Shown here: positions 1 through 64,000 of the stretch, one piece after another
Numbering within the stretch: position 1 is the stretch's first letter
Layout: each line of letters starts with the position of its first letter
Source of the DNA: Clostridia bacterium
Lineage (GTDB): Bacteria > Bacillota > Clostridia > Christensenellales > UBA1242
Assembly (NCBI GenBank): GCA_016297845.1
Contig: JAEDFV010000001.1
Span: 80-64,079, forward strand
Reading direction: 5' to 3'
DNA: 64,000 nt
The notes under the pieces: generated by a model
Seen by the model: only the letters and a program-made list of their open reading frames with translations
Database searches by the model: none
What the model was told of the DNA's origin: nothing
Translations under genes and position numbers: made by a program

Positions 1-5
1 TGCAC

Positions 6-81
6 TGGTCGGGGTGAAGAGACTCGAACTCCCGGCCCCATGGTCCCAAACCACGTGCGCTACCAACTGCGCTACACCCCG
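6..81 (-). tRNA. tRNA-Pro (anticodon UGG), 76 nt with encoded CCA
   Basis: The reverse complement reads CGGGGTG-TA-GCGC-AGTTGGTA-GCGC-A-CGTGG-TTTGGGA-CCATG-GGGCC-GGGAG-TTCGAGT-CTCTT-CACCCCG-A-CCA. It has a 7-bp acceptor stem, a full cloverleaf, a TTCGAGT T-loop and the anticodon loop UU-UGG-GA. Confidence 0.9.
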
Positions 82-99
82 TTACATAACAGCAAGTGT

Positions 100-128
100 A
101 TGATACACTATTTTTTAATTTGTGTCAA
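100..128 (-). promoter_or_regulatory. sigma-A type promoter for tRNA-Pro
   Basis: Minus strand: TTGACA (128..123), 17 nt, TATCAT (105..100). The -10 box ends 18 nt upstream of the mature tRNA 5' end, and an A-rich tract lies upstream of the -35 box. Confidence 0.55.
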
Positions 129-151
129 CAATTTTTCATAAAAATTTCATG

Positions 152-1366
152 TTATTTTTCTTCAATCAAATCCAAAGCAAGAAGTTTAATCTGCTCATAA
201 GTTAACCCGCCCTGGAAATATGCAATATATGGGGGTTTAACAGGACCATCACAAGAAAGTTCAATGGAAGCGCCTGAAACAAAAGTTCCCGCCGCCATTA
301 TAACAGGGTCAGTATAACCAGGCATGTCCCAAGGCATTGGAACAACATGGCTGTCAATTGGAGAAAATTTTTGAATTTTTTGAACAAAAGACACCATTTC
401 ATCTGCGGAGTTTAGTTTAATAGATTTTATTATATCTCCTGCATTTTCGTCAGATGATGGCATGATTTCTGCGCCTTTTGACTTCATAACTTCGCCAATT
501 AAGTAGCAACCTTTTATTGCTTCTTTAACAACATGTGGAGCCAAGAAAAAGCCTTGGAAGAACTCACGATATCCGCGTTCATATGAACCAACTTCGGTTT
601 TTAAAGATGGAGATGTAAGACGCGTTGAAACAAGGTCAATTGCCTTTTCTGACCCAGCCAAATATGCACCAGTTGAAGCAAGTCCACCACCTGGGTTTTT
701 AATAAGCGAACCAACAATTAAATCTGCTCCAACATCTGTTGGTTCAAGTTTTTCAACAAATTCCCCATAACAATTGTCAACAACAACAAAACTGTTTGGG
801 CTTTCTCTTTTTGATATTTGGACAATTTTTTCTATCTCAGAAATTGAAAGTGCATTTCTCCACGCATATCCCCTTGAACGTTGAAGATAAACCATTTTAG
901 GTTTCAAATTCTTAATTTGCTTTTCAATTTCTTCATAATTTAATCTTCCATCTTGAAAGTCAATTTGTTTAAAATGAACACCAAAATCTTTCAAACTTCC
1001 TGTGTCTTCATCTGTTCCAAAAATTGTTTCATCAAGTGTGTCATATGGTTTACCAGTTACAGACAACATTATATCACCAGGTCTTAAAATGCCAAATAAA
1101 GCAATAGTAAGTGCATGCGAACCACAAGTTATGTTTGGAGAAACGATTGCTTTTTCAGCACCGAATGTTTTTGCAAAAACTCTTCCAAGAACCTCACGCC
1201 CTTGGTCATCATAACCATAGCCACTTGTACCGTAAAAATGATTTACGCTAACTTTGTTTTCTTGAAAAGCTTTCAAAACTTTTTTTTGATTGTATAAAGC
1301 AATTTCATCAAGTCTTTCAAACATTGTTTCAAGTTTTTTTTCATATTGTTTTATATCAGCATTCAT
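152..1366 (-). CDS. ynbB: Methionine gamma-lyase family / aluminium-resistance (YnbB-like) PLP-dependent protein, 404 aa
   Basis: Full-length ORF. The N-terminal block ...FYGTSGYGYDDQGREVLGRVFAKTFGAEKAIVSPNITCGSHAL... is typical of the YnbB/Alr family. The synteny matches Bacillus (mutS-mutL-miaA-...-ynbB). The start overlaps the miaA stop by 11 nt. Stop codon is TAA. Confidence 0.8.
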   Translation of the reverse strand: MNADIKQYEKKLETMFERLDEIALYNQKKVLKAFQENKVSVNHFYGTSGYGYDDQGREVLGRVFAKTFGAEKAIVSPNITCGSHALTIALFGILRPGDIMLSVTGKPYDTLDETIFGTDEDTGSLKDFGVHFKQIDFQDGRLNYEEIEKQIKNLKPKMVYLQRSRGYAWRNALSISEIEKIVQISKRESPNSFVVVDNCYGEFVEKLEPTDVGADLIVGSLIKNPGGGLASTGAYLAGSEKAIDLVSTRLTSPSLKTEVGSYERGYREFFQGFFLAPHVVKEAIKGCYLIGEVMKSKGAEIMPSSDENAGDIIKSIKLNSADEMVSFVQKIQKFSPIDSHVVPMPWDMPGYTDPVIMAAGTFVSGASIELSCDGPVKPPYIAYFQGGLTYEQIKLLALDLIEEK

Positions 1367-2246
1367 TTAACACCTCTAAAATTTTTTGCGTTGCACAACT
1401 TGCATCTACCCAAATTAAGTCTTTCATACCTCTCATGAAAGTAAGTTGTCTCTTTGCATAATTTCTTGTTTTTCGTTTTATAAGTTCTTTTATTTCATCA
1501 ACTGAATTTCCATTTTCTAAGCCTGAAATAACTTCCTTATAACCAATTCCTTGCATGCTTTGTGCATCTTTTTTTACGCCACTATCCATGAGTTTTTTAA
1601 CTTCTTCAATGAGACCATCATTAAACATTTTTTCTGTTCTTTTGTTTATGTTGTCGTAAATTTTTTCTCGCTCTGCACTAAGTCCAAAAATTATATATTG
1701 ATAATTATCTTCTTTTTCATTTACAATTTCTTTTTTGTTTTCTTCAATTTCAAGTGCTCTTATAACCCGTTTTGTGTCATTTTTTTCTATCTTTTCAGCA
1801 CGACTAGGATTTTTTTCTTTTAAGAGATTGTATAAAAAATCTTTTCCTTTTTCTTTCAAAACAATTTCATATTTCTTTCTGATTTCGTCGCTCTTTCCCG
1901 CATTTCCAAAATCAAAATTATTTTTCAATGCATTTATATATAGTCCAGTTCCACCAACAATTATTGGAACTTTTTTCCTTGAAATAATATCCTTTATTTT
2001 CTCTCTTGCCAAAACGACATAATCTCCAACACTAAATTGGTCACTAGGTTCAATTATATCAATCAAATGATGCTTGATTCCGTCCATTTCATCACAACTG
2101 ATTTTAGCAGTTCCAACATCAAGTCCCTTGTATATTTGCATACTGTCGCATGAAATAATTTCACCGTTTAATTCTTTTGCCAAATTAACTGCGGTTTTAG
2201 ATTTTCCTATTCCTGTTGGACCAAAAATTACAATTACTTTTTCCAT
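1356..2246 (-). CDS. miaA: tRNA dimethylallyltransferase MiaA, 296 aa
   Basis: N-terminal P-loop VIFGPTGIGKS, SCDSMQIYKGLDVGTAK and GGTGLY motifs. It lies directly downstream of mutL. Stop codon is TGA. Confidence 0.93.
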   Translation of the reverse strand: MEKVIVIFGPTGIGKSKTAVNLAKELNGEIISCDSMQIYKGLDVGTAKISCDEMDGIKHHLIDIIEPSDQFSVGDYVVLAREKIKDIISRKKVPIIVGGTGLYINALKNNFDFGNAGKSDEIRKKYEIVLKEKGKDFLYNLLKEKNPSRAEKIEKNDTKRVIRALEIEENKKEIVNEKEDNYQYIIFGLSAEREKIYDNINKRTEKMFNDGLIEEVKKLMDSGVKKDAQSMQGIGYKEVISGLENGNSVDEIKELIKRKTRNYAKRQLTFMRGMKDLIWVDASCATQKILEVLNEC

Positions 2247-2248
2247 AT

Positions 2249-4099
2249 TTAAACAATTCTTTTAAACCATTTTTCAATTTCTGTTTTTGAAAATTGAAGG
2301 ACAATTGGTCTGCCATGTGGACAAAGAAGTACATTTCCATTTTCCTTAAAGGAATCTAATAGAAAATTTATTTCACTGTCAGAAAGTTTGTCCCCTGCTT
2401 TAATTGCTGACCTGCAAGCTTGTTTTGCAATTTTTTCTTTAAAGAAATCAACAAATTTTTTTTGAACTTCGTTTATGTCAGACAAAATGTTTTCAAAAAA
2501 ATCTTTCAAATTTATTTCACTTAGCAAAACAGGAACAGCAGAAATCTTGAAAGAATTTTCGCCAAATTCAGATATATCAATTCCATATTCTCGGAAAAGT
2601 TCCAAATTATTTTCTAAAAATTCCGTTTCCTTCAAATTTGTATTAAATACATAAGGGAAAAGCAAATCTTGACAAGCGAGATTGTTTCCTTTTATTTGTT
2701 TTGTAAACTTATCATAAAGTTGTCTTTCATGCCCTGCGTGTTGGTCAATAATTAATAATGAATCACCTTTTTCGCAAAGTATATATGTGTTAAACAAAAC
2801 ACCAATAATATGATAATCTTCAAACAAAATTTTGTTTTTGTTTTCAACGATTTCTCTGTTTAAACTTTCAACTTTCGTATCATTTGCTGGAACAATAACT
2901 TCTTCTAGTTTTATTTGTGAAATCTCAACCTTGGATTTTTCATTGTTTTCTTTTATTTTTTCATTCAAAATATCAACCAGAGGACTATATTCACTTTTGA
3001 AACAATTTTTTTCTTTTTGTCCGTTCATGATTGTTTCAAGCAAACTTTTTGTGTCAAAAACTGGTTCTCTTACACTGTTCTCTTTTTGTATTTCTGCAGT
3101 TTTGTCTTGCACATAATTTGCTTCAGAAACAGCTTTAAATATTGCAGTGTTAACAATGCCATATATCCTATTCGGATTTTCAAATTTAACTTCCTGTTTT
3201 GAAGGATGAACATTAACATCAACACTTTCAAATGGCAAATTAATATTAAGAGCAAACAGAGGAAATTTTCCTTTCATTATGTAGTTTTCAACTGCATCTT
3301 GTACAGCAGATGAAATCATATAATTTGAAACAACTCTCCCATTTACAAAGATAGTTTGATATGTTCTGTTTGCTTTGCAAAGCGTAGGACGAGCAATAAA
3401 TCCATAAACTGAGACATCATTACTATCATATTTTACTTCCAAAAGGTTATCATAAACTTCTTTTCCATATATTATATACATTGCCTCTGCAAGACCATTT
3501 CCAAACGTGTTGTAAATAATTTTATCATCAACAATATATCGAAAAGAAATTTGAGGATTTGCTAAGATAAATTTAGCCATTAAATTAGTTATTTCACCTT
3601 CTTCGGATTTTGGTTTTTTCAAAAACTTTAATCGAGCAGGAGTGTTAAAAAACAAATCTGAAACAATAATTTTAGTCCCGTTGTCAAAACCAATTTCTTT
3701 CTTATTGCCGTATTTCCCACCTTCAATTTTAAGATTCATTCCAAATTCGTTATTTTCAGTTTTTGAAATCAATTCAACTCGACTCACTGATGCTATGCTG
3801 GCAAGTGCTTCTCCGCGAAAACCGAGAGAGGAAATTGTTTCAAGGTCTTTTGCATCTTTTATTTTGCTTGTCGCATGTGGCAAAAACGCACTCTCAATAT
3901 CTTCTGGTTCAATTCCACAACCATTGTCAGTTACCACTATTTTCTTTATTCCACCATCAAAAACTTCAACGGTTATTTTTGTTGCCCCGCCATCTATACT
4001 GTTTTCAACAAGTTCTTTAACCACACTTGCTGGTCTTTCAACAACTTCACCAGCAGAAATTTTATTGTAAATTTCACTTGGCAAAACATTAATTTTCAT
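2249..4099 (-). CDS. mutL: DNA mismatch repair protein MutL, 616 aa
   Basis: GHKL ATPase N-terminus (ISAGEVVERPASVVKELVENSIDGGATKI, DNGCGI). C-terminal endonuclease block DQHAGHERQLYD. SD GAGGA lies upstream. It follows mutS. Confidence 0.95.
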   Translation of the reverse strand: MKINVLPSEIYNKISAGEVVERPASVVKELVENSIDGGATKITVEVFDGGIKKIVVTDNGCGIEPEDIESAFLPHATSKIKDAKDLETISSLGFRGEALASIASVSRVELISKTENNEFGMNLKIEGGKYGNKKEIGFDNGTKIIVSDLFFNTPARLKFLKKPKSEEGEITNLMAKFILANPQISFRYIVDDKIIYNTFGNGLAEAMYIIYGKEVYDNLLEVKYDSNDVSVYGFIARPTLCKANRTYQTIFVNGRVVSNYMISSAVQDAVENYIMKGKFPLFALNINLPFESVDVNVHPSKQEVKFENPNRIYGIVNTAIFKAVSEANYVQDKTAEIQKENSVREPVFDTKSLLETIMNGQKEKNCFKSEYSPLVDILNEKIKENNEKSKVEISQIKLEEVIVPANDTKVESLNREIVENKNKILFEDYHIIGVLFNTYILCEKGDSLLIIDQHAGHERQLYDKFTKQIKGNNLACQDLLFPYVFNTNLKETEFLENNLELFREYGIDISEFGENSFKISAVPVLLSEINLKDFFENILSDINEVQKKFVDFFKEKIAKQACRSAIKAGDKLSDSEINFLLDSFKENGNVLLCPHGRPIVLQFSKTEIEKWFKRIV

Positions 4100-4106
4100 T
4101 TCTTCC

Positions 4107-6695
4107 TCACTTAACTTTTTCTATTAAATCGTTTAATATCTCAAAAGCATGCACTGGCGAAACAGAATTTATATCTATATCTTTTAACATATCAATAATT
4201 TCTTTACTTTTTTCATCATACGAATCGTTTTGATTCGTTTCTTTTATTTTATTGTTTATATCCGCCAATTCCAAACTCTTGCTAATTTCTTTTGCTCTTT
4301 CAATAACTTGACAAGGAAGCCCAGCAAGTTTTGCAACAGCAATTCCAAAGCTTTTGTTTGCTCCGCCACGCGCAATTTTTCTCAAGAAAATCACTTCATC
4401 ATTAAATTCTTTTACAGTTATTCTATAGTTCTTAACACCTGGAAGAACATTTTCAAGTTCTGTAAGTTCATGATAATGTGTAGAAAAGAGCGTCTTCATT
4501 TTCATGTTCTTGCTTATATGTTCCATGACTGCCCACGCAATGCTAAGCCCATCAAAAGTTGAAGTCCCTCGCCCAATTTCGTCAAGAAGTGCAAGACTTC
4601 GTTCTGTTGCGTTCTTTAAAATATTTGCAACTTCAACCATTTCAACCATGAATGTTGATTGTCCAAAAGCAACATCATCACTCGCACCAATTCGTGTGAA
4701 TATTTTGTCTGTTATAGAAATTTCTGCAGATTTTGCTGGAACAAATAATCCAACATGAGCCATGAGCACAATGAGTGCAACTTGACGCATATAGGTGCTT
4801 TTCCCAGCCATATTAGGCCCAGTTATAATCATTGCTCTGTCAGTATCACAATCCAAATATGTATCATTAGCAACAAATGTTTCGTTTCGATTTATTTCTT
4901 CAACAACTGGGTGTCTTCCAGCTTCAATCTTAATATGATTGATTTTTTTACTTATTATAGGTTTGCAATAGTTATTCTTGACAGCAAGAATTGAGCCACT
5001 TAATAAACAATCAAGTTCAGCCAAAATTTTAGACACATTTTGAATTCTCTTTATATTATCTAAAAGAAATTCACGAATTTTCCCAAAAAGTTCAATTTCA
5101 AGTTTTTGAGCATTTTCTTTTGCATTTTCAACTTTTTCTTCAATCATTTTGAGTTCTTCTGTTATATATCTCTCATTGTTTGCAACAGTTTGTTTTCGTT
5201 GATATCTGTATGGAACCATTCCAGAGAGAGATTTATTAACTTCAATAAAAAACCCAAAAACTTTGTTATATGACACTCTTAAATTTTTTATGCCAGTCAA
5301 TTCTCTTTCTTTTGCTTCAAGTTCAGATAGCCATGACGTTGCCATTTCTTTCGCATTTTTATAGTCGTCAAGTTCTTTACTATACCCTGCTTTAATTACA
5401 TCTCCGTCACGAACTAATGCTGGAGCGTCTTCAGAAATTGTTTTTTCCAAAAGGTCATGGATATCATTTAATTCATCAAAGTTTTTTCCAAAGCCTTTCA
5501 ATTTCTTGCAATTAAAATTTTCCAAAAGTTTGTGTAAACTTGGAAGCTGTGAAGCAGTTGTTTTAAGAGATAAAGCATCTTTTGGATTAAAGTTTCCATA
5601 TGCAATTCGCCCAGCAATTCGTTCAATATCAGAAATGTTTTGTAATAGTTTTTTCATTTCTTCACGAACAATCATATTTTTTGTTATCTCTTCAACTGCA
5701 TCAAGTCTGTCATTAATTTCTATCTCATTTTGTAAAGGACTTGATAACCAATTTCGAAGAAGTCTTCCACCCATACACGTTGAAGTGTGGTCAATGACAG
5801 AAAGAAGCGAGCCACGTTTTTTATGGTCTCGAATTGTTTCTGTAATCTCCAAATTGCGTCTTGTCGCATTGTCAATCTGAAGAAAATTATTTGGAGATAA
5901 AACCCTAATTTCGTTGATTTGTTCCAATCCTCTTTTTTGAGTTTCTTTCATATAAGAAACGAGAGCTCCTCCAGCAACAACACCAACACTTAAATATGAA
6001 ATGTCACTTTCATTATAATTTTCTTTGAACTGTCCTTTCAAAAGTTGTTTTGCTCTTATTTCGTCAATTTGATTGTCATCAAACTTTCCAATGTAACTTA
6101 CATTTCTTGCTTTAAGAAATGTCAAATTGCCAATTTGTTGCAATCCATTTTCGTTACAAAAAATTTCCGATGGCAAAATACTTGTTAATATAGAATCCAA
6201 AGTTTCAAGCGCTTTGTTTTTTTCTCCTTCAATCTCTTGAATATTAAACTCGCCAGTCGACACATCGCAACACGCAATTCCTATCTTGAATTCGTCTGAA
6301 CCATTAATATCCAAACAGACAATATAGTTATTTTTCAGTTTGTCAAGCATTGTTTCGTCCATTAAAATACCAGGCGTAACAACACGAACAACATCACGTT
6401 TTACAAGTTGTCCTTTCTTTGGCTCAGTAAGTTGTTCACATATTGCAACTTTGTAACCATTTTCAACAAGTTTTGCCAAATATTGGTCAACTGCATGGAA
6501 AGGGACTCCGCACATTGGAGCTCTTTGTTCAAGTCCACAACTTTTGCCCGTTAATGTCAAATCCAAAACTTTTGATGCTTCAACTGCATCTTCAAAAAAC
6601 ATTTCATAAAAATCGCCTAATCTATAAAAGATTATGCAATCTGGATATTTTTCTTTAATTTCAAGATAATGTTTCATCATTTCAGTTAGCGCCAT
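4107..6695 (-). CDS. mutS: DNA mismatch repair protein MutS, 862 aa
   Basis: N-terminal mismatch-binding motif (TEMMKHYLEIKEKYPDCIIFYRLGDFYEMFFEDA), Walker A GPNMAGKSTYMRQ, and STHYHEL. SD AGGAGA lies 5 nt upstream of the ATG. Stop codon is TGA. Confidence 0.96.
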   Translation of the reverse strand: MALTEMMKHYLEIKEKYPDCIIFYRLGDFYEMFFEDAVEASKVLDLTLTGKSCGLEQRAPMCGVPFHAVDQYLAKLVENGYKVAICEQLTEPKKGQLVKRDVVRVVTPGILMDETMLDKLKNNYIVCLDINGSDEFKIGIACCDVSTGEFNIQEIEGEKNKALETLDSILTSILPSEIFCNENGLQQIGNLTFLKARNVSYIGKFDDNQIDEIRAKQLLKGQFKENYNESDISYLSVGVVAGGALVSYMKETQKRGLEQINEIRVLSPNNFLQIDNATRRNLEITETIRDHKKRGSLLSVIDHTSTCMGGRLLRNWLSSPLQNEIEINDRLDAVEEITKNMIVREEMKKLLQNISDIERIAGRIAYGNFNPKDALSLKTTASQLPSLHKLLENFNCKKLKGFGKNFDELNDIHDLLEKTISEDAPALVRDGDVIKAGYSKELDDYKNAKEMATSWLSELEAKERELTGIKNLRVSYNKVFGFFIEVNKSLSGMVPYRYQRKQTVANNERYITEELKMIEEKVENAKENAQKLEIELFGKIREFLLDNIKRIQNVSKILAELDCLLSGSILAVKNNYCKPIISKKINHIKIEAGRHPVVEEINRNETFVANDTYLDCDTDRAMIITGPNMAGKSTYMRQVALIVLMAHVGLFVPAKSAEISITDKIFTRIGASDDVAFGQSTFMVEMVEVANILKNATERSLALLDEIGRGTSTFDGLSIAWAVMEHISKNMKMKTLFSTHYHELTELENVLPGVKNYRITVKEFNDEVIFLRKIARGGANKSFGIAVAKLAGLPCQVIERAKEISKSLELADINNKIKETNQNDSYDEKSKEIIDMLKDIDINSVSPVHAFEILNDLIEKVK

Positions 6696-6719
6696 GATTT
6701 TCTCCTATGTACCTTAGTG

Positions 6720-6747
6720 ATTTTATCATAAAACAAAAAGTTTTCAA
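6720..6747 (-). promoter_or_regulatory. candidate sigma-A promoter for mutS-mutL-miaA-ynbB
   Basis: Minus strand: TTGAAA (6747..6742), 16 nt, TAAAAT (6725..6720), preceded by TGa (extended -10). It sits about 25 nt upstream of the mutS SD. Confidence 0.4.
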
Positions 6748-6772
6748 AAAAAACAAAGCATATTGCTTTGTA
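6744..6772 (-). terminator. intrinsic terminator after the 153-aa ORF
   Basis: Minus-strand hairpin CAAAGCA-ATA-TGCTTTG (6770..6754), followed by an 8-U tract. Confidence 0.6.
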
Positions 6773-6781
6773 TTTTCATAA

Positions 6782-7243
6782 TTAGATTTCTCTATCCATT
6801 TTGTCAACTCTAAGTTTAGTTGCAACTACAACTTTATCCATGTTTTCATCAAGTTTTTTTCTTTTAAGCACTGCTTTTGTTTCAAAAATCAATTTTTTGA
6901 TAGGACTAAAAACATATTCGTTAACAAAAGCTGTTCCAATTGTGCCAACACTTAAAACACTTTTTTGAATTTCAGGAGCAACTTGAGAATCTCCTATTGT
7001 CATTGCAAGTCCAGCAACAAAAGTGCCAACAGCAACAACACCTGCTGTAAGAATTGCACCCATCTTCAACTTTTTGTCGTTTTGAATGTCGCTTTCCAAA
7101 AATGAACATGGATATTGATATTTTTCAACATCTTCTTTAATTTTTGTGTTTTCACGTTCTAAGTCTGCAATTTTGCTGTTAATTTCTTTCGTTGACAATT
7201 TTTCAAATTCTTTTTTTAACATTTCTCTTTTTTTCGTATACAT
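6782..7243 (-). CDS. hypothetical membrane protein, 153 aa (N-terminal coiled-coil-like region, one or two hydrophobic helices)
   Basis: Intact ORF with SD GGAGAG upstream. Charged K/E-rich N-terminus, then GAILTAGVVAVGTFVAGLAMTIG. I recognise no family. Confidence 0.6.
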   Translation of the reverse strand: MYTKKREMLKKEFEKLSTKEINSKIADLERENTKIKEDVEKYQYPCSFLESDIQNDKKLKMGAILTAGVVAVGTFVAGLAMTIGDSQVAPEIQKSVLSVGTIGTAFVNEYVFSPIKKLIFETKAVLKRKKLDENMDKVVVATKLRVDKMDREI

Positions 7244-7274
7244 AATTCACTCTCCATAAATAATAGCAGTAATA

Positions 7275-7303
7275 TTTATATATGAAGAAAGAGGAAAAGT
7301 CAA
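7275..7303 (-). promoter_or_regulatory. candidate sigma-A promoter for the 153-aa ORF
   Basis: Minus strand: TTGACT (7303..7298), 17 nt, TATAAA (7280..7275). Confidence 0.4.
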
Positions 7304-7306
7304 TAC

Positions 7307-8449
7307 TTATTTTTTCATTTTTTTTTGAATTTCGAAAATTTTGTTAACTCTGTAATTCTTTGTTTCCAAAGGAATTTGGTCGTCCATCTTTTCTGCAACT
7401 GTTCCGTGTCTTGGAGAATACATAAAAGCAAAAATGCCGTCATATTTAACTTTTTTTATAAGGTCACATGTTGCCAAAAAATCCTCTTCTGTTTCCCCAG
7501 GAAATCCAACAATTAAATCAGTGGTTAGTCGAATGTTCGGAACAAGTTTTCTGATTTTTTCTACTTTCTCCAAATAGTTTTCAACTGTATATTTTCTATT
7601 CATTAGATGTAAAATTTTGTTTGAACCAGATTGAACTGGAAGATGCAACTCTTTTGCAATTTTTTCTTCGTTTGCAATCTCATTAATTACTTCATCATTT
7701 ATGTCTTTTGGGTGTGATGTCATAAATGCAAGCTCAAAATTTCCTTCAAGTTTGCATATATCTTTTAAAAGATTAGCAAATGTATAATCGGTATATTTAT
7801 CTTTTCCATATGAATTTACGTTTTGTCCAAGTAATGTAATTCTAATTTTTTCAACGGAATTTTCATTTTCTTTTAAAATATCTCTTATTTCATCTAATAT
7901 ATTTTCTTTATCTCTGCTTCTTTCACGTCCACGAACATAAGGAACAATACAGTATGAGCAGAAATTATTGCACCCATAAATTATATTAACCCAAAAATTT
8001 TTTCCACTTGTTCTTGCAATTGGAAGATTTTCAATTATGTAATCGTTTTCTTCAATTTCATTAATTCTTTTCTTTTTGTTATCTTGCCTGCATTTCAAAA
8101 TATCTTTTATGAAATTTTCAAATTTTTCAAGATTTTTTGTTCCAAAAATTATATCAATAAAAGGAAATGTTTTATATAGTTTTTCACTTTCTTCCTTTTG
8201 TTGAGTCATGCAACCACATACTGCAATTATCTTTTCAGGATGTTCTCGTTTAAGTTTTTTAAGTGCCCCAATGTTTCCAATTGCTCTGTCTTCTGCACCT
8301 TCGCGAATTGCACAAGTGTTAAACACAATTATGTCTGCGTCTTCAATTTTTTCGCATGGAAAAGCACCGAGGTTTTCCAAAGCCCCAGCAAGTTTTTCAG
8401 ATTCGTGGACATTCATTTGACATCCAAAAGTAGTAATAAAATATTTCAT
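7307..8449 (-). CDS. miaB: MiaB-like radical-SAM tRNA methylthiotransferase, 380 aa, apparently without a C-terminal TRAM domain
   Basis: The start is moved to the ATG at 8449 (MKYFITTFGCQMNVHESE..., the canonical MiaB/UPF0004 N-terminus). The track start at 8497 is a TTG extension that runs into the promoter. Radical-SAM cluster motif GCNNFCSYCIVPYVRGRERSR. The protein ends (...RVNKIFEIQKKMKK) where TRAM normally begins. Confidence 0.85.
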   Translation of the reverse strand: MKYFITTFGCQMNVHESEKLAGALENLGAFPCEKIEDADIIVFNTCAIREGAEDRAIGNIGALKKLKREHPEKIIAVCGCMTQQKEESEKLYKTFPFIDIIFGTKNLEKFENFIKDILKCRQDNKKKRINEIEENDYIIENLPIARTSGKNFWVNIIYGCNNFCSYCIVPYVRGRERSRDKENILDEIRDILKENENSVEKIRITLLGQNVNSYGKDKYTDYTFANLLKDICKLEGNFELAFMTSHPKDINDEVINEIANEEKIAKELHLPVQSGSNKILHLMNRKYTVENYLEKVEKIRKLVPNIRLTTDLIVGFPGETEEDFLATCDLIKKVKYDGIFAFMYSPRHGTVAEKMDDQIPLETKNYRVNKIFEIQKKMKK

Positions 8450-8456
8450 AGTTTGG

Positions 8457-8485
8457 ATTATACATTCTTTTGTCGAAAAAAACAA
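8457..8485 (-). promoter_or_regulatory. candidate promoter directly abutting the miaB-like ATG (leaderless configuration)
   Basis: Minus strand: TTGTTT (8485..8480), 17 nt, TATAAT (8462..8457), then only 7 nt (ccaaact) before the ATG. There is no SD. It lies between the rpoC terminator and the start codon. Confidence 0.4.
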
Positions 8486-8493
8486 GAAGAACA

Positions 8494-8526
8494 ACAAAAA
8501 AACACACTGAAAATTTCAATGTGTTT
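8494..8526 (-). terminator. intrinsic terminator after rpoC
   Basis: Minus-strand hairpin ACACAUUG-loop-CAGUGUGU (8524..8502), followed by UUUUUUG. The single non-Watson-Crick position is G-U on the minus strand but A-C on the plus strand. Confidence 0.65.
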
Positions 8527-8532
8527 TTCTTA

Positions 8533-11500
8533 TTAATCATTTGCTTCAACAGGCATTGCATTTCTGTATGTTTTAAGTCCTGTTCCAGCAGGAATAAGTT
8601 TTCCAATGATAACATTTTCTTTAAGTCCACGAAGTTTGTCAACTTTGCTCTTAAGAGCGGCATCAGTAAGAACTCTTGATGTTTCTTGGAATGAAGCAGC
8701 AGATAAGAATGATTCAGTTGAAAGAGCAGCCTTTGTGATTCCCAGAAGCATACGTTTTGCTGTTGCAGGAACTCCTCCTTCACTGAGAGCCTTCATATTC
8801 TCTTCTTCATATTTATAAACGTCAACAACCTCGCCAGGAAGAAGATTTGTTGTTCCAGCATCTTCAATTTTAACCTTTTTGAGCATTTGTCTTACGATTA
8901 CTTCGATGTGTTTATCATTAATTTTAACTTCTTGAGAACGATAAACTGAAATAACTTCTGAAACAAGATAGTCTTGAACACCCTTAAGTCCTTTTGTTCT
9001 GAGAAGGTCTGTTGGATTAATTGAGCCTTCCATAAGAGCATCACCTGCTTCAACTTTATCCCCGTTTTTAACTTTAAGATATGCAGGTTTTTTAATTTCA
9101 TAATCCGCTTCTGTCTCAGAATTTCTAACGTTGATAAGGAATGATTTTGGTTCTTCCTTGATGGAAACAGTTCCAGAGATTTCGGTAATTTGAGCTTCAC
9201 CTTTAGGTTTTCTAGCTTCAAAAATTTCTTCAACACGAGGAAGACCTTTTGTGATATCTGAAGCAGCGATAGCACCAGAGAAGTGCTTGTTGTTCATGGT
9301 GAGCTGTGTACCAGGTTCACCAATTGATTGAGCAGCAATAATTCCAACTGCTTCACCAATGTTAACCTTGTCTTTTCCAGCCATATTTCGACCGTAACAT
9401 TTTGCACAAACACCATGCTTACATTTACATGTTAAGAGAGACCTTATCGTTACTTCTTTTATTCCAGCATCAGCAATTTCTTTTGCCTTTTCTTCTGAAA
9501 TCATTGTGTTTTCTGGAACAATAACTTCTTTTGTAACAGGATTAATAACTGCATCAACTGTGAATCTTCCAGCAATTCTATCTTCAATTGGTTCGATAAC
9601 AACGCCATCTGAAATAATAGGTGTAACCTTTATTCCTTTAACTTTTTCGCCTGCACTTTCGAAACAGTCATCTTCTGTAACAACAACGTTATGTGAAATA
9701 TCAACAAGTCTTCTTGTTAAATAACCTGAATCGGCTGTTTTCAAAGCTGTATCAGTCAAACCTTTACGTCCACCACGAGATGAAAGGAAATATTCGATTG
9801 GAGTTAAACCATCACGAAGGTTAGAACGAACTGGAACATCAACTTTTTGTCCAGATGCACCAGACATAATACCTCTCATACCACAAATACTGTTAACTTG
9901 AACGTTCGAACCACGAGCGCCAGAGACAGCCATCATTTTAAGTGGATTGAAGTCACTGAGTTGTGAAATCAAAGCATCTTGAACTTTCTTAGTTGCGTCT
10001 GTCCAAATTCCAATATTTGCATTGATTTTTTCATCTTCTGTAATAAGACCTCTTGCAAGGAATTTGTCATTTTCCAAAACTTTTTTGTTTGCTTCTTCAA
10101 TAATTTCATCTTTTTCTCTTGGAACAATCATATCATAAACGTTAATTGTCATACAGCCAAGAGTAGAATATTTAAATCCAGTTGCTTTAATATTATCAAC
10201 CATTTTTGAAGTTTCAGTTGTGCCAAGGTTTCTGAATGCCATGTCAAGAATTTTACTTAATTCGCCTTTCTTAACAACTTGGTTTACTTCAAGAGCATTG
10301 TAATTTTCACGTTTTGTTCTGTCTATCCACCCAAGGTTTTGTGGAATTGCCATATTGAATATAATTCTACCAACAGTTGTAGTAATTCTATCTGTATATT
10401 TAATTCCATCAACTTCCGTTGACCTTCTAACTTGAATTTGTGCTTGGATATCAAGATTTCCTGTTTGATATGCCATGATTGCTTCATTGCATGAAGAGAA
10501 AATATTATTCTCGCCTTTAGCGCCTGGGCGGATAACTGTCAAATAATAGCAACCAAGAACAATATCTTGCGCTGGGCTACAAATTGGTTTTCCGTCTGAA
10601 GGTTTCAAAATGTTGTTAGATGCCAACATAAGTGTTCTTGCTTCTGTTCTAGCATCAATTGAAAGAGGAACGTGAACAGCCATTTGGTCACCATCGAAAT
10701 CGGCGTTAAATCCAGGACAAACAGATGGGTGAAGTTTAATTGCTCTGCCCTCAACCAAAACTGGCTCAAAAGCTTGAATACCAAGTCTATGAAGTGTTGG
10801 CGCACGATTCAATAAGATTGGGTGATCCTTAATAACTTCATCAAGAACGTCCCAAACAACAGGTTTTTCACGTTCAATCAAACGTTTAGCGCTCTTAATA
10901 TTGTTTGACTGATTCAATTCAACCAAACGTTTAATAATAAATGGTTTGAAAAGTTCAAGGGCCATTTCTTTTGGAAGACCACATTGATACATTTTAAGTT
11001 CAGGTCCAACAACAATAACTGAACGACCTGAATAGTCAACACGTTTTCCAAGCAAGTTTTGACGGAAACGTCCTTGTTTTCCGGTTAACATCGCAGTCAA
11101 AGATTTCAAATCTCTTGCTTTCGCGCCTTGAACAGCTTTTCCGCGTTTTCCGTTTTCAATTAATGCATCAACCGCTTCTTGAAGCATACGTTTTTCGTTT
11201 CTTACAATGACCTCTGGAGCACCAAGTTCCAAAAGTTTTTTAAGACGGTTGTTTCTGTTAATAACTCTTCTATATAAATCGTTTAAGTCAGTTGTTGCAA
11301 AACGTCCACCATCAAGTTGAACCATTGGACGTAGTTCAGGTGGAAGAACAGGTATAACGTCAAGCACCATCCACTCAGGTTTGTTTCCGCTCTTCAAGAA
11401 CGAATCAACTATTTCAAGTTTCTTAATTGCTTTTAATCTCTTTTGTCCTTTTGCAGTTTTCAAAATTTCTTTAAGTTCTTTTTCCTCTTTTTCAAGGTCA

Positions 11501-12048
11501 ACTTCTCTCAAAAGACGTTTAACTGCTTCAGCACCCATTCCAACAACGAAAGAATCTGGGCCATAAGTTTCAAGCGCTTCACGATATTCTTTATCTGAAA
11601 TCACTTGTTTGTATGCAAATGGAGTGCCTTTTGGGTCAAGCACAATGTAACTTACATAGTAGACAACTTGCTCCAAAAGTTTTGGAGTTATGTCCAAAAT
11701 TGTTCCAATTCTTGATGGAACAGAGCGAAAGAACCAAATATGAGTAACAGGGGCAGCAAGTTCAATGTGTCCCATTCTTTCTCTTCTTACTTTTGAACTA
11801 GTAACTTCAACACCACATTTGTCGCAAACAACGCCTTTGTAACGAATACGTTTGTATTTTCCGCAGTGACATTCCCAGTCTTTTTTTGGTCCAAAAATAC
11901 GTTCGCAAAAAAGACCATCTTTTTCTGGCTTTTGAGTTCTGTAGTTGATGGTTTCAGGTTTAGTTACTTCTCCGTGTGACCATTCTCTTATTTTTTCTGG
12001 TGAAGCGATTCCAATTTTAATGGAATCAAAATTTGTTAACTCAAACAT
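8533..12048 (-). CDS. rpoC: DNA-directed RNA polymerase subunit beta prime, 1171 aa
   Basis: Zn-ribbon [23 protein letters not shown], catalytic [14 protein letters not shown], and a trigger-loop region. It lies immediately downstream of rpoB. Confidence 0.98.
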
Positions 12049-12078
12049 TGTTCTTTTTCTCCTAAATTAACTATACAA

Positions 12079-15000
12079 TTATTCATTATCGTCCAAATCT
12101 TCTAATAAATCACTTGCATCAAATGCAGTTGTTTCTTTCTCAATTTCATTTAACAAATCTACAGTTGCATCTTCTTTATTATCAAAATCAAGATTTATTT
12201 CTTTCAATTCTTCTTCAACTTCTTTTGTCAAAGGTGAGATATCATCTTGAGTAATTTCACCAATAGAAATTTCTTGTTCATTTTCAGTTAAGATTTTGAT
12301 GTCCAAACCGAGTGCTTGAAGTTCCTTAACAAGAACTTTAAATGATTCAGGAATTCCTGGTTCAGCAATAGGTTGTCCTTTAACAATAGCTTCATACGTT
12401 TTAACTCTGCCGACAACATCATCAGATTTTACAGTTAAAATTTCTTGAAGAACATTAGACGCACCATAAGCTTCCAAAGCCCAAACTTCCATTTCACCAA
12501 ATCTTTGACCACCAAACATAGCTTTACCGCCAAGAGGTTGTTGTGTAACAAGTGAATATGGTCCAATTGAACGCGCATGCATTTTACTGTCAACCATGTG
12601 GTCAAGTTTTAACATATACTTATAGCCAACTGTTGCAGGGTTGTCGAATGCTTCACCTGTTCTTCCATCGTAAAGTTGGATTTTTCCGTTTGCTGGGAAA
12701 TTGTTTTCAACTAACAATTTTTGAATATCGTCTGCAGTTGCTCCATCAAACACTGGAGTTGCAACTTTCCAACCCAAACTTTGGGCAACAAGTCCAAGAT
12801 GAACTTCCAAAACTTGTCCAACGTTCATACGTGAAGGAATACCAAGAGGATTCAAAACAATATCCAAAGGTTGACCATTTGCCATATAAGGCATGTCACA
12901 AACTGGAAGAATTCTAGAAACAACACCCTTGTTACCATGACGTCCAGCCATCTTGTCTCCGACTGAAAGTTTACGTCTTTGTGCGACATAAACTTTGACC
13001 ATCATATTAACACCTGGTTCAAGTTCGTCTTTGTTTTTGCGTGAGAATATTTGTACATCTACAACAACACCACCGCGTCCATGTTGAACACGAAGAGATG
13101 TGTCGCGAACTTCTCTTGCTTTTTCGCCGAAAATTGCACGAAGAAGTCTTTCTTCTGGTGTCAATTCTGTTTCACCTTTTGGTGTGACTTTTCCAACCAA
13201 AATATCTCCTGGAACAACTTCTGCACCAATTCTAACAATTCCGTTTTCATCGAGATTTTTCAGTGCTTCTTCGCCAAGGTTAGGAATATCTCTTGTGATT
13301 TCTTCATCACCAAGTTTGGTTGTTCTACATTTAATTTCTTCTGCTTTTAAAGTAATTGAAGTATAAATGTCTTCTTTAACCATTCTTTCGCTGACAAGGA
13401 TAGCATCTTCATAGTTGTATCCTTCCCAGTTCATGTACCCAACGAGAACGTTCTTTCCGAGTGCTAGTTCTCCGTTTTGTGTTGAATACCCATCAGCCAA
13501 AATATCCCCTGCTTTAATCTTTTCACCATGTTTTACAAGTGGTTTTTGATTTATGCAAGTATCTTGGTTTGTCTTTTGGAATTTAATTAAATCGTAGACA
13601 TCTTCTCCGTCTTCCGTTTTAACTTTAATTTGTGCGGAACTAACATAAGAAACTACACCTGGATTTTTAGCAATTACCATTGCTCCACAATCATAAGCAA
13701 TTTTTGCTTCCATACCAGTTCCAACAATTGGTGATTCTGGACGCAAAACTGGAACAGCCTGACGTTGCATGTTCGCACCCATAAGAGCACGCATACTATC
13801 ATCACTGTTAAGGAAAGGAATCAATGCTGTTGCAGCTGAAATGAATTGTCTAGGAGAAACATCAACATAATCAACCATGCTTCTTGGAACTTCAACAATC
13901 GCATTTTTATAACGACAAACAATTCTATCATTCAAGAATCTTCCGTCTTCTGTTAATGGTTCAATTGATTGAGCGATGTAATAGTTATCTTCAACATCAG
14001 CCATTTTATATTCGCTGACTTTTGAAACAATTCCTGTTTTCTTGTCAACTTTTCTATATGGAGTTTCAAGGAATCCGTATTCATTAATTTTTGCATATGA
14101 AGCAAGAGTGCTTATAAGACCGATGCTTTGTCCTTCTGGTGTTTCAATAACACATATTCTACCAAAATGTGTGTAATGTATATCACGAACTTCATCAGTT
14201 GCTCTTTCTTTTTTGATACCACCAGGGCCAACAGCTGAAACTCTTCTCTTTTGAGTTAAAGATGAAAGAGGGTTTGCTTGGTCCATAAGTTGTGACAATT
14301 GTGATGAAGCAATGAAATCTTTTAATGCTTTGTTTACAGGGCGTGGATTGATAATTTGTGAAGGTGTAACTTCGCTTAAATCTTTTCCTTGCAAACTTTC
14401 TTTCATACTTGTGCAAAGTTTGTTTACACCAGTACGGAAAGCATTTTTCATAAGTTCGCCAACAGATTGAATTCTTCTGTTTGAAAGGTGGTCAATGTTG
14501 TCAAATTCACCTATTCCTGCCAAAATATCTAAGTAATAGCTTATACTTGCAAGAATGTCATCTATTGTCAAAGTTGTAATCAAAAGTTCTTTCGCATTTT
14601 CTTTGATTGCTTTCAAACGTTTTTCTTTTGTTTTGTTATCTTTAAGAATTTGTGCAAGTGTTGGATAATAAACCTCTTCCAAAATTCCCAATTCTTCTTC
14701 ATCGCAAGGGAAAACATTTGAAAGTTTAACACGATTGTTTCCTCTTATAAGATGTCTTTCACCTTTGAGCAAAATCCAAACTTCGTTTATTCCGCTGTCT
14801 TGGATTCTTCTTGCAACATCAGCAGTAATTATGTCTCCTGCTTTTACGACAACTTCGTCTTCGATAACGATGTTATCAGCTGAAACTTTTCCTGTTATTC
14901 TTGTCGCAATTGAAAGTTTTTTATTGAATTTATATCTTCCAACTCTGCTTAAATTATAATATTGGTCAGAGAAGAAGAAAAGATTTAAATAACTTCTTGT

Positions 15001-15753
15001 TGATTCAGCAGAAGGAACTTCAGTTGGTCTTGTCTTTCTACTAAATTCTATAAGAGCTTCTTCTTGAGTTGTTTGTGGCTCTTTGTCCAAAACATTTTTA
15101 ACATATTTGTTATTTCCAAAAAGTTTCAAGATTTCTTCGTTGGTATATCCAAAACATTTGAGGAAAACGCCAAGAGTAACTTTACTTCCTCTATCGATGA
15201 TAACTTTAATTACATCATTTGCTGCTTGTTCAAATTCAAGCCACATTCCTCTTGTTGGAATCATTTGACCTTTGGCTGTTGAAAGGTCGTTTGGTGTATC
15301 TTCTGTGAAATAAACACTTGGAGAACGAACAATTTGTGAAACAACAACCCTTTCAATTCCATTAAAGATGAAAGAACCTTCCTCTGTCATTAGAGGAATA
15401 TCTCCCATGAAAACTTCTTGTTCAATTCCATTAGGATTGTCTTCTGTAACAAACTTTGCTTTTACTTTCAAAGGAGTTGTATATGAAGAGCCTCTGCGCT
15501 TACACTCACTTCTTGAAAATTTGCATTTTTTGTCAATCGAAGAAGAAAGGAAATATAATTTTCCTTTTCCGCTGTAATCAACAACTGGCGAAAACTCTTC
15601 CAAGATTTCGTCAATTCCTGTATCCAAGAATTTTTTATATGTGTCCCTTTGGATTTCAAGCAAATTTGGAGTTGGACAATATTCTTCAAGTTTCCCAAAA
15701 GTATATCTTTCTCCTCTTCCACTTTTGATTTTTTTAACCATTGTTTCCATCAT
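12079..15753 (-). CDS. rpoB: DNA-directed RNA polymerase subunit beta, 1224 aa
   Basis: Conserved beta-subunit blocks ([24 protein letters not shown] rifampicin cluster, [32 protein letters not shown]) and an acidic C-terminal tail. SD AAGGAG lies 5 nt upstream of the ATG. Confidence 0.98.
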
Positions 15754-15770
15754 AACTTCTCCTTACAAGC

Positions 15771-15805
15771 AAAAAAAAGAGTGGCAAAAATAGCACATTT
15801 TTGCC
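15771..15805 (-). promoter_or_regulatory. terminator-like hairpin inside the rpoB 5' leader (possible attenuator)
   Basis: Minus strand: GGCAAAAA-tgtgcta-TTTTTGCC (15805..15783), then ACTC and U8 (15778..15771). It is downstream of the predicted rpoB promoter and upstream of the SD. Confidence 0.35.
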
Positions 15806-15870
15806 TTTTCTCTATATGTTTTAACTAAAAAATGCCCAATATTTGTCCACTTTAGCCTATACAATTTAGG

Positions 15871-15899
15871 ATTTTATCATTATTTTATATTTGTGTCAA
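15871..15899 (-). promoter_or_regulatory. sigma-A promoter for rpoB-rpoC
   Basis: Minus strand: TTGACA (15899..15894), 17 nt, TAAAAT (15876..15871). It shares the core GTTGACACAAAT with the tRNA-Pro promoter. Confidence 0.6.
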
Positions 15900-15950
15900 C
15901 AACTTTTTAACAAATTTTTAAAATAATTGTCAAAAACTGAATGTTATTTC

Positions 15951-15979
15951 AGCAAAAAATAAAAGGCTATAAAAGCCTT
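15951..15979 (-). terminator. intrinsic terminator of the giant-gene operon
   Basis: Immediately after the TAG stop (15982..15980): hairpin AAGGCT-TTTAT-AGCCTT (15979..15963), followed by TTTTATTTTTT. Confidence 0.7.
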
Positions 15980-18900
15980 CTATTTTGGTCTTTTTTCACC
16001 ATTTAAAGTGTATTTTGCTGAAAGAGGAATGTAGATAGTTTCGTTATCACTGGAAATTTTGTAGATATCTAAACTTGCGTCAGACAATAAACCCTTTTTA
16101 TACGTTGTTTTGTATTCATAAATTCCAATTCCATACCAAACTTGAAGCGATTCTGAAATTGAATAATTATTTATAACTATCTTTGTTAAATAACTTCCGT
16201 CACTAAGTTTTTGTTGGATATCATCTTTAAATGCGCTAGTCAAAATAATATTAATTGTTTTAGTTAGTTCACTATTAACACCAGAATCAGGAGACACGAC
16301 TTTACAATTTATCATATCCTCAACATAACCAGAAATATAGCCCACAACAGTTCCAACACTTGTTATAACTTCTGATGATGTTGAAGTTATTGCTCCACTA
16401 TGGAATGAATCAATAATTGAAATTTTGTAAGAACTTGAGTCAAGATTTTTAATTTGACCGACTAAGCCACCTATTTTATTTCCGCCAATTATCTCGCCAA
16501 TTATTATAACATTTTCAATTCTTCCTGCGCTCATAAGTCCAACTGCTCCACCTAATGCACCAACATCAATTTTTGCTTTAAGTTTAGTATTAACATAAAC
16601 ATTTTTAATTGTACCGTTAGACATATAGCCAGCAATATTACCTATCGCATTTGGAGAGAAATTTTCAGAACCAAAGAATCCGAGATAAGCACTTCCATCA
16701 TCACCAACTATTTTGACATCTTCAATAGTTCCAAGGTTGTGGCCAGCAACAACTCCGCCATAGACGTCAGCTTTAACTTTTTGACCTTGTGCACCAATTG
16801 CTTCCAAATTTTGAACTATTACGTTTTTGCCAATATACCCAAACATGAGTCCAGCATTTTCAGCCGCTGAAACATTGTTTCCATAGACAGAAGCAAAAAC
16901 AACTCTTCCATAACCATTTACTATTCCAGCAATCATGCCAGCATAAGAAACTTGATTTGAATTTCCGTTCAAATATTCTCTAATTGGGTGATTATTCAAA
17001 CTGGCCCTATATGAAGCATTAACTGAAATGCTAGAAATAATATTGTTGAAATTAAATTCACCCTCTGCAACTCCACAGATGCCACCAACAGCATTCTTTC
17101 CAAGAACGGTTACACCTTCAAGTTCAACTGCATAAGTTGCACCATCAATAACAATATTGACAAGAGTTGCACCATAGACTGTTCCAGCAACAGCTCCGAC
17201 ATTGTTACAGTTTGCCAAGCTTATATATCGTGGAGCAAAAGTTAAATTCTTTATGCTTCCGACTTTTTGGCTTGCAAGTCCAATCGTTCCAAAGAATCCA
17301 GCGTTGTCAAGTTTTGCCCCGCTGTCCAAAACATAGTTTCCAATTGTATATCCATTTCCTTCTAGATTTCCAAGGAATGTATATTGATAAAGACCACTGG
17401 AAACTGTTGATGTTTCATAGATTATATCTCCGATAAGTCTACAATATAGGTCTTTTATGATAACGCCCGAAGTGAATCCAGAACTTGAACTAATTAAAAA
17501 TTCCAAATCATCTTGAGAAGAAATTATATAAGGATTAAACTTACTTCCTTCAGGATTCTTTTCTTCATCTTCATAAATATATGTTGTTGTTTCTGTTGCT
17601 GAATCGAAGTATGTATCAACAAGTTTTTTATGTCCATAGGTCAAAATGTTTGGTGATACAAGTTGTGGTGCTTTTGTACTAAAAGTCAAGTATTCACCCT
17701 TTTCATTGCAGAAATCAACTTCGCCCAAACTTCCGTTTGCCCAGAACCAAACTCCTTCAGTTTTATCTGCAGTATTTGAGAATGCGTATTTTTCAAATTT
17801 ATCACTGTCTGAGAAATCATTTTCGGTTTGCAAAATTTCAAGTCCTTCAACTCCTTTGTTGCTCCCAAGACCCTTATTAAAGTTGCCACTTTCTAGTGCA
17901 AAACATGCTTCAAGTTCGCCAGAATTCAAAATTGAATTTTCAGAAATACCTGTCAAAATTCCAATGAACACGCCATTTTTTGCAGAACTTTCAAGAGCTG
18001 AAGTTGAATAGCAATGGGTAATTTTTCCTTCAGATTGGTTATTAAACACGAATCCACTTGCACTTTCGTTTGTTTTCACAGGTATATTTGAATAACAATT
18101 CGAAATTTCACCATAATTTTCATAGACAAACGCACCAGCACTTGCAGTCGAATAAATTATGTTTACTCCAGCAACTTCGTCTGGGAACATATCAGCGTCA
18201 GTATATCCTGAAGTTATGTAGGTTGTAAAAATTGTTCCACCAAGTTGGTTAACACCAACAACTCCCCCAGTAATTGCTGAGACAGAACCAGCAGTGTTGT
18301 TTTCAATTCTTGCCTTTACATAACTTGATGCAATACTACCACTTCCGCCATTAATTGCAGTTATTCCACCAAGGTTTGCTGGAAGATAACCAGATGTTGA
18401 CAAATTTGTTGCGTTAAGTGACAAGCCTGTTTCAATATGGCTGTTTGTTATATCACCATTGTTGATGCCAACAAGTCCACCAACCTGGTTTCCAACTTCA
18501 GTTGAATCTGGAATTCCAAACAAATTCAAATTCATAATTGCATATTGCTCGCCTTGAACTGAGCAGTTTGTTATTTTTCCATTATTTTCTCCAACTAAAA
18601 GTCCAAAAGTTACGCTTGTGTAATCATAGAAATTAAAGTTTGTGTTTTCGTTTACAAAAATTACAATATTTTGCAAAAGAGTGTTTTGTGCAGTTATCTT
18701 AAATAACCCAAATTTTATAGATTTTGTCTCTTCCGATTTCAAACTATATTCCCTTGGAAGAGTAATTTTGTAATTATTTCCATTAAATCCACCAATCAAT
18801 GTTTCAATTGGAGTAAAATCATCTGGCAAGGGTATATCATTCATAAGAATGTAATAATTTCCTTCTCTCATGTCTAACATATCTTCGTAAGAATAAATAG

Positions 18901-21900
18901 GATAAGGATTTCTTAGACTAGTTTTTTCCGAAATATCAAACGTGAAAATTTGAGAAAGAGTATATAAATTTTTTCCAATAACATCTTCGGTGTAAAGCGA
19001 CGGAATTCCATTATCATTATAATAGAATTTTGCAGAGAATTTTATTTCCAAGTCTGGCGCCGAAGGGGTATGAACTTTCATAAACTTTATGACAATTTTC
19101 TTTGTCGTTTCATTATATGAAATTTTAAATCCACCTTTAGAGGTTGTGTAGACTTTTGTGTTTCCAACACCATCTTTAAAATTCTTATTTCCAATAATTG
19201 TGTTCCATGTTCCTGTTGATTCCCTAAATGACCATACCAATTCCGTTTCATTTCCGACTGAAAGGTCAGAGAGGAATTTTAAAACATTATTACGAATTGT
19301 TTCATTTGATTTGTTATATATCAAAATGTCTGAATTAAGAGAAATTTCAAAAGTATACGAATTTCCTATCGCTGAAGCATAAATATTGTTAAAAACGTTT
19401 GAAACAATGTCGCTTAGGTTATTTTCTTTTACAACAAATTGTTCAAGTTCAATATACAAGATTGCTTCTTGGCTTTTCTCGCCATCAATATCAAGACCAT
19501 AAGACTTTATCATAAGGGTGCGTTCGCCACTTGGCAATGCATCTTTTATGACAAGTTTATATGTTCCATCATCATTTTTAACTATTGAAACAAATCCAGA
19601 AGCATTTCCTGAAAGTTCGAAGCAAACTTGACCATCTGTTATAATTGATCCTGATGTAGTAAAAGTCCCAAAAGTGAAACCTTTTACATCAACATCTAGG
19701 TCATATGAAACTCCTTGAGCGAGTTTAACAGGATTGTTCTCGTTATTTCCGCTTGAAACACCATCAACCGTCAATATAACTCCTGGCAACCTCTCAACAA
19801 AGAAATTCAACAAAACTTCGTCGCCAATTTGATTTCCATTTTCGTCGCGGAAAATAACTTTTAAAGCAACCTGAGAGTTATCGCTCATTCGTTGGTCAGC
19901 AAACGCTCTCACATAAAATTTTCCGTTTTGTATCAAACTTTTTGGAATGCTAATTCCATTAGAAATTCTTTTTGCCCCGCTAAGTGGAGCGTCAAGAACT
20001 CTGTCAAAAAGGTCAAAGGCAAGGTCATATTCATTCCCTTCAACATTGACTATTTCAACTGTTTTAAAGTATGTGAAATATGGAGTTATACTCAATTCAA
20101 GAAGAGAATGTTGTCCAGGGATAATAACTCCACTTGGGATATAGGAAAATCTGCCACTGAAATTATATTTCTCTTCATCTTTCGAAATAGTTGGGAACAA
20201 ATTTGTATAAACTGAAATTACACTTTGAGGTTGATAGGTTATTGTCATGCTTGACGAAACACCATTTGATGCCGTAATTGTTATTTTGAAAGTTTTTGCA
20301 GAAGAAATAGTTTTTCCATTTTCGTCAAGTTTGAATTTAATCGTAAAATTGCTATTAACTTTACAATTTATATGGAAACTGAGAGTGTCTCCATAACTTT
20401 CTCCTGATTTGTTAGTAAGTGAATCTTCACCACATTGAACAATTAATTCCAAGTATAATGTGCCTGGGTCAACGAGAATATTTCCGTTTTCATCAAGTTC
20501 CTTGATTGAAATTGTTACCTCTTCATTTTCATTAATTGAATCAAGAGAAACATTCATGTCGGTCACATAATATGGCTCAGTTTCTATTTTATTTTTTGAA
20601 ATATTAATTCCTTTTGTTGTGTTTTCGAAAACAAATTTACTATTAATTTCTTTTTTAGATTTTTCGTCAACTTCCAAATCTAAAATTTTAAAATACGTTT
20701 TTCCATCTTCGCCAACAAATTCAATATAAGGTAAAATTGTTACATTATACTCACCCGTATTTCCATTAACACTTATTTGATATGTTTCAGGGTCATTTTG
20801 AACAAGTTTAAGTGCCAAATCTAAGATTTCTTCTCCAGGCTTAATATATTTTGTTTCTCCACCAACTACAATTTTGAAAAGCATTTTTATATCAGTTGGT
20901 ATATCAAAATTCTTTAAGTTGTATTTATCTAATAATGACAAATATAATATTTTACTTAATTCTGCATCGAAAACAACTGTGGAATCATTTTCAATTTCAG
21001 TCGCTTTCGTGCTGTCGAGATAAACAGAAATATTATTGGCAAAGGAAATCACCTTAACATAAATTTCTTGTGAACCAGTTACATATGGAGAAGAAACAAT
21101 TAGTTTTGTTTCACCAATTGATTTTGGAACTAATTTTCCATTTGAAATTGCTAAAATTTCATTATTTGAAGATTCAATCAAATATCTATTTCCAAGAGAA
21201 GTCGTTAACATTGAAGAAATTTGTTTTTCAATATAATCTCCATTTTTGTCATGCAAGAATATATAGAATGCAACCTTGCCATCAAGTGAAGATGATGATA
21301 ATTCGAATTTTTCACCTTCTTCAGTAAGCATCATGTTTATAGTTGCCGTTGGAAGGAAAATAAATCCAAAACCTTCAACTTCTTTTATTTCAGTTTTAAG
21401 TTTATTTTCAGCAACACCATATGATTTTGTTGGATTGTTGTCACCTTTTTTATATATTGCATAATTACGTTCAGTATCAGTAATTTCAAATTGACTTACG
21501 CCATTTCCATCGGCAATTGCAACAACATAGTCAATTGTTCCGCCTGTTTTTGCGCCAACAATAAAGCCATATTTATTCGAAGAGCTAATATCAACTGCAT
21601 TTGTGTCGCTCAAATATGAAATGAACGAAGAACTTCCCAAACTTCCGCCTGTCATGTTTCCAACAATTCCGCCAACGTTGTTATTTCCAGAAATAAGCGT
21701 GACACCAGATTTCTTTTCCAAACTTTCCACAATCATTCCAGATATAGTTCCAGAGTTTGTTCCAACAGCGCCACCAACATTGTCATGCCCAACAACAACT
21801 GCTTGGGAAAGACAATTTTCAATTGTGCCACTGTTGTTTCCAACAACTCCGCCAACGTTGTCAAAGTTAGAAGCAGTTATCGTTCCAACACTTTCAAGAT

Positions 21901-24900
21901 TAGACAGAAGGTTTGTTGAACTTCCAACAATTCCACCAACACAAGATTGTGTGTTAACTGAATCGACTGAATCGCAGGAAATTGTCATATTAACGTTTGC
22001 AGTTGCAAAACTGTTGTTAAATTCAACAAGCCCAGCTTCGATTGTTCTTTCAATTGTTCCATTATTTTGTCCAACTGCACCACCAACAGAGATTATTGAA
22101 GCGCTTATGCAACCTATTTCAAATTTTCCAGAAACAAGCATAGTTAATTTTGATGATGCTGTTATGTTGTTTAAAATAGTTCCGTTATTAACTCCAACAA
22201 CTCCGCCAAAATATAGAGTGTTGTTGCCAACAGAAATTGAACTGCCATTTTTAATTTCAACTGAAACATTTTCAATTGTTCCGCTGTTCTTTCCAGCAAA
22301 ACCTCCAATATAAATTGTTTTGCCTGTGTTTTCGCTGAAATCCAAATTGAATAAAACATCAAGTTTTATTCCAGAAATTGTTCCTGTTATTTCTTTAAAA
22401 AGTCCAATATAAACTTCATTGGTTGTGTTTGAACAACTTTCAAATTCTTTTGTGAATGTTGCGCTTTTCCCATCTTCTGATTTAATTGTCCCAGAAAGTG
22501 TTTTATTCGACCAATCATAGCCCGACAAGTCAAAATTTCCCGAAACAATATAATATTTTTCGAAATTAGTATTGACTAATTTTTCAATGTCATCAGCAGT
22601 CTTTATGTAATAAGGATAAGCTTCGCTTCCATCATTTATATTAACCGAAATGTCAACAAATGTTGAATAATCACTTACAGTTGAATAACTGTCAAGAGCG
22701 ATTAATCTTAATGTACCTTTTCCTGCAACGTCATTGTTTTTTAATTCAATTTTCAATCCAGTCTCAATTTTTGTTATTGAAATATCAGATTCATCAATTC
22801 CTTCGGTCGCTGGAATAAAGACATAGTTCCAGTTTTTGTTTGTTGCTTCAAGAGGGAAAATGGAAACAAGAACTTGGTCGTTGTTTGAATAAGGGTCAAG
22901 GTTAATTTGCGTCTTGTTCACAGATATAACATCAACTTTGTTTGCCTGTTTAACATTGAAATTAATGTTTTTGTAAACACTGGAATTTTCAACATCTTTT
23001 GAACGAGAAACGCTTGCTGAGAGTGTAACTCTTCCCAAACGTAAATTTCCATCGTCATCAAAAAGATTTCCATCATTAACCTTGCAGGTAATTATTCCCA
23101 TGCCTGCATTTTCGCCTCTCTTGAAAAATTCAAAAGTGAAAACATCACATGTGTAAACATCGCTGTCTACATTTTCAACTTTTGCAAGTTCTCCAACATT
23201 AGTCGTCCAAACAACTGCATCAAAAATGTCTTGTTTAATCGAAGTTGGAACAACGTTTAAATATATGTTTGCAGTTGCAAGATTTTTTGAGAAATACCCA
23301 ACTGATGTGTAATCATATAAACTGAAATTGGTTGAACCTTTGCTTGTCGAAATGGAAAGCGAACTTATTTCAGTTATGGCTGACATTAAAATCATACCGT
23401 TTGCATTCTCAGTTACAGAAACTATTTCTCCGCTTTCATTAACTTTGTTAAATGTGATTTCAACTGTAAGTTCTTTTTTCGAAAATTCGTTTTCAAAAAT
23501 CAATTTTCCGTTTGTAGGAGTTTCAATTACAGTTCCATCAATTTTCAATTTGTATGTAAAATCACCACTCGCAGAAATTAATAGTGGGACTGCCGAATTA
23601 GTTTTAACAATTGCATATTGGTCATATGTTTTTTCGTTATAAACATAGTTAGACAAAACAGCAGTTAAACTTGAATTTTGACTTACCTCAGGGAAAGAAA
23701 TTTCAGCATTTGAAACACTTTGAATAACGTTGTAGTTAAAGGTTATTTTCACACCATTTCCAAGAACAACCTCAAAACTTCCAAACCCTGTGTCTATTGC
23801 AGTAAGTTTGATTTTTTCACCATCTTTAATCACTTGTAAAATTCCACTTGATGAAATCACAGTGAAATCTGACAATGCCCCAAGCGAAGCACTGCCTGCA
23901 AATCCACACACTTCAAGTTCAAGTGTTTTTCTTGAATTGTAAACTTCTTGACCCAAAACTTTTCCGCTTGTGTTAAGGTCAAAATTGTAATTATTTATTG
24001 ATTCAATTCCAGAAATAAGTTTAACATTTGTAGGTGAATTTTGAACATTGAAATTGTAGGTTTTTTCAGTGACAAAATCCACTCCCTCAAACGTAAATGA
24101 AATTTTTGCTTTTACGTTGTAGGTTTTAGGCGTAACACCTAAGTTTGCTTTAACACAGAATGTTTCTCCACTTGAAAAAGTAAGTGTTTGTTTTTGTGTG
24201 CCCGTTCGTGTCATGAGAATGAACTTACCAAGATCAGCATCTTCAAATTCAAGTGAAATTGTCGATTGCGAGAATAAATCACTTCTGCCAATCGAAATTG
24301 TTAAACCTGTTCCATAACTTCCACTGTAGTAGTCATATATCAAGAATTCTTCACTTTCTTTCGTTTCACCAAGCTTTTTGAGTTCAATCAAACTTGATGC
24401 AGTTTTGAATTCAACGGTTGTTTTTAGACTTTCGCTGTATTCATACTCTCCAACTTTGAAAGTGAATTTCACGTCATATTCAGAATATCCTTCATACTTA
24501 AATTCAAATTCAAATACATACGTTGAAAATTGTTCTCGTGAAGTGTCAACAAGATTTTTAAATTTTGATGTTGCAAAATTGTTTTGAGTTATTTGTTCAA
24601 GGTTTGTTGGAATGATATATATCCCAATTTCTTGACCTTTTGAGAAAGCTTTGGCAGAAATCTCCAAATCTTTCTCATCACAATCAAGAGTTACATAGAC
24701 CTTTCGAACTCCATATGAAACACCTTCTTTAGATGTAACATTTTGTATAACCGTCAATGTCTCGCCAAGTTCGGCATAACTTTCAATACCAGAATTGTCA
24801 TAAACTGTCTTTTTAAGCCCCATACTTTCCAAGCTGTCAACAACAACAACTGAAATTGTATCAAGCGCTTCTGTCCCAACAAGTCGAATTGCTCTGACAG

Positions 24901-25627
24901 AAATTTCGCGACTAGATTCAATAACTCCCGTAACTCCCTCACCGTCTGATGTTGAAAGAACGGTTTTTCCGTTGTTGGTCAAACTCACGTCGCCATCGAA
25001 AAATTCTAGGTCACGCATATTGGATTCAAGAGGATAGAAATTGAAATAGTTCTCGGGATTTATTTCAAGAGTTTTTCCTTTTTCAAGATAGATTATTGCA
25101 TTTGTTTTTGCAGAAAAATTTTCAAGTTTTGAAAAACATTTAACAACAAATGATGTCGTTTTCCCAAATTGCCCAGTTTTAACAAAAACTTCGGCAGTGC
25201 CCGCAGAATTTGCAGTTATTGTAACTTTTGCCTTTCCGTTTGATAGATATTCAACTTTTGAAATCGAAACACAGTTTGAATCAGTTGAGAAAAAGACATC
25301 TTTTCCCATTCCTTCAAAATAACCGCCAATTTGAACAGTAATTTCTCTTGAAGCAAATTGTTCATTGCCAACAATGAGAGAAACAGCATTTTGTGATGAA
25401 ATCAAACCAAGATAGGTTTTTCCTTGAGTAAACAAATCCTTTTCCGAAGACGACAATCGCAGTTCGTCAGAGAAATCGTTTTTCAGAGTGGTGGAAAGTT
25501 GAGTATCAAGCCCGTCTGAAACGTAGATTGATACATTTTCCCCAGAATTTTCTCCGCAAGAAACTAGGGTCACCCCACAAACTGCGACCAGAATCAAAAT
25601 TATTAAACTAAAAATTCTTTTTCTCAT
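15980..25627 (-). CDS. giant surface lipoprotein C, 3215 aa (Ig-like repeats plus three GLUG-type glycine-repeat arrays)
   Basis: 9,648-nt uninterrupted ORF. SD GGAGGA lies 4 nt upstream of the ATG. Lipoprotein signal MRKRIFSLIILILVAVCGVTLVSC|G. The N-terminal ~1000 aa are beta-rich Ig-like repeats. Three modules each start with a header such as YPYYIKTADDIEKL / NPYPIYSYEDMLDM...YILMNDIPL / NPYIISSQDDLEFL. Each header is followed by many units such as NVGGVVGNNSGTIENC and QVGGLVGINNGDITNS. Confidence 0.85.
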   Translation of the reverse strand: MRKRIFSLIILILVAVCGVTLVSCGENSGENVSIYVSDGLDTQLSTTLKNDFSDELRLSSSEKDLFTQGKTYLGLISSQNAVSLIVGNEQFASREITVQIGGYFEGMGKDVFFSTDSNCVSISKVEYLSNGKAKVTITANSAGTAEVFVKTGQFGKTTSFVVKCFSKLENFSAKTNAIIYLEKGKTLEINPENYFNFYPLESNMRDLEFFDGDVSLTNNGKTVLSTSDGEGVTGVIESSREISVRAIRLVGTEALDTISVVVVDSLESMGLKKTVYDNSGIESYAELGETLTVIQNVTSKEGVSYGVRKVYVTLDCDEKDLEISAKAFSKGQEIGIYIIPTNLEQITQNNFATSKFKNLVDTSREQFSTYVFEFEFKYEGYSEYDVKFTFKVGEYEYSESLKTTVEFKTASSLIELKKLGETKESEEFLIYDYYSGSYGTGLTISIGRSDLFSQSTISLEFEDADLGKFILMTRTGTQKQTLTFSSGETFCVKANLGVTPKTYNVKAKISFTFEGVDFVTEKTYNFNVQNSPTNVKLISGIESINNYNFDLNTSGKVLGQEVYNSRKTLELEVCGFAGSASLGALSDFTVISSSGILQVIKDGEKIKLTAIDTGFGSFEVVLGNGVKITFNYNVIQSVSNAEISFPEVSQNSSLTAVLSNYVYNEKTYDQYAIVKTNSAVPLLISASGDFTYKLKIDGTVIETPTNGKLIFENEFSKKELTVEITFNKVNESGEIVSVTENANGMILMSAITEISSLSISTSKGSTNFSLYDYTSVGYFSKNLATANIYLNVVPTSIKQDIFDAVVWTTNVGELAKVENVDSDVYTCDVFTFEFFKRGENAGMGIITCKVNDGNLFDDDGNLRLGRVTLSASVSRSKDVENSSVYKNINFNVKQANKVDVISVNKTQINLDPYSNNDQVLVSIFPLEATNKNWNYVFIPATEGIDESDISITKIETGLKIELKNNDVAGKGTLRLIALDSYSTVSDYSTFVDISVNINDGSEAYPYYIKTADDIEKLVNTNFEKYYIVSGNFDLSGYDWSNKTLSGTIKSEDGKSATFTKEFESCSNTTNEVYIGLFKEITGTISGIKLDVLFNLDFSENTGKTIYIGGFAGKNSGTIENVSVEIKNGSSISVGNNTLYFGGVVGVNNGTILNNITASSKLTMLVSGKFEIGCISASIISVGGAVGQNNGTIERTIEAGLVEFNNSFATANVNMTISCDSVDSVNTQSCVGGIVGSSTNLLSNLESVGTITASNFDNVGGVVGNNSGTIENCLSQAVVVGHDNVGGAVGTNSGTISGMIVESLEKKSGVTLISGNNNVGGIVGNMTGGSLGSSSFISYLSDTNAVDISSSNKYGFIVGAKTGGTIDYVVAIADGNGVSQFEITDTERNYAIYKKGDNNPTKSYGVAENKLKTEIKEVEGFGFIFLPTATINMMLTEEGEKFELSSSSLDGKVAFYIFLHDKNGDYIEKQISSMLTTSLGNRYLIESSNNEILAISNGKLVPKSIGETKLIVSSPYVTGSQEIYVKVISFANNISVYLDSTKATEIENDSTVVFDAELSKILYLSLLDKYNLKNFDIPTDIKMLFKIVVGGETKYIKPGEEILDLALKLVQNDPETYQISVNGNTGEYNVTILPYIEFVGEDGKTYFKILDLEVDEKSKKEINSKFVFENTTKGINISKNKIETEPYYVTDMNVSLDSINENEEVTISIKELDENGNILVDPGTLYLELIVQCGEDSLTNKSGESYGDTLSFHINCKVNSNFTIKFKLDENGKTISSAKTFKITITASNGVSSSMTITYQPQSVISVYTNLFPTISKDEEKYNFSGRFSYIPSGVIIPGQHSLLELSITPYFTYFKTVEIVNVEGNEYDLAFDLFDRVLDAPLSGAKRISNGISIPKSLIQNGKFYVRAFADQRMSDNSQVALKVIFRDENGNQIGDEVLLNFFVERLPGVILTVDGVSSGNNENNPVKLAQGVSYDLDVDVKGFTFGTFTTSGSIITDGQVCFELSGNASGFVSIVKNDDGTYKLVIKDALPSGERTLMIKSYGLDIDGEKSQEAILYIELEQFVVKENNLSDIVSNVFNNIYASAIGNSYTFEISLNSDILIYNKSNETIRNNVLKFLSDLSVGNETELVWSFRESTGTWNTIIGNKNFKDGVGNTKVYTTSKGGFKISYNETTKKIVIKFMKVHTPSAPDLEIKFSAKFYYNDNGIPSLYTEDVIGKNLYTLSQIFTFDISEKTSLRNPYPIYSYEDMLDMREGNYYILMNDIPLPDDFTPIETLIGGFNGNNYKITLPREYSLKSEETKSIKFGLFKITAQNTLLQNIVIFVNENTNFNFYDYTSVTFGLLVGENNGKITNCSVQGEQYAIMNLNLFGIPDSTEVGNQVGGLVGINNGDITNSHIETGLSLNATNLSTSGYLPANLGGITAINGGSGSIASSYVKARIENNTAGSVSAITGGVVGVNQLGGTIFTTYITSGYTDADMFPDEVAGVNIIYSTASAGAFVYENYGEISNCYSNIPVKTNESASGFVFNNQSEGKITHCYSTSALESSAKNGVFIGILTGISENSILNSGELEACFALESGNFNKGLGSNKGVEGLEILQTENDFSDSDKFEKYAFSNTADKTEGVWFWANGSLGEVDFCNEKGEYLTFSTKAPQLVSPNILTYGHKKLVDTYFDSATETTTYIYEDEEKNPEGSKFNPYIISSQDDLEFLISSSSGFTSGVIIKDLYCRLIGDIIYETSTVSSGLYQYTFLGNLEGNGYTIGNYVLDSGAKLDNAGFFGTIGLASQKVGSIKNLTFAPRYISLANCNNVGAVAGTVYGATLVNIVIDGATYAVELEGVTVLGKNAVGGICGVAEGEFNFNNIISSISVNASYRASLNNHPIREYLNGNSNQVSYAGMIAGIVNGYGRVVFASVYGNNVSAAENAGLMFGYIGKNVIVQNLEAIGAQGQKVKADVYGGVVAGHNLGTIEDVKIVGDDGSAYLGFFGSENFSPNAIGNIAGYMSNGTIKNVYVNTKLKAKIDVGALGGAVGLMSAGRIENVIIIGEIIGGNKIGGLVGQIKNLDSSSYKISIIDSFHSGAITSTSSEVITSVGTVVGYISGYVEDMINCKVVSPDSGVNSELTKTINIILTSAFKDDIQQKLSDGSYLTKIVINNYSISESLQVWYGIGIYEYKTTYKKGLLSDASLDIYKISSDNETIYIPLSAKYTLNGEKRPK

Positions 25628-25645
25628 ATCGTCCTCCGTTAGTTG

Positions 25646-28600
25646 TTAACAAAGTTTTTTAAACTTAGCATCGTTCTTTGTTGAAATTGTAACTTTTTGA
25701 TTATTAGCATCAACAACAGTTCGTTCAAGTGTATACAATTCAATATTTGTATCTTCTAAAACAAATTCTTTGCCATTAATTAGCGCCTGAACTTGACCAA
25801 TTACTCCTGAAAAATAGTTATTTGAATAATAGTTATAGTTCCACTTTGATACATTGTGACCACTCGTGGTGAAAACTAAAACATTCGCTCCATCGTCGAT
25901 TTTATAATATGTAACTGTATCACCCCCTCCGGACGGAGTTCCACTGCCTGAACTATAAGTTCCAGTAAACGATGCTATTATTTTCTTTCCTCCAACATTT
26001 TCTGAAACCCCAACAACATACGCATCACTGTCAGTTGTTAATACAGAATCATCTGCAAATAAGTTTTGGTTCGACCCAAAGTAAATTTTGTGGCCGTTGC
26101 CGTTAAACGTTCCAGTAAATCCAGAAACCGGCTTCCAAACATATTTGCTAAGGTCTACGTCAGACATAAGATTGATTGTTTTATCTTTATGATTATAAAG
26201 CGCATACGCTAAACCTGCACCAGTGTAGACGTTGATGCTTACATCATGCAATGAGTAGTCTAATCCCCGTTTAGCTTCATCATAGTTATATTTCGCTGGG
26301 AATATTCCAATCAGTGTATTCCAATAATTCGAAAAACTTTGACCAGTGGTGTTTTCTGGCGTATAGGACCCAGTTACTGTCCCAGAGTTATAGCATTGAT
26401 TAGCTTTTAAATCGAATCGTGAACAAAAGTACACAGACATTGTTATAGTATATATCCCAGGACCTTTATATTCAAATTTGCAAGATATCGAATATCTATA
26501 ATTTGTCTCATCTATATCAACGTTTGATTTAGTATAACTATAACCATTCCCTTCATTATACAAATTAGTACGTACAAGTTCTGTGCCCTTAACAAAGATT
26601 GCACCTTGAACTGGTGATAGGTTGGTACCTTCCTGATATACTCTTACTTCAAATGGAATACCTTCTATTTCAAAGTAACCTGCCTGTTTGCCAACGTTAC
26701 CAGACATAGTACAATCCATTTTTTCTTCAACGAATCCATCCTTATGTCCAAAATAATCTCCAACAATTCCGCCAACCCATATAGAACCAGTAATGCTTCC
26801 AAAGTTTGCACAGTTTGTAATTGAAACAGTACTGCTACTTGGAACCTTTCCCACAATTCCGCCGGCATTTCCTTTTGCAGAAGCTGTGACTGAGCCGAAG
26901 TTTCGGCAACCAGAGATTGTTCCGGCAGTCATCTCAAAAACAATTCCCCCTGCATTTGCCCCACCTGAAACGGTGTTATAGTTTTGGCAGTTTTTAATAG
27001 TTCCGCTGTTAGAGTTGACCAGCCCAGCATCTGTGCAAGTTGCACCCGAAACAATTATTCCTGAAAGCGTTCCAGAGTTTGAGTCAATAACGGAATCTAT
27101 AGAACTAGGAGCATACACAAGTGCCAAGTTTTTGATTGTTCCCTTGTTCTCATTGGCAAATTGAACAGCATTAAGGCCATATATATGATAGCCCTGCCCG
27201 TTAATTATTCCTGAGTTGGTTGTGATTGTTTTCCAATCAGTCATGCTCATATCTGTCATGAAAGCGTAATTGTTGCCTTTATTGATTGTTTTCCCGCTCA
27301 TCAACTTCAAGAAGCCAACATGAGGGAGATAGAAAGGGCCGTCATCGTCTTTTGTTTTAATGTCTAAATATTCGAATCCTTTGTAAGCTTTTAACCCAGC
27401 TACGTCACCAGCTTTGAAAGTTGGATAACCAAAATTGTACCCGGAGTTTTTTATCCAAACAAGACCGTTTGAATCACTTAGGGGAATTTGATTCGTACCG
27501 CTTAAATCCCCAATTTTGCAAACTGAATTTGAGGTTTCTTCTCCGGTTCCTGAACTTGAATTTGAAAAATTTTCAACTGCGTCTGAGTCGTAGAAGAAGT
27601 TAGAAACTATATTTTGGCCATTTGCAACACTGTTGGATTCTGCTTGCTTAATTGCCGTGAATGAGTTGTAAACTATGCCTTTGCTTGGAGCGGAAGGTGA
27701 TCCATCTCCATTGCAGAATGCATATTGCGCGCCGGAGTGAACAGCACCTGTTGAGTAGCAGTTTTCGATAACTCCTGTGTTGTTTCCAATAAATCCTGCA
27801 TAAGCAGATTTAACGTTCAACACAACACCAGTGTCTGCAATTTTTCCTGTGTTCGTTCCTACAACACCAGCAACAACGGTTCCTTGAATCGTGCCAAATT
27901 CAGCAGCGAGAAGTTTGAAATCATTACCTGTGTAGCCCGAAACTTCAACAGAAAGAGCAAAAATAATTCCTTTGTTTTTGTCTGCCACGCCCGATGGAAC
28001 ACCATTTTCCACACTTGTGACATTTCCTTTGCTGTCCGTTCCATTAAATTGCTTTGAAGTGAATTTGATTTTCACACCAGAGATGTAACCGTTTATTGTT
28101 CCAAAAATGGATTGTTCTCCCGAAGCAGTGATTGTATGTCCATCACCAACCAAGTGACCATTGAGTTCAACTGCGGAAGGTTTATTTATAGAACCTAATG
28201 TGCGGTCATTAGTTAAAACATAATAACCTTCGCCTAAACCTGCAGTTAATGAAGGGTTTTCATGAGGCTTAAGTTTTGTGCCTTTTTCTTCTCCAACTTC
28301 ACCGTTCAAAGGTTTGTCGTCACCAGTGAGTTCTGACAAAATATTGCTATAATACAAATTTTTCCCTTTCGCGTCTGTTGCAAGATTGATTTGGTGGCAG
28401 TAGTAATTGCCATCACTAACATAGTCCTCACTATGTGTATTACCTACAATTGCACAAATTTTTGAGTTGTTTGCTGTTGCGAAAACATACATTGAAGTTA
28501 AACTGTAGTTTCCAGTTATTGAGCCTTCTATATCTCCAATATTTCCAACATAACCAACAATTCCGCCAACATTAAGAGCAGACAATTTTGACCAAGAAGG

Positions 28601-31600
28601 ATTATCTTTTTTACCAATTTCAATATTTCCCCAAGCGTAGTTTGTCGAAACTGAATATCCTTCACCGCTACCGGCGTCAATCCAACCAACAATTCCGCCA
28701 ACGTAAAGACTAGCACTAAGTTTTGCATTAATTTTTATATCTCCAGAGACTTTTGATTCTTTAATTGATGCTTTAGGTCCCATAAACCCTACAATTCCGC
28801 CAGCATAACATTTCCCGGATTCTGGGATAGTTAAATCAATTGTCCCCGAATATTTAGAGTTTGAAATAGTTGATTTGTTTGTCGAGTTTAAATGACCAAT
28901 TATCCCGCCAACATAAATAACAAAAATCTTTTGAGAATTTCCTTCTGCTGTAACTTTCAAGTCGCTTCCAAATTGAACATTTTCAACTTTAGAAGAACCC
29001 ACAATCAAACCGAAAAGTCCGCCAACTGATGATGGTAATGGGTTTCCTTCTGAATCTACAACTTCTGAAGCAACAAGTTGCAATGACAAAGGCTCATCTC
29101 CGTCTTTTTTGCCTTTAAGAGTGACATCAACATTGTTGAATTGAGTAACATTGCTTACTTGACCTGCAATTCCACCAAGATTTATTAAATTTATTGTTTT
29201 GTTTTCTGCTTGATAGATTGAACCATCAACTTTAACTTTCCAATTTTCATCAATTTTGGTTGAAAGGGTGTTGATTCGACCAAACAGCAAACCGACATTG
29301 GCAGTTTTGCTTTGTCCAAGTTCAATTGAAACCTTTGTCAAAATTGTATCGCTTACAAGACTTTCAATTTCAGAACTATTTTTGTCATATGCTTTTCCAT
29401 ATCCAGTTTTGTCTGAAACAATTGCTGTTGTTCCTTGAGCATAGCCAACATATCCGCCAGCATAAACTTCTTTTTGCTTTTCGGACTCAGAATCTGTAAT
29501 GTCTTGAACAGTGATTGTTGTTTCTGAAACATTGTTATAACTGTAATTAATTGACCCTGATGTTTCTCCGAACATTCCGCCAACATAGACCATATCTAAT
29601 GGAGTATTTGGAGTTGTAACAGAACATTTATCCACTTTCACAAGCGAAATTTCAGCAATTGCGTTGGTGTTATTATCAAATCTTCCTGCAACAATTCCGG
29701 CATAAACAACCAAATAGGAATTATAGTTTTCTGTTGTTTCATTTTTCCCAGTACTTTGGTTCCATCCCTTACTATACGTGGTTTCTGTAATTTGTTCGCC
29801 ATCTGATGTTGAGGTTATTTTGCAGTTTGAAATTGTTATATTTCCGAAATCTACAACTCCAATAATTTCCCCAGCAACAACGCCAATTTTAGCTTGAGGG
29901 CTATTGATTGTTATATTTTGGAAAGTAATGTCTGAAATTTGAGATTGCGCTGTCATTGTGTTAGCAAGAACTGCAGTTGCAACGTTTGAACTTTCAGTTA
30001 CTCCATCAACCTTTCCGTCAAAAGTCAATTTCGAAATTTTTGCTCCAGCAATGTTATCAAAGAACGCACGAGTCATTCCAGTTAAAATTATTGCGCCTTC
30101 TTTTTCTCCATACATTGTTCCAAAGAATTTTGAGAAATATGCACCTTCATATGAATTTTGTAAACTTCCTTCAATCGCACTGAAATTAAAAATCAATTTC
30201 TCACCATCTACGGTTAAGCCCGCAAGTTCAGATGCTTCAAATTCACCATATGTTGATGATTTACCAGGTTCGTAAGTATAAGGGTTAAAAGTTGTTGTTG
30301 GGTTATCCCCAAAGATTACAACATTATCTCTCTTATAATAACGAGACAACTTCAAGATATCTGTTGGTTTTTCGATATAAAGAACTTTCGCCGTAACTCC
30401 AAAATAGATTGTTGGAAGAATTCTATCTTCTCTAAGTTCCCATGCACTTGGGTCCCAGAAGCTTCCAAGGAACATTTTGTTGATAACAGGGCTGTCAAGT
30501 TCAAAACCCTTATAATCGCTCATTGTAAACGTCAAGTTGTCTGCAAATTTATTTTCTTCTTCTTCTGCAGGAGGATTTCCGTCAACTTCGCCAAGAACAA
30601 AATTATATCCTGAATATTTGAATGTTTTGTTTGCAAAGACGGCTTTATCACCAGGTTGATTATAGTACAAAATTGAATAATCGCCTTTTTCTTTTTCGCC
30701 TTCATAATTTGTTCCAACAAGAGCGCTAAGCGTTTTAAGATTTATTGTTTGAACTTTGTTATTCTCTTCATTAAATTCATATGTTGCAATTTCATTATCG
30801 CCAACCTTTTCATTATCGCCAACCTTATATGTTGATGTATCTATGTAATAAGTTTTTCCTGACGTTGAGAAAGTTATTGCATTCTTTGATAGGTCATATA
30901 ATTTACCATCTTTTCCCTCTTTCATCACAACAACTTTACTTGTTCCACTTGGATAATAGTATTGTGCAACGTAGTTTTCGTCGTTTGCCAGTTGTTCTCG
31001 TGTAAGGAGAGTTCTATTACTACCATTTGTCATGTAACAAGTTTTTCCGAAAACTTCAAATTTGGCAACTTTGCCTTTGTAAGTGGAGCCTTCAATATCG
31101 TTATTAGAATCATAACCAACAATTTGAATTCCAATTTTAGCAACCTTATATGTTAATGTATCTATGTAATAAGTTTTTCCTAACGGGTTAAAAGTTACTT
31201 TATTTCCTGATGGGTCATATAATTCACCATCTTCGTCCTCGTACATCACAACAACAACTTCAGTTGTTCCATCTTCAGTTGTTTCATCAAGATAATAGTA
31301 TTGTGCAACATAGTCTTTGCCGTTTGCCAGCTGTTCTCGTATAAGGAGAGTTCTTACATCGCCTTCTTTCACGTAATTTGTCACGTAACATGTTTTTCCG
31401 AAAACTTCAAATTTTCCAACTTTGCCTTCGTAAGTGGAGCCTTTAATACCGTCATTAGAATCATAACCAACAATTGGAATTCCAGTTTTAGCAACTTCTT
31501 CCTTGCTGACAATATGCAAAACAAGAGTTTCGGTTGCTGAGATTTTTAAAGTGAAATCTCTGTAATCATAGGTTTTTTCATTATTTTCACCACTATATTC

Positions 31601-33769
31601 AGTTATTTCAAAATTGCCAGAGTTAAAGTTATTTGCAACTTTAATTGAATCGGTTATTGACGAATTTTCCTTTGAGTAGAAGTTGATTGCTGTGCATTTA
31701 TCGAAGGTCAAGCAACCAAGGTTTTGTCCAACAAGACCACCAGCAACCTTTGCATCAACATCTCCAAACGCATAAAGTTCGAACAAGTTTGCATTTGTTT
31801 TGCAAAGTCCGATTATTCCGCCTGCATAATCTGCTCCAGCAATTGAGACATCGACATTAGAGAATGACGTTGTCAAATTTCCACCAAGCATCTGACCAAC
31901 AATTCCACCGGCATATTTCAATGTTTCTCCAGTTGAATTGAAAAGTTTGGTGTTTCCACGGAACACTGATGCTGAAGAAGAGTAGTAACCTTTCAAGTTT
32001 TCTTCAATTGTCTTTTGGGTTTCATTATCATGTTCAATTCCAAGTTCAAAAAGGTCACCATAACTTACACCAACGATTCCACCTATTGTATTTTCATAGG
32101 AAATTAATCTTTGGTTCAAAGTTGATTCAGTTCCTGTCAATGTGAAAGATGCGTTTGCAAGATAAGTGCTCATTCCAACATATCCAACAACACCACCAAC
32201 GAAACTTCCTTGAACAGAAATGTTCTTTCCGAAATATTTAAGGTTAACAGCATTTGGTTTTGTTGAAACATTTTGGTTATCCATGATACTTTGATAGATG
32301 TCCAAAAGTCCAATAACTCCACCAGCAAATCCGTAGTCTTTGTTCTTGTCAACAAAGATTCCGCCTTCATTCTTAAAGTTATCTCTCAAAATACTTTGTG
32401 TGTAAGTGTCAATGTCTTTTTCTGCGTTTTTATTTCCTGAGATAACAGAAATGCTAGACGTCAAACTTGAAACTTTAGAATTTCCAGTCACAGCACCAAC
32501 AACACCGCCAACAATATTTTGTCCAGTTATTCTTGAACGATTTTGGTCATCTTCAGAAACAGCATATACACTTACGTTGCAGATTGCCGAGTTTTGTACA
32601 AGTCCGGCAACTGTTCCAACGTAAATTCCAGAAATGCCTGATGACACACTCTTAACTGTGATTGTTACATTTTTAAATACACCACCACTCGATATTTGAG
32701 AGAAAATTCCAACAGAGGATTGCGTGTCAAGAGCAATTTCTACATTTTTTATTGTCAATCCATTTCCATCGAAAGACCCACAATTATCTCCACTGTTAGC
32801 TAAAAGCATAATTGAAGAAGCAATTCTTATGTTTTCAACATATTTGAGTGTTGAGAAATCTATATCTGAAACAAGTCGATAGTTTCCGAAAACAATTCCA
32901 AGATTCTTATCATACATTTGGCTAATTGCATAGTAAGCACCTTTTGTTAGAGTTGTTTCTTGTCCAAAAACTCTGTTGAATTCATCTCCTGTTCGAATTA
33001 TGATTGGGTTGTTTGCGCTTCCATATTCATAACCATTTAGATATGGGAATATATCTAAACTTTCTATCGAACTATAATTCTTTATAATTCTTCTAACAGA
33101 AATTGCTTTTTGATTTGCTGAAACAAGTTCTGGGAACAAACCATTCCAAGACCAGATTCCGTCATAATCATTTTTGCTCGTCATAGCAAAAGTTTGGAAT
33201 GTTGTTTCATCAAACGTTGAAATCTGAACTGCTTGAGCTCCAGTTCCATACTTATCTTCCAAAATTGAACCAGTGTCAACATTTTTTACCAAATAATAGC
33301 AGTCAACAAGTCCATCTTCTGAAAGTTGCATTATTTCTTCACGTGCATTTTTGCCTGTGAATGGCATTTGGGTCGTAAGTTCACCAACAATTGTTGATGC
33401 ACTGTAACATCTTTCAAGTTTTCCATCTGCTTGATTGTTGTATACAAACCCTGATACAAGTCTGCCTGTGCTGTCTCCAGCAAGACGAATATTTGAATAA
33501 CAATCTGTTATTGTTCCATTGTTTTGATATGCGAATCCTGCAGACGTGCCTTGGCTTACAATACCACCACCAGTTATGTTAACGCTTAAGTCAGTGATTA
33601 ATTTTATGCCTTCACTATAAGAAGTTGTTATAAGTGCACCAAGATTGTTATATAACACAAAACCGCTTGTCGCATTGAGTGATGCAGATGTTGTCATATT
33701 TGTAAGTGTTGCACTAGCGAAATATGAAGCAGAAATTAAACCATTGTTTTTAACAACGAATCCCGCCAT
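25646..33769 (-). CDS. giant GLUG-repeat protein B, 2707 aa; probably the C-terminal continuation of ORF A (separated by one in-frame TGA)
   Basis: 8,124-nt ORF with no signal peptide and no SD. Its ATG lies 3 nt after the TGA of ORF A and in the same frame. The N-terminus (MAGFVVKNNGLISASY...) continues the repeat array begun at the end of A. It holds many header-plus-GG-x-x-G-x-N-x-G-x-I arrays. Stop codon is TAA, 18 nt before ORF C. Confidence 0.75.
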   Translation of the reverse strand: MAGFVVKNNGLISASYFASATLTNMTTSASLNATSGFVLYNNLGALITTSYSEGIKLITDLSVNITGGGIVSQGTSAGFAYQNNGTITDCYSNIRLAGDSTGRLVSGFVYNNQADGKLERCYSASTIVGELTTQMPFTGKNAREEIMQLSEDGLVDCYYLVKNVDTGSILEDKYGTGAQAVQISTFDETTFQTFAMTSKNDYDGIWSWNGLFPELVSANQKAISVRRIIKNYSSIESLDIFPYLNGYEYGSANNPIIIRTGDEFNRVFGQETTLTKGAYYAISQMYDKNLGIVFGNYRLVSDIDFSTLKYVENIRIASSIMLLANSGDNCGSFDGNGLTIKNVEIALDTQSSVGIFSQISSGGVFKNVTITVKSVSSGISGIYVGTVAGLVQNSAICNVSVYAVSEDDQNRSRITGQNIVGGVVGAVTGNSKVSSLTSSISVISGNKNAEKDIDTYTQSILRDNFKNEGGIFVDKNKDYGFAGGVIGLLDIYQSIMDNQNVSTKPNAVNLKYFGKNISVQGSFVGGVVGYVGMSTYLANASFTLTGTESTLNQRLISYENTIGGIVGVSYGDLFELGIEHDNETQKTIEENLKGYYSSSASVFRGNTKLFNSTGETLKYAGGIVGQMLGGNLTTSFSNVDVSIAGADYAGGIIGLCKTNANLFELYAFGDVDAKVAGGLVGQNLGCLTFDKCTAINFYSKENSSITDSIKVANNFNSGNFEITEYSGENNEKTYDYRDFTLKISATETLVLHIVSKEEVAKTGIPIVGYDSNDGIKGSTYEGKVGKFEVFGKTCYVTNYVKEGDVRTLLIREQLANGKDYVAQYYYLDETTEDGTTEVVVVMYEDEDGELYDPSGNKVTFNPLGKTYYIDTLTYKVAKIGIQIVGYDSNNDIEGSTYKGKVAKFEVFGKTCYMTNGSNRTLLTREQLANDENYVAQYYYPSGTSKVVVMKEGKDGKLYDLSKNAITFSTSGKTYYIDTSTYKVGDNEKVGDNEIATYEFNEENNKVQTINLKTLSALVGTNYEGEKEKGDYSILYYNQPGDKAVFANKTFKYSGYNFVLGEVDGNPPAEEEENKFADNLTFTMSDYKGFELDSPVINKMFLGSFWDPSAWELREDRILPTIYFGVTAKVLYIEKPTDILKLSRYYKRDNVVIFGDNPTTTFNPYTYEPGKSSTYGEFEASELAGLTVDGEKLIFNFSAIEGSLQNSYEGAYFSKFFGTMYGEKEGAIILTGMTRAFFDNIAGAKISKLTFDGKVDGVTESSNVATAVLANTMTAQSQISDITFQNITINSPQAKIGVVAGEIIGVVDFGNITISNCKITSTSDGEQITETTYSKGWNQSTGKNETTENYNSYLVVYAGIVAGRFDNNTNAIAEISLVKVDKCSVTTPNTPLDMVYVGGMFGETSGSINYSYNNVSETTITVQDITDSESEKQKEVYAGGYVGYAQGTTAIVSDKTGYGKAYDKNSSEIESLVSDTILTKVSIELGQSKTANVGLLFGRINTLSTKIDENWKVKVDGSIYQAENKTINLINLGGIAGQVSNVTQFNNVDVTLKGKKDGDEPLSLQLVASEVVDSEGNPLPSSVGGLFGLIVGSSKVENVQFGSDLKVTAEGNSQKIFVIYVGGIIGHLNSTNKSTISNSKYSGTIDLTIPESGKCYAGGIVGFMGPKASIKESKVSGDIKINAKLSASLYVGGIVGWIDAGSGEGYSVSTNYAWGNIEIGKKDNPSWSKLSALNVGGIVGYVGNIGDIEGSITGNYSLTSMYVFATANNSKICAIVGNTHSEDYVSDGNYYCHQINLATDAKGKNLYYSNILSELTGDDKPLNGEVGEEKGTKLKPHENPSLTAGLGEGYYVLTNDRTLGSINKPSAVELNGHLVGDGHTITASGEQSIFGTINGYISGVKIKFTSKQFNGTDSKGNVTSVENGVPSGVADKNKGIIFALSVEVSGYTGNDFKLLAAEFGTIQGTVVAGVVGTNTGKIADTGVVLNVKSAYAGFIGNNTGVIENCYSTGAVHSGAQYAFCNGDGSPSAPSKGIVYNSFTAIKQAESNSVANGQNIVSNFFYDSDAVENFSNSSSGTGEETSNSVCKIGDLSGTNQIPLSDSNGLVWIKNSGYNFGYPTFKAGDVAGLKAYKGFEYLDIKTKDDDGPFYLPHVGFLKLMSGKTINKGNNYAFMTDMSMTDWKTITTNSGIINGQGYHIYGLNAVQFANENKGTIKNLALVYAPSSIDSVIDSNSGTLSGIIVSGATCTDAGLVNSNSGTIKNCQNYNTVSGGANAGGIVFEMTAGTISGCRNFGSVTASAKGNAGGIVGKVPSSSTVSITNCANFGSITGSIWVGGIVGDYFGHKDGFVEEKMDCTMSGNVGKQAGYFEIEGIPFEVRVYQEGTNLSPVQGAIFVKGTELVRTNLYNEGNGYSYTKSNVDIDETNYRYSISCKFEYKGPGIYTITMSVYFCSRFDLKANQCYNSGTVTGSYTPENTTGQSFSNYWNTLIGIFPAKYNYDEAKRGLDYSLHDVSINVYTGAGLAYALYNHKDKTINLMSDVDLSKYVWKPVSGFTGTFNGNGHKIYFGSNQNLFADDSVLTTDSDAYVVGVSENVGGKKIIASFTGTYSSGSGTPSGGGDTVTYYKIDDGANVLVFTTSGHNVSKWNYNYYSNNYFSGVIGQVQALINGKEFVLEDTNIELYTLERTVVDANNQKVTISTKNDAKFKKLC
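30791..30826 (-). repeat. perfect 18-nt tandem duplication (2 copies) inside ORF B
   Basis: ttcattatcgccaacctt at 30791..30808 and again at 30809..30826. It encodes KVGDNE-KVGDNE. Confidence 0.95.
30824..31495 (-). repeat. tandem duplication of a ~110-codon segment inside ORF B (copies of 117 and 107 codons)
   Basis: Protein copies: VAKTGIPIVGYDSNDGIKGSTYEGKVGKFEVFGKTCYVTN...GKTYYIDTLTYK and VAKIGIQIVGYDSNNDIEGSTYKGKVAKFEVFGKTCYMTN...GKTYYIDTSTYK. The DNA block cttatatgtt[a/g]atgtatctatgtaataagtttttcc recurs at 31145 and 30824. The plus-strand shadow ORFs 30962..31156 and 31301..31540 are near-identical. Confidence 0.9.
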
Positions 33770-33772
33770 ATC

Positions 33773-36700
33773 TCATTGACCAACAATAACAAATTCAACA
33801 AAATCAAGTGAGTTTGTGGTTGTTCCTTTTTCTGCATCATATGAAACTTTTGTGAAACTTCCTTTTCCACCAACACGACTGTTTGTTATGCTTGCGCCAG
33901 TATAATTTTCTACAACAAGTCCACCAATTATAACGTTTGTTGTATCAAGTTTGTGTTTAGTTTTTGTTGAGTCAAAATAAATTTTTATTCCGCCGTTCTT
34001 TATATCTCCGCCTTCAATGTCGAGCGAAACAACTTCACAGTTATAAATAACACCACTGTTATAAACCGCAATTCCACCGAAATTTACAGACTTAAAGATT
34101 GTTTCATCAACAATTATATCTTCGAGCAACCCATAGGAAACAGTTAAGTTTTTGAGTGTTGCATCTTCAGAGACATTAACAAAAAGTCCAAGATTTAGAA
34201 TATCTGTCGATTGTGACAAATTAAAACTTTTTATTGTGATAACTTTGTTATTTCCGTCAAGACTAGCAAAATTTGTCTTTTCAAAAGGAACAAAATTTTC
34301 CAACACAATGTCGTTCATCAAAATGTAATTTGTTGAAGCATATTGTTCTGATTCGCTTTGGAGATAAGTAACAAATTGTTCAGCAGTTTCAATTGGAGTT
34401 GGCTTGTCTTCATCTGAATACAATTGGACATTAATTGAGAAATTGTATGTTATGAAATTGTCTTGTTTTGTGTTTGGAAGTCTGTAGCCAATTCTAATTG
34501 TCATGTTAACGCTTCCAACAGATGTCCCAACAATTGTTAGTGTCGTCGCGTTTTCATTGTCATAGCGAATTGTGAAATATTTATTTGCTTGAGGTTCACC
34601 TGATTTTGAAATATAAGGTGTCATATCACTTGTATAATATAAATTATAAACTATATTTTTAGCATCAGATGTAAAGCCACCGCTTTCTTGTGCTTTAAAT
34701 TCCCTATCTGTGTTTAAAATATATTCATAACCTTGACTGTTACTAAACTTGTAAGCAACAGTTTTCAAAAACTCTTCTTTAGCATTATTAATTCTATTAA
34801 TAGATGACTCTTGTGAAGCAGAAATCATTTCAGGAGTTTCTGAAAGCTTGAAATTGAATTTCAAGTCTTTTTCTATCGCGGAAGGGGTGTCAAAAACATT
34901 ATCTTGTTCATCATTCCCTTCAATCGTTATCCCCTCAACAAGGAAATCCACAACTCGAATTTCAATGCTGTCTGTCGTTGATTCAAGTCTTCCATTAATA
35001 ATTTTTTGGACAATTGTTTGAATTTTGAAATATCCGTCGTCTTCAATTTCTGCATCAAGACCAACTGTCAACGTTCCGCTATAAATTTTCTTTCCGTTAT
35101 CTATTTCATATTCACTTGTATTGAAATATATAGATGCATAATCATAGGAAGATTCGCTTTTATCAAATTCAGAAAGGCCGAATGATGCAAGAGTTTGGTT
35201 CTCACCAACTGTAAGTTTCAATTCTGCAGTTGTTCCACGAGCGACAACCGCATCTTTTTCACCATTAATTGTGATGCTTGCAGGCTCAATAACTTCAGAA
35301 ATCAATGTTATTGTTTCAACTTTCGACAAGTATTCATTTCCGTCTTCATCAATTGCAAATATTTGGATTGTTATTGGGAAATATAGCCCTTCTTTAACTG
35401 AGTCCAAAATCTTTGTTCTAACATAAATGCTACCTGTTGAGTTGTTTGTGTTCTTAATCGTTAAGATATTAACATCGCGTTCACTGCTATAACCTGTTGT
35501 GGTTGAAGTTGAAAGGAAATAGTCCCCGCTCTTATACATTTGTTCCATAAGAACATAGTTTCCGTTAACAACACTGCTTGTTAAGACAATTTTTGAATAT
35601 GTTGCGTACGCTGGGAACAAATTAATTGACAAAATTCCACTGTCACCAGGAACTAAAATTGAACTTGGTTGGTCTTGAATTTTAATTCCACTTTCAGTTG
35701 ATGCATCATCTCTGTTATGATGTGTATATGTGACTGTAATAATTTCTTGAGGTTTGACGACAAGGTTAAATGATTTTTCAACATCACCATTGCTATCTGT
35801 CAAAACAATTTTGTATGTCTTAGTTTCGTTTACTAATTGACGTTGATTTTCCGCTATTGAAATCAAAAGTTTTGCCGAGATTTTTCCGTCATGAGCTGTT
35901 CCGTTTTTGATTGAAGCATTGAATAAGTCAGAATTATTTTCAACTTTTGTTTCTCCAAAATCTTCTGAAATCCAAACAATTTTTTCGTTTTCATCTATAA
36001 TTTTCATTATAAGTCTATCACTTGTTCTGTTTGAAACAAGTTCTGCGTCAACGCTCAAAACTGTTGAAGGATCAATTTCTGCCTTGTCAACAGAAAGTAA
36101 AATTCTTTCCGCGCGAACAGCGACCTTGAAATTAAATCCAAAATTAAATGCATCTTCAGAAACTGCTTGGAATCTTGCAATAAATAATTCGATAAATACT
36201 TGTTTTCTTTCATTAATTTGCTCAGAAGTCAAAGTTTTGAATTCTTCTTGATTCCTGATAAGTTCCTTTTTCCATTCGTTTTCTGCAAGTGAGTTAATGT
36301 AAGTTTTTTGATAGTCTATGTTAAAGTTAAAATGATAATCTTCGTCAGTCAAAACTCCATTGTTTGTTGAAACCGTAATCGTTCCAAAGGCAAATTTATT
36401 TGTTTCACTTCCAGCTGTAAGCCCCAACACTTCAAAAAGATTTACACTTTCGCCAGTCTTATAGGCAGAAACAACGTTTTCTTCTTCGTCAATGTAAGTA
36501 ATATCAATTTGTACTGCCAATGGATTTGTTTTCAACATAAACAAATTATGATTGAGAGAAACCACATTCTTGTTTGCAACAGTAAAGTAAGAAGGTCTGT
36601 CTTTGATAATTGTGACATCTTCTTTTCCATCTAAATTCTCGTTGGAATTTATTCCTTCATAAATTGAAATTGCTCCAACGGAATTAGTAACAAAAATTTT

Positions 36701-39700
36701 AATTGTTTTAGTAATATCAGAATCTTGGCTTGCCAACGACCTGAACAAAGGTTTTATGGTTATAGTTACATATCCAGTTCCGACTAATTGAAGTCTTCCG
36801 TTTACAATCTTAATAATATTGATATCGCTTGAATGGATTGAGAAATCTGCAATTGAACCTTCATATATTCCGTTTACATCATATATTCTCAAGAAATCCA
36901 CAAGTTCAACTGAATTTAATTTGTCAAGTTGTGCTTGAGCTTTAGTGTCCATTGCAAGGTCACTATAAGTTTCGTTGTAGAACATAATGTAATAGTCATC
37001 AGCAATGTAGGTGCCTTTTATAATTTTAGATTTATCAAGTTTGCTTTCTGGGTTAACTTCTATTTTATAATTTTCTACCCAAGTAGAAACTTTTGTTCCA
37101 CGAAGATAAGGCAAAATTCCATCTTCAAAGACCCAAACTGAATCGCTTTCAATCTCGTTTCCGCCAGCATCGTATAGATTTTCAATGTCCCAACCAACGT
37201 CTTTAAACCCTTGACAAGTTGATGGAATACCACTTGTTGAATAAAATGACTCAACCCCACCAAGAACTGAAGGCACCATGAATGCGCTGTCATGATAAAT
37301 TGGGCCAAGTGTCCTTAACAGGTCTAAAATCCAAACCTCTTGTTCATAATCTGTTCCCTTGATTTTCAATGTTGTAATTCCGCTTAAAATATCATCGTCT
37401 TCCATGAATTTGCTAAATAATTTAAGCATTTGATATTGTGCATTATAAATGGAATCAACATAGCCAAAGAAATTTTCAATGTTGCTCAAAGTAACGGTTG
37501 AAATGCTAGAAATTCCTTGAGCAGTGTCAATATAGTTTCCTGCTAGTTCGAGTATTGATTCTGCTTCTGATTTCCCGCTTTCACCAAAGGCTGTTTCATA
37601 AAGTGCCAACCACAAATCTTTTGTGCCGTAATCATATCCTAGTCCAGTGTCACCCGTCAAAGTTCCATTAAATTGACCTTTCAAGGTAGCCACATCGCCT
37701 TTCAAATCTGCAAGAGAATTGTTTATTTGTGGAATAATTATATTCTCAACAACATTGGTTATTGCCGTCTTTAAATCAGCATCTGTTTCATATGCGCCAG
37801 TGAGTCCAAATAATGAGCAATAAAGGTCTTTTATCATATCCTTGGTCATCTCGCCAGTTAAAATCTTGAAATCATCGAAGTAAGGATTATAGTAACTAAA
37901 TTTTTCCCAAACGCTTTCTTTCATGAAGTCATCAAAGTTATTATATAAACCAATTAAATATAACTTATAATACAATAAATTTAAGTCATTGATAGCCACA
38001 TGGTTAAGTGAAGAATCAAGAACTTTAACTGAAGTGTCGTATCCAGAGTAATAAACTACATCTGCAAAATCTTTATACTTTATAGTTTCTTCATCATAGA
38101 AATATCCATTGTAAGTATCGTTTTGAGATTCTGAATTCAAATCAAGTGAACCCATGCTACTGAATCTTATATTAGGGATATAATTGCTGTCGGTTGTGTT
38201 TCCAAAAGAATAGAAGTTTAAGTTCAAAAAATCACTATCAACGTTGACATCAAAGCACAGATTTAATTTTGAAACATCAGTTGATGAAGTTCTTTTGAAA
38301 GAATAGGTTTCAGTTCTCAATGACTCTGTTGTTTCTTCGCCAGTCTCTTGATTTATCTTTCTATATTTAATAACAAATTCCAAAGTCAAAGTTCCGTCAT
38401 TTGAAACTGTTCTTGTATATTCAACTACTTTGTATACGTCGTAAGTATTTTCATTTTCGCCAACTGTCTCATATATTTGATTCCAATAATTAACAATCGT
38501 TCTTGTAAAATTTGATTCTTCCGCTAAATTAATTGTTACTCCGCCTTCTGGATATACTCGAACAACTCCTAAACTATCTTCATAAGAAATAGAGTTGATA
38601 TACACTTCATTTCCTCGAAGCATAAATCTTTCTATGTTAAGATAGTAACTTGAAGTATCTTCGCTAGAATGTTTTGTCAACGACGTCGATAAAGTAAATT
38701 CATCACTTTGTTTATTAGTTGCCCCTTCGTTGTATGTTCTGCTTAAAGTTGCAACTTTATTTGGTCCTGTTACAAAAAGTATGTTTTTGCAATATAGTTC
38801 GTTATTTATTATACTTTCTGTATGGTAAGAACTATTGAAATTTGTTGCCCAAAGTGCGGCAGTAATGTCGTTAACCCAAACGGACACAAGCCCACTGGTG
38901 TCCAAAATTACATATGCAAGAACTGTGGACGACAATTCATTTTTGACGGCGATAGGAAATACAAAGGAACCATTGCTGGTGTAGAAACATCCATTATCAA
39001 GTGCCTCGTTCGTGGCTGCGGAATTCGCGATGTTAGCTCTGTGCTGGGCATAAGTATCGGCAAGGTCTTGAGCGTAGTTCATAAATTCCGTTTTAGAACT
39101 AAACCCAAACAAGTTTGCTATGACTGTTTGGAAATCGATGAGTTCTGGACTTACGTCGGATCCAAAAGCCATCGTGTATGGATGATTTACGCCTATCACC
39201 GCACTTCTGGTGAGATCGTTGCTCTCGTTCTTGGTAAACGAAACAAGCGAACTGTTGTAAAGCTCTATCGCCTTATTATAAAATTGGGTGTAACTATTAA
39301 GAGCATTGCTACTGATGGTTGGGATGTATTCCGTACCGTTTGTAGGGATTTCAAAATTGTTCATAAATGTGGCAAACAATTCACTAAGGGTATTGAAGGC
39401 AACAATTGTAGACTCAGATGCCGTCTTAGATGTGTGTTTAGAAAGACCTGTAATTTCTCCAAAATCCCCAGCAATCACGCCAAACGGATTGCAATCGTCA
39501 TAACTTACCTTAACTTGGGTGTTATTGTATCCTAAAATTTGCCTTTCATACAATTCGGAACACCACCCTTTATTTTGTAAATTCAATGTTGCTGTTCCGT
39601 AGTTGTATAAATCTTTGTAAGATTTTTGGCCTGCATCAATAATTTCCATTCCTTCAACATTGAAACATGAGAAAGCGGCAAAAGCATCTAAAAGTCCTGT

Positions 39701-42700
39701 CTTTTTGTCAGTTCCAGCAATAAATGACGCCACAGGTGTTCCCGTTGCACTGCATGCACTAGGCAAAGAAGTAACATTAGATTTTATATAACAATTTTTT
39801 ATTTCAGAAAGTGAACCAGTGTATATAAACTGACCAGCACTATGTCCTAAATTAACATTTTGAACATCATAATGGACAAGAGAATAGCAATCCAAAACTA
39901 AATTGGTCGCTTCATTATAGTCACTTATTAAATTTCCAACAAGTCCGCCAGAATTTGATTCTTTGACTGGCAATGCCCCACTGAACATTGAACGTGAAAT
40001 TTGGGTGTTTGAAGAAATTCCAACCAATCCCCCAGAGTAAACTTCACGTTGAGTTGTGTTCAATCTATAGAAAATTTGATCAGTTGAAAGAGCATTCCAC
40101 TCAGCTGGAAATTTTCCGCTCGTGCTATCAAAATATAATTTTAATTCATCATCAGATATGCTTTCCCAAACAAAAGGCTTTGCGCCTGAGTATTCCGTTC
40201 CATTAACAATACTGTTGTAATATTCTTTAGGCGCACTTTCATTTATTTTTTCAACATAATGAACATAAACAATGCCTGTGTCGCTTGGCAAGAACTTTAT
40301 CAATTCTTTTTGTTGGTCAATGTCATAAATTGCTTCCACGACGCAACCATAGATGTTTCCGCTTTCAGAAACAGCGCAGATTCCGCCTGCGGAGAAATTG
40401 ATTTCATTTGAATATGAATAGGCAGAGTTATTCAAAATAAGAAGTGTCACATTTGCGTAGAAAGGAACAGTGTTGATATATTTACAATCTTTCAAATCTC
40501 CTTTGTTGCATGCCACAATTCCGCCAGCACTTTCAACGCCAACAACGCCGCCGATGAAAGTGTAGTTTATGATTTTTCCTTCGTTAACTCCGGCAATTCC
40601 TCCAATGTTTGCACCAGAAATACCTGTTGCCATGTAACCTTTTGTCAATGAATCGTCTGTCGCTTCAATTGTTCCCAAGTTGAGACCAACGAGTCCCCCT
40701 GTGTACTTAACAAGTTGACCTGCTTTGTATTCAATTCCGTAATACATTCCGTAGGCAGAGTTTGAGTTAATTACTCTTGATTCATCGTGTAATGCTAAAA
40801 ACCCAAAAAGTTCTGCAACCGACGCCTCAGAAGAAGACAGTGATGGATTGAAAACATTTTTATATTTGATGGTCGTCAATGAATCAGCATTACTATTTTT
40901 TGTTCCATAATGCTCTTGGAATGCTTTCATATATCCGAAAACATCCATTCCGTCGCCAGCATTTTCCAAAATTTCTTTGGTGTCGAGAGTTCCATTATAG
41001 TTGGAGCCAATGTTTCTTATCACACCTTTATTTATGTTTGCAAGACCGCCATAATATGTCACACCATTATAAGTTGAAACATATTCATCAAAGGTGTAGC
41101 CAAGTTCTGGAAGATAAGCAGTGTAATAGAACATATCTTCAACAACACCACTTTCAGCAATCATCTTAAACAAAGGTTTTATTGCGTAAATTCCATAAGG
41201 TGTGATTTCTGACTGATAACGTCCTGACAATTTGCCCATGAAATTTTCAACAGGTTCATAATCAACTGGCATGAAAATGTTGTTTCTTAAAACGAAAGTT
41301 GAAGCAGGAGAAGAGCCAAGAAGTTTTAAATCTTCCGACTCATAAATTTCAAAGGCAGAATCTGAACTCTTGCCATCGGCAACTTTGATTGGGATTCTGA
41401 CAATTGGCTCTTCGCCATTCCAACCATTTGTTGACTCATAGTAATTTGACGTTGGATAAATGACAAGAGTGCCATTTGCTCCAAATTGTGCCAATTTTTT
41501 CTTTTCATCTTTTGTTGTTAAATTTCTTTCCTCTTCAGACAAATTGAAATAATCTGAATAGTCATATGCCACACGAACAACTGTTAATTTGTCGCCAACC
41601 ATATATGCAAAGAATTGTTTGTCGCCATTTTCATCAATGTAATAATCTTTCTCTGACAAATAATCCCAGTTAAATTCAAATTCAAGAGATTTGTTTGTTA
41701 TTTCTTTTTCACTGTTTGCAAAAATATTATAGACAAGTTCAAGTTCATAAACATCGTCGATTAACGAACTTACATAATTGTTGTAAGCTTCTTCATCATT
41801 AACCTCAACTTCAACTCCCTCTTGTATAATTATTTTTTTGAAATCATCAGCGGATTTGAGTTGATTTTGAATGTAAATTGGGTCTTCTTCGCTTGCATTA
41901 ATTACTTCAATTTCACTTATTTCAACAGCAGTTGTAATAATAACCCTTGAAATTGCAGTAAATTTTTTGTCAGGATTGATTTCAGAAATCGACATTGCAA
42001 AAATAAAGTTTGCATCACAAGACTTTAAAGCCTGAATTGTAAATGTATACACATTACCTTCAAGTTTTCTTGTAACTTTAAGGGTAGCAGCTGATAAGTT
42101 ATATGTTACAACACCGTCGGCATTAAGATATAGCAAATCGTTAACAAATAGGTTTGAAATATTAACTGTTGAACCATTTACAAATATTTCCAAATTTTTT
42201 AGATAAGTTGGTATCAATCCTACATTTACGGGATTTACAGTCACACTGAATGAACCTATGGATTTACTTATGTTATTTGAATCTAAGAATTTGTCACCTA
42301 TTGAATCGTAACTATAAACATCAATAGTTCCATTCTTTATCGAAACACCTTTTATTGGGACAAAGAAATTTACCAAATAGAACAAACTTCCTGCTGGATC
42401 CTCAGTGTATGTTCCATCAGACTTCATTGCCTTAATATCAATTCTGATAAGGACATTTCCCTCAACTCCTGAGTTAATCGCCTCGAGAAGTGTTGAATTT
42501 ACCAAACGAGAGGTGTTAATTATTGAACTCGAAGATGACCATTCAAGATTAGCAACATCTATATCACTAATACTGATTGTTTTAAGAGTCTTTCCGTCAG
42601 GAATTGTAAAATCGAAAAATTTATATTCAAGGTAATATTGTGCATTTGAAGGAACAGCTTTTTTGATAAGTTGAACACCACTTCCACCAGAATTTGCTAT

Positions 42701-44677
42701 AGAAAGTTTATTGAGTTGTCTTGTAACTTCAATTCCGTTGATTTTTACAACAGTGTCAGAAATATTTTTGTAAGGGACAATGTCGCTTTCAATTACCGTT
42801 CCGCCATATGTCACATCTTCCAAATCAATTTCAAGTTCTTCAAGAGGGCATATTACAACCAAACTGAAGTTGACAGTTTTTCCGTCAGAAAGAGAAACAG
42901 TCAGCGTTGTTGAACCGACTTTGTTTGGGATTATTGTAAATTTTCCATAAACATAGTTTTCATCTTTTGCGTAGTAAGAAAGAGTTCCAATTGTCGCAAT
43001 ATTCCCATTTGCAATTTTTACACTGGAATTTGCACCAATTGTGAATGATGCTGGGTCAATAGCAATGTATTGTGTAATTGTTTTTCCATATTCAGCAAAG
43101 ATAGTTGTCTCGCTTTGTTTAACTTCTAAACCGCTTTCTGTTTTGTCAGCAATAAAAACATTCTTTGCATTTGGATTAATTGTGAAAGTTATATTTGTAA
43201 GCGCACGAGAAGTCTCAGTCGCTGTAAAATCACAGAATGCTGAGGCTTGAGCATAAATTTGTGCAGATTTGTTTGTAACATTTAACAGATATTTTGAGTT
43301 TATAAATGCATAAAGTTTAGTACCTGAAGAAATTGTGGCATATCTTATTGTGCCATTTTCGTTTCCAACCGCGTTTCCATTTTTGTCATATCCAAAAACG
43401 CAAATATAACCAGTTCTTGTGGCATTAAGTCTGTACAAAGAAACTGGCAAATTTTCAAAATCCTTTGCCCAAATTGTTATATAATTTTCGCCAGATTTTA
43501 AGTTGCCCGGCAAAATAGAAAATTCAACCATTTGACCATTTGTTAAATTAATTGAGTTTTCAAAAATGTCAATTTCTACGGATTTATTAGCTCCGTTTAC
43601 TTCCACTGAGTCCGGTTTATTGTATGAGTACAAATTTAAGACGACAGAATTTTCAACGTAATTGCTTTCCCCGGCATTATATCCGTTGTAGGAAACGGTG
43701 AATTTTACATTGTCAATATTTCCTGCCTCTTGGGAATTAGCCTGAATCAAGAAAATATATCTGTGGAGTTTTAGAGCAGAATCATAACTGTAACCTGTTT
43801 GAAGAACGCTGAATTTGTCTAAATCAGTTCCGAAAACTTTATCAATTTTCAAGGTTTCGTCTTGACTTCCCGCTTTAACAATCAAAGTTACAGTTTTGCT
43901 GTTAGGGTAAATTGATTCATCTTTTTCTGTTGGGAAAATTTCCAAATAGTTTTGGATTTCGCTTGAAGATGAAACATTCTCAACAACTGTTTTGCCGTCC
44001 ATAGAAAGAACAACTTGTATTGGCTTGAGAATCTTAACTTCAAATTCAGTTGAAATTTCTGAATTAGAAGAAGAAACTGCTTGCAAAGTTACGCTTTGAA
44101 GAGAGCAACTGTCAGAAACCACCAAGTTCCCGTCAATTATCTCACAACCTTGACTTTCCCCAACAAATGAAAAATCCAAATCACGTTGATTTGTGTCAGA
44201 AGGTATAAAATTCCATATCGTTTGCTGTGAGAGAGAAAGAGTTCTTCCAGCAACAACATACAACGAATTTGCATATTCGTTTTTAAGTTCAATGCCTGTT
44301 ATTGGTTGTATAACCTTGACAGTCAAAACAAATTTTTGAGAACCTTGAAGACTTGTAACAAAAATATGAGCCGTCCCCCTAGACAAGCCTTTGACTTCTA
44401 AAACAGTCTTGCCATTTTTTTTGGGGGTTGGAGAAATTGAAACAAAGTCTTTTTCATTATCTTCCAAACTGAAATTCAGTTGGTCGCTTCCATTCCCAAA
44501 ATTCTTTAGTTCAAACTCAACAGATTTAGTTTCTTGGTCTGTTCCCAGAACGAGTTCAATTTCAGAGTTAGAAGCAGTTATTTGCGCTTTTTTATCAGAT
44601 TCTCCACAAGCATAAAGAGTCATACTTGCAATTACGACTAAAACAAAGCAACCAATAAATCCTAAAATTTTTTTCAT
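33773..44677 (-). CDS. giant surface lipoprotein A, 3634 aa (Ig-like repeats plus GLUG-type arrays), carrying an in-frame IS1 insertion and ending at an in-frame TGA
   Basis: 10,905-nt ORF. SD GGAGGGG is upstream. Lipoprotein signal MKKILGFIGCFVLVVIASMTLYAC|G. Ig-like repeats fill the first ~1000 aa. GLUG-type units include TGGLVGLNLGTIE, IGGIAGVNEGKIINY and SGGLVGISSNTQISRS. Residues ~1704-1972 are the antisense translation of an IS1 element. The C-terminal module is cut by TGA (33775..33773). Confidence 0.85.
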   Translation of the reverse strand: MKKILGFIGCFVLVVIASMTLYACGESDKKAQITASNSEIELVLGTDQETKSVEFELKNFGNGSDQLNFSLEDNEKDFVSISPTPKKNGKTVLEVKGLSRGTAHIFVTSLQGSQKFVLTVKVIQPITGIELKNEYANSLYVVAGRTLSLSQQTIWNFIPSDTNQRDLDFSFVGESQGCEIIDGNLVVSDSCSLQSVTLQAVSSSNSEISTEFEVKILKPIQVVLSMDGKTVVENVSSSSEIQNYLEIFPTEKDESIYPNSKTVTLIVKAGSQDETLKIDKVFGTDLDKFSVLQTGYSYDSALKLHRYIFLIQANSQEAGNIDNVKFTVSYNGYNAGESNYVENSVVLNLYSYNKPDSVEVNGANKSVEIDIFENSINLTNGQMVEFSILPGNLKSGENYITIWAKDFENLPVSLYRLNATRTGYICVFGYDKNGNAVGNENGTIRYATISSGTKLYAFINSKYLLNVTNKSAQIYAQASAFCDFTATETSRALTNITFTINPNAKNVFIADKTESGLEVKQSETTIFAEYGKTITQYIAIDPASFTIGANSSVKIANGNIATIGTLSYYAKDENYVYGKFTIIPNKVGSTTLTVSLSDGKTVNFSLVVICPLEELEIDLEDVTYGGTVIESDIVPYKNISDTVVKINGIEVTRQLNKLSIANSGGSGVQLIKKAVPSNAQYYLEYKFFDFTIPDGKTLKTISISDIDVANLEWSSSSSIINTSRLVNSTLLEAINSGVEGNVLIRIDIKAMKSDGTYTEDPAGSLFYLVNFFVPIKGVSIKNGTIDVYSYDSIGDKFLDSNNISKSIGSFSVTVNPVNVGLIPTYLKNLEIFVNGSTVNISNLFVNDLLYLNADGVVTYNLSAATLKVTRKLEGNVYTFTIQALKSCDANFIFAMSISEINPDKKFTAISRVIITTAVEISEIEVINASEEDPIYIQNQLKSADDFKKIIIQEGVEVEVNDEEAYNNYVSSLIDDVYELELVYNIFANSEKEITNKSLEFEFNWDYLSEKDYYIDENGDKQFFAYMVGDKLTVVRVAYDYSDYFNLSEEERNLTTKDEKKKLAQFGANGTLVIYPTSNYYESTNGWNGEEPIVRIPIKVADGKSSDSAFEIYESEDLKLLGSSPASTFVLRNNIFMPVDYEPVENFMGKLSGRYQSEITPYGIYAIKPLFKMIAESGVVEDMFYYTAYLPELGYTFDEYVSTYNGVTYYGGLANINKGVIRNIGSNYNGTLDTKEILENAGDGMDVFGYMKAFQEHYGTKNSNADSLTTIKYKNVFNPSLSSSEASVAELFGFLALHDESRVINSNSAYGMYYGIEYKAGQLVKYTGGLVGLNLGTIEATDDSLTKGYMATGISGANIGGIAGVNEGKIINYTFIGGVVGVESAGGIVACNKGDLKDCKYINTVPFYANVTLLILNNSAYSYSNEINFSAGGICAVSESGNIYGCVVEAIYDIDQQKELIKFLPSDTGIVYVHYVEKINESAPKEYYNSIVNGTEYSGAKPFVWESISDDELKLYFDSTSGKFPAEWNALSTDQIFYRLNTTQREVYSGGLVGISSNTQISRSMFSGALPVKESNSGGLVGNLISDYNEATNLVLDCYSLVHYDVQNVNLGHSAGQFIYTGSLSEIKNCYIKSNVTSLPSACSATGTPVASFIAGTDKKTGLLDAFAAFSCFNVEGMEIIDAGQKSYKDLYNYGTATLNLQNKGWCSELYERQILGYNNTQVKVSYDDCNPFGVIAGDFGEITGLSKHTSKTASESTIVAFNTLSELFATFMNNFEIPTNGTEYIPTISSNALNSYTQFYNKAIELYNSSLVSFTKNESNDLTRSAVIGVNHPYTMAFGSDVSPELIDFQTVIANLFGFSSKTEFMNYAQDLADTYAQHRANIANSAATNEALDNGCFYTSNGSFVFPIAVKNELSSTVLAYVILDTSGLVSVWVNDITAALWATNFNSSYHTESIINNELYCKNILFVTGPNKVATLSRTYNEGATNKQSDEFTLSTSLTKHSSEDTSSYYLNIERFMLRGNEVYINSISYEDSLGVVRVYPEGGVTINLAEESNFTRTIVNYWNQIYETVGENENTYDVYKVVEYTRTVSNDGTLTLEFVIKYRKINQETGEETTESLRTETYSFKRTSSTDVSKLNLCFDVNVDSDFLNLNFYSFGNTTDSNYIPNIRFSSMGSLDLNSESQNDTYNGYFYDEETIKYKDFADVVYYSGYDTSVKVLDSSLNHVAINDLNLLYYKLYLIGLYNNFDDFMKESVWEKFSYYNPYFDDFKILTGEMTKDMIKDLYCSLFGLTGAYETDADLKTAITNVVENIIIPQINNSLADLKGDVATLKGQFNGTLTGDTGLGYDYGTKDLWLALYETAFGESGKSEAESILELAGNYIDTAQGISSISTVTLSNIENFFGYVDSIYNAQYQMLKLFSKFMEDDDILSGITTLKIKGTDYEQEVWILDLLRTLGPIYHDSAFMVPSVLGGVESFYSTSGIPSTCQGFKDVGWDIENLYDAGGNEIESDSVWVFEDGILPYLRGTKVSTWVENYKIEVNPESKLDKSKIIKGTYIADDYYIMFYNETYSDLAMDTKAQAQLDKLNSVELVDFLRIYDVNGIYEGSIADFSIHSSDINIIKIVNGRLQLVGTGYVTITIKPLFRSLASQDSDITKTIKIFVTNSVGAISIYEGINSNENLDGKEDVTIIKDRPSYFTVANKNVVSLNHNLFMLKTNPLAVQIDITYIDEEENVVSAYKTGESVNLFEVLGLTAGSETNKFAFGTITVSTNNGVLTDEDYHFNFNIDYQKTYINSLAENEWKKELIRNQEEFKTLTSEQINERKQVFIELFIARFQAVSEDAFNFGFNFKVAVRAERILLSVDKAEIDPSTVLSVDAELVSNRTSDRLIMKIIDENEKIVWISEDFGETKVENNSDLFNASIKNGTAHDGKISAKLLISIAENQRQLVNETKTYKIVLTDSNGDVEKSFNLVVKPQEIITVTYTHHNRDDASTESGIKIQDQPSSILVPGDSGILSINLFPAYATYSKIVLTSSVVNGNYVLMEQMYKSGDYFLSTSTTTGYSSERDVNILTIKNTNNSTGSIYVRTKILDSVKEGLYFPITIQIFAIDEDGNEYLSKVETITLISEVIEPASITINGEKDAVVARGTTAELKLTVGENQTLASFGLSEFDKSESSYDYASIYFNTSEYEIDNGKKIYSGTLTVGLDAEIEDDGYFKIQTIVQKIINGRLESTTDSIEIRVVDFLVEGITIEGNDEQDNVFDTPSAIEKDLKFNFKLSETPEMISASQESSINRINNAKEEFLKTVAYKFSNSQGYEYILNTDREFKAQESGGFTSDAKNIVYNLYYTSDMTPYISKSGEPQANKYFTIRYDNENATTLTIVGTSVGSVNMTIRIGYRLPNTKQDNFITYNFSINVQLYSDEDKPTPIETAEQFVTYLQSESEQYASTNYILMNDIVLENFVPFEKTNFASLDGNNKVITIKSFNLSQSTDILNLGLFVNVSEDATLKNLTVSYGLLEDIIVDETIFKSVNFGGIAVYNSGVIYNCEVVSLDIEGGDIKNGGIKIYFDSTKTKHKLDTTNVIIGGLVVENYTGASITNSRVGGKGSFTKVSYDAEKGTTTNSLDFVEFVIVGQ
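38755..38762. repeat. target-site duplication, left copy (CTTTATTT)
   Basis: The identical 8-mer directly abuts both IS ends (38755..38762 and 39568..39575). Confidence 0.8.
38763..38783 (+). repeat. IS1-family left terminal inverted repeat
   Basis: GGTCCTGTTACAAAAAGTATG compared with the reverse complement of the right end, GGTGGTGTTCCGAATTGTATG: 15 of 21 positions are identical. Confidence 0.75.
38787..38815 (+). promoter_or_regulatory. candidate transposase promoter in the IS left end (leaderless configuration)
   Basis: TTGCAA (38787..38792), 17 nt, TATACT (38810..38815), then 6 nt (ttctgt) and the ATG at 38822. There is no SD. Confidence 0.45.
38822..39535 (+). CDS. IS1-family transposase (single ORF, InsAB-like), 237 aa
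   Basis: N-terminal zinc finger CPKCGS...YICKNCGRQF. The blocks CLEIDEFWTYVGSKSHRVWMIYAY, IATDGWDVF, FTKGIEGNNCRLRCRLRCVFRKTCNFSK and H..RI....YLN line up with E. coli IS1 InsB ([68 protein letters not shown]). It has no internal stops and needs no frameshift. Confidence 0.9.
   Translation: MVRTIEICCPKCGSNVVNPNGHKPTGVQNYICKNCGRQFIFDGDRKYKGTIAGVETSIIKCLVRGCGIRDVSSVLGISIGKVLSVVHKFRFRTKPKQVCYDCLEIDEFWTYVGSKSHRVWMIYAYHRTSGEIVALVLGKRNKRTVVKLYRLIIKLGVTIKSIATDGWDVFRTVCRDFKIVHKCGKQFTKGIEGNNCRLRCRLRCVFRKTCNFSKIPSNHAKRIAIVITYLNLGVIVS
39547..39567 (-). repeat. IS1-family right terminal inverted repeat
   Basis: The reverse complement reads GGTGGTGTTCCGAATTGTATG. Its outer bases resemble the E. coli IS1 end GGTGATGCTGCCAACTTACTG (quoted from memory). 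Confidence 0.75.
39568..39575. repeat. target-site duplication, right copy (CTTTATTT)
   Basis: See the left copy. An 8-9 bp duplication is the known IS1 family behaviour. Confidence 0.8.
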
Positions 44678-44839
44678 GCTTCCCCTCCGACTTTATCTTT
44701 AATCTCTCTAAAATTTTTATTTTTATTAAAATTTATATATATATTAATATTTTTTTTGTTGAAAACAAAGCAATTTAACAAGATTAAGGCGAAACAAAGC
44801 GATTTTTGAACAAAAAAAGAGAAAAAATTGCTTCGTTTG

Positions 44840-44868
44840 TTGTAAAATTCAAACATTTTTGCTACGAT
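44840..44868 (+). promoter_or_regulatory. candidate promoter abutting the ttcA-like ATG (leaderless configuration)
   Basis: TTGTAA (44840..44845), 17 nt, TACGAT (44863..44868) preceded by TGc (extended -10). Only 6 nt (atacgc) then separate it from the ATG at 44875. There is no SD. Confidence 0.4.
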
Positions 44869-44874
44869 ATACGC

Positions 44875-45597
44875 ATGAGAAAAATTTTAAGCCAATTGAG
44901 AAGCGCAATCGAAAAATATAACCTAATTGAAGATGGAGACAAAATTGCAGTTGGATTAAGTGGCGGAAAAGACAGTTTGGTTCTTCTCTCCGCTCTTTCC
45001 AATTATAGAATTTTTTCACCTGTTAAATTCGACCTAATCGCAATAACAGTTGACCAAACTAACGGCGAAACCGACTTTTCTTGCCTAAGCAATTTTTGCG
45101 AAAAACTCAACGTTGAATTTTATGTTGAAAAAACAGAAATTTTTAACATTGTTTTTAATGAAAGAAAAGAAAAAAATCCTTGCAGTTTGTGTGCAAAATT
45201 AAGACGCGGAATCCTAAATTCAACTGCAAAAAAACTTGGGTGCAATAAAGTTGCCTTGGCACATCACAAAGATGACTTGTTGGAAACGTTTTTCCTTTCA
45301 CTTTTTTATGAGGGAAGACTAAGCACCTTTTCACCAAAAACCTATCTTTCAAATGTCGACATAACCGCAATAAGACCGCTTGTTTTTACTGATGAAAAGA
45401 CCATTATCTCTGCTTCAAAAGACCTTCCAATTGTAAAGAATATTTGCCCAGCAAATCACAAAACAAAGAGAGAAGATATGAAAAATTTTTTGGCAGATTT
45501 GGAGAAGAAAATGCCAAATGTAAAAAATCAAATTTTCAATGCAATAACATCACCAGAAAGATATAACCTTTTCGATAAATTTTTGAAAAATAATTAA
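44875..45597 (+). CDS. ttcA: PP-loop ATPase, TtcA-family tRNA 2-thiocytidine biosynthesis-like protein, 240 aa
   Basis: The start is moved to the ATG at 44875 (MRKILSQLRSAIEKYNLIEDGDKIAVGLSGGKDS, PP-loop SGGKDS). The track start at 44806 is a TTG extension across the promoter. Cys motifs PCSLCAKLRRG and NICPANH. HHKDD block. Confidence 0.8.
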   Translation: MRKILSQLRSAIEKYNLIEDGDKIAVGLSGGKDSLVLLSALSNYRIFSPVKFDLIAITVDQTNGETDFSCLSNFCEKLNVEFYVEKTEIFNIVFNERKEKNPCSLCAKLRRGILNSTAKKLGCNKVALAHHKDDLLETFFLSLFYEGRLSTFSPKTYLSNVDITAIRPLVFTDEKTIISASKDLPIVKNICPANHKTKREDMKNFLADLEKKMPNVKNQIFNAITSPERYNLFDKFLKNN

Positions 45598-45680
45598 AAA
45601 ATAATTTAGTTAAATTAACCAAAATGAATTAAATAATTTTATGGTTATTTTGCACATAAATTTTTTAATTTCTTTTGCTA

Positions 45681-45709
45681 TTGACAAATGTCTTTTACTG
45701 TTGTAAAAT
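45681..45709 (+). promoter_or_regulatory. sigma-A promoter for the 148-aa membrane protein gene
   Basis: TTGACA (45681..45686), 17 nt, TAAAAT (45704..45709). The ATG at 45710 touches the -10 box, so it cannot be the start codon. Confidence 0.55.
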
Positions 45710-45730
45710 ATGGAAAATATAGGAGAAAAA

Positions 45731-46177
45731 ATGGAAGAAAACAAAGACCTTTTGGCAAAAGAAGATGAAGAAAAGAAACAACGCGAATCACTTGTAAAAT
45801 CTCAACTTAAACATGCCCCTAAAGCAGTTTTCAAAAAGAGATCAGAAACATGTGAAAGAATTAATTATGCCCTAAAAGCAATTAGTCCTCTTTCTTTTTT
45901 CCTTGGAATTATATTCTGGCCAATTGGGCCTATTGGGATGATTTTTATTGCCCTCTTCTTAATTAGTTTTATCAGTTCGCAACTTATAAGCACAGTCTTT
46001 AAAGATGGTTTTAAGCAAGCGAGTGATGCCATAAATGCCGAAAAGGAAAAAGCTTTTGTTGAAAAAAATGTTGATTTGCAACTTGGATTAAACTTAAAAA
46101 AAGAAAAAACTGCTGACAAGATTAAAACAGCAACAGCTTCTGTTAAGAAAGAACAAAAAAATCTTAATAAGGAATAA
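45731..46177 (+). CDS. hypothetical membrane protein, 148 aa
   Basis: The start is moved to the ATG at 45731, which has SD AGGAGA 5 nt upstream. Charged N-terminus, two hydrophobic segments (LSFFLGIIFWPIGPIGMIFIALFLISFISSQLI), and a K/E-rich tail. Confidence 0.6.
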   Translation: MEENKDLLAKEDEEKKQRESLVKSQLKHAPKAVFKKRSETCERINYALKAISPLSFFLGIIFWPIGPIGMIFIALFLISFISSQLISTVFKDGFKQASDAINAEKEKAFVEKNVDLQLGLNLKKEKTADKIKTATASVKKEQKNLNKE

Positions 46178-46183
46178 CATTTT

Positions 46184-46215
46184 AAAAAATGCCCATTCAA
46201 CTGGGCATTTTTTTA
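46184..46215 (+). terminator. intrinsic terminator
   Basis: Hairpin ATGCCCA-ttcaac-TGGGCAT (46189..46208), followed by T7. Confidence 0.75.
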
Positions 46216-46269
46216 TTGATTTAAATTGTTTTTCTTATCAACTTATTTACAATTTTTATTTGATTATAA

Positions 46270-48279
<2,010 letters not shown>

Positions 48280-48288
48280 GAGCAAGAT

Positions 48289-48612
48289 ATGAGATTTAAA
48301 GAAGAATATGAACTTTTCTTAAAAGAATGGGGCCAAGAATCACAAGAAAGAATGGCAATTGAAGAAATGAGCGAACTTATTAAAGAATTATGCAAAAAAA
48401 TTCGATATGAAAAAGTTGATTTCAATGAACCTGTTCCTAAAGAAAAAATAGATAAAGTTTACAAAAACATTCAAGAAGAAATTGCTGACGTTCTGAACAT
48501 GGTTGAACAATTAGAGGTTTACTATGGAACGGAAGAAATTGAAGAAATCAGAAAAGAAAAAATTGACAGAACAATGAAACTTCTCAGAGAGGTGAATGAT
48601 GAAAGAAAATAA
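48289..48612 (+). CDS. small MazG-like all-alpha NTP pyrophosphohydrolase-fold protein, 107 aa
   Basis: SD AGGAG lies 7 nt upstream. Two acidic helices match the MazG pattern (AIEEMSELIKEL and IQEEIADVLNMVEQL; compare EExxE...ExxD). It sits between gyrB and gyrA and overlaps the gyrA start by 17 nt. Confidence 0.55.
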   Translation: MRFKEEYELFLKEWGQESQERMAIEEMSELIKELCKKIRYEKVDFNEPVPKEKIDKVYKNIQEEIADVLNMVEQLEVYYGTEEIEEIRKEKIDRTMKLLREVNDERK

Positions 48613-51163
48613 CAATAAAAAATCACTAGAGGAAATGTTTAAAGACACAAAAGTTGTCAAAGTTGAAGTAAACGACGAACTCAAAAAGTCTTTCATTTCT
48701 TACGCTATGGCAGTCAACGTTTCACGTGCTATTCCAGACGTTAGAGACGGACTTAAACCAGTACACAGAAGAATTCTGTTCTCTATGGGAGAAATGGGGC
48801 TTTTCTCAGACAAACCATATAGAAAATGTGCTCGTATTGTTGGTGATTGTATGGGTAAATATCACCCACATGGTGACAGTTCTGTTTATGACGCACTTGT
48901 TCGCCTCGCTCAAGATTTTTCAATTGGTTGTCCACTTGTTGACGGTCACGGGAACTTTGGTTCAGTTGATGGAGATGGCGCTGCCGCAATGAGATACACC
49001 GAAGCAAGGTTATCAAAAATTGCAAATTTAATGTTGGAAGATATTGACAAAAACACAGTTGATTTTTATCCAAACTTCGATGACACCCTTATGCAACCTG
49101 TTGTGCTTCCATCAAAGTTTCCTAACCTTCTTGTTAATGGCGCAGATGGAATTGCTGTAGGTATGGCAACAAACATTCCTCCACATAACTTGGCGGAAGT
49201 TATAAGCGGGGTTCAAGCATTAATAAAAAATCCTGACATAGAAATTGATGAATTAATAAAAATAATTCCTGCTCCTGACTACCCAACTGGTGGAATTATC
49301 ATGGGACGCGCAGCAATCAAACATGCATATAAAACAGGACGTGGCGGAATTGTTGTTCGCGGTAAAGCAGAAATTGAAGAAACGGAAAACGGCCGACACA
49401 GAATTATAATAACTGAACTTCCATATCAAGTTAATAAGGCAAAATTGATTATTCAAATGGCTGACCTTGTAAAAAATAAAAAGATTGAAGGAATTTCAGA
49501 CATTAAAGAAGAATCTGACCGTGAAGGAATGAGAATTGTAGTTGATTTAAAACGTGATGCAAATGCACAAGTTGTTTTAAATATGTTATACAAACACACT
49601 CAACTTCAAACAAGTGGCGGAATAATTCTTCTTGCTCTTGTTGATGGAACACCTAAAATTTTAACATTAAAAGAAATGTTATATTACTATCTTGAACATC
49701 AAAAAGAAGTTCTGACAAGAAAAACACAGTTTGACCTTGGAAAGGCGCTTGAACGTCAACACATTGTTCAAGGACTTGTTATTGCTCTTGCAAATATAGA
49801 TGAAGTTGTTTCAATAATTAAAAACTCAGACGATAAACAAGATGCAATGCAAAAACTTATGGAAAACTTTGAACTTTCCGACAAACAAGCAAATGCAATC
49901 CTTGAAATGAAATTATCAAGACTTACAAGTTTAGAAGTTCACAAACTTAAAGATGAACTTGAAGAACTTGAAGCATTAATTGCAGATTTAAATGACATTT
50001 TGGCTAGACCTGAACGTGTTCTACAAATAATTTATGACAATCTTGAAGAAATCAAAACGCAATTTGGAACTCCACGTAAAACTCAAATAAGCATGGAAAT
50101 CGGCAACATAGATAATGAAGATTTAATTGAAAAAGAAGACGTTGTCATATCCTTGACTCATGGAGGTTATGTAAAAAGAATGAGTGTGAGCGAATATCAC
50201 TCCCAAAGACGAGGCGGAGTTGGAATTTCAGCACACAAAACAAAGGAAGAAGACTTCGTTGAAAAAATTGTTGTAACAAGCACACACAGCGATTTATTAT
50301 TCTTCACAAATTTTGGAAAGGTATATTCAATAAGAGCATATGAAGTTCCAGAAGCTCAAAGACAGGCAAAAGGACGCGCTATAATCAACCTTCTCCCACT
50401 CATGCAAGACGAGAAAGTTGAGGCAATGATTTCTTTTGAGAAAGGTCAAGAAGGAAACCTTGTTATATCCACTAGAAACGGCTTAATCAAAAAGACAGAC
50501 CTAAAAGAATTTGCAAATATAATGAAATCTGGGAAAATTGCAATAAAATTGGTCGAAGGTGACAAGCTTAATGGAGTTGGACTCACAACTGGGGAAAACG
50601 AAATCTTGATTGCATCTCACAATGGAAAATGTATAAGATTTAGTGAAAAAGATGTAAGGCCAATGGGCAGAACATCTCAAGGTGTTCGTTCAATGAAACT
50701 TGACTCAAATGATTACATCGTTGATATGGCAATAATTGAAAAAGATTCACAATTCATTACAATCACAGAAAACGGTTATGGAAAGAGAACAGTCGTTGAT
50801 GACTATCGTCTTCAATCCAGAGGCGGAAAAGGCATAAAGGCAGGAAATTTCAATGAAAAAACTGGAAAGCTTGTTGCTCTCAAAATAACAAATGACGATG
50901 AAGATTTAATGCTAATTTCCGACAACGGTGTTATCATAAGAATGGCATCATCTGACATAAGAATTATCGGAAGAAGTTCACTAGGTGTAAAAGTCATGAA
51001 ACTTCGTCCTGGGGCAAGAATAGTTAGTGTTGCAACAACAATCCACGAAGAAACTGACGAATCTGCTCTTGGAACTGAAGACATTAATAATGTTGAATTG
51101 ACTTCTGAAGAAATTGAATATGCAGAGCAAGAAAATATTTCTGAAGAAAATGAAACGGTTTAA
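48596..51163 (+). CDS. gyrA: DNA gyrase subunit A, 855 aa
   Basis: FISYAMAVNVSRAIPDVRDGLKPVHRRILF, the catalytic-Tyr region AAMRYTEARL, a C-terminal beta-pinwheel repeat region and an acidic tail. The SD-like AGAGAGGTG ends 1 nt before this ATG (core GAGG 3 nt upstream), so its spacing fits the adjacent second ATG at 48599 better; the start may shift by one codon. Confidence 0.97.
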   Translation: MMKENNNKKSLEEMFKDTKVVKVEVNDELKKSFISYAMAVNVSRAIPDVRDGLKPVHRRILFSMGEMGLFSDKPYRKCARIVGDCMGKYHPHGDSSVYDALVRLAQDFSIGCPLVDGHGNFGSVDGDGAAAMRYTEARLSKIANLMLEDIDKNTVDFYPNFDDTLMQPVVLPSKFPNLLVNGADGIAVGMATNIPPHNLAEVISGVQALIKNPDIEIDELIKIIPAPDYPTGGIIMGRAAIKHAYKTGRGGIVVRGKAEIEETENGRHRIIITELPYQVNKAKLIIQMADLVKNKKIEGISDIKEESDREGMRIVVDLKRDANAQVVLNMLYKHTQLQTSGGIILLALVDGTPKILTLKEMLYYYLEHQKEVLTRKTQFDLGKALERQHIVQGLVIALANIDEVVSIIKNSDDKQDAMQKLMENFELSDKQANAILEMKLSRLTSLEVHKLKDELEELEALIADLNDILARPERVLQIIYDNLEEIKTQFGTPRKTQISMEIGNIDNEDLIEKEDVVISLTHGGYVKRMSVSEYHSQRRGGVGISAHKTKEEDFVEKIVVTSTHSDLLFFTNFGKVYSIRAYEVPEAQRQAKGRAIINLLPLMQDEKVEAMISFEKGQEGNLVISTRNGLIKKTDLKEFANIMKSGKIAIKLVEGDKLNGVGLTTGENEILIASHNGKCIRFSEKDVRPMGRTSQGVRSMKLDSNDYIVDMAIIEKDSQFITITENGYGKRTVVDDYRLQSRGGKGIKAGNFNEKTGKLVALKITNDDEDLMLISDNGVIIRMASSDIRIIGRSSLGVKVMKLRPGARIVSVATTIHEETDESALGTEDINNVELTSEEIEYAEQENISEENETV

Positions 51164-51208
51164 TTTATAATTCTCTTCAAATACAAGTTTTAAAAGATTA
51201 AATTAAAA

Positions 51209-51239
51209 GAAAAAATACGCTTTACGGCGTATTTTTTTA
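51209..51239. terminator. bidirectional intrinsic terminator between convergent gyrA and cca
   Basis: AAAAAATACGC-tttac-GGCGTATTTTTTT, a GC-containing hairpin flanked by an A-run and a T-run. Confidence 0.6.
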
Positions 51240-52484
51240 AACTCTAACTTTTGCAATTTCAGCAATTAATTCGTCCTTTTCGTTTTTAATTGAACCATCA
51301 AAAACTCTACTTAAAAGTTCTGTTAAAATTGTTGCATAATATTTTTCTTTAATTTTAGGATAATTTGCTTTAATTTCTGCTCCACCTATCTTTAAATCCT
51401 TTAGTCTTATTGGAACTTTATTATTTATTAAATAGTGATAGAAGAAATTATATTTCATATACAAAAGCTTTGAACGATATCGAAGAATATCAGAAATAAC
51501 TTCAAAATCGTCAAAATATTTTATAAAGTATTCTTTATTTTCCATTCGTCCAAGTGCATCATTATATGCGAAAACAATTTTCTTATAATATTCAATTTTG
51601 TTCTCAGGGATTCCAAGACCATGTTTGCCCAGAATTTGATTAGTCAATTCTATCATATCAGTCTTATATCTGGCTGAAGTAAGAATATCAATGAGCAAAG
51701 CAATAAACCTGTTTTTAGGTTGAACGTTCTTAACTAAGTCATATTTAATTCTTAAAACAGGACTATGATAGTACTTCCAAAGTTTGAGCGAATTGAAAAC
51801 CTTTAATGCTTGCATAAAGGAATTTTTCTTACTTATCTTGTATTTTTGGTCAGAATTAAGAATTAAATTCAATTCTTCAATCTTGCGTGAACCAGAAATA
51901 TCATTTAAATTTTCGCGGAAACAATATGCTGAACGAAGCGTTACTGAATCAATTTTAAATCCAAGTTCGCTCGCCAATCGTATCATTCTCAAAATTCTAA
52001 GCCCATCGTTTTCAAAAACAAAATCAGGGTGTTCAATTGTTCGAATAATTTTCTTTTTTGCATCATTTATTCCATTATAAAAGTCGACAAATTCATCTTT
52101 TGAGATATTGTAATAAATTGCATTAACAGTGAAATCACGACGTTTTGCATCTTCCTTTATATCACTGACAAATTCCACTTTAAGCGGAACATGTTCACCT
52201 CCTTCAGCATATGTTTCACGTCTAAAAGTTGAATGTTCCCATTTTTCTTCTCCAAGTGAAATTGTTATAGTCCCAAGTTTTTTGGATTTTTCCTTAACTT
52301 CATATTTTGTTCCGAACAAAATTGTCTTTATTTCTTCTGGTGTAAGTTTACTTGCAAGGTCTATGTCTGTGTCATAAATTCCAAGAATCGAATTTCTTAC
52401 ATATCCACCAACTATAAATAAGTCACCTTTCTTCTTGAAAAGTTTTGCAAGTTTATATAAATTTGGTGTTATATGTTCTTTCAT
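51237..52484 (-). CDS. cca: CCA-adding tRNA nucleotidyltransferase / poly(A) polymerase family protein, 415 aa
   Basis: Pol-beta-like head motifs FIVGGYVRNSILGIYDTDIDLAS and RRDFTVNAIYYN, followed by an alpha-helical body. Confidence 0.85.
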   Translation of the reverse strand: MKEHITPNLYKLAKLFKKKGDLFIVGGYVRNSILGIYDTDIDLASKLTPEEIKTILFGTKYEVKEKSKKLGTITISLGEEKWEHSTFRRETYAEGGEHVPLKVEFVSDIKEDAKRRDFTVNAIYYNISKDEFVDFYNGINDAKKKIIRTIEHPDFVFENDGLRILRMIRLASELGFKIDSVTLRSAYCFRENLNDISGSRKIEELNLILNSDQKYKISKKNSFMQALKVFNSLKLWKYYHSPVLRIKYDLVKNVQPKNRFIALLIDILTSARYKTDMIELTNQILGKHGLGIPENKIEYYKKIVFAYNDALGRMENKEYFIKYFDDFEVISDILRYRSKLLYMKYNFFYHYLINNKVPIRLKDLKIGGAEIKANYPKIKEKYYATILTELLSRVFDGSIKNEKDELIAEIAKVRV

Positions 52485-52493
52485 TCGACACTC

Positions 52494-54887
52494 CTATTTT
52501 TCAATTATTATATCTTTGTCACCAACAGCAAATTCAAGATCTTTTATTGAACCAACTGCCTTAAGGTCATAATCAACGGTTTTAACAAAATCATTATATC
52601 CAACAAGTTTTACTTTTTCTAATTCTTCTTTTAATGAAAGGTTATTTTCAGATTTGTATTGGCGAATTTTTGACACAATTTGAACTACATCATCGCCATC
52701 AGCAATAATCTCTTTGCCAACTTTTGCATCAATTTTACCGATTATACAAAGGTGAATGGATTTCTCATTTTCAAACTCTCTGAAATATGATTGATAAATT
52801 TCTTCGGTTATGTGTGGAAGATAAATCGCAAAAAGTTTAAGCATACCTAAAAGCACAGTATATGATGCGTATTTTGCACTGTCAGTAGCATCTTGACCGA
52901 AAATATCTGGATTATACAATCTTCTTTTTACTATTTCTATATAATTGTCACAGAAATTCCAGAAAAACTTTTCAAGTTCTCCCATTGCGAGTCCAATTTC
53001 ATATTTTTCAAAATAATCTTTGAATTTGTCAAACATGTCATTAAACTTGGCAATTATCCATTCGTCCATTGGTTTTAAATTAATTTCTTTTGGGCTATAT
53101 CCGTCTAACAGAGAAATTACAAACTTCGAAGCATTCCAAATTTTGTTAACCAATTTTGCGCCATTTTTAAATTCCTCTTCCGAGAAAATTATATCTCTCC
53201 CCAAACTGCCTGTCGCCGCCCAATAACGTGTTATATCTGCTGATTTTTCTTTCAACAAAACTTCAGGCGACATTTTTGAGTTAGATTTGCTCTTTGAAAT
53301 TTTTTCGTCCTTGTTCGCCATAACAAACCCAGAAACCATAACATTATTCCAAGGTAAACAATTTGAATGGAAATGTGATTTTGCAATAGTGTAAAAATCC
53401 CATGTACGAATAATATCATGTGCATTTGGTCGAAGTGACATTGGCATCATTTTTTCATAGAAATCATCATCTATTTTCCACTTGCAGTTTAACTGAGGAG
53501 TTATTGATGATGTTTGCCATGTGTCAAAAATGTCCGTTTCTGGCTTAAACTTTGTGCTTCCACATTTTGGACAAGCATGATTTGGTTTGTCAGTTAAAGG
53601 ATTAACTGGAAGCTGACTATCTTCTGGCAAAATAATCTCCCCGCATTCCTCACAATACCAAACAGGAATTGGCACACCAAAATATCTCTGACGAGAAATA
53701 CACCAATCACGGTCAACATTTTCAACCCAATTTGTGTATCTGCTTTTCATAAATTCTGGATACCACTTGATTTCATTTCCGCGTTTCAGGAATTCATCTT
53801 TATGTTCAACAAGTTTAATAAACCATTGTTTTTTGATGTTGATTTCCATAGGTGTTCCACACCTTTCATGAGTTGCAACAGCATGAACAATTGGTTCTTG
53901 TTTAATTAAAAGTCCCGCTTCTTTAAGGTCGTTTATTATCTCACTTCTTGCGACCTTTATTTTCATTCCCTCATATTTTCCTGCAAGCGCAGTCATTCTT
54001 CCGCCATCATCAATTGCGATTTTTCTTGGAAGATTATATTTTTCTTGCCAAAAGAGATCTGTCTCATCACCATAAGTGCAACACATGACAACACCAGTTC
54101 CTTTGTCAATTGATGCCTTTTCGTCAGTCATGATTTCCACTTCAAAGTTATAAAGTGGAACCATTACTTTTTTGCCAACATACTTCTTATATCTTTCATC
54201 ATCAGGATTTACGAATACACATACGCATGCACAAAGCATTTCTGGTCTTGTTGTTGCAATTTCAAGGAAGCCCGTTCCATCAACCAAATTAAATTTCAAA
54301 TGGTTGAAAGAACTTTCAATATCCTTGCTTTCAAGTTCTGCTTGCGCTATGGAAATTCTGCACTCTGGGCACCAAATAGCTGGCTTTTCTCCATAGTATG
54401 CTTCACCCGCTTTAACAAGGTCAATGAAAGATTTTTGTGAAATTTTTTGAACCTCTGGACTAACAGTTGAATAACAAAGTGAAAAATCTGCACTGTTTCC
54501 TGCTGAAATAAACAAATCTTTGAAATCTTGTTCATATTTTTCAGCAACTTGCATACATTTTTCTCTAAACTCTTCTCTTGTTACTTCATGCGCCTTTATT
54601 CCAAATTCCTTTTCTACTAAACGCTCGGTTGGCAAACCATTGTCATCAAAACCAAATGGATAGAATGTGTTAAACCCACTCATTCTCTTGAATCTAGCAA
54701 CAAAGTCTGCTTGCGAATATGAAAAAATATGTCCAATATGGATTTTCCCACTTACAGTTGGTGGTGGAGAGTCAATCGAAAACACTTCTCTATCTGACTT
54801 TGAGTCAAATTTATAAATACCTTCCTCTTGCCAAAATTTTTGCCATTTTGGCTCACTTTCTGAAAAATTATACTTGTTATCTAACAT
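52494..54887 (-). CDS. valS: valyl-tRNA synthetase (short, type-2-like), 797 aa
   Basis: The start is moved to the ATG at 54887, with SD GAGGG 6 nt upstream; the track start is a GTG extension. HIGH region SPPPTVSGKIHIGHIFSY, a CP1 editing domain, and a KMSKS variant KISKSKSN. There is no long C-terminal coiled coil. Confidence 0.9.
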   Translation of the reverse strand: MLDNKYNFSESEPKWQKFWQEEGIYKFDSKSDREVFSIDSPPPTVSGKIHIGHIFSYSQADFVARFKRMSGFNTFYPFGFDDNGLPTERLVEKEFGIKAHEVTREEFREKCMQVAEKYEQDFKDLFISAGNSADFSLCYSTVSPEVQKISQKSFIDLVKAGEAYYGEKPAIWCPECRISIAQAELESKDIESSFNHLKFNLVDGTGFLEIATTRPEMLCACVCVFVNPDDERYKKYVGKKVMVPLYNFEVEIMTDEKASIDKGTGVVMCCTYGDETDLFWQEKYNLPRKIAIDDGGRMTALAGKYEGMKIKVARSEIINDLKEAGLLIKQEPIVHAVATHERCGTPMEINIKKQWFIKLVEHKDEFLKRGNEIKWYPEFMKSRYTNWVENVDRDWCISRQRYFGVPIPVWYCEECGEIILPEDSQLPVNPLTDKPNHACPKCGSTKFKPETDIFDTWQTSSITPQLNCKWKIDDDFYEKMMPMSLRPNAHDIIRTWDFYTIAKSHFHSNCLPWNNVMVSGFVMANKDEKISKSKSNSKMSPEVLLKEKSADITRYWAATGSLGRDIIFSEEEFKNGAKLVNKIWNASKFVISLLDGYSPKEINLKPMDEWIIAKFNDMFDKFKDYFEKYEIGLAMGELEKFFWNFCDNYIEIVKRRLYNPDIFGQDATDSAKYASYTVLLGMLKLFAIYLPHITEEIYQSYFREFENEKSIHLCIIGKIDAKVGKEIIADGDDVVQIVSKIRQYKSENNLSLKEELEKVKLVGYNDFVKTVDYDLKAVGSIKDLEFAVGDKDIIIEK

Positions 54888-54929
54888 TTTAGCCCTCGTA
54901 AAAAATTTTTGCACAATTTATGCTTTTCT

Positions 54930-54958
54930 ATTATACTTTTGATATTCTGTTTAGTCAA
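54930..54958 (-). promoter_or_regulatory. sigma-A promoter for valS-cca
   Basis: Minus strand: TTGACT (54958..54953), 17 nt, TATAAT (54935..54930). The leader to the ATG is only about 35-40 nt. Confidence 0.6.
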
Positions 54959-55027
54959 ATGATTTATTAAATTTAGTTGAATTTATATTATGGATATGTT
55001 AAAATAATTCAAAACTTAGGAGAAGGA

Positions 55028-56200
55028 ATGGACAAAAAAAGATTAAACATAGGGCTCTTCATAGACACATGGTATCCGATGGTTGACGGAGTAATAACTG
55101 TTGTTGACAACTATGCAAAATTACTGTCAGCTATGGGACATAATGTGACAGTTTTTTGTCCTAATGTTGGCGTTTCTGAAGATAAGCGTGATTATAGAAT
55201 TGTGAAATGTAAGAGCATGAAACTTTTAGGATTGGACTATTCTCTTCCTCTTCCAAATTCAGACAAGAAATTCAAAAAAGAAATCAAAGAATCAAATCTT
55301 GATATAATTCACATTCATTCTCCTTTTTTTGTTGGCAAGATTGGTGCAAAGTTTGCAAAAAAGAATAAAATTCCTTTGTTGTCAACGTTCCATAGCCAAT
55401 TCAAAAAGGATTTCTATAAAGCAACCAAAAGCAGAATCTTAACTAAAATTTTACTTTCAAGCATAGTGAGAACATTTAATAAAAGTGATTTACTCCTAAC
55501 AATGAATTCTGCTTGTGCAAATTTGATTAAAGAATATGGTTATAGAGGCAACATACAGTTATTGCCAAACGGCACCAATTTGTCAGATAAATTGGACGTT
55601 ACAGATGAAATTGAAAACATAAAGCATAAATATAATTTAACAGATGAAAAAATTCTAATCAGTGTTGGCAGACTTGTTAAACTAAAAAACATAGATTTTA
55701 CTATTGATGTGTGCAAATTTTTGTTAGATAACAACTTTAAGTTCAAGTTGTTCATCATCGGAGATGGAGTTGACCGAAATATTTTCGAAAAAAAAGTGAA
55801 ATCTTTGGGATTGCAAAATAATGTTATATTTGCTGGAAAAATATATGACACAAAAACAAAATCTGCTTTTTTTAAAATTGCCGACTTACATATATTTCCA
55901 TCATATTATGACACAGATGGAATTGTAAAAATAGAGTCTGCCGCCTATAACACTCCAACAATCTTCACAAGCGGAAGTCTGGCAAGTTCTTCTTGCACAG
56001 ATAAGATTGACGGATATGTTGAAGATTGTGACGTGGAAAAATTTGGAAGAAAAATATTAGAAATTTTTTCAGACGAAAATAGTTTTGAAGATGTCCAAAA
56101 AAAATGCAAAGAAAATCTTTACATAACATGGGAAGAAATTATTTACAAATTAGAGACAATTTATTATAATTTAATAGAAAAGGAAGAAAAAAATGATTAA
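55028..56200 (+). CDS. glycosyltransferase family 4 (GT-B, group 1) protein, 390 aa
   Basis: The start is moved to the ATG at 55028, with SD AGGAGAAGGA. The N-terminus (IGLFIDTWYPMVDGV, IHIHSPFFVG) and the C-terminal GT1 signature region (VGRLVKLKNIDF...FIIGDG..., FPSYYDTDGIVKIESAA) are typical. Confidence 0.8.
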   Translation: MDKKRLNIGLFIDTWYPMVDGVITVVDNYAKLLSAMGHNVTVFCPNVGVSEDKRDYRIVKCKSMKLLGLDYSLPLPNSDKKFKKEIKESNLDIIHIHSPFFVGKIGAKFAKKNKIPLLSTFHSQFKKDFYKATKSRILTKILLSSIVRTFNKSDLLLTMNSACANLIKEYGYRGNIQLLPNGTNLSDKLDVTDEIENIKHKYNLTDEKILISVGRLVKLKNIDFTIDVCKFLLDNNFKFKLFIIGDGVDRNIFEKKVKSLGLQNNVIFAGKIYDTKTKSAFFKIADLHIFPSYYDTDGIVKIESAAYNTPTIFTSGSLASSSCTDKIDGYVEDCDVEKFGRKILEIFSDENSFEDVQKKCKENLYITWEEIIYKLETIYYNLIEKEEKND

Positions 56201-57011
56201 TTTATTATTTGCAGGAAATAACAAAGTTTTTAATGGAATGATGATAACACTTTTATCAATTGTTAAACATACAAAATGCCCAATAAACGCATATTGTTTC
56301 ACAATGGATTTAACTGAAATTAATGAGAAATTTGTTCCAATAAGCAAAGAACAAGCAAAATATTTAGAGGAAATTCTAAAACAAACAAACAGTGAAAGCA
56401 AACTTACACTTTTTGACCTTTCAAAAATGTTTAAAAAGGAAATGATTGACAGTGTAAACATCGGGAGTCATTTTACTCCTTATTCAATGCTTCGTTTGTT
56501 TGCTGACGATGTCAAAGAAATTCCAGACAAAATTATTTATTTAGACACAGATACAATTATAAACAGCGACTTAAGCCAACTCTTTGATATTAACATAGAT
56601 GATTATGAACTCGGTTGCGTAAAAGATGCTTTTAATTGGGCGTCCCCATCTCGCTGGACAACAAAAGGCTATTTTAATGCCGGAGTTTTACTTATGAACA
56701 TGAAAAAAATTCGTGAAACAGGAATGTTAAAAAAAGCCAGACAACTTTGCCACGACAAAAAGATGTTATATATGGACCAAGATGCACTAAACAAAAGTGT
56801 GACTTATAAGAAAATGCTTCCATTGATATATAATTCAAAAGACAAATACTATCCTGAAATTGTAATACATCATTTTTGCAATGTAAGAAAAAATGGAAAT
56901 TGGTTCCATAGAATTAAACCTTGGGAAGTTGAACTTGTAAAATCAAAAATGAGTGCGTATGACGATATTTTAGATAACTATGTAGAAAGAAAGAAAACAG
57001 TTAATTTTTAA
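56193..57011 (+). CDS. glycosyltransferase family 8 protein, 272 aa
   Basis: DxD motif YLDTDTII, NAGVLLMN, and the LYMDQDALN block. It overlaps the upstream GT4 gene by 8 nt. Confidence 0.8.
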   Translation: MINLLFAGNNKVFNGMMITLLSIVKHTKCPINAYCFTMDLTEINEKFVPISKEQAKYLEEILKQTNSESKLTLFDLSKMFKKEMIDSVNIGSHFTPYSMLRLFADDVKEIPDKIIYLDTDTIINSDLSQLFDINIDDYELGCVKDAFNWASPSRWTTKGYFNAGVLLMNMKKIRETGMLKKARQLCHDKKMLYMDQDALNKSVTYKKMLPLIYNSKDKYYPEIVIHHFCNVRKNGNWFHRIKPWEVELVKSKMSAYDDILDNYVERKKTVNF

Positions 57012-57042
57012 AAAAAAACACATTATTGAATGTGTTTTTTTA
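57012..57042. terminator. bidirectional intrinsic terminator
   Basis: A8-CACATT-attg-AATGTG-T7, between convergent genes. Confidence 0.7.
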
Positions 57043-57879
57043 AATTGATTCATCTATGATTTTTTTGCGTTTTTCTGCATATTCTTCTTCGCTTATTATT
57101 CCTTCCATCTTTAAAGCATTAAGTTTAGAAAGTTTTGTCTTTAAATCATTTTCATTATTGTTTTCCTTCTTTTCTTCAACAGTTGTCTCTTGACTTGTCT
57201 TTCCAGCAAGCGCGTTATATCGATTTAATCTCAGTTGTCTTTCTGCTTGCTCATTTTTGATTATTGCTATCGCTTCATCTGTAGCCAAATAGTCTGGTGT
57301 TTTAAAAATATATGAATATAGCAAATATACAACTTCTGTTATTAAAAGTAAAAAGTTTGACACAGCAAAAATAATAAGGGTTATATCCGTATTAAATATT
57401 GCAGTTAAAATAAGCAAAATTCCACTTGTAAACCAAAATGTAGCCAAAACAACATCTAACCATGCATTGTTTCTTTTCTCTTTAAAAGCCTTTATTCCAA
57501 TAATAATTTTCCATATCGCAAATGCTAAAACAAAAACGGATATAAAGTATCTAAGATCAAATGTTGAATTTCTCATAAAGAGATAAATCACACCTGTAAT
57601 TAAAATAAGAGCTGAAATACAGATATTAAAAATTCCATCTGCGCACAATGATTTTTTAACGGATTTATAGTCACGGAATACTTTTATTTGACTTATTCCA
57701 GTTGCTATTGCTGTCAATATAACTATAATTGATGTTCCAACAGCCATAACATTACTTACAGAAATTTTAGCCAAAATAGCAGTCATAATCATTGCTATTA
57801 CAGCAATTGACACGATAACACTTGTGACAACTATTCCTGTTTTTGTATCTCTTTTCAAAAATTTTAAGTCTTGTTCCAT
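57040..57879 (-). CDS. polytopic membrane protein with a C-terminal SHOCT domain, 279 aa
   Basis: SD AGGAGGGAA. About six hydrophobic helices. The C-terminus LSKLNALKMEGIISEEEYAEKRKKIID matches the SHOCT short oligomerisation motif. Confidence 0.7.
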   Translation of the reverse strand: MEQDLKFLKRDTKTGIVVTSVIVSIAVIAMIMTAILAKISVSNVMAVGTSIIVILTAIATGISQIKVFRDYKSVKKSLCADGIFNICISALILITGVIYLFMRNSTFDLRYFISVFVLAFAIWKIIIGIKAFKEKRNNAWLDVVLATFWFTSGILLILTAIFNTDITLIIFAVSNFLLLITEVVYLLYSYIFKTPDYLATDEAIAIIKNEQAERQLRLNRYNALAGKTSQETTVEEKKENNNENDLKTKLSKLNALKMEGIISEEEYAEKRKKIIDESI

Positions 57880-57887
57880 ATTCCCTC

Positions 57888-58673
57888 CTATCTTTTTCGT
57901 CCAATGAATTTAAGTATAGACCACAATAATTGTGCTGAAAATTTAAGAATGAATAAAGATGTTAAAATTATGTTTGCAACAAAGATTTTATAATTTAATT
58001 TTGACATTTTTTTGACAATCTTAAATTCTTCATCTGACAAAATCATCATAGCTTCGAGAATATTGAGTCCTTCGTTGTCAGCCTCCTTGATAACTTTTGC
58101 TGTGCTTAATGCAAGCGCCAAAATGACTATGAAAGCAAAAACTGCAACACAGCAAGCAACAATCGAAATAACCCCTAACTCACTGAAAACAAGTGCGTCA
58201 ACTAAAATTGAAACAAAAACTGCTGGGACAATAATTCCAATTGAAGATTGAAGCCAACCAACATTTGAAACACGTTTTACTCCCTTGTTCCCTTCAGCAT
58301 CAAGTTTTGCAAGCCCAACAACTCTTGTCACTGTAGCAAGCCCTAAAATTGCGCTGTTATTATATACATTTTTGCTTAAATAAATTTTCTTATATTTTGC
58401 GCTGTATCTGTTTCCGCGAAAGAAACTTGATATGAAACTGGATCTTTCAATCTCAACATTAACCAATCCAAGTTGGTCTAGCATTGTTCTTGTCAAATCC
58501 GCCCCAGAAACATTAATTTCTATTTTCTTTTTTCTTAAGCGAAGAAATGCTCTTCTTTCTTTGTGTTCAACAATTTTTGTCCAAAACAACACACCAATTA
58601 TTGCAAGAGCAATAACACCAATTACAATGAGTATTGCCAGCGTCAATGTTGTCATTCCTAAAAAACTTATCAT
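57888..58673 (-). CDS. YugP/Zn_peptidase_2-like membrane protein lacking the HExxH motif, 261 aa
   Basis: SD AAAGGAG. The topology and the block GADLTRTMLDQLGLVNVEIER...NRYSAKYKKIYLSKNVYNNSAILGLATV resemble the putative neutral zinc metallopeptidase family. The position of HExGH reads TRVVGLA, and no HExxH occurs anywhere in the protein. Confidence 0.5.
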   Translation of the reverse strand: MISFLGMTTLTLAILIVIGVIALAIIGVLFWTKIVEHKERRAFLRLRKKKIEINVSGADLTRTMLDQLGLVNVEIERSSFISSFFRGNRYSAKYKKIYLSKNVYNNSAILGLATVTRVVGLAKLDAEGNKGVKRVSNVGWLQSSIGIIVPAVFVSILVDALVFSELGVISIVACCVAVFAFIVILALALSTAKVIKEADNEGLNILEAMMILSDEEFKIVKKMSKLNYKIFVANIILTSLFILKFSAQLLWSILKFIGRKR

Positions 58674-58752
58674 ATAAAACTCCTTTTATTTTGTATATGA
58701 TTTTATCATATCATAGTGAAAGGAATTTTCAAAATGTTTTTTATACCTTTAT

Positions 58753-59589
58753 CTATTCTTTTCCCAGCACTTTTTCTGTTACATTGACAATAAATTCAAT
58801 ATTCCCAATCTTTGGAATAGCAACAGTGTAATCTATTTTTCTACTTTTGGGTTCTGTTATTTCGCCATTAATAAAATAATTATAAAGACCAGTAGAATAT
58901 CCATATTCTTCAGAATCTGTTGTTATATCAATTCCATAGGAGATTGATTTAGATTCTTCATAATATTTTCTTGTGAACACATACAAATCTTTTTCAATAG
59001 GTTTGTTATTTTTTGTGAACGCCCAACCAACAAAGGTCTTTCCCGATTCACGAGTGTGGTTAATAATTATTTTACCCGAAGAATCAACTGTTTTGTCTGC
59101 GCTTGCACCATTTGTTTCTCCAAACACACCAACTTTTCCTATGCTCATATCTCCTGCATCTTCATAAACTCTTATATTTATAACTTTGTCTCCGGCCTCA
59201 ATTTTTGTCAGTCCACCTTTTGCTTCAACATATAAAGTTGGCAAAGCAATAAACAATTTTCCATCTTCAAGCTTCCAAATTGGCGCAGAAATAAAATTGT
59301 TGTTTCCAACACTAAACTTATAGTCAACATCTTTCTTATATATGACATTGTTGATTGTTATTGCTGATAGTTCGTTTATCTCATTATCTTCGACTTGAAC
59401 ATAGAAATTATCATCAGAAACTTTTTCAAGTTCTGAATTTTCTGCCTTGTTATAATATGTTTCTACAAGTGTTGCAGAAATAGTTGCACATTCTTCAATT
59501 AAATTCTTATCTATTGTTAGATTTTCACACCCAGTAAAACAGAGAGGAATAAACAAAAATAATAATAAAATTGACAATATTTTTTTCAT
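58753..59589 (-). CDS. hypothetical lipoprotein, 278 aa
   Basis: Signal peptide MKKILSILLLFLFIPLCFTGC|E with a lipobox-like FTGC, followed by a beta-rich body. I recognise no family. Confidence 0.65.
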   Translation of the reverse strand: MKKILSILLLFLFIPLCFTGCENLTIDKNLIEECATISATLVETYYNKAENSELEKVSDDNFYVQVEDNEINELSAITINNVIYKKDVDYKFSVGNNNFISAPIWKLEDGKLFIALPTLYVEAKGGLTKIEAGDKVINIRVYEDAGDMSIGKVGVFGETNGASADKTVDSSGKIIINHTRESGKTFVGWAFTKNNKPIEKDLYVFTRKYYEESKSISYGIDITTDSEEYGYSTGLYNYFINGEITEPKSRKIDYTVAIPKIGNIEFIVNVTEKVLGKE

Positions 59590-59674
59590 AGTACGATTGT
59601 TTCCTAAAATTTTTACATTAAACTCTTTTCTTTTTTAAATTCTTGTGATATTATCTTCATCAAGGAGAACAATT

Positions 59675-60562
59675 ATGACAAAGAAAAAACCTTGGTGGGT
59701 AAAATTATTAATATCATTACTTAGTTTAGTATTGGTTGTTGCAATTGCAATAGGTGGAGTTTATTTTTATGCTAAAAGTAAATTTGGAATAGACATTTTC
59801 CAAACAATTTCTCAACTTAAAATAATGGCACAAGACGTTGATGAAGCAACAATGTTCACAAACAAATTTACAGAAGAAGATATGAAATCTGCAAAAGAAA
59901 CTGTAAATGAAAAAGCAAAAGATGTGATTGCATATAATGAAACCGACGGCTATTCTATCACCACAAGCGGTTTGACATCAGAATCTAATTTAACAGGCGA
60001 AATAAAATTAACTGACAAACAAGTTGGGGCTGTTCTTAACACAATAATCAATGGCAGCGAAAGTGATTTAAAAATAAATTTTGGAAGTTATGAAATTTCA
60101 ATTGAAATTATACAAATTAAATTTGAACAATTAGACATTGAAAATAATACTGCCGACGTAAACATTGTGTTGAAGCTTGACATTTCGGCAATAAAAAATT
60201 CAATGAATTCTTTCCCTTTAAGCCTTTTCAATAAATATATTCCTAAAACTTTGTATATCTCTTCTACATGCACAGTAACAAAAGGTTCTAACCCATTTGA
60301 ATATAACGTACAAGGAAAATCTCTTACAATAAATAAATTAGACAAAACACAATCTGAAAATATTGTGAAGGTTCTAGATTTGGTTACAAAAATTGGAACT
60401 TCAACTCAACTTTGCGAAACACTCTGCACACCTATGATTGATGCAATAATTGGAAATGAAACCAACTCAGGATTTGCATATTCATTAAAATCACTAGGAG
60501 CAAAGGACTATGCTTTTGAAACAGTTTCCGAAACGATTTATTTTGTAATAAAGGTTGCATAA
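59675..60562 (+). CDS. hypothetical N-terminally anchored membrane protein, 295 aa
   Basis: The start is moved to the ATG at 59675, with SD AAGGAGA 6 nt upstream. MTKKKPWWVKLLISLLSLVLVVAIAIGGVYFYA forms a signal anchor. Confidence 0.6.
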   Translation: MTKKKPWWVKLLISLLSLVLVVAIAIGGVYFYAKSKFGIDIFQTISQLKIMAQDVDEATMFTNKFTEEDMKSAKETVNEKAKDVIAYNETDGYSITTSGLTSESNLTGEIKLTDKQVGAVLNTIINGSESDLKINFGSYEISIEIIQIKFEQLDIENNTADVNIVLKLDISAIKNSMNSFPLSLFNKYIPKTLYISSTCTVTKGSNPFEYNVQGKSLTINKLDKTQSENIVKVLDLVTKIGTSTQLCETLCTPMIDAIIGNETNSGFAYSLKSLGAKDYAFETVSETIYFVIKVA

Positions 60563-60592
60563 AAAAACTCGAACTTGATGTTCGAGTTTTTA
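60563..60592. terminator. bidirectional intrinsic terminator
   Basis: A7-CTCGAAC-ttgat-GTTCGAG-TTTTT, between convergent genes. Confidence 0.75.
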
Positions 60593-60597
60593 TTATC

Positions 60598-60825
60598 TTA
60601 GACATTTAAAATTCTGCAAATGCGTTTTTGAGCAAGCATGAAAATTAAATCAAGAATCCACATGATAAATCCAAGACCAATTAATCTGATAATTCCAGCA
60701 ACAATTTTGCCTTCTTTAAATCTTGTCAATGCTCCCAAAATCCAAGCGGTAACAGGTATTATCGCAAGAATAACGCTTATAACATAGCCAAGTCCAAAAT
60801 AATCTCTTTTCCCTGATTTTGCCAT
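60598..60825 (-). CDS. small two-helix membrane protein, 75 aa
   Basis: Strong SD GAGGAGGGAAGG. It contains two hydrophobic helices (YVISVILAIIPVTAWILGAL and GIIRLIGLGFIMWILDLIFML). Confidence 0.55.
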   Translation of the reverse strand: MAKSGKRDYFGLGYVISVILAIIPVTAWILGALTRFKEGKIVAGIIRLIGLGFIMWILDLIFMLAQKRICRILNV

Positions 60826-60925
60826 TGTCCTTCCCTCCTCTCTGGAGAGATTATACTACATATTTCAACAAAAAGAAAATAAATGATTGTAATTTTTTCA
60901 AAATTTTAGTTTGTTTAAACATAAA

Positions 60926-60948
60926 ATAAAAAACACGCCCAGGCGTGT
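60926..60948 (-). terminator. intrinsic terminator after tRNA-Arg
   Basis: Minus strand: ACACGC-cugg-GCGUGU, followed by UUUUUAUUUU. It starts 3 nt after the CCA end. Confidence 0.7.
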
Positions 60949-60951
60949 AGT

Positions 60952-61028
60952 TGGTGCGTCCTGAGGGATTCGAACCCCCGACCTTTGGTTCCGTAGACCA
61001 ACGCTCTATCCAGCTGAGCTAAGAACGC
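60952..61028 (-). tRNA. tRNA-Arg (anticodon ACG), 77 nt with encoded CCA
   Basis: The reverse complement reads GCGTTCT-TA-GCTC-AGCTGGATA-GAGC-G-TTGGT-CTACGGA-ACCAA-AGGTC-GGGGG-TTCGAAT-CCCTC-AGGACGC-A-CCA. It forms a canonical cloverleaf with the anticodon loop CU-ACG-GA. Confidence 0.92.
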
Positions 61029-61034
61029 ATAATC

Positions 61035-61083
61035 GATTTTCAAATTGGACTTGAAAGGGAGGTGTATTATCCAATCTGAAATC
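61035..61083 (-). other. long hairpin in the tRNA-Arg 5' leader with a CACCUCCCUUUC loop
   Basis: Arms at 61035..61049 and 61070..61083 pair over 14 bp, with one bulged base. The one non-canonical pair is G-U on the minus-strand RNA but A-C on the plus strand. The 20-nt loop reads UAAUACACCUCCCUUUCAAG. Confidence 0.5.
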
Positions 61084-61092
61084 AACTTTGTT

Positions 61093-61121
61093 ATTATAAA
61101 CAAAAAAGCAGTTTTTGTCAA
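61093..61121 (-). promoter_or_regulatory. consensus sigma-A promoter for tRNA-Arg
   Basis: Minus strand: TTGACA (61121..61116), 17 nt, TATAAT (61098..61093). The -35 hexamer is built from the stem and loop of the upstream terminator hairpin. Confidence 0.6.
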
Positions 61122-61127
61122 CTGCTT
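61101..61127 (-). terminator. intrinsic terminator of the 767-aa gene
   Basis: Minus strand: AAGCAGUU-gacaaa-AACUGCUU (61127..61106), followed by UUUUGUUU. Confidence 0.6.
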
Positions 61128-61158
61128 TCTTTTATTTATTTTAAATTTATTATGAGCT

Positions 61159-63462
61159 TTATTCACGTCCAGTGTCAGTATTGTGTGTTGGTTTATATGT
61201 ACCATTATCAATTGCTTCTTGCTTTTGCTTCTCTGTTTCCCTGTTCAGTCTTGCAATATATTCCTCTAAATCATTAGGATTTTTGTCTTTAGCATTTGAT
61301 GGGGTAAATTCGGCCGCGTTTGCAAGTGCATTTGAAACTCTTTCAGTTACATTGTTTTGCCCTTCAGGATTTTCTTCAGAAATTGGTTCTCCTTCTTCAA
61401 CTGACACTTCAGATGTAATATCTGCTTCAAAACTATTTTGTTCAGCATTTTCAGTTACTTCAGGATTCTCTTCTATTGTGGTTTCATTATCAGATTGTCC
61501 CTCAGATTGTCCCTCAGATTGTTCCTCTTGGTTTTCTTCTGTTAAAACTTCGTTATGAGCATAAGTTTCCGTTTGTTCATCATTATTTGTTATTGAATCG
61601 TTAATAGTTTGACCTGAACTTCCGTCTTGACTGTCATCTGGAGATGCACTGTGGTCTTTTTCTTTTGCTTTCTTTTCTTTTCTTCTAACTCGCCTTGCTT
61701 TTCGTTCATTACGTTTTTCTTTACGTTTTTCTTTACGTTTTTCTTTACGTTTTTCTTTACGAGCCTCACGGTCTTTTGTTCTGTCTTTTGACTTAGATTT
61801 TGAAGGTTTTTCTTCATCTATTTCCCTAAGCACTTGTAGTTTGCCTGCCCCGGCATCGGCAACAACTTCTGTTGACAAAATTGTTCCCATACCTATCGCC
61901 AAAGAACCAAAAGCAAAACACATTGAAATAAGCCCTGCAAGTCCTGCAAGAAGGGAAATCATAACAAACGCACCCAACATTATTCCCATTCCCCAATATT
62001 TTGCTTTTGGAGATGTAACAGCATATCTTTTCTCTGAAGGACTGTTTTTCTTCGTTTCTTGTTTTTCTTCGTTTCGTTGTTCAACTACAGTTTGTTCTTG
62101 GACGTTTTGTTCATGTTGATTATGTGGGTTTTCTGTTTCGTGTTCTGATTTTTGAGTTTTCTCAACTTCGCCTGAAACACCTTCTAAGTCCTGTTCCGAA
62201 GTTTGTTCTTCCGAAACAAATCCTTGTGAAGTTTCGTCTGGCTTTACGACATCTTCAAGGTTTCCATCACCTTCATTTTTTGCCCCAGTCGTTTCTTCTT
62301 CAACTACAGGTGTTCCAGATTCTTGTTCTGAAGCTTCGTCTTTAGATCTATCAATTTCTTGGTCTTTCAATTTCTCTTCATCAATAGAAAAATTAAAATC
62401 TTGTTTTAAATCTTTTATTTCAACAGGCACAGATTGATAATTCCCAGCAAGAGGATTTGTTAGGTCAATATGCTTACCCAAGCTGCCAAGTATTTGATTT
62501 TTTTCTGCATAATGATAAAGTTTACTTAACGCTTCTCCATCCAACTTAGGAATTAAACAAGCAGTATCATTTCCAACAGAATCTTTTTCTTTTTGTTTAC
62601 TCTTTTTGTTAGGAATTAAATCCGAAACAACATTGAACTTAACTTGGTCAAAATTTTCTAATAAATTGTCAACTTCTCTTCCGCTTACAGTCTTTATTTC
62701 ATTTCTTATATCTGTAACAGTTTTTGCACTATCAGATTTAAGGCAAAATTTAAGCTTTGATGATAGTTGTGCAACAATAGGGTTGTTATTTTTGTTTAAA
62801 ACATAAATGTAAGTTACTTTTTTATCAGCTGACTTTGATGACTTTGTGGAATGTGGATTATCTATTGTAACTAATCTTAGTTTTTTGTTCTCACCATCCG
62901 CCGCCAAATCAAGAGATAAAGCATCAATATTGTTCTTTTTAAATATTTCTGGATTATTTGCAATTATATCAATAGCTTGCACAGGAAGATCTTTAACAAT
63001 TATTTTGCCAGATGCAATGTCATTGAGATAGTTGTTTGATAAACTTATATTAGCAGGGCTATCATATTTTAAATTAAGGCTTTCTTTTGCTTCACCCGTG
63101 CCTTTTGTGATATTTAAACTTGTTGCATCTAGGTTTAATTTTAACCCTTCAGCTTTTAATGAAAATTTAAAGTCCTTTTTAATTTCAAACTTAGATAATG
63201 GAATGTTTACAAAATCTTCATCTATTTCAACATCTTTAATTTTATTGTCTGCAAAAAAAGTTTCCAACTTTTTTTCTTCGTCTTTTTTAATAGAAACAAA
63301 TTTGTTCCCTTTTTTGTCAACAACAACTTTAACTCTATCAGAGCCATCACGATTTATAAAGTCATAATTTGTTTCATTATTTTCCGAAAAAAGAACTTTA
63401 AACTTTACATTGCTTTCGGGTTTATTGTTCAAAACTTCAAAACCATTTTCAAAAGCTGTCAT
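61159..63462 (-). CDS. hypothetical 767-aa membrane protein with extreme charge-block low-complexity regions
   Basis: SD GGGGGA. An N-terminal ~370-aa globular part has no signal peptide. It is followed by an acidic E/Q-rich linker, then hydrophobic helices (YWGMGIMLGAFVMISLLAGLAGLISMCFAFGSLAIGMGTIL). Next comes a K/R block, KEKRKEKRKEKRKEKRNERKARRVRRKEKKAKEK, and then an acidic tail containing EQSEGQSEGQSD. Confidence 0.7.
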   Translation of the reverse strand: MTAFENGFEVLNNKPESNVKFKVLFSENNETNYDFINRDGSDRVKVVVDKKGNKFVSIKKDEEKKLETFFADNKIKDVEIDEDFVNIPLSKFEIKKDFKFSLKAEGLKLNLDATSLNITKGTGEAKESLNLKYDSPANISLSNNYLNDIASGKIIVKDLPVQAIDIIANNPEIFKKNNIDALSLDLAADGENKKLRLVTIDNPHSTKSSKSADKKVTYIYVLNKNNNPIVAQLSSKLKFCLKSDSAKTVTDIRNEIKTVSGREVDNLLENFDQVKFNVVSDLIPNKKSKQKEKDSVGNDTACLIPKLDGEALSKLYHYAEKNQILGSLGKHIDLTNPLAGNYQSVPVEIKDLKQDFNFSIDEEKLKDQEIDRSKDEASEQESGTPVVEEETTGAKNEGDGNLEDVVKPDETSQGFVSEEQTSEQDLEGVSGEVEKTQKSEHETENPHNQHEQNVQEQTVVEQRNEEKQETKKNSPSEKRYAVTSPKAKYWGMGIMLGAFVMISLLAGLAGLISMCFAFGSLAIGMGTILSTEVVADAGAGKLQVLREIDEEKPSKSKSKDRTKDREARKEKRKEKRKEKRKEKRNERKARRVRRKEKKAKEKDHSASPDDSQDGSSGQTINDSITNNDEQTETYAHNEVLTEENQEEQSEGQSEGQSDNETTIEENPEVTENAEQNSFEADITSEVSVEEGEPISEENPEGQNNVTERVSNALANAAEFTPSNAKDKNPNDLEEYIARLNRETEKQKQEAIDNGTYKPTHNTDTGRE
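61491..61526 (-). repeat. 12-nt tandem repeat x3 (coding; SEGQ units)
   Basis: cagattgtccct, cagattgtccct, cagattgttcct. Confidence 0.9.
61711..61761 (-). repeat. 12-nt tandem repeat x4.25 (coding; KEKR units)
   Basis: acgtttttcttt occurs four times without mismatch, followed by acg. Confidence 0.95.
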
Positions 63463-63489
63463 CTTGTTCCCCCTTTTAATTTATACAAT

Positions 63490-63518
63490 ATTCTATCATC
63501 AGCATACTTTTTTGTCAA
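63490..63518 (-). promoter_or_regulatory. sigma-A promoter for the 767-aa gene
   Basis: Minus strand: TTGACA (63518..63513), 17 nt, TAGAAT (63495..63490). Confidence 0.55.
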
Positions 63519-63585
63519 TAGCAAATTATCAAATTTATTATGTAACAAATGTTTAAAATAATAATTTTTTGACAACAATTGTTTC

Positions 63586-64000
63586 ATGAAACGCATCATC
63601 ATAACATTTGTATTAATACTTATTCTTGGTGGCATTGCAACATTTGGCATTTTAAACCAAAAGAACTCTTCAGCAAACTCAGAATATTTACGAATTCATA
63701 TTCGGGCAAATTCAAACTCAGAAATTGACCAAAATGTAAAATATCAAGTTCGCGACGCTGTTGTTGAAGCAATGATTCCTTTCCTTTCCGAATGCACTAC
63801 AAAAAAAGAAGCTGAAAGAATAATTGAAAGCAATTTCTCATACATAGAAGGAATAGCAAATTCTGTGCTCCTAAAAAATGGATTTACATATACTTCAAAA
63901 GCACGCCTGGCAAATGAAGAATTCCCAACCAGAAGTTATGACGGAATTGTTTTTGAACAAGGTTTTTACGACGCCTTAATTCTAGACTTAGGAAATGGCG
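63586..64000 (+). CDS. spoIIR: stage II sporulation protein R (5' part; runs off the window)
   Basis: It is absent from the ORF track because there is no stop in the window. ATG at 63586. Translation: MKRIIITFVLILILGGIATFGIL (signal anchor), then SEYLRIHIRANSNSEIDQNVKYQVRDAVVEAMIPFL...FPTRSYDGIVFEQGFYDALILDLGNG. This matches the SpoIIR signature (LR[IL]HV.ANSDS..DQ.LK..VRD ... Y.AL.I.IG.G). Confidence 0.85.
   Translation, partial: MKRIIITFVLILILGGIATFGILNQKNSSANSEYLRIHIRANSNSEIDQNVKYQVRDAVVEAMIPFLSECTTKKEAERIIESNFSYIEGIANSVLLKNGFTYTSKARLANEEFPTRSYDGIVFEQGFYDALILDLGNG

Follow-up and report, generated by a model that had tools for sequence, protein, structure and literature searches.

What do the very large open reading frames beside rpoB in this 64,000-nucleotide stretch of DNA (the window) encode, and how many genes do they make up? 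Three minus-strand frames, A (33773..44677, 3,634 aa), B (25646..33769, 2,707 aa) and C (15980..25627, 3,215 aa), cover 28,698 nt in sum, or 44.8% of the window, with spacings of 3 nt between A and B and 18 nt between B and C. These coordinates reproduce the co-directional frames, lengths, gaps and share of about 45% given in an earlier sequence-only reading, which took the locus for an operon of three paralogous proteins. We find that comparison with relatives resolves it into two genes, AB and C, and that these appear to encode giant surface lipoproteins, likely adhesive fibres, a mechanism that, taken as a whole, we hold to be probable with some reserve.

By sequence comparison, A and B are the two halves of a single gene, AB (25646..44677, minus strand; 6,343 codons, with a read-through product of about 694 kDa), which has been mechanically annotated as two frames. 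They are split by an in-frame TGA (33773..33775, minus strand), the nonsense codon that the sequence-only reading had seen, which falls within a beta-helix module (M2) at a position that is a glycine codon in all relatives. In seven related gut MAGs (L003-L009), AB is uninterrupted, as a single frame of 5,811-6,475 codons, with GGA, GGC or GGG at the TGA position in seven of seven orthologs; the closest relative, L003, reads CAA GGA GAT ATG where the window reads CAA TGA GAT ATG, a single-base difference, and homologs P0001-P0004 also read through the A/B junction. A and B are moreover jointly collinear with C: the alignment pairs A(2819-3633) with C(1636-2458) and carries on with B(1-657) against C(2419-3060). 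All 2,707 codons beyond the TGA are open, and conservation past the stop (0.51-0.75, AB 3601-4300) is similar to that before it (0.49-0.73, AB 3001-3600).

The alternative that A, B and C are three separate paralogous genes of one operon, each making its own protein, is in keeping with the ATG on each of the three frames, the tight gaps and the single terminator. The ATG of 'B', however, is an internal conserved Met within a GLUG rung (Ile in L004), and in an AF2 model residues 1-130 of B form beta-helix rungs from residue 1 on, which places the start of 'B' in the middle of a beta-helix. Read directly in the sequence, Shine-Dalgarno elements precede AB (GGAGGGG, 44682..44688, minus strand) and C (GGAGG, 25633..25637, minus strand, inside the 18-nt AB/C gap), and none precedes the ATG of 'B'. 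Having neither a ribosome-binding site nor a signal peptide, 'B' is therefore not an independent gene, and the collinearity of A plus B with C, together with orthologs that are single frames with glycine at the stop, refutes the three-gene model, which we regard as scarcely tenable. Since A and B are one gene, the locus holds two paralogs, AB and C; in gene calling, one stop codon had made one gene appear as two 'paralogs'.

The nonsense allele is either one G-to-T change, GGA to TGA, or a base-calling error. The former would cut AB short in the middle of module M2, and the surface would receive only a 403-kDa anchor-proximal fragment, A. If the TGA instead stems from faulty sequencing or assembly, or is a minority variant, the full 694-kDa protein of 6,343 residues would be made, a reading that we consider possible, if on the doubtful side. 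It is consistent with the open and equally conserved stretch that follows the TGA, with the single-base difference from L003, and with the state of L001, an assembly of the same gene family that is broken by frame errors and N runs; there is, however, no sign in the sequence that the base is unreliable, and the change is a substitution rather than a homopolymer indel.

We find it extremely improbable that UGA is recoded here such that full-length AB is made by design, whether it were decoded as glycine (its code 25 meaning) or selenocysteine, or simply read through. The UGA does align with an invariant glycine, but both miaA and mutS end at TGA at normal lengths (mutS has 862 aa in the window and in L014), none of about 20 other window genes contains an in-frame TGA, the orthologs carry ordinary GGN codons with Cys or TGA there in none, and GGA is one step from TGA. 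On the normal TGA ends of miaA and mutS and the GGN codons of the orthologs, we reject code 4 along with code 25 and selenocysteine.

The surroundings of the locus match the location beside rpoB that had been reported: rpoB (12079..15753) lies directly downstream of C, and is followed by rpoC (8533..12048). The one terminator described after the last frame is recovered at 15951..15979 (minus strand) as a hairpin (-12.7 kcal/mol, z = -3.7) with the U-run UUAUUUUUU behind it, and a promoter-like site for rpoB is found at 15871..15899 (minus strand), with TTGACA, a 17-nt spacer, TAAAAT and a TG extension (11 of 12 matches). The AB-C locus would thus stop at its own terminator, and rpoB would be driven by its own promoter. 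The gene order PP-loop gene, AB, C is common to seven MAGs, and the order C, rpoB, rpoC is found on two contigs, L014 and L015. An IS insertion, proposed from sequence alone as a sign of remodelling, is not borne out: the frames are contiguous, and no transposase family is found in 42 segments of A, B and C nor in the 20 other window frames of at least 150 aa. The broken ortholog in L001 owes its state to frame errors in an N-containing scaffold and not to an IS.

Gene C (15980..25627, minus strand; 349 kDa) comprises a signal peptide, an all-beta stalk and three beta-helix modules, and is a distant paralog of AB at about 22-25% identity. It has 22 full-length orthologs of 3,170-3,365 aa (44-96% identity), with dN/dS = 0.19 relative to L014, which together with the shared gene order speaks for a conserved, functional locus; an exact-sequence look-up of C returns no record. 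A word-indexed search yields 40 relatives, 39 of which have no precomputed Pfam domains, and none of the six sequence clusters of the family examined bears a name. We conclude that AB and C form a clade-specific giant lipoprotein family of uncultured gut Clostridia.

How these proteins are held at the surface is suggested by their N-termini. The signal peptides of AB (44606..44677, minus strand; MKK...TLYAC-G, with the lipobox cysteine at Cys24) and C (25556..25627, minus strand; MRKR...TLVSC-G) both fit the lipoprotein pattern of a positive n-region, a hydrophobic h-region and a lipobox [LVI][ASTVI][GAS]C, as judged by pattern match only, with a PROSITE-PS51257-like pattern. This agrees with the lipobox signal peptides first noticed in A and C, and the lipobox is kept in 9 AB orthologs and in 22 of 22 C orthologs, while of 7 giant homologs that are more distant 6 have it; the AB signal region also gives a weak match to NCBIfam LP_plasma. 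The sole hydrophobic 19-mer is the signal peptide, with no second hydrophobic or transmembrane segment, and neither LPxT[GANS] nor NPxTG occurs in AB or C. No SLH, CWB2, choline-binding or LysM domain is among the Pfam matches of the 42 segments, and, in agreement with the sequence-only reading, no LPXTG, SLH or choline-binding anchor is seen at the C-terminus. AB and C are probably lipid-anchored at the N-terminus: Sec would export both proteins, signal peptidase II would cut the signal peptide and Cys24 would be lipidated, a step that we infer from the conserved lipobox. Lipidation of Cys24 and removal of the signal peptide would tether the N-terminus to the cell membrane on its outer side, an anchoring mode that is unusual for proteins so large.

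Beyond the anchor, residues 25 to about 1115 of AB (41333..44605, minus strand) make up an all-beta stalk, probably of tandem bacterial Ig-like domains, with 53-69% mean identity among orthologs and 24 relatives among 1.84 billion representatives. The first two of these domains, taken as a profile, match the Ig-like domains of SbsC (E = 1.7e-4 to 5e-3), Big_2 (PF02368; gathering score 22.8 bits) gives sub-threshold matches at E <= 0.1 to the aligned N-termini of 5 of 17 relatives (2.1e-4 at best), and an AF2 model of the stalk, of low confidence (pLDDT 41.7), gives Foldseek matches to Ig-like arrays only. The Ig-like fold is thus weakly but consistently supported. The N-terminal Ig-like repeats of the sequence-only reading are thus overstated: the fold has weak profile and model support, and the repeats themselves are not detected, as all probabilities fall below 5% in hhalign comparisons of ortholog-profile tiles, and no Ig-like Pfam family matches at E <= 0.01 in the 42 segments of the window's own proteins. 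Such a stalk, a tandem row of beta-sandwich (Ig-like) domains about 1,000 residues long, would take the remainder of the protein across the cell wall and past it.

The same evidence raises the possibility that AB and C are a structural coat or S-layer-like envelope component rather than a specific adhesin. S-layer arrays (Geobacillus SbsC, 4UIC/4UJ7; SbsB; B. anthracis EA1 and Sap) match both the stalk profile and the stalk model, and the genes are large, conserved, chromosomal and placed beside core genes. We nevertheless judge this unlikely: the likeness is confined to the generic bacterial Ig-like fold, SLH, CWB2 and other S-layer anchoring domains are absent, AB and C are 4-8 times longer than S-layer proteins, and lattice-forming S-layer proteins do not typically have masses of 350-700 kDa or hypervariable inserts.

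Distal to the stalk, the header motif described from the sequence can be made out in 10 modules (seven of AB, three of C). By HMM and predicted fold, each consists of a pectate-lyase-like cap (the 'header') and GLUG rungs, with all-beta spacers separating the beta-helix modules. All lie on the minus strand. In AB, M1 (39758..41326; A 1118 to about 1640) has a degenerate header and GLUG-like units at AB 1209-1391; M2 (33098..34420; AB 3420-3860) has its header at A 3425-3483 and units at AB 3533-3761, is 51-75% conserved and forms a beta-helix in the model; M3 (31658..33028; B 248-704) has AF2 pLDDT values mostly of 70-94 over residues 330-690; and M4-M6 (26570..30397; B 1125-2400) have headers, units at AB 5032-5926 and Glug scores of 21.5, 32.3 and 17.5 bits. 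In M7 (25649..26236), a conserved header, ...NLMSDVDLS..GTFNGNGHKIYFGSN, leads into a C-terminal tip that spans about 150 aa and differs between strains. The modules of C are at 21518..22645 (C 995-1370), 17648..18916 (C 2238-2660) and 15983..17518 (C 2704-3215).

We find that the proposed identity of the repeat unit as GLUG holds, on cut pieces only. Scans on 300-aa pieces find Glug (PF07581; gathering score 20.5 bits) in 8 of 42 segments, with 34.0, 27.3 and 22.8 bits in one segment scan, up to 34.0 and also 32.6 and 21.6 bits on C segments, and 32.3, 21.5 and 17.5 bits on B segments; the best match on A alone, 19.7 bits in M1, is just under the gathering score. Full-length A, B and C give zero Glug matches, and full-length Pfam and NCBIfam scans give no meaningful result. 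The full-length Pfam null is a length artefact that the segment scans resolve; short-repeat HMMs such as Glug find nothing on proteins of 3,000-6,000 residues and match clearly on 300-residue pieces. On the full-length proteins alone, the refutation test of the sequence-only reading, namely no Glug or Ig-like HMM match, would have yielded a false rejection. Its count of dozens of units per module proves too high: a home-made HMM finds about 35 clear GLUG-type units over the 10 modules, a handful each, plus degenerate ones.

The AF2 model of B 1-720 (pLDDT 72, pTM 0.78) gives 43 Foldseek matches, almost all to right-handed beta-helix proteins, with 3n6z (E = 5.6e-4), 7uvl, 7uvk and 6xjb at the top, as expected of the beta-helix or solenoid arrays that had been suggested. 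A phmmer search of three regions against PDB sequences finds no real match. We conclude from the model that the modules are predicted to be right-handed parallel beta-helices of the IgA1-protease N-terminal type. GLUG literature consists essentially only of IgA1-protease structures; in IgA1 protease the N-terminal domain is a beta-helix, and a shift of about 10 A acts as an active-site gate upon IgA1 binding (PMC7695701). The GLUG-rung right-handed beta-helix is common to AB/C, the Gram-positive M26 IgA1 metalloproteases (6XJA/6XJB from S. pneumoniae, 7UVK/7UVL from G. haemolysans) and Bacteroides ovatus BACOVA_03286 (3N6Z), the last of which is labelled 'putative IgA1 protease'; these three proteins rank first to third among the Foldseek matches of the module model. 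Unlike the M26 IgA1 proteases, AB and C have no M26 catalytic domain, HExxH, G5 or LPXTG, carry ten modules over two proteins rather than one, appear anchored by an N-terminal lipobox and share just 12-14% identity.

Whether the modules are catalytic (polysaccharide lyase or hydrolase, or IgA1-protease-like), making AB and C giant surface enzymes and not adhesins, can be weighed from the same searches. The beta-helix is a common scaffold of polysaccharide lyases and hydrolases, the Foldseek matches include pectate lyases, polygalacturonases, tailspike depolymerases and IgA1 proteases, and the M7 header gives a sub-threshold match (21.8 bits) to the pectate-lyase-like PF20585 (Pectate_lyase_5). 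Yet these matches, at E of 0.2 to 10, mirror the shared scaffold, the description of PF20585 is that of an adhesive domain, and the part of IgA1 protease that is matched best is its N-terminal domain, which is not catalytic. HExxH occurs in neither AB nor C, full-length and segment scans contain no catalytic Pfam or NCBIfam family, M26 included, and glycoside hydrolase, polysaccharide lyase and carbohydrate esterase families are absent from the segments. We therefore consider an enzymatic role decidedly unlikely; AB and C would act as non-enzymatic adhesive or ligand-binding fibres, an adhesin role that architecture alone makes likely.

Conservation along AB is a mosaic. A hypervariable, indel-rich segment (38678..39880, minus strand; A about 1600-2000) is mostly missing from orthologs: identity per ortholog is 2-29%, L003 included despite its 80% identity, and gaps make up 73-83% of 1701-2000. 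A lineage-specific insert (30821..31498, minus strand; B 758-983), missing from orthologs (gap fraction 0.85), holds two copies of about 113 aa (30820..31495), with direct repeats D2, D3 and D5, a period of 321-351 nt and 78-92% DNA identity; the internal duplication noted earlier is thus present as a small tandem one. The tip, the last ~150 residues of AB, is swapped between near-identical strains: L014, despite 96% identity in its C gene, has an unrelated tip, as does L003, and the more distant L015 has one that is 42% identical. The DNA after the tip, at the start of C, is 98.6% identical between strains. A Pfam scan of the variable tips gives nothing significant. The exchange among such similar strains suggests that the membrane-distal C-terminal tip of AB determines specificity.

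Exchangeable C-termini on a long fibre also call to mind contact-dependent competition, in which the junction GNGHKIYFGSN would mark a polymorphic toxin. The change from conserved header to unrelated C-termini is sharp in strains with such similar C genes, and the tip family is common to a more distant lineage. The tips, however, match no toxin family, and no small immunity-like frame or other ORF intervenes between AB and C, which begins 18 nt on in nearly identical DNA. Clearly hypervariable segments are found in AB only, and we know of no N-terminal lipid anchor in polymorphic-toxin or contact-dependent systems. A toxin on AB is in our view very unlikely.

Returning to the adhesive fibre, a tentative extension, rather unlikely to hold in all its parts, is that AB is a modular lipid-anchored fibre whose ~150-residue tip is a cassette recombining at GNGHKIYFGSN between gut Clostridia lineages and setting host, glycan or cell-cell specificity, that the truncation is a natural 'tip-less' escape variant, and that AB and C, fixed beside rpoBC clade-wide, are the main surface organelle. 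Such cassette exchange can be likened to that of phage tail-fibre tips or polymorphic-toxin C-termini.

Ebh and Bap-type proteins are giant Gram-positive surface adhesins, and like AB and C such adhesins are very large, modular and beta-rich, with a stalk and a binding region; the binding region of the L. reuteri SRRP (5NY0) is Foldseek match number 4 of the B 1-720 model. They differ in anchor, which is of the LPXTG-sortase or C-terminal membrane type, and in stalk, which is serine-rich or highly repetitive; in AB and C an N-terminal lipid is the one visible anchor, the stalk has no detectable sequence repeats, and there is no accessory Sec or sortase signal. Gram-negative beta-helical adhesins (Ag43, Hbp, EtpA, TpsA-type) share the long right-handed beta-helix scaffold and give weak Foldseek matches, but use type V secretion, have no lipobox and are unrelated in sequence. 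The lipid-anchored giant fibre or adhesin proposed by the sequence-only reading thus stands in its size, lipoboxes and beta-helix modules, and falls in its three-paralog operon and IS; its description of the host as a Gram-positive spore-former finds no support here.

AB and C are best described as an unnamed new member of an already known kind of protein. No source gives the family a functional name, and the silence of Glug HMMs on full-length proteins implies that giant surface proteins go systematically unannotated. AB and C occupy 28.7 kb of a genome that is probably small. For the uncultured human-gut Clostridia that carry them (MAGs from Hadza and other guts), they are candidates for a role in colonisation, and the strain-variable tip could underlie strain-level niche or host specificity.

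The three giant minus-strand ORFs A (33773..44677, 3,634 aa), B (25646..33769, 2,707 aa) and C (15980..25627, 3,215 aa) lie exactly where the sequence-only reading had placed them, with gaps of 3 nt (A/B) and 18 nt (B/C), and make up 44.8% of the window. Directly downstream of C come rpoB (12079..15753) and then rpoC (8533..12048), both confirmed by Pfam, and the terminator described after the last ORF is recovered 3' of the C stop codon as a hairpin followed by UUAUUUUUU (15979..15951; −12.7 kcal/mol, z = −3.7). rpoB has its own near-consensus promoter-like site (TTGACA, 17 nt, TAAAAT; 15899..15871), and a second terminator-like hairpin (GGCAAAAAUGUGCUAUUUUUGCC then a U-run; 15783..15805, minus strand) in the rpoB leader, between this site and the rpoB ATG, could be an attenuator. 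The rplJ and rplL that usually precede rpoB are missing upstream of it (12079..15979), and the giant locus fills their place; gyrB and gyrA lie just past it on the other strand (44678..51163), and the sign of the GC skew tracks gene orientation around 44-52 kb. Orthologs of the divergent PP-loop gene align from about residue 20-29, and its mechanical TTG start (44806) is probably too early; if it starts at the ATG at 44875 (MRKILSQL...), the promoter of the first giant gene must lie within the remaining ~197 nt of AT-rich intergenic DNA. Elsewhere the window encodes a small predicted lipoprotein (MKKILSILLLFLFIPLCFTGC...; 58753..59589) and a 767-aa ORF without a Pfam match (61159..63462).

The proposal of an operon of three paralogs does not hold, as A and B are one gene, AB. 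The stop codon of A is TGA, followed by GAT ATG, and this ATG is the supposed start of B; a GGAGG Shine-Dalgarno site lies 5' of both A and C, while neither such a site nor a signal peptide is found at B. Pairwise BLAST matches A 2819-3633 to C 1636-2458 and carries on with B 1-657 against C 2419-3060, so A and B together are collinear with C across the junction. In a set of 5.8 billion proteins, a junction-spanning query has just nine relatives; the four closest (42-60% identity) read through uninterrupted and carry Gly where the window has its stop. Scanning species-representative genomes returns 11 loci, all in gut MAGs (ten labeled uncultured Clostridia, Firmicutes or Lachnospiraceae, and one Gastranaerophilales), and seven of these carry the AB ortholog unbroken, as one ORF of 5,811-6,475 codons that keeps the lipobox. 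All seven carry GGN in place of the TGA, the closest reading CAA GGA GAT ATG against CAA TGA GAT ATG in the window, and the Met encoded by the ATG of B is a conserved residue inside a GLUG rung. These features of B and its orthologs make three separate genes highly improbable; by sequence comparison, the locus is two paralogs, AB (6,343 codons, about 694 kDa) and C (349 kDa), ~22-25% identical where alignable.

The nonsense codon noted earlier is thus present in frame, though it is either a very recent change or a base-calling or assembly error, since conservation 3' of the TGA equals that 5' of it. That the gene is intact and this codon was misread in sequencing is possible, if somewhat doubtful. 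Recoding of UGA is scarcely credible and was rejected because TGA works as an ordinary stop in this genome: it closes both miaA and mutS, which have normal lengths, and interrupts the frame of no other gene of the window. Unless the TGA is an error, AB would be cut to a 403-kDa proximal fragment in this genome, ending mid beta-helix, as the first residues of B already form rungs. A further AB ortholog on a metagenome scaffold (L001:118-18463) is scattered over three frames and includes a stretch of N, most likely an assembly error rather than biology.

Full-length proteins give no meaningful match to Pfam or NCBIfam, and hmmscan of A, B and C as whole proteins yields zero Pfam hits. Under the refutation criterion set out with the sequence-only reading, this would have rejected the finding, but the blank is an artefact of protein length: cut into pieces of 74 to 422 residues, the proteins score 34.0, 32.6, 32.3 and 27.3 bits against PF07581 (Glug; gathering score 20.5), and eight of 42 overlapping segments match it, which bears out the proposed GLUG identity. 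A home-made HMM resolves ~35 clear, clustered GLUG units. The repeated modules are likewise borne out, the header motif opening ten of them (seven in AB, three in C); one header matches the start of PF20585, a 'putative pectate lyase-like adhesive domain', below threshold (21.8 bits; gathering score 24.3). The precomputed Pfam column is blank for all homologs but one; as with the empty full-length scans, families of short repeats in giant proteins thus escape annotation pipelines, and the practical lesson is that 300-aa pieces reveal Glug above threshold where whole giant proteins give none.

In an AlphaFold2 model (pLDDT 72, pTM 0.78), B 1-720 folds from its very first residue into short stacked strands. 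Its top Foldseek PDB match is a 'putative IgA1 protease' from Bacteroides ovatus (3N6Z, E = 5.6e-4), followed by Gemella and pneumococcal IgA1 proteases, with nearly all remaining matches being right-handed beta-helices (SRRP, tailspikes, pectate lyases, Ag43). What matches in the pneumococcal enzyme is its N-terminal beta-helix, which is non-catalytic and gates the active site upon IgA1 binding (PMC7695701). Profile and model together show the modules as predicted GLUG beta-helices, closest among known structures to those of M26 IgA1 proteases and BACOVA_03286. Membership of the M26 family itself fails, as the giant proteins have no catalytic domain, and enzymatic beta-helices are quite unlikely, with no HExxH motif in these proteins and neither M26 nor other catalytic families in the segment scans.

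The N-terminal stalk, ~1,100 residues long, is all-beta. As to the Ig-like repeats proposed for it, no internal sequence repeats are detectable and no Ig-like Pfam model matches among the 42 segments of the window, but a profile of the first two domains matches the Ig-like domains of the S-layer protein SbsC (E = 1.7e-4), and Big_2 is found in 5 of 17 relatives, mostly below threshold. The AlphaFold2 model of this region is of low quality as a whole (pLDDT 41.7), with confidence limited to about model residues 20-190 and 480-585; it has 238 Foldseek hits at E ≤ 1e-3, and among the matches listed essentially every one is a tandem Ig-like array. The agreement of these results weakly suggests bacterial Ig-like domains; that the proteins build an S-layer-like coat is unlikely. 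The stalk is clade-specific: searched exhaustively with HMMER, 1.84 billion representative proteins include just 24 relatives of it, about ten of them giant.

A (MKK...TLYAC|G) and C (MRKR...TLVSC|G) both fit the lipobox pattern, as had been claimed, and the signal peptide is the sole hydrophobic segment in either; the claimed lack of LPXTG also stands after a motif search, and no wall-anchor domain is present. The order PP-loop gene (divergent), AB, C is kept in 7/7 related MAGs, and C, rpoB, rpoC in two further relatives, one a near-identical strain, L014, and the other, L015, with an opposite-strand three-gene cassette including a DNA methylase (PF00145) between C and rpoB (L015:19678-21801). 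The 22 full-length orthologs of C (3,170-3,365 aa) are evenly conserved and every one has a lipobox, and dN/dS is 0.19 against the 96%-identical strain; by these measures, C is a working gene under purifying selection, not a relic. The earlier suggestions of an IS insertion and a spore-forming host find no support. Sporulation genes (YpeB, SleB-like, SpoIIR, SipL and Veg) were seen only beside a more distant, 29%-identity homolog (ERZ28615137 scaffold_742), which is one of four large ORFs that follow each other in the same direction (4,118, 1,056, 1,501 and 1,773 aa).

AB is a mosaic, even against its closest, 80%-identical relative: residues 1-1400 and 3000-4300 are conserved, and ~1600-2000, 4400-4600 and the last ~350 are hypervariable and indel-rich. 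The 4400-4600 segment holds the internal duplication reported before, a tandem ~113-aa repeat (30820..31495). In the near-identical strain, the C gene is 96% identical and the DNA that runs from the stop codon of AB into it 98.6% identical, yet the final ~150 AB residues (L014:300-750) are completely unrelated to those of the window (25646..26101; B 2557-2707). The switch falls right after a conserved header (...GNGHKIYFGSN); the window tip is 42% identical to that of the more distant L015, and the closest AB relative carries a third type. The last ~150 residues of AB are, judged from these alignments, a swapped cassette. A polymorphic toxin is very unlikely, as the tips match no known family in Pfam and no immunity-like ORF lies 3' of the AB tip.

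After Sec export, lipidation at Cys24 would tether the proteins to the membrane, the Ig-like stalk would carry the distal part through the wall, and the beta-helix modules and variable distal tip would bind ligands; because of this presumed binding, we infer that they are adhesive fibres. The nearest functional analogues are giant Gram-positive adhesins, from which the window proteins differ in their anchoring by an N-terminal lipid rather than LPXTG or SLH, in their multiplied beta-helix modules and in the exchangeable AB tip. They are previously unannotated large modular surface adhesin-like proteins, and their swapped tips are a lead worth following.

Follow-up and report, generated by a model that had tools for sequence, protein, structure and literature searches.

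Two giant open reading frames of a Clostridia bacterium, ORF A and ORF B, lie end to end and in one frame on the minus strand of the 64,000-nt stretch of DNA analysed here (the window), separated by a single TGA. Comparison with uninterrupted orthologues shows directly, at the level of the DNA, that the two are halves of one ancestral gene. The TGA is probably a real, very recent and unprogrammed nonsense mutation, and the gene would then be at an early stage of inactivation.

Layout of the reading frames

ORF A is the 5′ portion of the gene; it runs from 44677 to 33773 including its TGA (33775..33773) and has 3,634 codons. ORF B, the 3′ part, occupies 33769..25646 and has 2,707 codons, still intact. 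The TGA is followed by one GAT codon and then by the ATG that seems to open ORF B (33769..33767), and reading 44677..25646 as a single frame yields 6,344 codons interrupted by one internal stop, ...FVEFVIVGQ*DMAGFVVKNNG..., bearing out the TGA-GAT-ATG arrangement in a shared frame that a first-pass annotation had described.

The two halves are unequally equipped for expression and export. ORF A is preceded by an SD, GGAGGGG, at 44688..44682, and its N-terminus, MKKILGFIGCFVLVVIASMTLYAC, is of lipoprotein type, with a lipobox, ...ASMTLYAC-G, read by eye. ORF B opens with MAGFVVKNNG, without a signal peptide, and the 20 nt before its ATG hold GAG only (context CAATGAGATATG). ORF C, which starts 18 nt downstream of ORF B on the same strand (15980..25627), is a distant paralogue encoding a predicted lipoprotein of 3,215 aa; its SD is GGAGGA, and the lipobox of its N-terminus, ...GVTLVSC-G, was likewise read by eye. 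Inspection of all three starts thus confirms the earlier remark that A and C have SDs and B has none. Promoter- and terminator-like sites near the junction are no commoner than in shuffled sequences.

Orthologues at the stop codon

The codon at which ORF A ends encodes glycine in the relatives. In the MAG GCA_051883475.1 (Christensenellales bacterium), whose identity to the window is 99.3% over ORF C, rpoB, rpoC and mutS, falling to about 95-96% near the junction, the codon is GGA and lies within one unbroken gene of 6,020 aa. The independent Logan assembly SRR30616832 likewise has GGA and a continuous gene. This 6,020-aa orthologue (L002/L003, 96% identical) reads GGTCAAGGAGATATGG where the window reads GGTCAATGAGATATGG, and the sister species L005 has GGA in a single ORF of ~6,079 codons, with 82% aa identity in the surrounding module. 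A homologue at 61% identity (P0001) reads IIGQGNMSGFV across the site. In 30 further species the aligned column is the Gly of the motif GQGDMAGFV in nearly all (one row is gapped and one has Lys), and GGA, GGT, GGC and GGG are all used to encode it. In the module alignment none of the 32 other homologous modules, two close relatives included, carries the stop. TGA is one step from GGA, by G-to-T on the coding strand (C-to-A at plus-strand position 33775).

These continuous orthologues uphold the central proposal of the first-pass annotation, that A and B form, or until recently formed, a single gene. The alignment it had recommended finds the gene uninterrupted in the two nearest relatives, with the sense codon GGA, a single step from TGA, at this site. 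None of the observations it had named as contrary to the proposal came up: among the homologous loci no A-like gene ends here and no B-like gene begins here, and, as described below, the N-terminus of B is not autonomous. Every homologous module is followed by at least 1,284 open codons before the end of its ORF, and in the 27 loci with the start in view it lies at least 2,165 codons from that start; in three others the ORF runs off the locus.

The TGA allele is known from one assembly only, and in two exact-pattern scans of JGI metagenomes, covering both alleles, the junction did not turn up again. A word-indexed protein search gave only two junction homologues and missed ORF A itself as well as the 6,020-aa orthologue; the decisive loci were drawn from the ORF C cluster and from contigs encoding its members. 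Along A/B, identity to GCA_051883475.1 is 95%, then 88%, after which the sequences cannot be aligned, despite flanks that are 99.3% identical.

The module cut by the stop

The stop divides a conserved module of ~440 aa (33092..34420, minus strand; aa 3420-3862 of A+B), in which a header is followed by GLUG-like coils of a predicted beta-solenoid. A 435-position profile of 32 homologous modules matches A+B once and at full length (HMM 1-435, E 7e-147), with the stop, at aa 3635, near the middle. The match spans both ORFs, in keeping with the earlier reading that the stop falls inside a repeat-bearing region shared by the end of A and the start of B, and ORF B begins with the latter half of a single conserved module rather than with an autonomous domain. 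The ATG that seems to open ORF B is the conserved Met of GQGDMAGFV. In ORF C the module (aa 2240-2632) is uninterrupted and aligns across the stop site without a break; this paralogue is intact, or 'clean' as it had been called.

An AlphaFold2 model of an orthologous module at 61% identity, built from a shallow alignment of eight rows, is all-beta (pLDDT 69, pTM 0.77). The stop corresponds to residue 224 of 453, which falls between strands within a segment of pLDDT 88. The top Foldseek matches in the PDB are beta-helix proteins, including the GLUG domain of IgA1 protease, all of them weak (E at least 1e-3, TM 0.25-0.39). The Pfam GLUG family (PF07581) is present in remote matches of the module profile; it scores 28 bits, above the gathering score, for the module of ORF C and 8.6 bits, below the 20.5 threshold, for that of A/B. 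A whole-protein Pfam search of A, B and C returned nothing, and no peptidase domain. The gene product is best explained as a giant, predicted cell-surface lipoprotein composed of Ig-like and putative beta-solenoid (GLUG-like) modules.

An IS1-family insertion in ORF A

ORF A also contains an IS1-family element of 805 bp (38763..39567, plus strand), inserted antisense to the gene and absent from the orthologue in L005. The insertion ~5 kb upstream in the same gene that the first-pass annotation had reported is thereby substantiated, by a transposase match, inverted repeats, a target duplication and an empty site. The transposase, a single ORF of 237 aa (38822..39535, plus strand), matches PF03400 DDE_Tnp_IS1 with E 2e-24 (86.9 bits), and its nearest relatives are ~55% identical. 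The terminal inverted repeats start GGTCCTG and GGTGGTG and agree at 15 of their first 21 positions, and the element is flanked by a perfect 8-bp duplication, CTTTATTT (38755..38762 on the left, 39568..39575 on the right). Excision in silico restores colinearity with L005. Searches of viral contigs and plasmids gave no further copies.

Known IS1 elements resemble this one in having DDE_Tnp_IS1 with an N-terminal Zn ribbon (the InsA Zn-ribbon score here is 21 bits, below the 26.1 cut-off), a length of ~800 bp, GGnnnTG repeats and an 8-bp duplication. It is unlike others in its single-ORF transposase without a frameshift and in its antisense frame: codon-aligned with the host gene, this frame has no stops over the whole element, compared with 3-11 in four relatives, and ORF A therefore reads straight through. 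An insertion that is both in frame and stop-free is judged improbable. Element and duplication together measure 813 bp, in frame, and account for 271 of the codons of ORF A. The sum of 6,343 codons given in the first-pass annotation accordingly stands as the extent of one frame but not as an ancestral length, which would have been ~6,072 codons because the insertion contributes 271.

Age of the lesion

Relative to L002, dN/dS is 0.37 downstream of the stop and 0.22 upstream of it. When substitutions are polarised with L005, the window lineage has 12 non-synonymous and 18 synonymous changes and the L002 lineage 9 and 17. The 2,707 codons of ORF B contain no other stop, and there is no lineage-specific excess of non-synonymous changes. 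The open ORF B and a dN/dS of 0.37, which is not near 1, argue against an old, decayed pseudogene. Since B is undecayed, with this dN/dS and no non-synonymous excess, the lesion is either very recent or an error.

Origin of the stop codon

That the TGA is an assembly artefact, arising from a minority or damaged-base call or from a mixed-strain consensus in an organism whose gene is intact with GGA, is unlikely. It would account for a single-base difference from GGA in all the nearest relatives, and the perfectly intact ORF B fits an error as well as it fits a recent mutation. Every relative found is a MAG, so the window's genome is probably one too, and assembly-derived breaks do occur in these genes, since the homologous Logan contig L001 has three frame changes in 5.7 kb. 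Consensus substitution errors are, however, rare compared with real SNPs, and the region is already ~4-5% divergent from its nearest relative; moreover, the same gene bears an independent real lesion, the IS1 element with its target duplication, so that both relaxed selection and a real nonsense allele become plausible. A real UGA might also have been kept by selection as a leaky stop, setting a fixed ratio of truncated to full-length lipoprotein that would tune down an antigen or supply two isoforms. UGA is the leakiest bacterial stop, and in-frame stops under purifying selection are reported to be widespread (PMC7918605); the same article, citing Karow et al. 1998, puts readthrough of a catA86-TGA reporter at 6% in B. 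subtilis of the wild type. A dN/dS below 1 downstream of the stop is consistent with such a role, but is explained by the recency of the lesion. A weak hairpin lies 3′ of the stop (z = -1.9; equalled by 10 of 200 shuffles), but a link specific to the stop is doubtful, since the folded region of ~75 nt recurs nearly identical, with four substitutions, behind GGA in L002. An Rfam search at the junction with E up to 10 gave no recoding element or SECIS; its two snoRNA-like matches, on the opposite strand, are put down to chance. Readthrough would put Trp at a nearly invariant Gly, and with TGA absent from all 32 other modules, those of the two close relatives among them, a selected leaky stop is very improbable.

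Bacterial ribosomes are able to restart at nearby start codons, and an in-frame AUG lies 4 nt past the stop, ahead of an intact ORF B, so that B might be a functional separate gene of a two-protein operon, translated by termination-reinitiation at UGAGAUAUG. This is more doubtful still: the AUG encodes a motif Met that is there with or without the stop, the product would start halfway through a predicted beta-solenoid module, without signal peptide or SD, and no relative has a gene boundary here. Decoding of the UGA as an amino acid, either selenocysteine or under a reassigned code (25, Gly; 4, Trp), is exceedingly remote. The Gly found in homologues exactly at the UGA superficially recalls code 25, but, on the evidence of the window, a reassigned code is rejected: TGA ends mutS (862 aa in the window, L002 and L004) and one other gene of the window, both as long as their counterparts in relatives, and the window has only one in-frame TGA. 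In addition, rpoB, rpoC and all other ORFs of the window are unbroken under table 11, with Trp always encoded by TGG. For selenocysteine there is no SECIS match, and the homologues have Gly rather than Cys. Recoding is in any case needless for a change from GGA to TGA that takes one step. Among the three options that the first-pass annotation had offered, a nonsense mutation or base-call error is thus retained, whereas nothing marks readthrough or reinitiation as an evolved function, the stop being private and the ATG a motif Met; both may occur as unprogrammed by-products.

Under a recent nonsense mutation, a single G-to-T transversion would have changed the conserved Gly codon GGA to TGA within one predicted beta-solenoid module, in a copy that already bore the IS1 insertion ~5 kb upstream; it is this order of events that suggests an early stage of inactivation. 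The main product would be a truncated protein that breaks off halfway through a module and is secreted and lipid-anchored. Leakiness of UGA, which in Firmicutes inserts Trp at rates between per mille and a few per cent, may yield traces of full-length protein, and restart at the AUG would give a B fragment that lacks a signal, stays in the cytoplasm and is presumably useless. Such restarts would also maintain translation over the 8 kb of B, which would limit polarity on ORF C. It is improbable, to a degree that makes it a long shot, that the persistent TGA allele and the stop-free, in-frame IS1 reflect selection for ribosome travel along the 19-kb message, with restart at the nearby AUG or leakage at the UGA sparing ORF C from Rho polarity. 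If that were true, a giant surface antigen would have been switched down under a constraint on how giant genes are inactivated, and not by plain decay.

Comparison with known systems and implications

The A/B split is an ordinary nonsense lesion and does not reveal a new recoding mechanism. It resembles the nonsense-split genes and young pseudogenes of Belinky et al. 2021 (PMC7918605) in its one in-frame stop, one step from the orthologous sense codon, and bacterial nonsense-split genes more generally in having halves in one frame, a downstream half without expression or export signals of its own, and flanks that look selected. Belinky et al. claim function only for stops found in at least two independent genomes, and the stop here is private. 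Unlike typical nonsense-split genes, the gene is unusually large and is therefore a large mutational target.

The units, ...GG(I/L/F)V(G)xNxGxIxN(C/S)..., and the predicted all-beta solenoid recall the right-handed beta-helix domains of the GLUG family in Gram-positive surface proteins, as in the S. pneumoniae IgA1 protease (6XJB) and BACOVA_03286 (3N6Z), both of which are among the best Foldseek matches; unlike the protease, no peptidase domain was detected here, and the A/B module falls below the Pfam GLUG threshold, with weak structural matches. In being very large, modular and strain-variable, with predicted secretion and predicted beta-solenoid modules, the protein is also like giant adhesins of Firmicutes, for example the L. 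reuteri serine-rich repeat protein (binding region, 5NXK). In contrast with LPXTG- and SRR-type adhesins, A/B would be anchored through a predicted lipobox; the fold similarity is weak, and any adhesive role is hypothetical.

For annotation, A and B are best entered as a single disrupted gene, flagged as pseudo or as carrying an internal stop, and not as two proteins, and the 3,634-aa and 2,707-aa products do not mark natural protein boundaries. Giant, strain-variable surface-protein genes of uncultured gut Christensenellales gain lesions, here a nonsense codon and an IS, in a background that is otherwise 99.3% identical, which fits such genes being dispensable or under fluctuating selection.

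One reading frame across ORFs A and B

ORF A (minus strand, 44677..33773; 3,634 aa) stops at a TGA (33775..33773), and a single GAT codon separates this stop from the ATG (33769..33767) of ORF B, which continues on the same strand for 2,707 aa to 25646. Translated in a single frame, 44677..25646 comprises 6,344 codons, interrupted by just one stop (...FVEFVIVGQ*DMAGFVVKNNGLISASYF...). ORF A has the Shine-Dalgarno (SD) sequence GGAGGGG and a lipoprotein-like N-terminus ending ...TLYAC; its paralogue downstream of B, ORF C, has GGAGGA and an N-terminus ending ...TLVSC. ORF B has neither an SD nor a lipoprotein-like N-terminus of the A/C type. The layout and features described in the first-pass annotation are thus all present.

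A/B and then C form a giant gene pair that immediately precedes rpoB-rpoC, all on one strand (8533..44677), an arrangement kept in the related contigs L002 and L004. A terminator-like hairpin lies 3' of ORF C, with the downstream sequence AAGGCTTTTATAGCCTTTTATTTTTT. A 236-aa ORF antisense within ORF C (21603..22313, plus strand) is probably a chance frame.

Orthologues are continuous at the junction

The 90%-identity cluster of ORF C includes a protein of the Christensenellales MAG GCA_051883475.1, the source of contig L002. In L002 and in an independent Logan assembly (L003), one gene of 6,020 residues lies upstream of the C orthologue. Between relative and window, identity is 96% in 349 nt of junction DNA and 99.3% in 19.6 kb of flanking genes (C, rpoB, rpoC, radical-SAM and mutS). 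The relative reads GGTCAAGGAGATATGGCGGG where the window reads GGTCAATGAGATATGGCGGG, that is, GGA (Gly) against TGA.

A scan with one genome per species gave 45 loci, of which the nearest, the sister species L005, also has GGA within a single ORF of about 6,079 codons (82% amino acid identity in the module). Thirty loci, L005 among them, match the entire query module of ~440 aa, and none of the 30 has a stop within it. The aligned column is the glycine of GQGDMAGFV in nearly all of these, the exceptions being one gapped row and one lysine, and all four GGN codons are used. At least 1,284 open codons follow the module in all 30, and at least 2,165 precede it in the 27 with the ORF start in view. 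A homologue with 61% identity (P0001) reads IIGQGNMSGFV at the junction. Since relatives carry GGA or another glycine codon here and homologous modules contain no stop, the TGA is a derived G-to-T change confined to this assembly, and the ATG ‘opening’ ORF B is the conserved methionine of GQGDMAGFV. The comparison of orthologues that had been proposed as a check thus bears out the view of A and B as one gene.

The relatives' junction CAAGGAGATATG (window 33770..33781; L002 1993..2004) contains an SD-like AAGGAG string 2 nt before the conserved methionine codon, there by chance; the change that created the stop also removed it, and the window reads CAATGAGATATG. Homologous modules occur in giant open frames of about 30 uncultured Clostridia/Christensenellales species (L005-L035, L045), with 3,500 to more than 6,400 codons seen and many extending beyond the 10-kb flank. 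Pfam recognised nothing in the whole window proteins. Together these ORFs suggest a family of giant lipoproteins that is widespread and uncharacterised.

The stop falls within a predicted beta-solenoid module

A profile built from 32 modules gives a single full-length match to A+B (aa 3420-3862, E 7e-147), with the stop at 3635, near the middle. ORF C has an intact copy (aa 2240-2632, E 9e-66, same profile), and a BLASTP alignment of A+B 3413-4156 with C 2228-2939 (27% identity) runs straight across the stop site. Pfam GLUG scores 28 bits in the C module, above threshold, and 8.6 bits in the A/B module, below it; PF07581 is also found on remote matches to the profile. AlphaFold2 predicts an all-beta solenoid for the orthologous module (8-row alignment; pLDDT 69, pTM 0.77), and the position corresponding to the stop (residue 224 of 453) lies between strands, within a block of pLDDT 88. 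In the PDB, Foldseek matched the model best, though in every case weakly (E ≥1e-3), to right-handed beta-helix proteins: IgA1 protease 6XJB, BACOVA_03286 3N6Z, L. reuteri SRRP 5NXK and pectate-lyase-like enzymes. The N-terminus of ORF B is thus half a domain and not an autonomous unit.

An IS1-family insertion in the same gene

Residues 1704-1974 of ORF A have no counterpart in L005 and are the antisense translation of an IS1-family element (38763..39567; 805 bp), whose transposase ORF lies at 38822..39535 on the plus strand (PF03400, E 2e-24). The terminal repeats begin GGTCCTG and GGTGGTG, and a perfect 8-bp duplication, CTTTATTT, flanks the element. With the element and one duplication copy excised, A is 3,363 aa long and colinear with L005, and the whole gene has 6,072 codons. 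Judging by its length, the 6,020-aa orthologue probably lacks the element too. ORF C has the same length, 3,215 aa, in the window and the MAG relative, which share 99.3% identity in the DNA spanning C to mutS. The first-pass annotation had placed two lesions, this insertion and the TGA, in one ancestral gene with a clean paralogue; this holds, and both lesions are derived.

The insertion (38755..39575) lengthens the gene by exactly 813 bp, or 271 codons, and keeps the frame. In the codon-aligned antisense frame the element is free of stops from end to end, so that ORF A continues through it; TTA, CTA and TCA are absent from the 13 leucine and 13 serine codons of the transposase. The same frame has 3-11 stops in four IS1 transposase genes of ~50% identity, and the chance of a stop-free one is roughly estimated at 1e-3 to 1e-4. 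Coincidence could account for this, or preferential survival of insertions that keep the ORF open. The nearest relatives of the transposase among 5.8 billion clustered proteins have only about 50-55% identity; the few named ones include a Treponema MAG and a Breznakiellaceae bacterium. No copies of the element were found in plasmids or viral contigs. Its G+C of 40% exceeds that of the host, about 33%.

Genetic code and recoding signals

TGA is a working terminator in this genome (window G+C 28-40%). Both mutS (4107..6695; 862 aa, a length shared by two related contigs) and the gene at 1356..2246 end with it. With table 11, no break occurs in rpoB, rpoC or any other window ORF, and tryptophan is always TGG; codes 4 and 25 are therefore excluded.

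No signal of programmed recoding was found at the junction. Rfam, SECIS included, gave no family match there, the predicted fold of the RNA downstream of the stop is just marginally more stable than that of shuffled sequence (z = -1.9), L002 has nearly identical sequence after its GGA, and promoter-like and terminator-like sites are no commoner than expected by chance. The stop site lies in no simple repeat, which rules out a classical phase-variation switch. A published criterion for a maintained in-frame stop, as stated in PMC7918605, is conservation in at least two genomes, and this TGA lacks such conservation.

Age and origin of the stop

In the comparison with L002, ORF C has a dN/dS of 0.155, and the A/B gene has 0.22 over 666 codons before the stop and 0.37 over 906 codons after it. 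Single-base differences polarised with L005 as outgroup give 12 non-synonymous and 18 synonymous changes on the window lineage and 9 and 17 on that of L002. No second stop occurs in the 2,707 codons of ORF B. With no sign of decay, the stop is either a very recent change or not real.

The second of these readings, a consensus error of the assembly, is unlikely. A caution in its favour is that a break in one of these giant genes is often artefactual, as a 61%-identical orthologue illustrates (L001 1..5743, Logan ERR2235278): it has three frame changes in 5.7 kb (frames 0, 2, 1, 0), at positions unrelated to the window's stop, probably through poor assembly quality. However, SNPs far outnumber substitution errors of the consensus in a region that already differs by 4-5% from its nearest relative, the 19-kb gene is a large mutational target, and the same gene copy already has a bona fide IS insertion. 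A real mutation is for these reasons the probable origin of the TGA.

The A/B gene is also a divergence hot-spot amid a near-identical background (window 25646..35773 against L002 1..9978): identity falls from 95% to 88%, and towards the 3' end the gene is barely alignable, with many indels, between flanks at 99.3%. The C-terminal modules may therefore be subject to recombination or diversifying selection.

A and B are one gene with a derived single-base stop and without programmed features, another instance of the well-known nonsense-split genes or young pseudogenes. The main product would be a truncated lipoprotein, with traces of full-length protein from UGA leakage; a TGA reporter in wild-type B. 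subtilis is reported to leak at 6% (as cited in PMC7918605). Restart at the AUG 4 nt downstream may yield a signal-less B fragment, and might also lessen polarity on ORF C.
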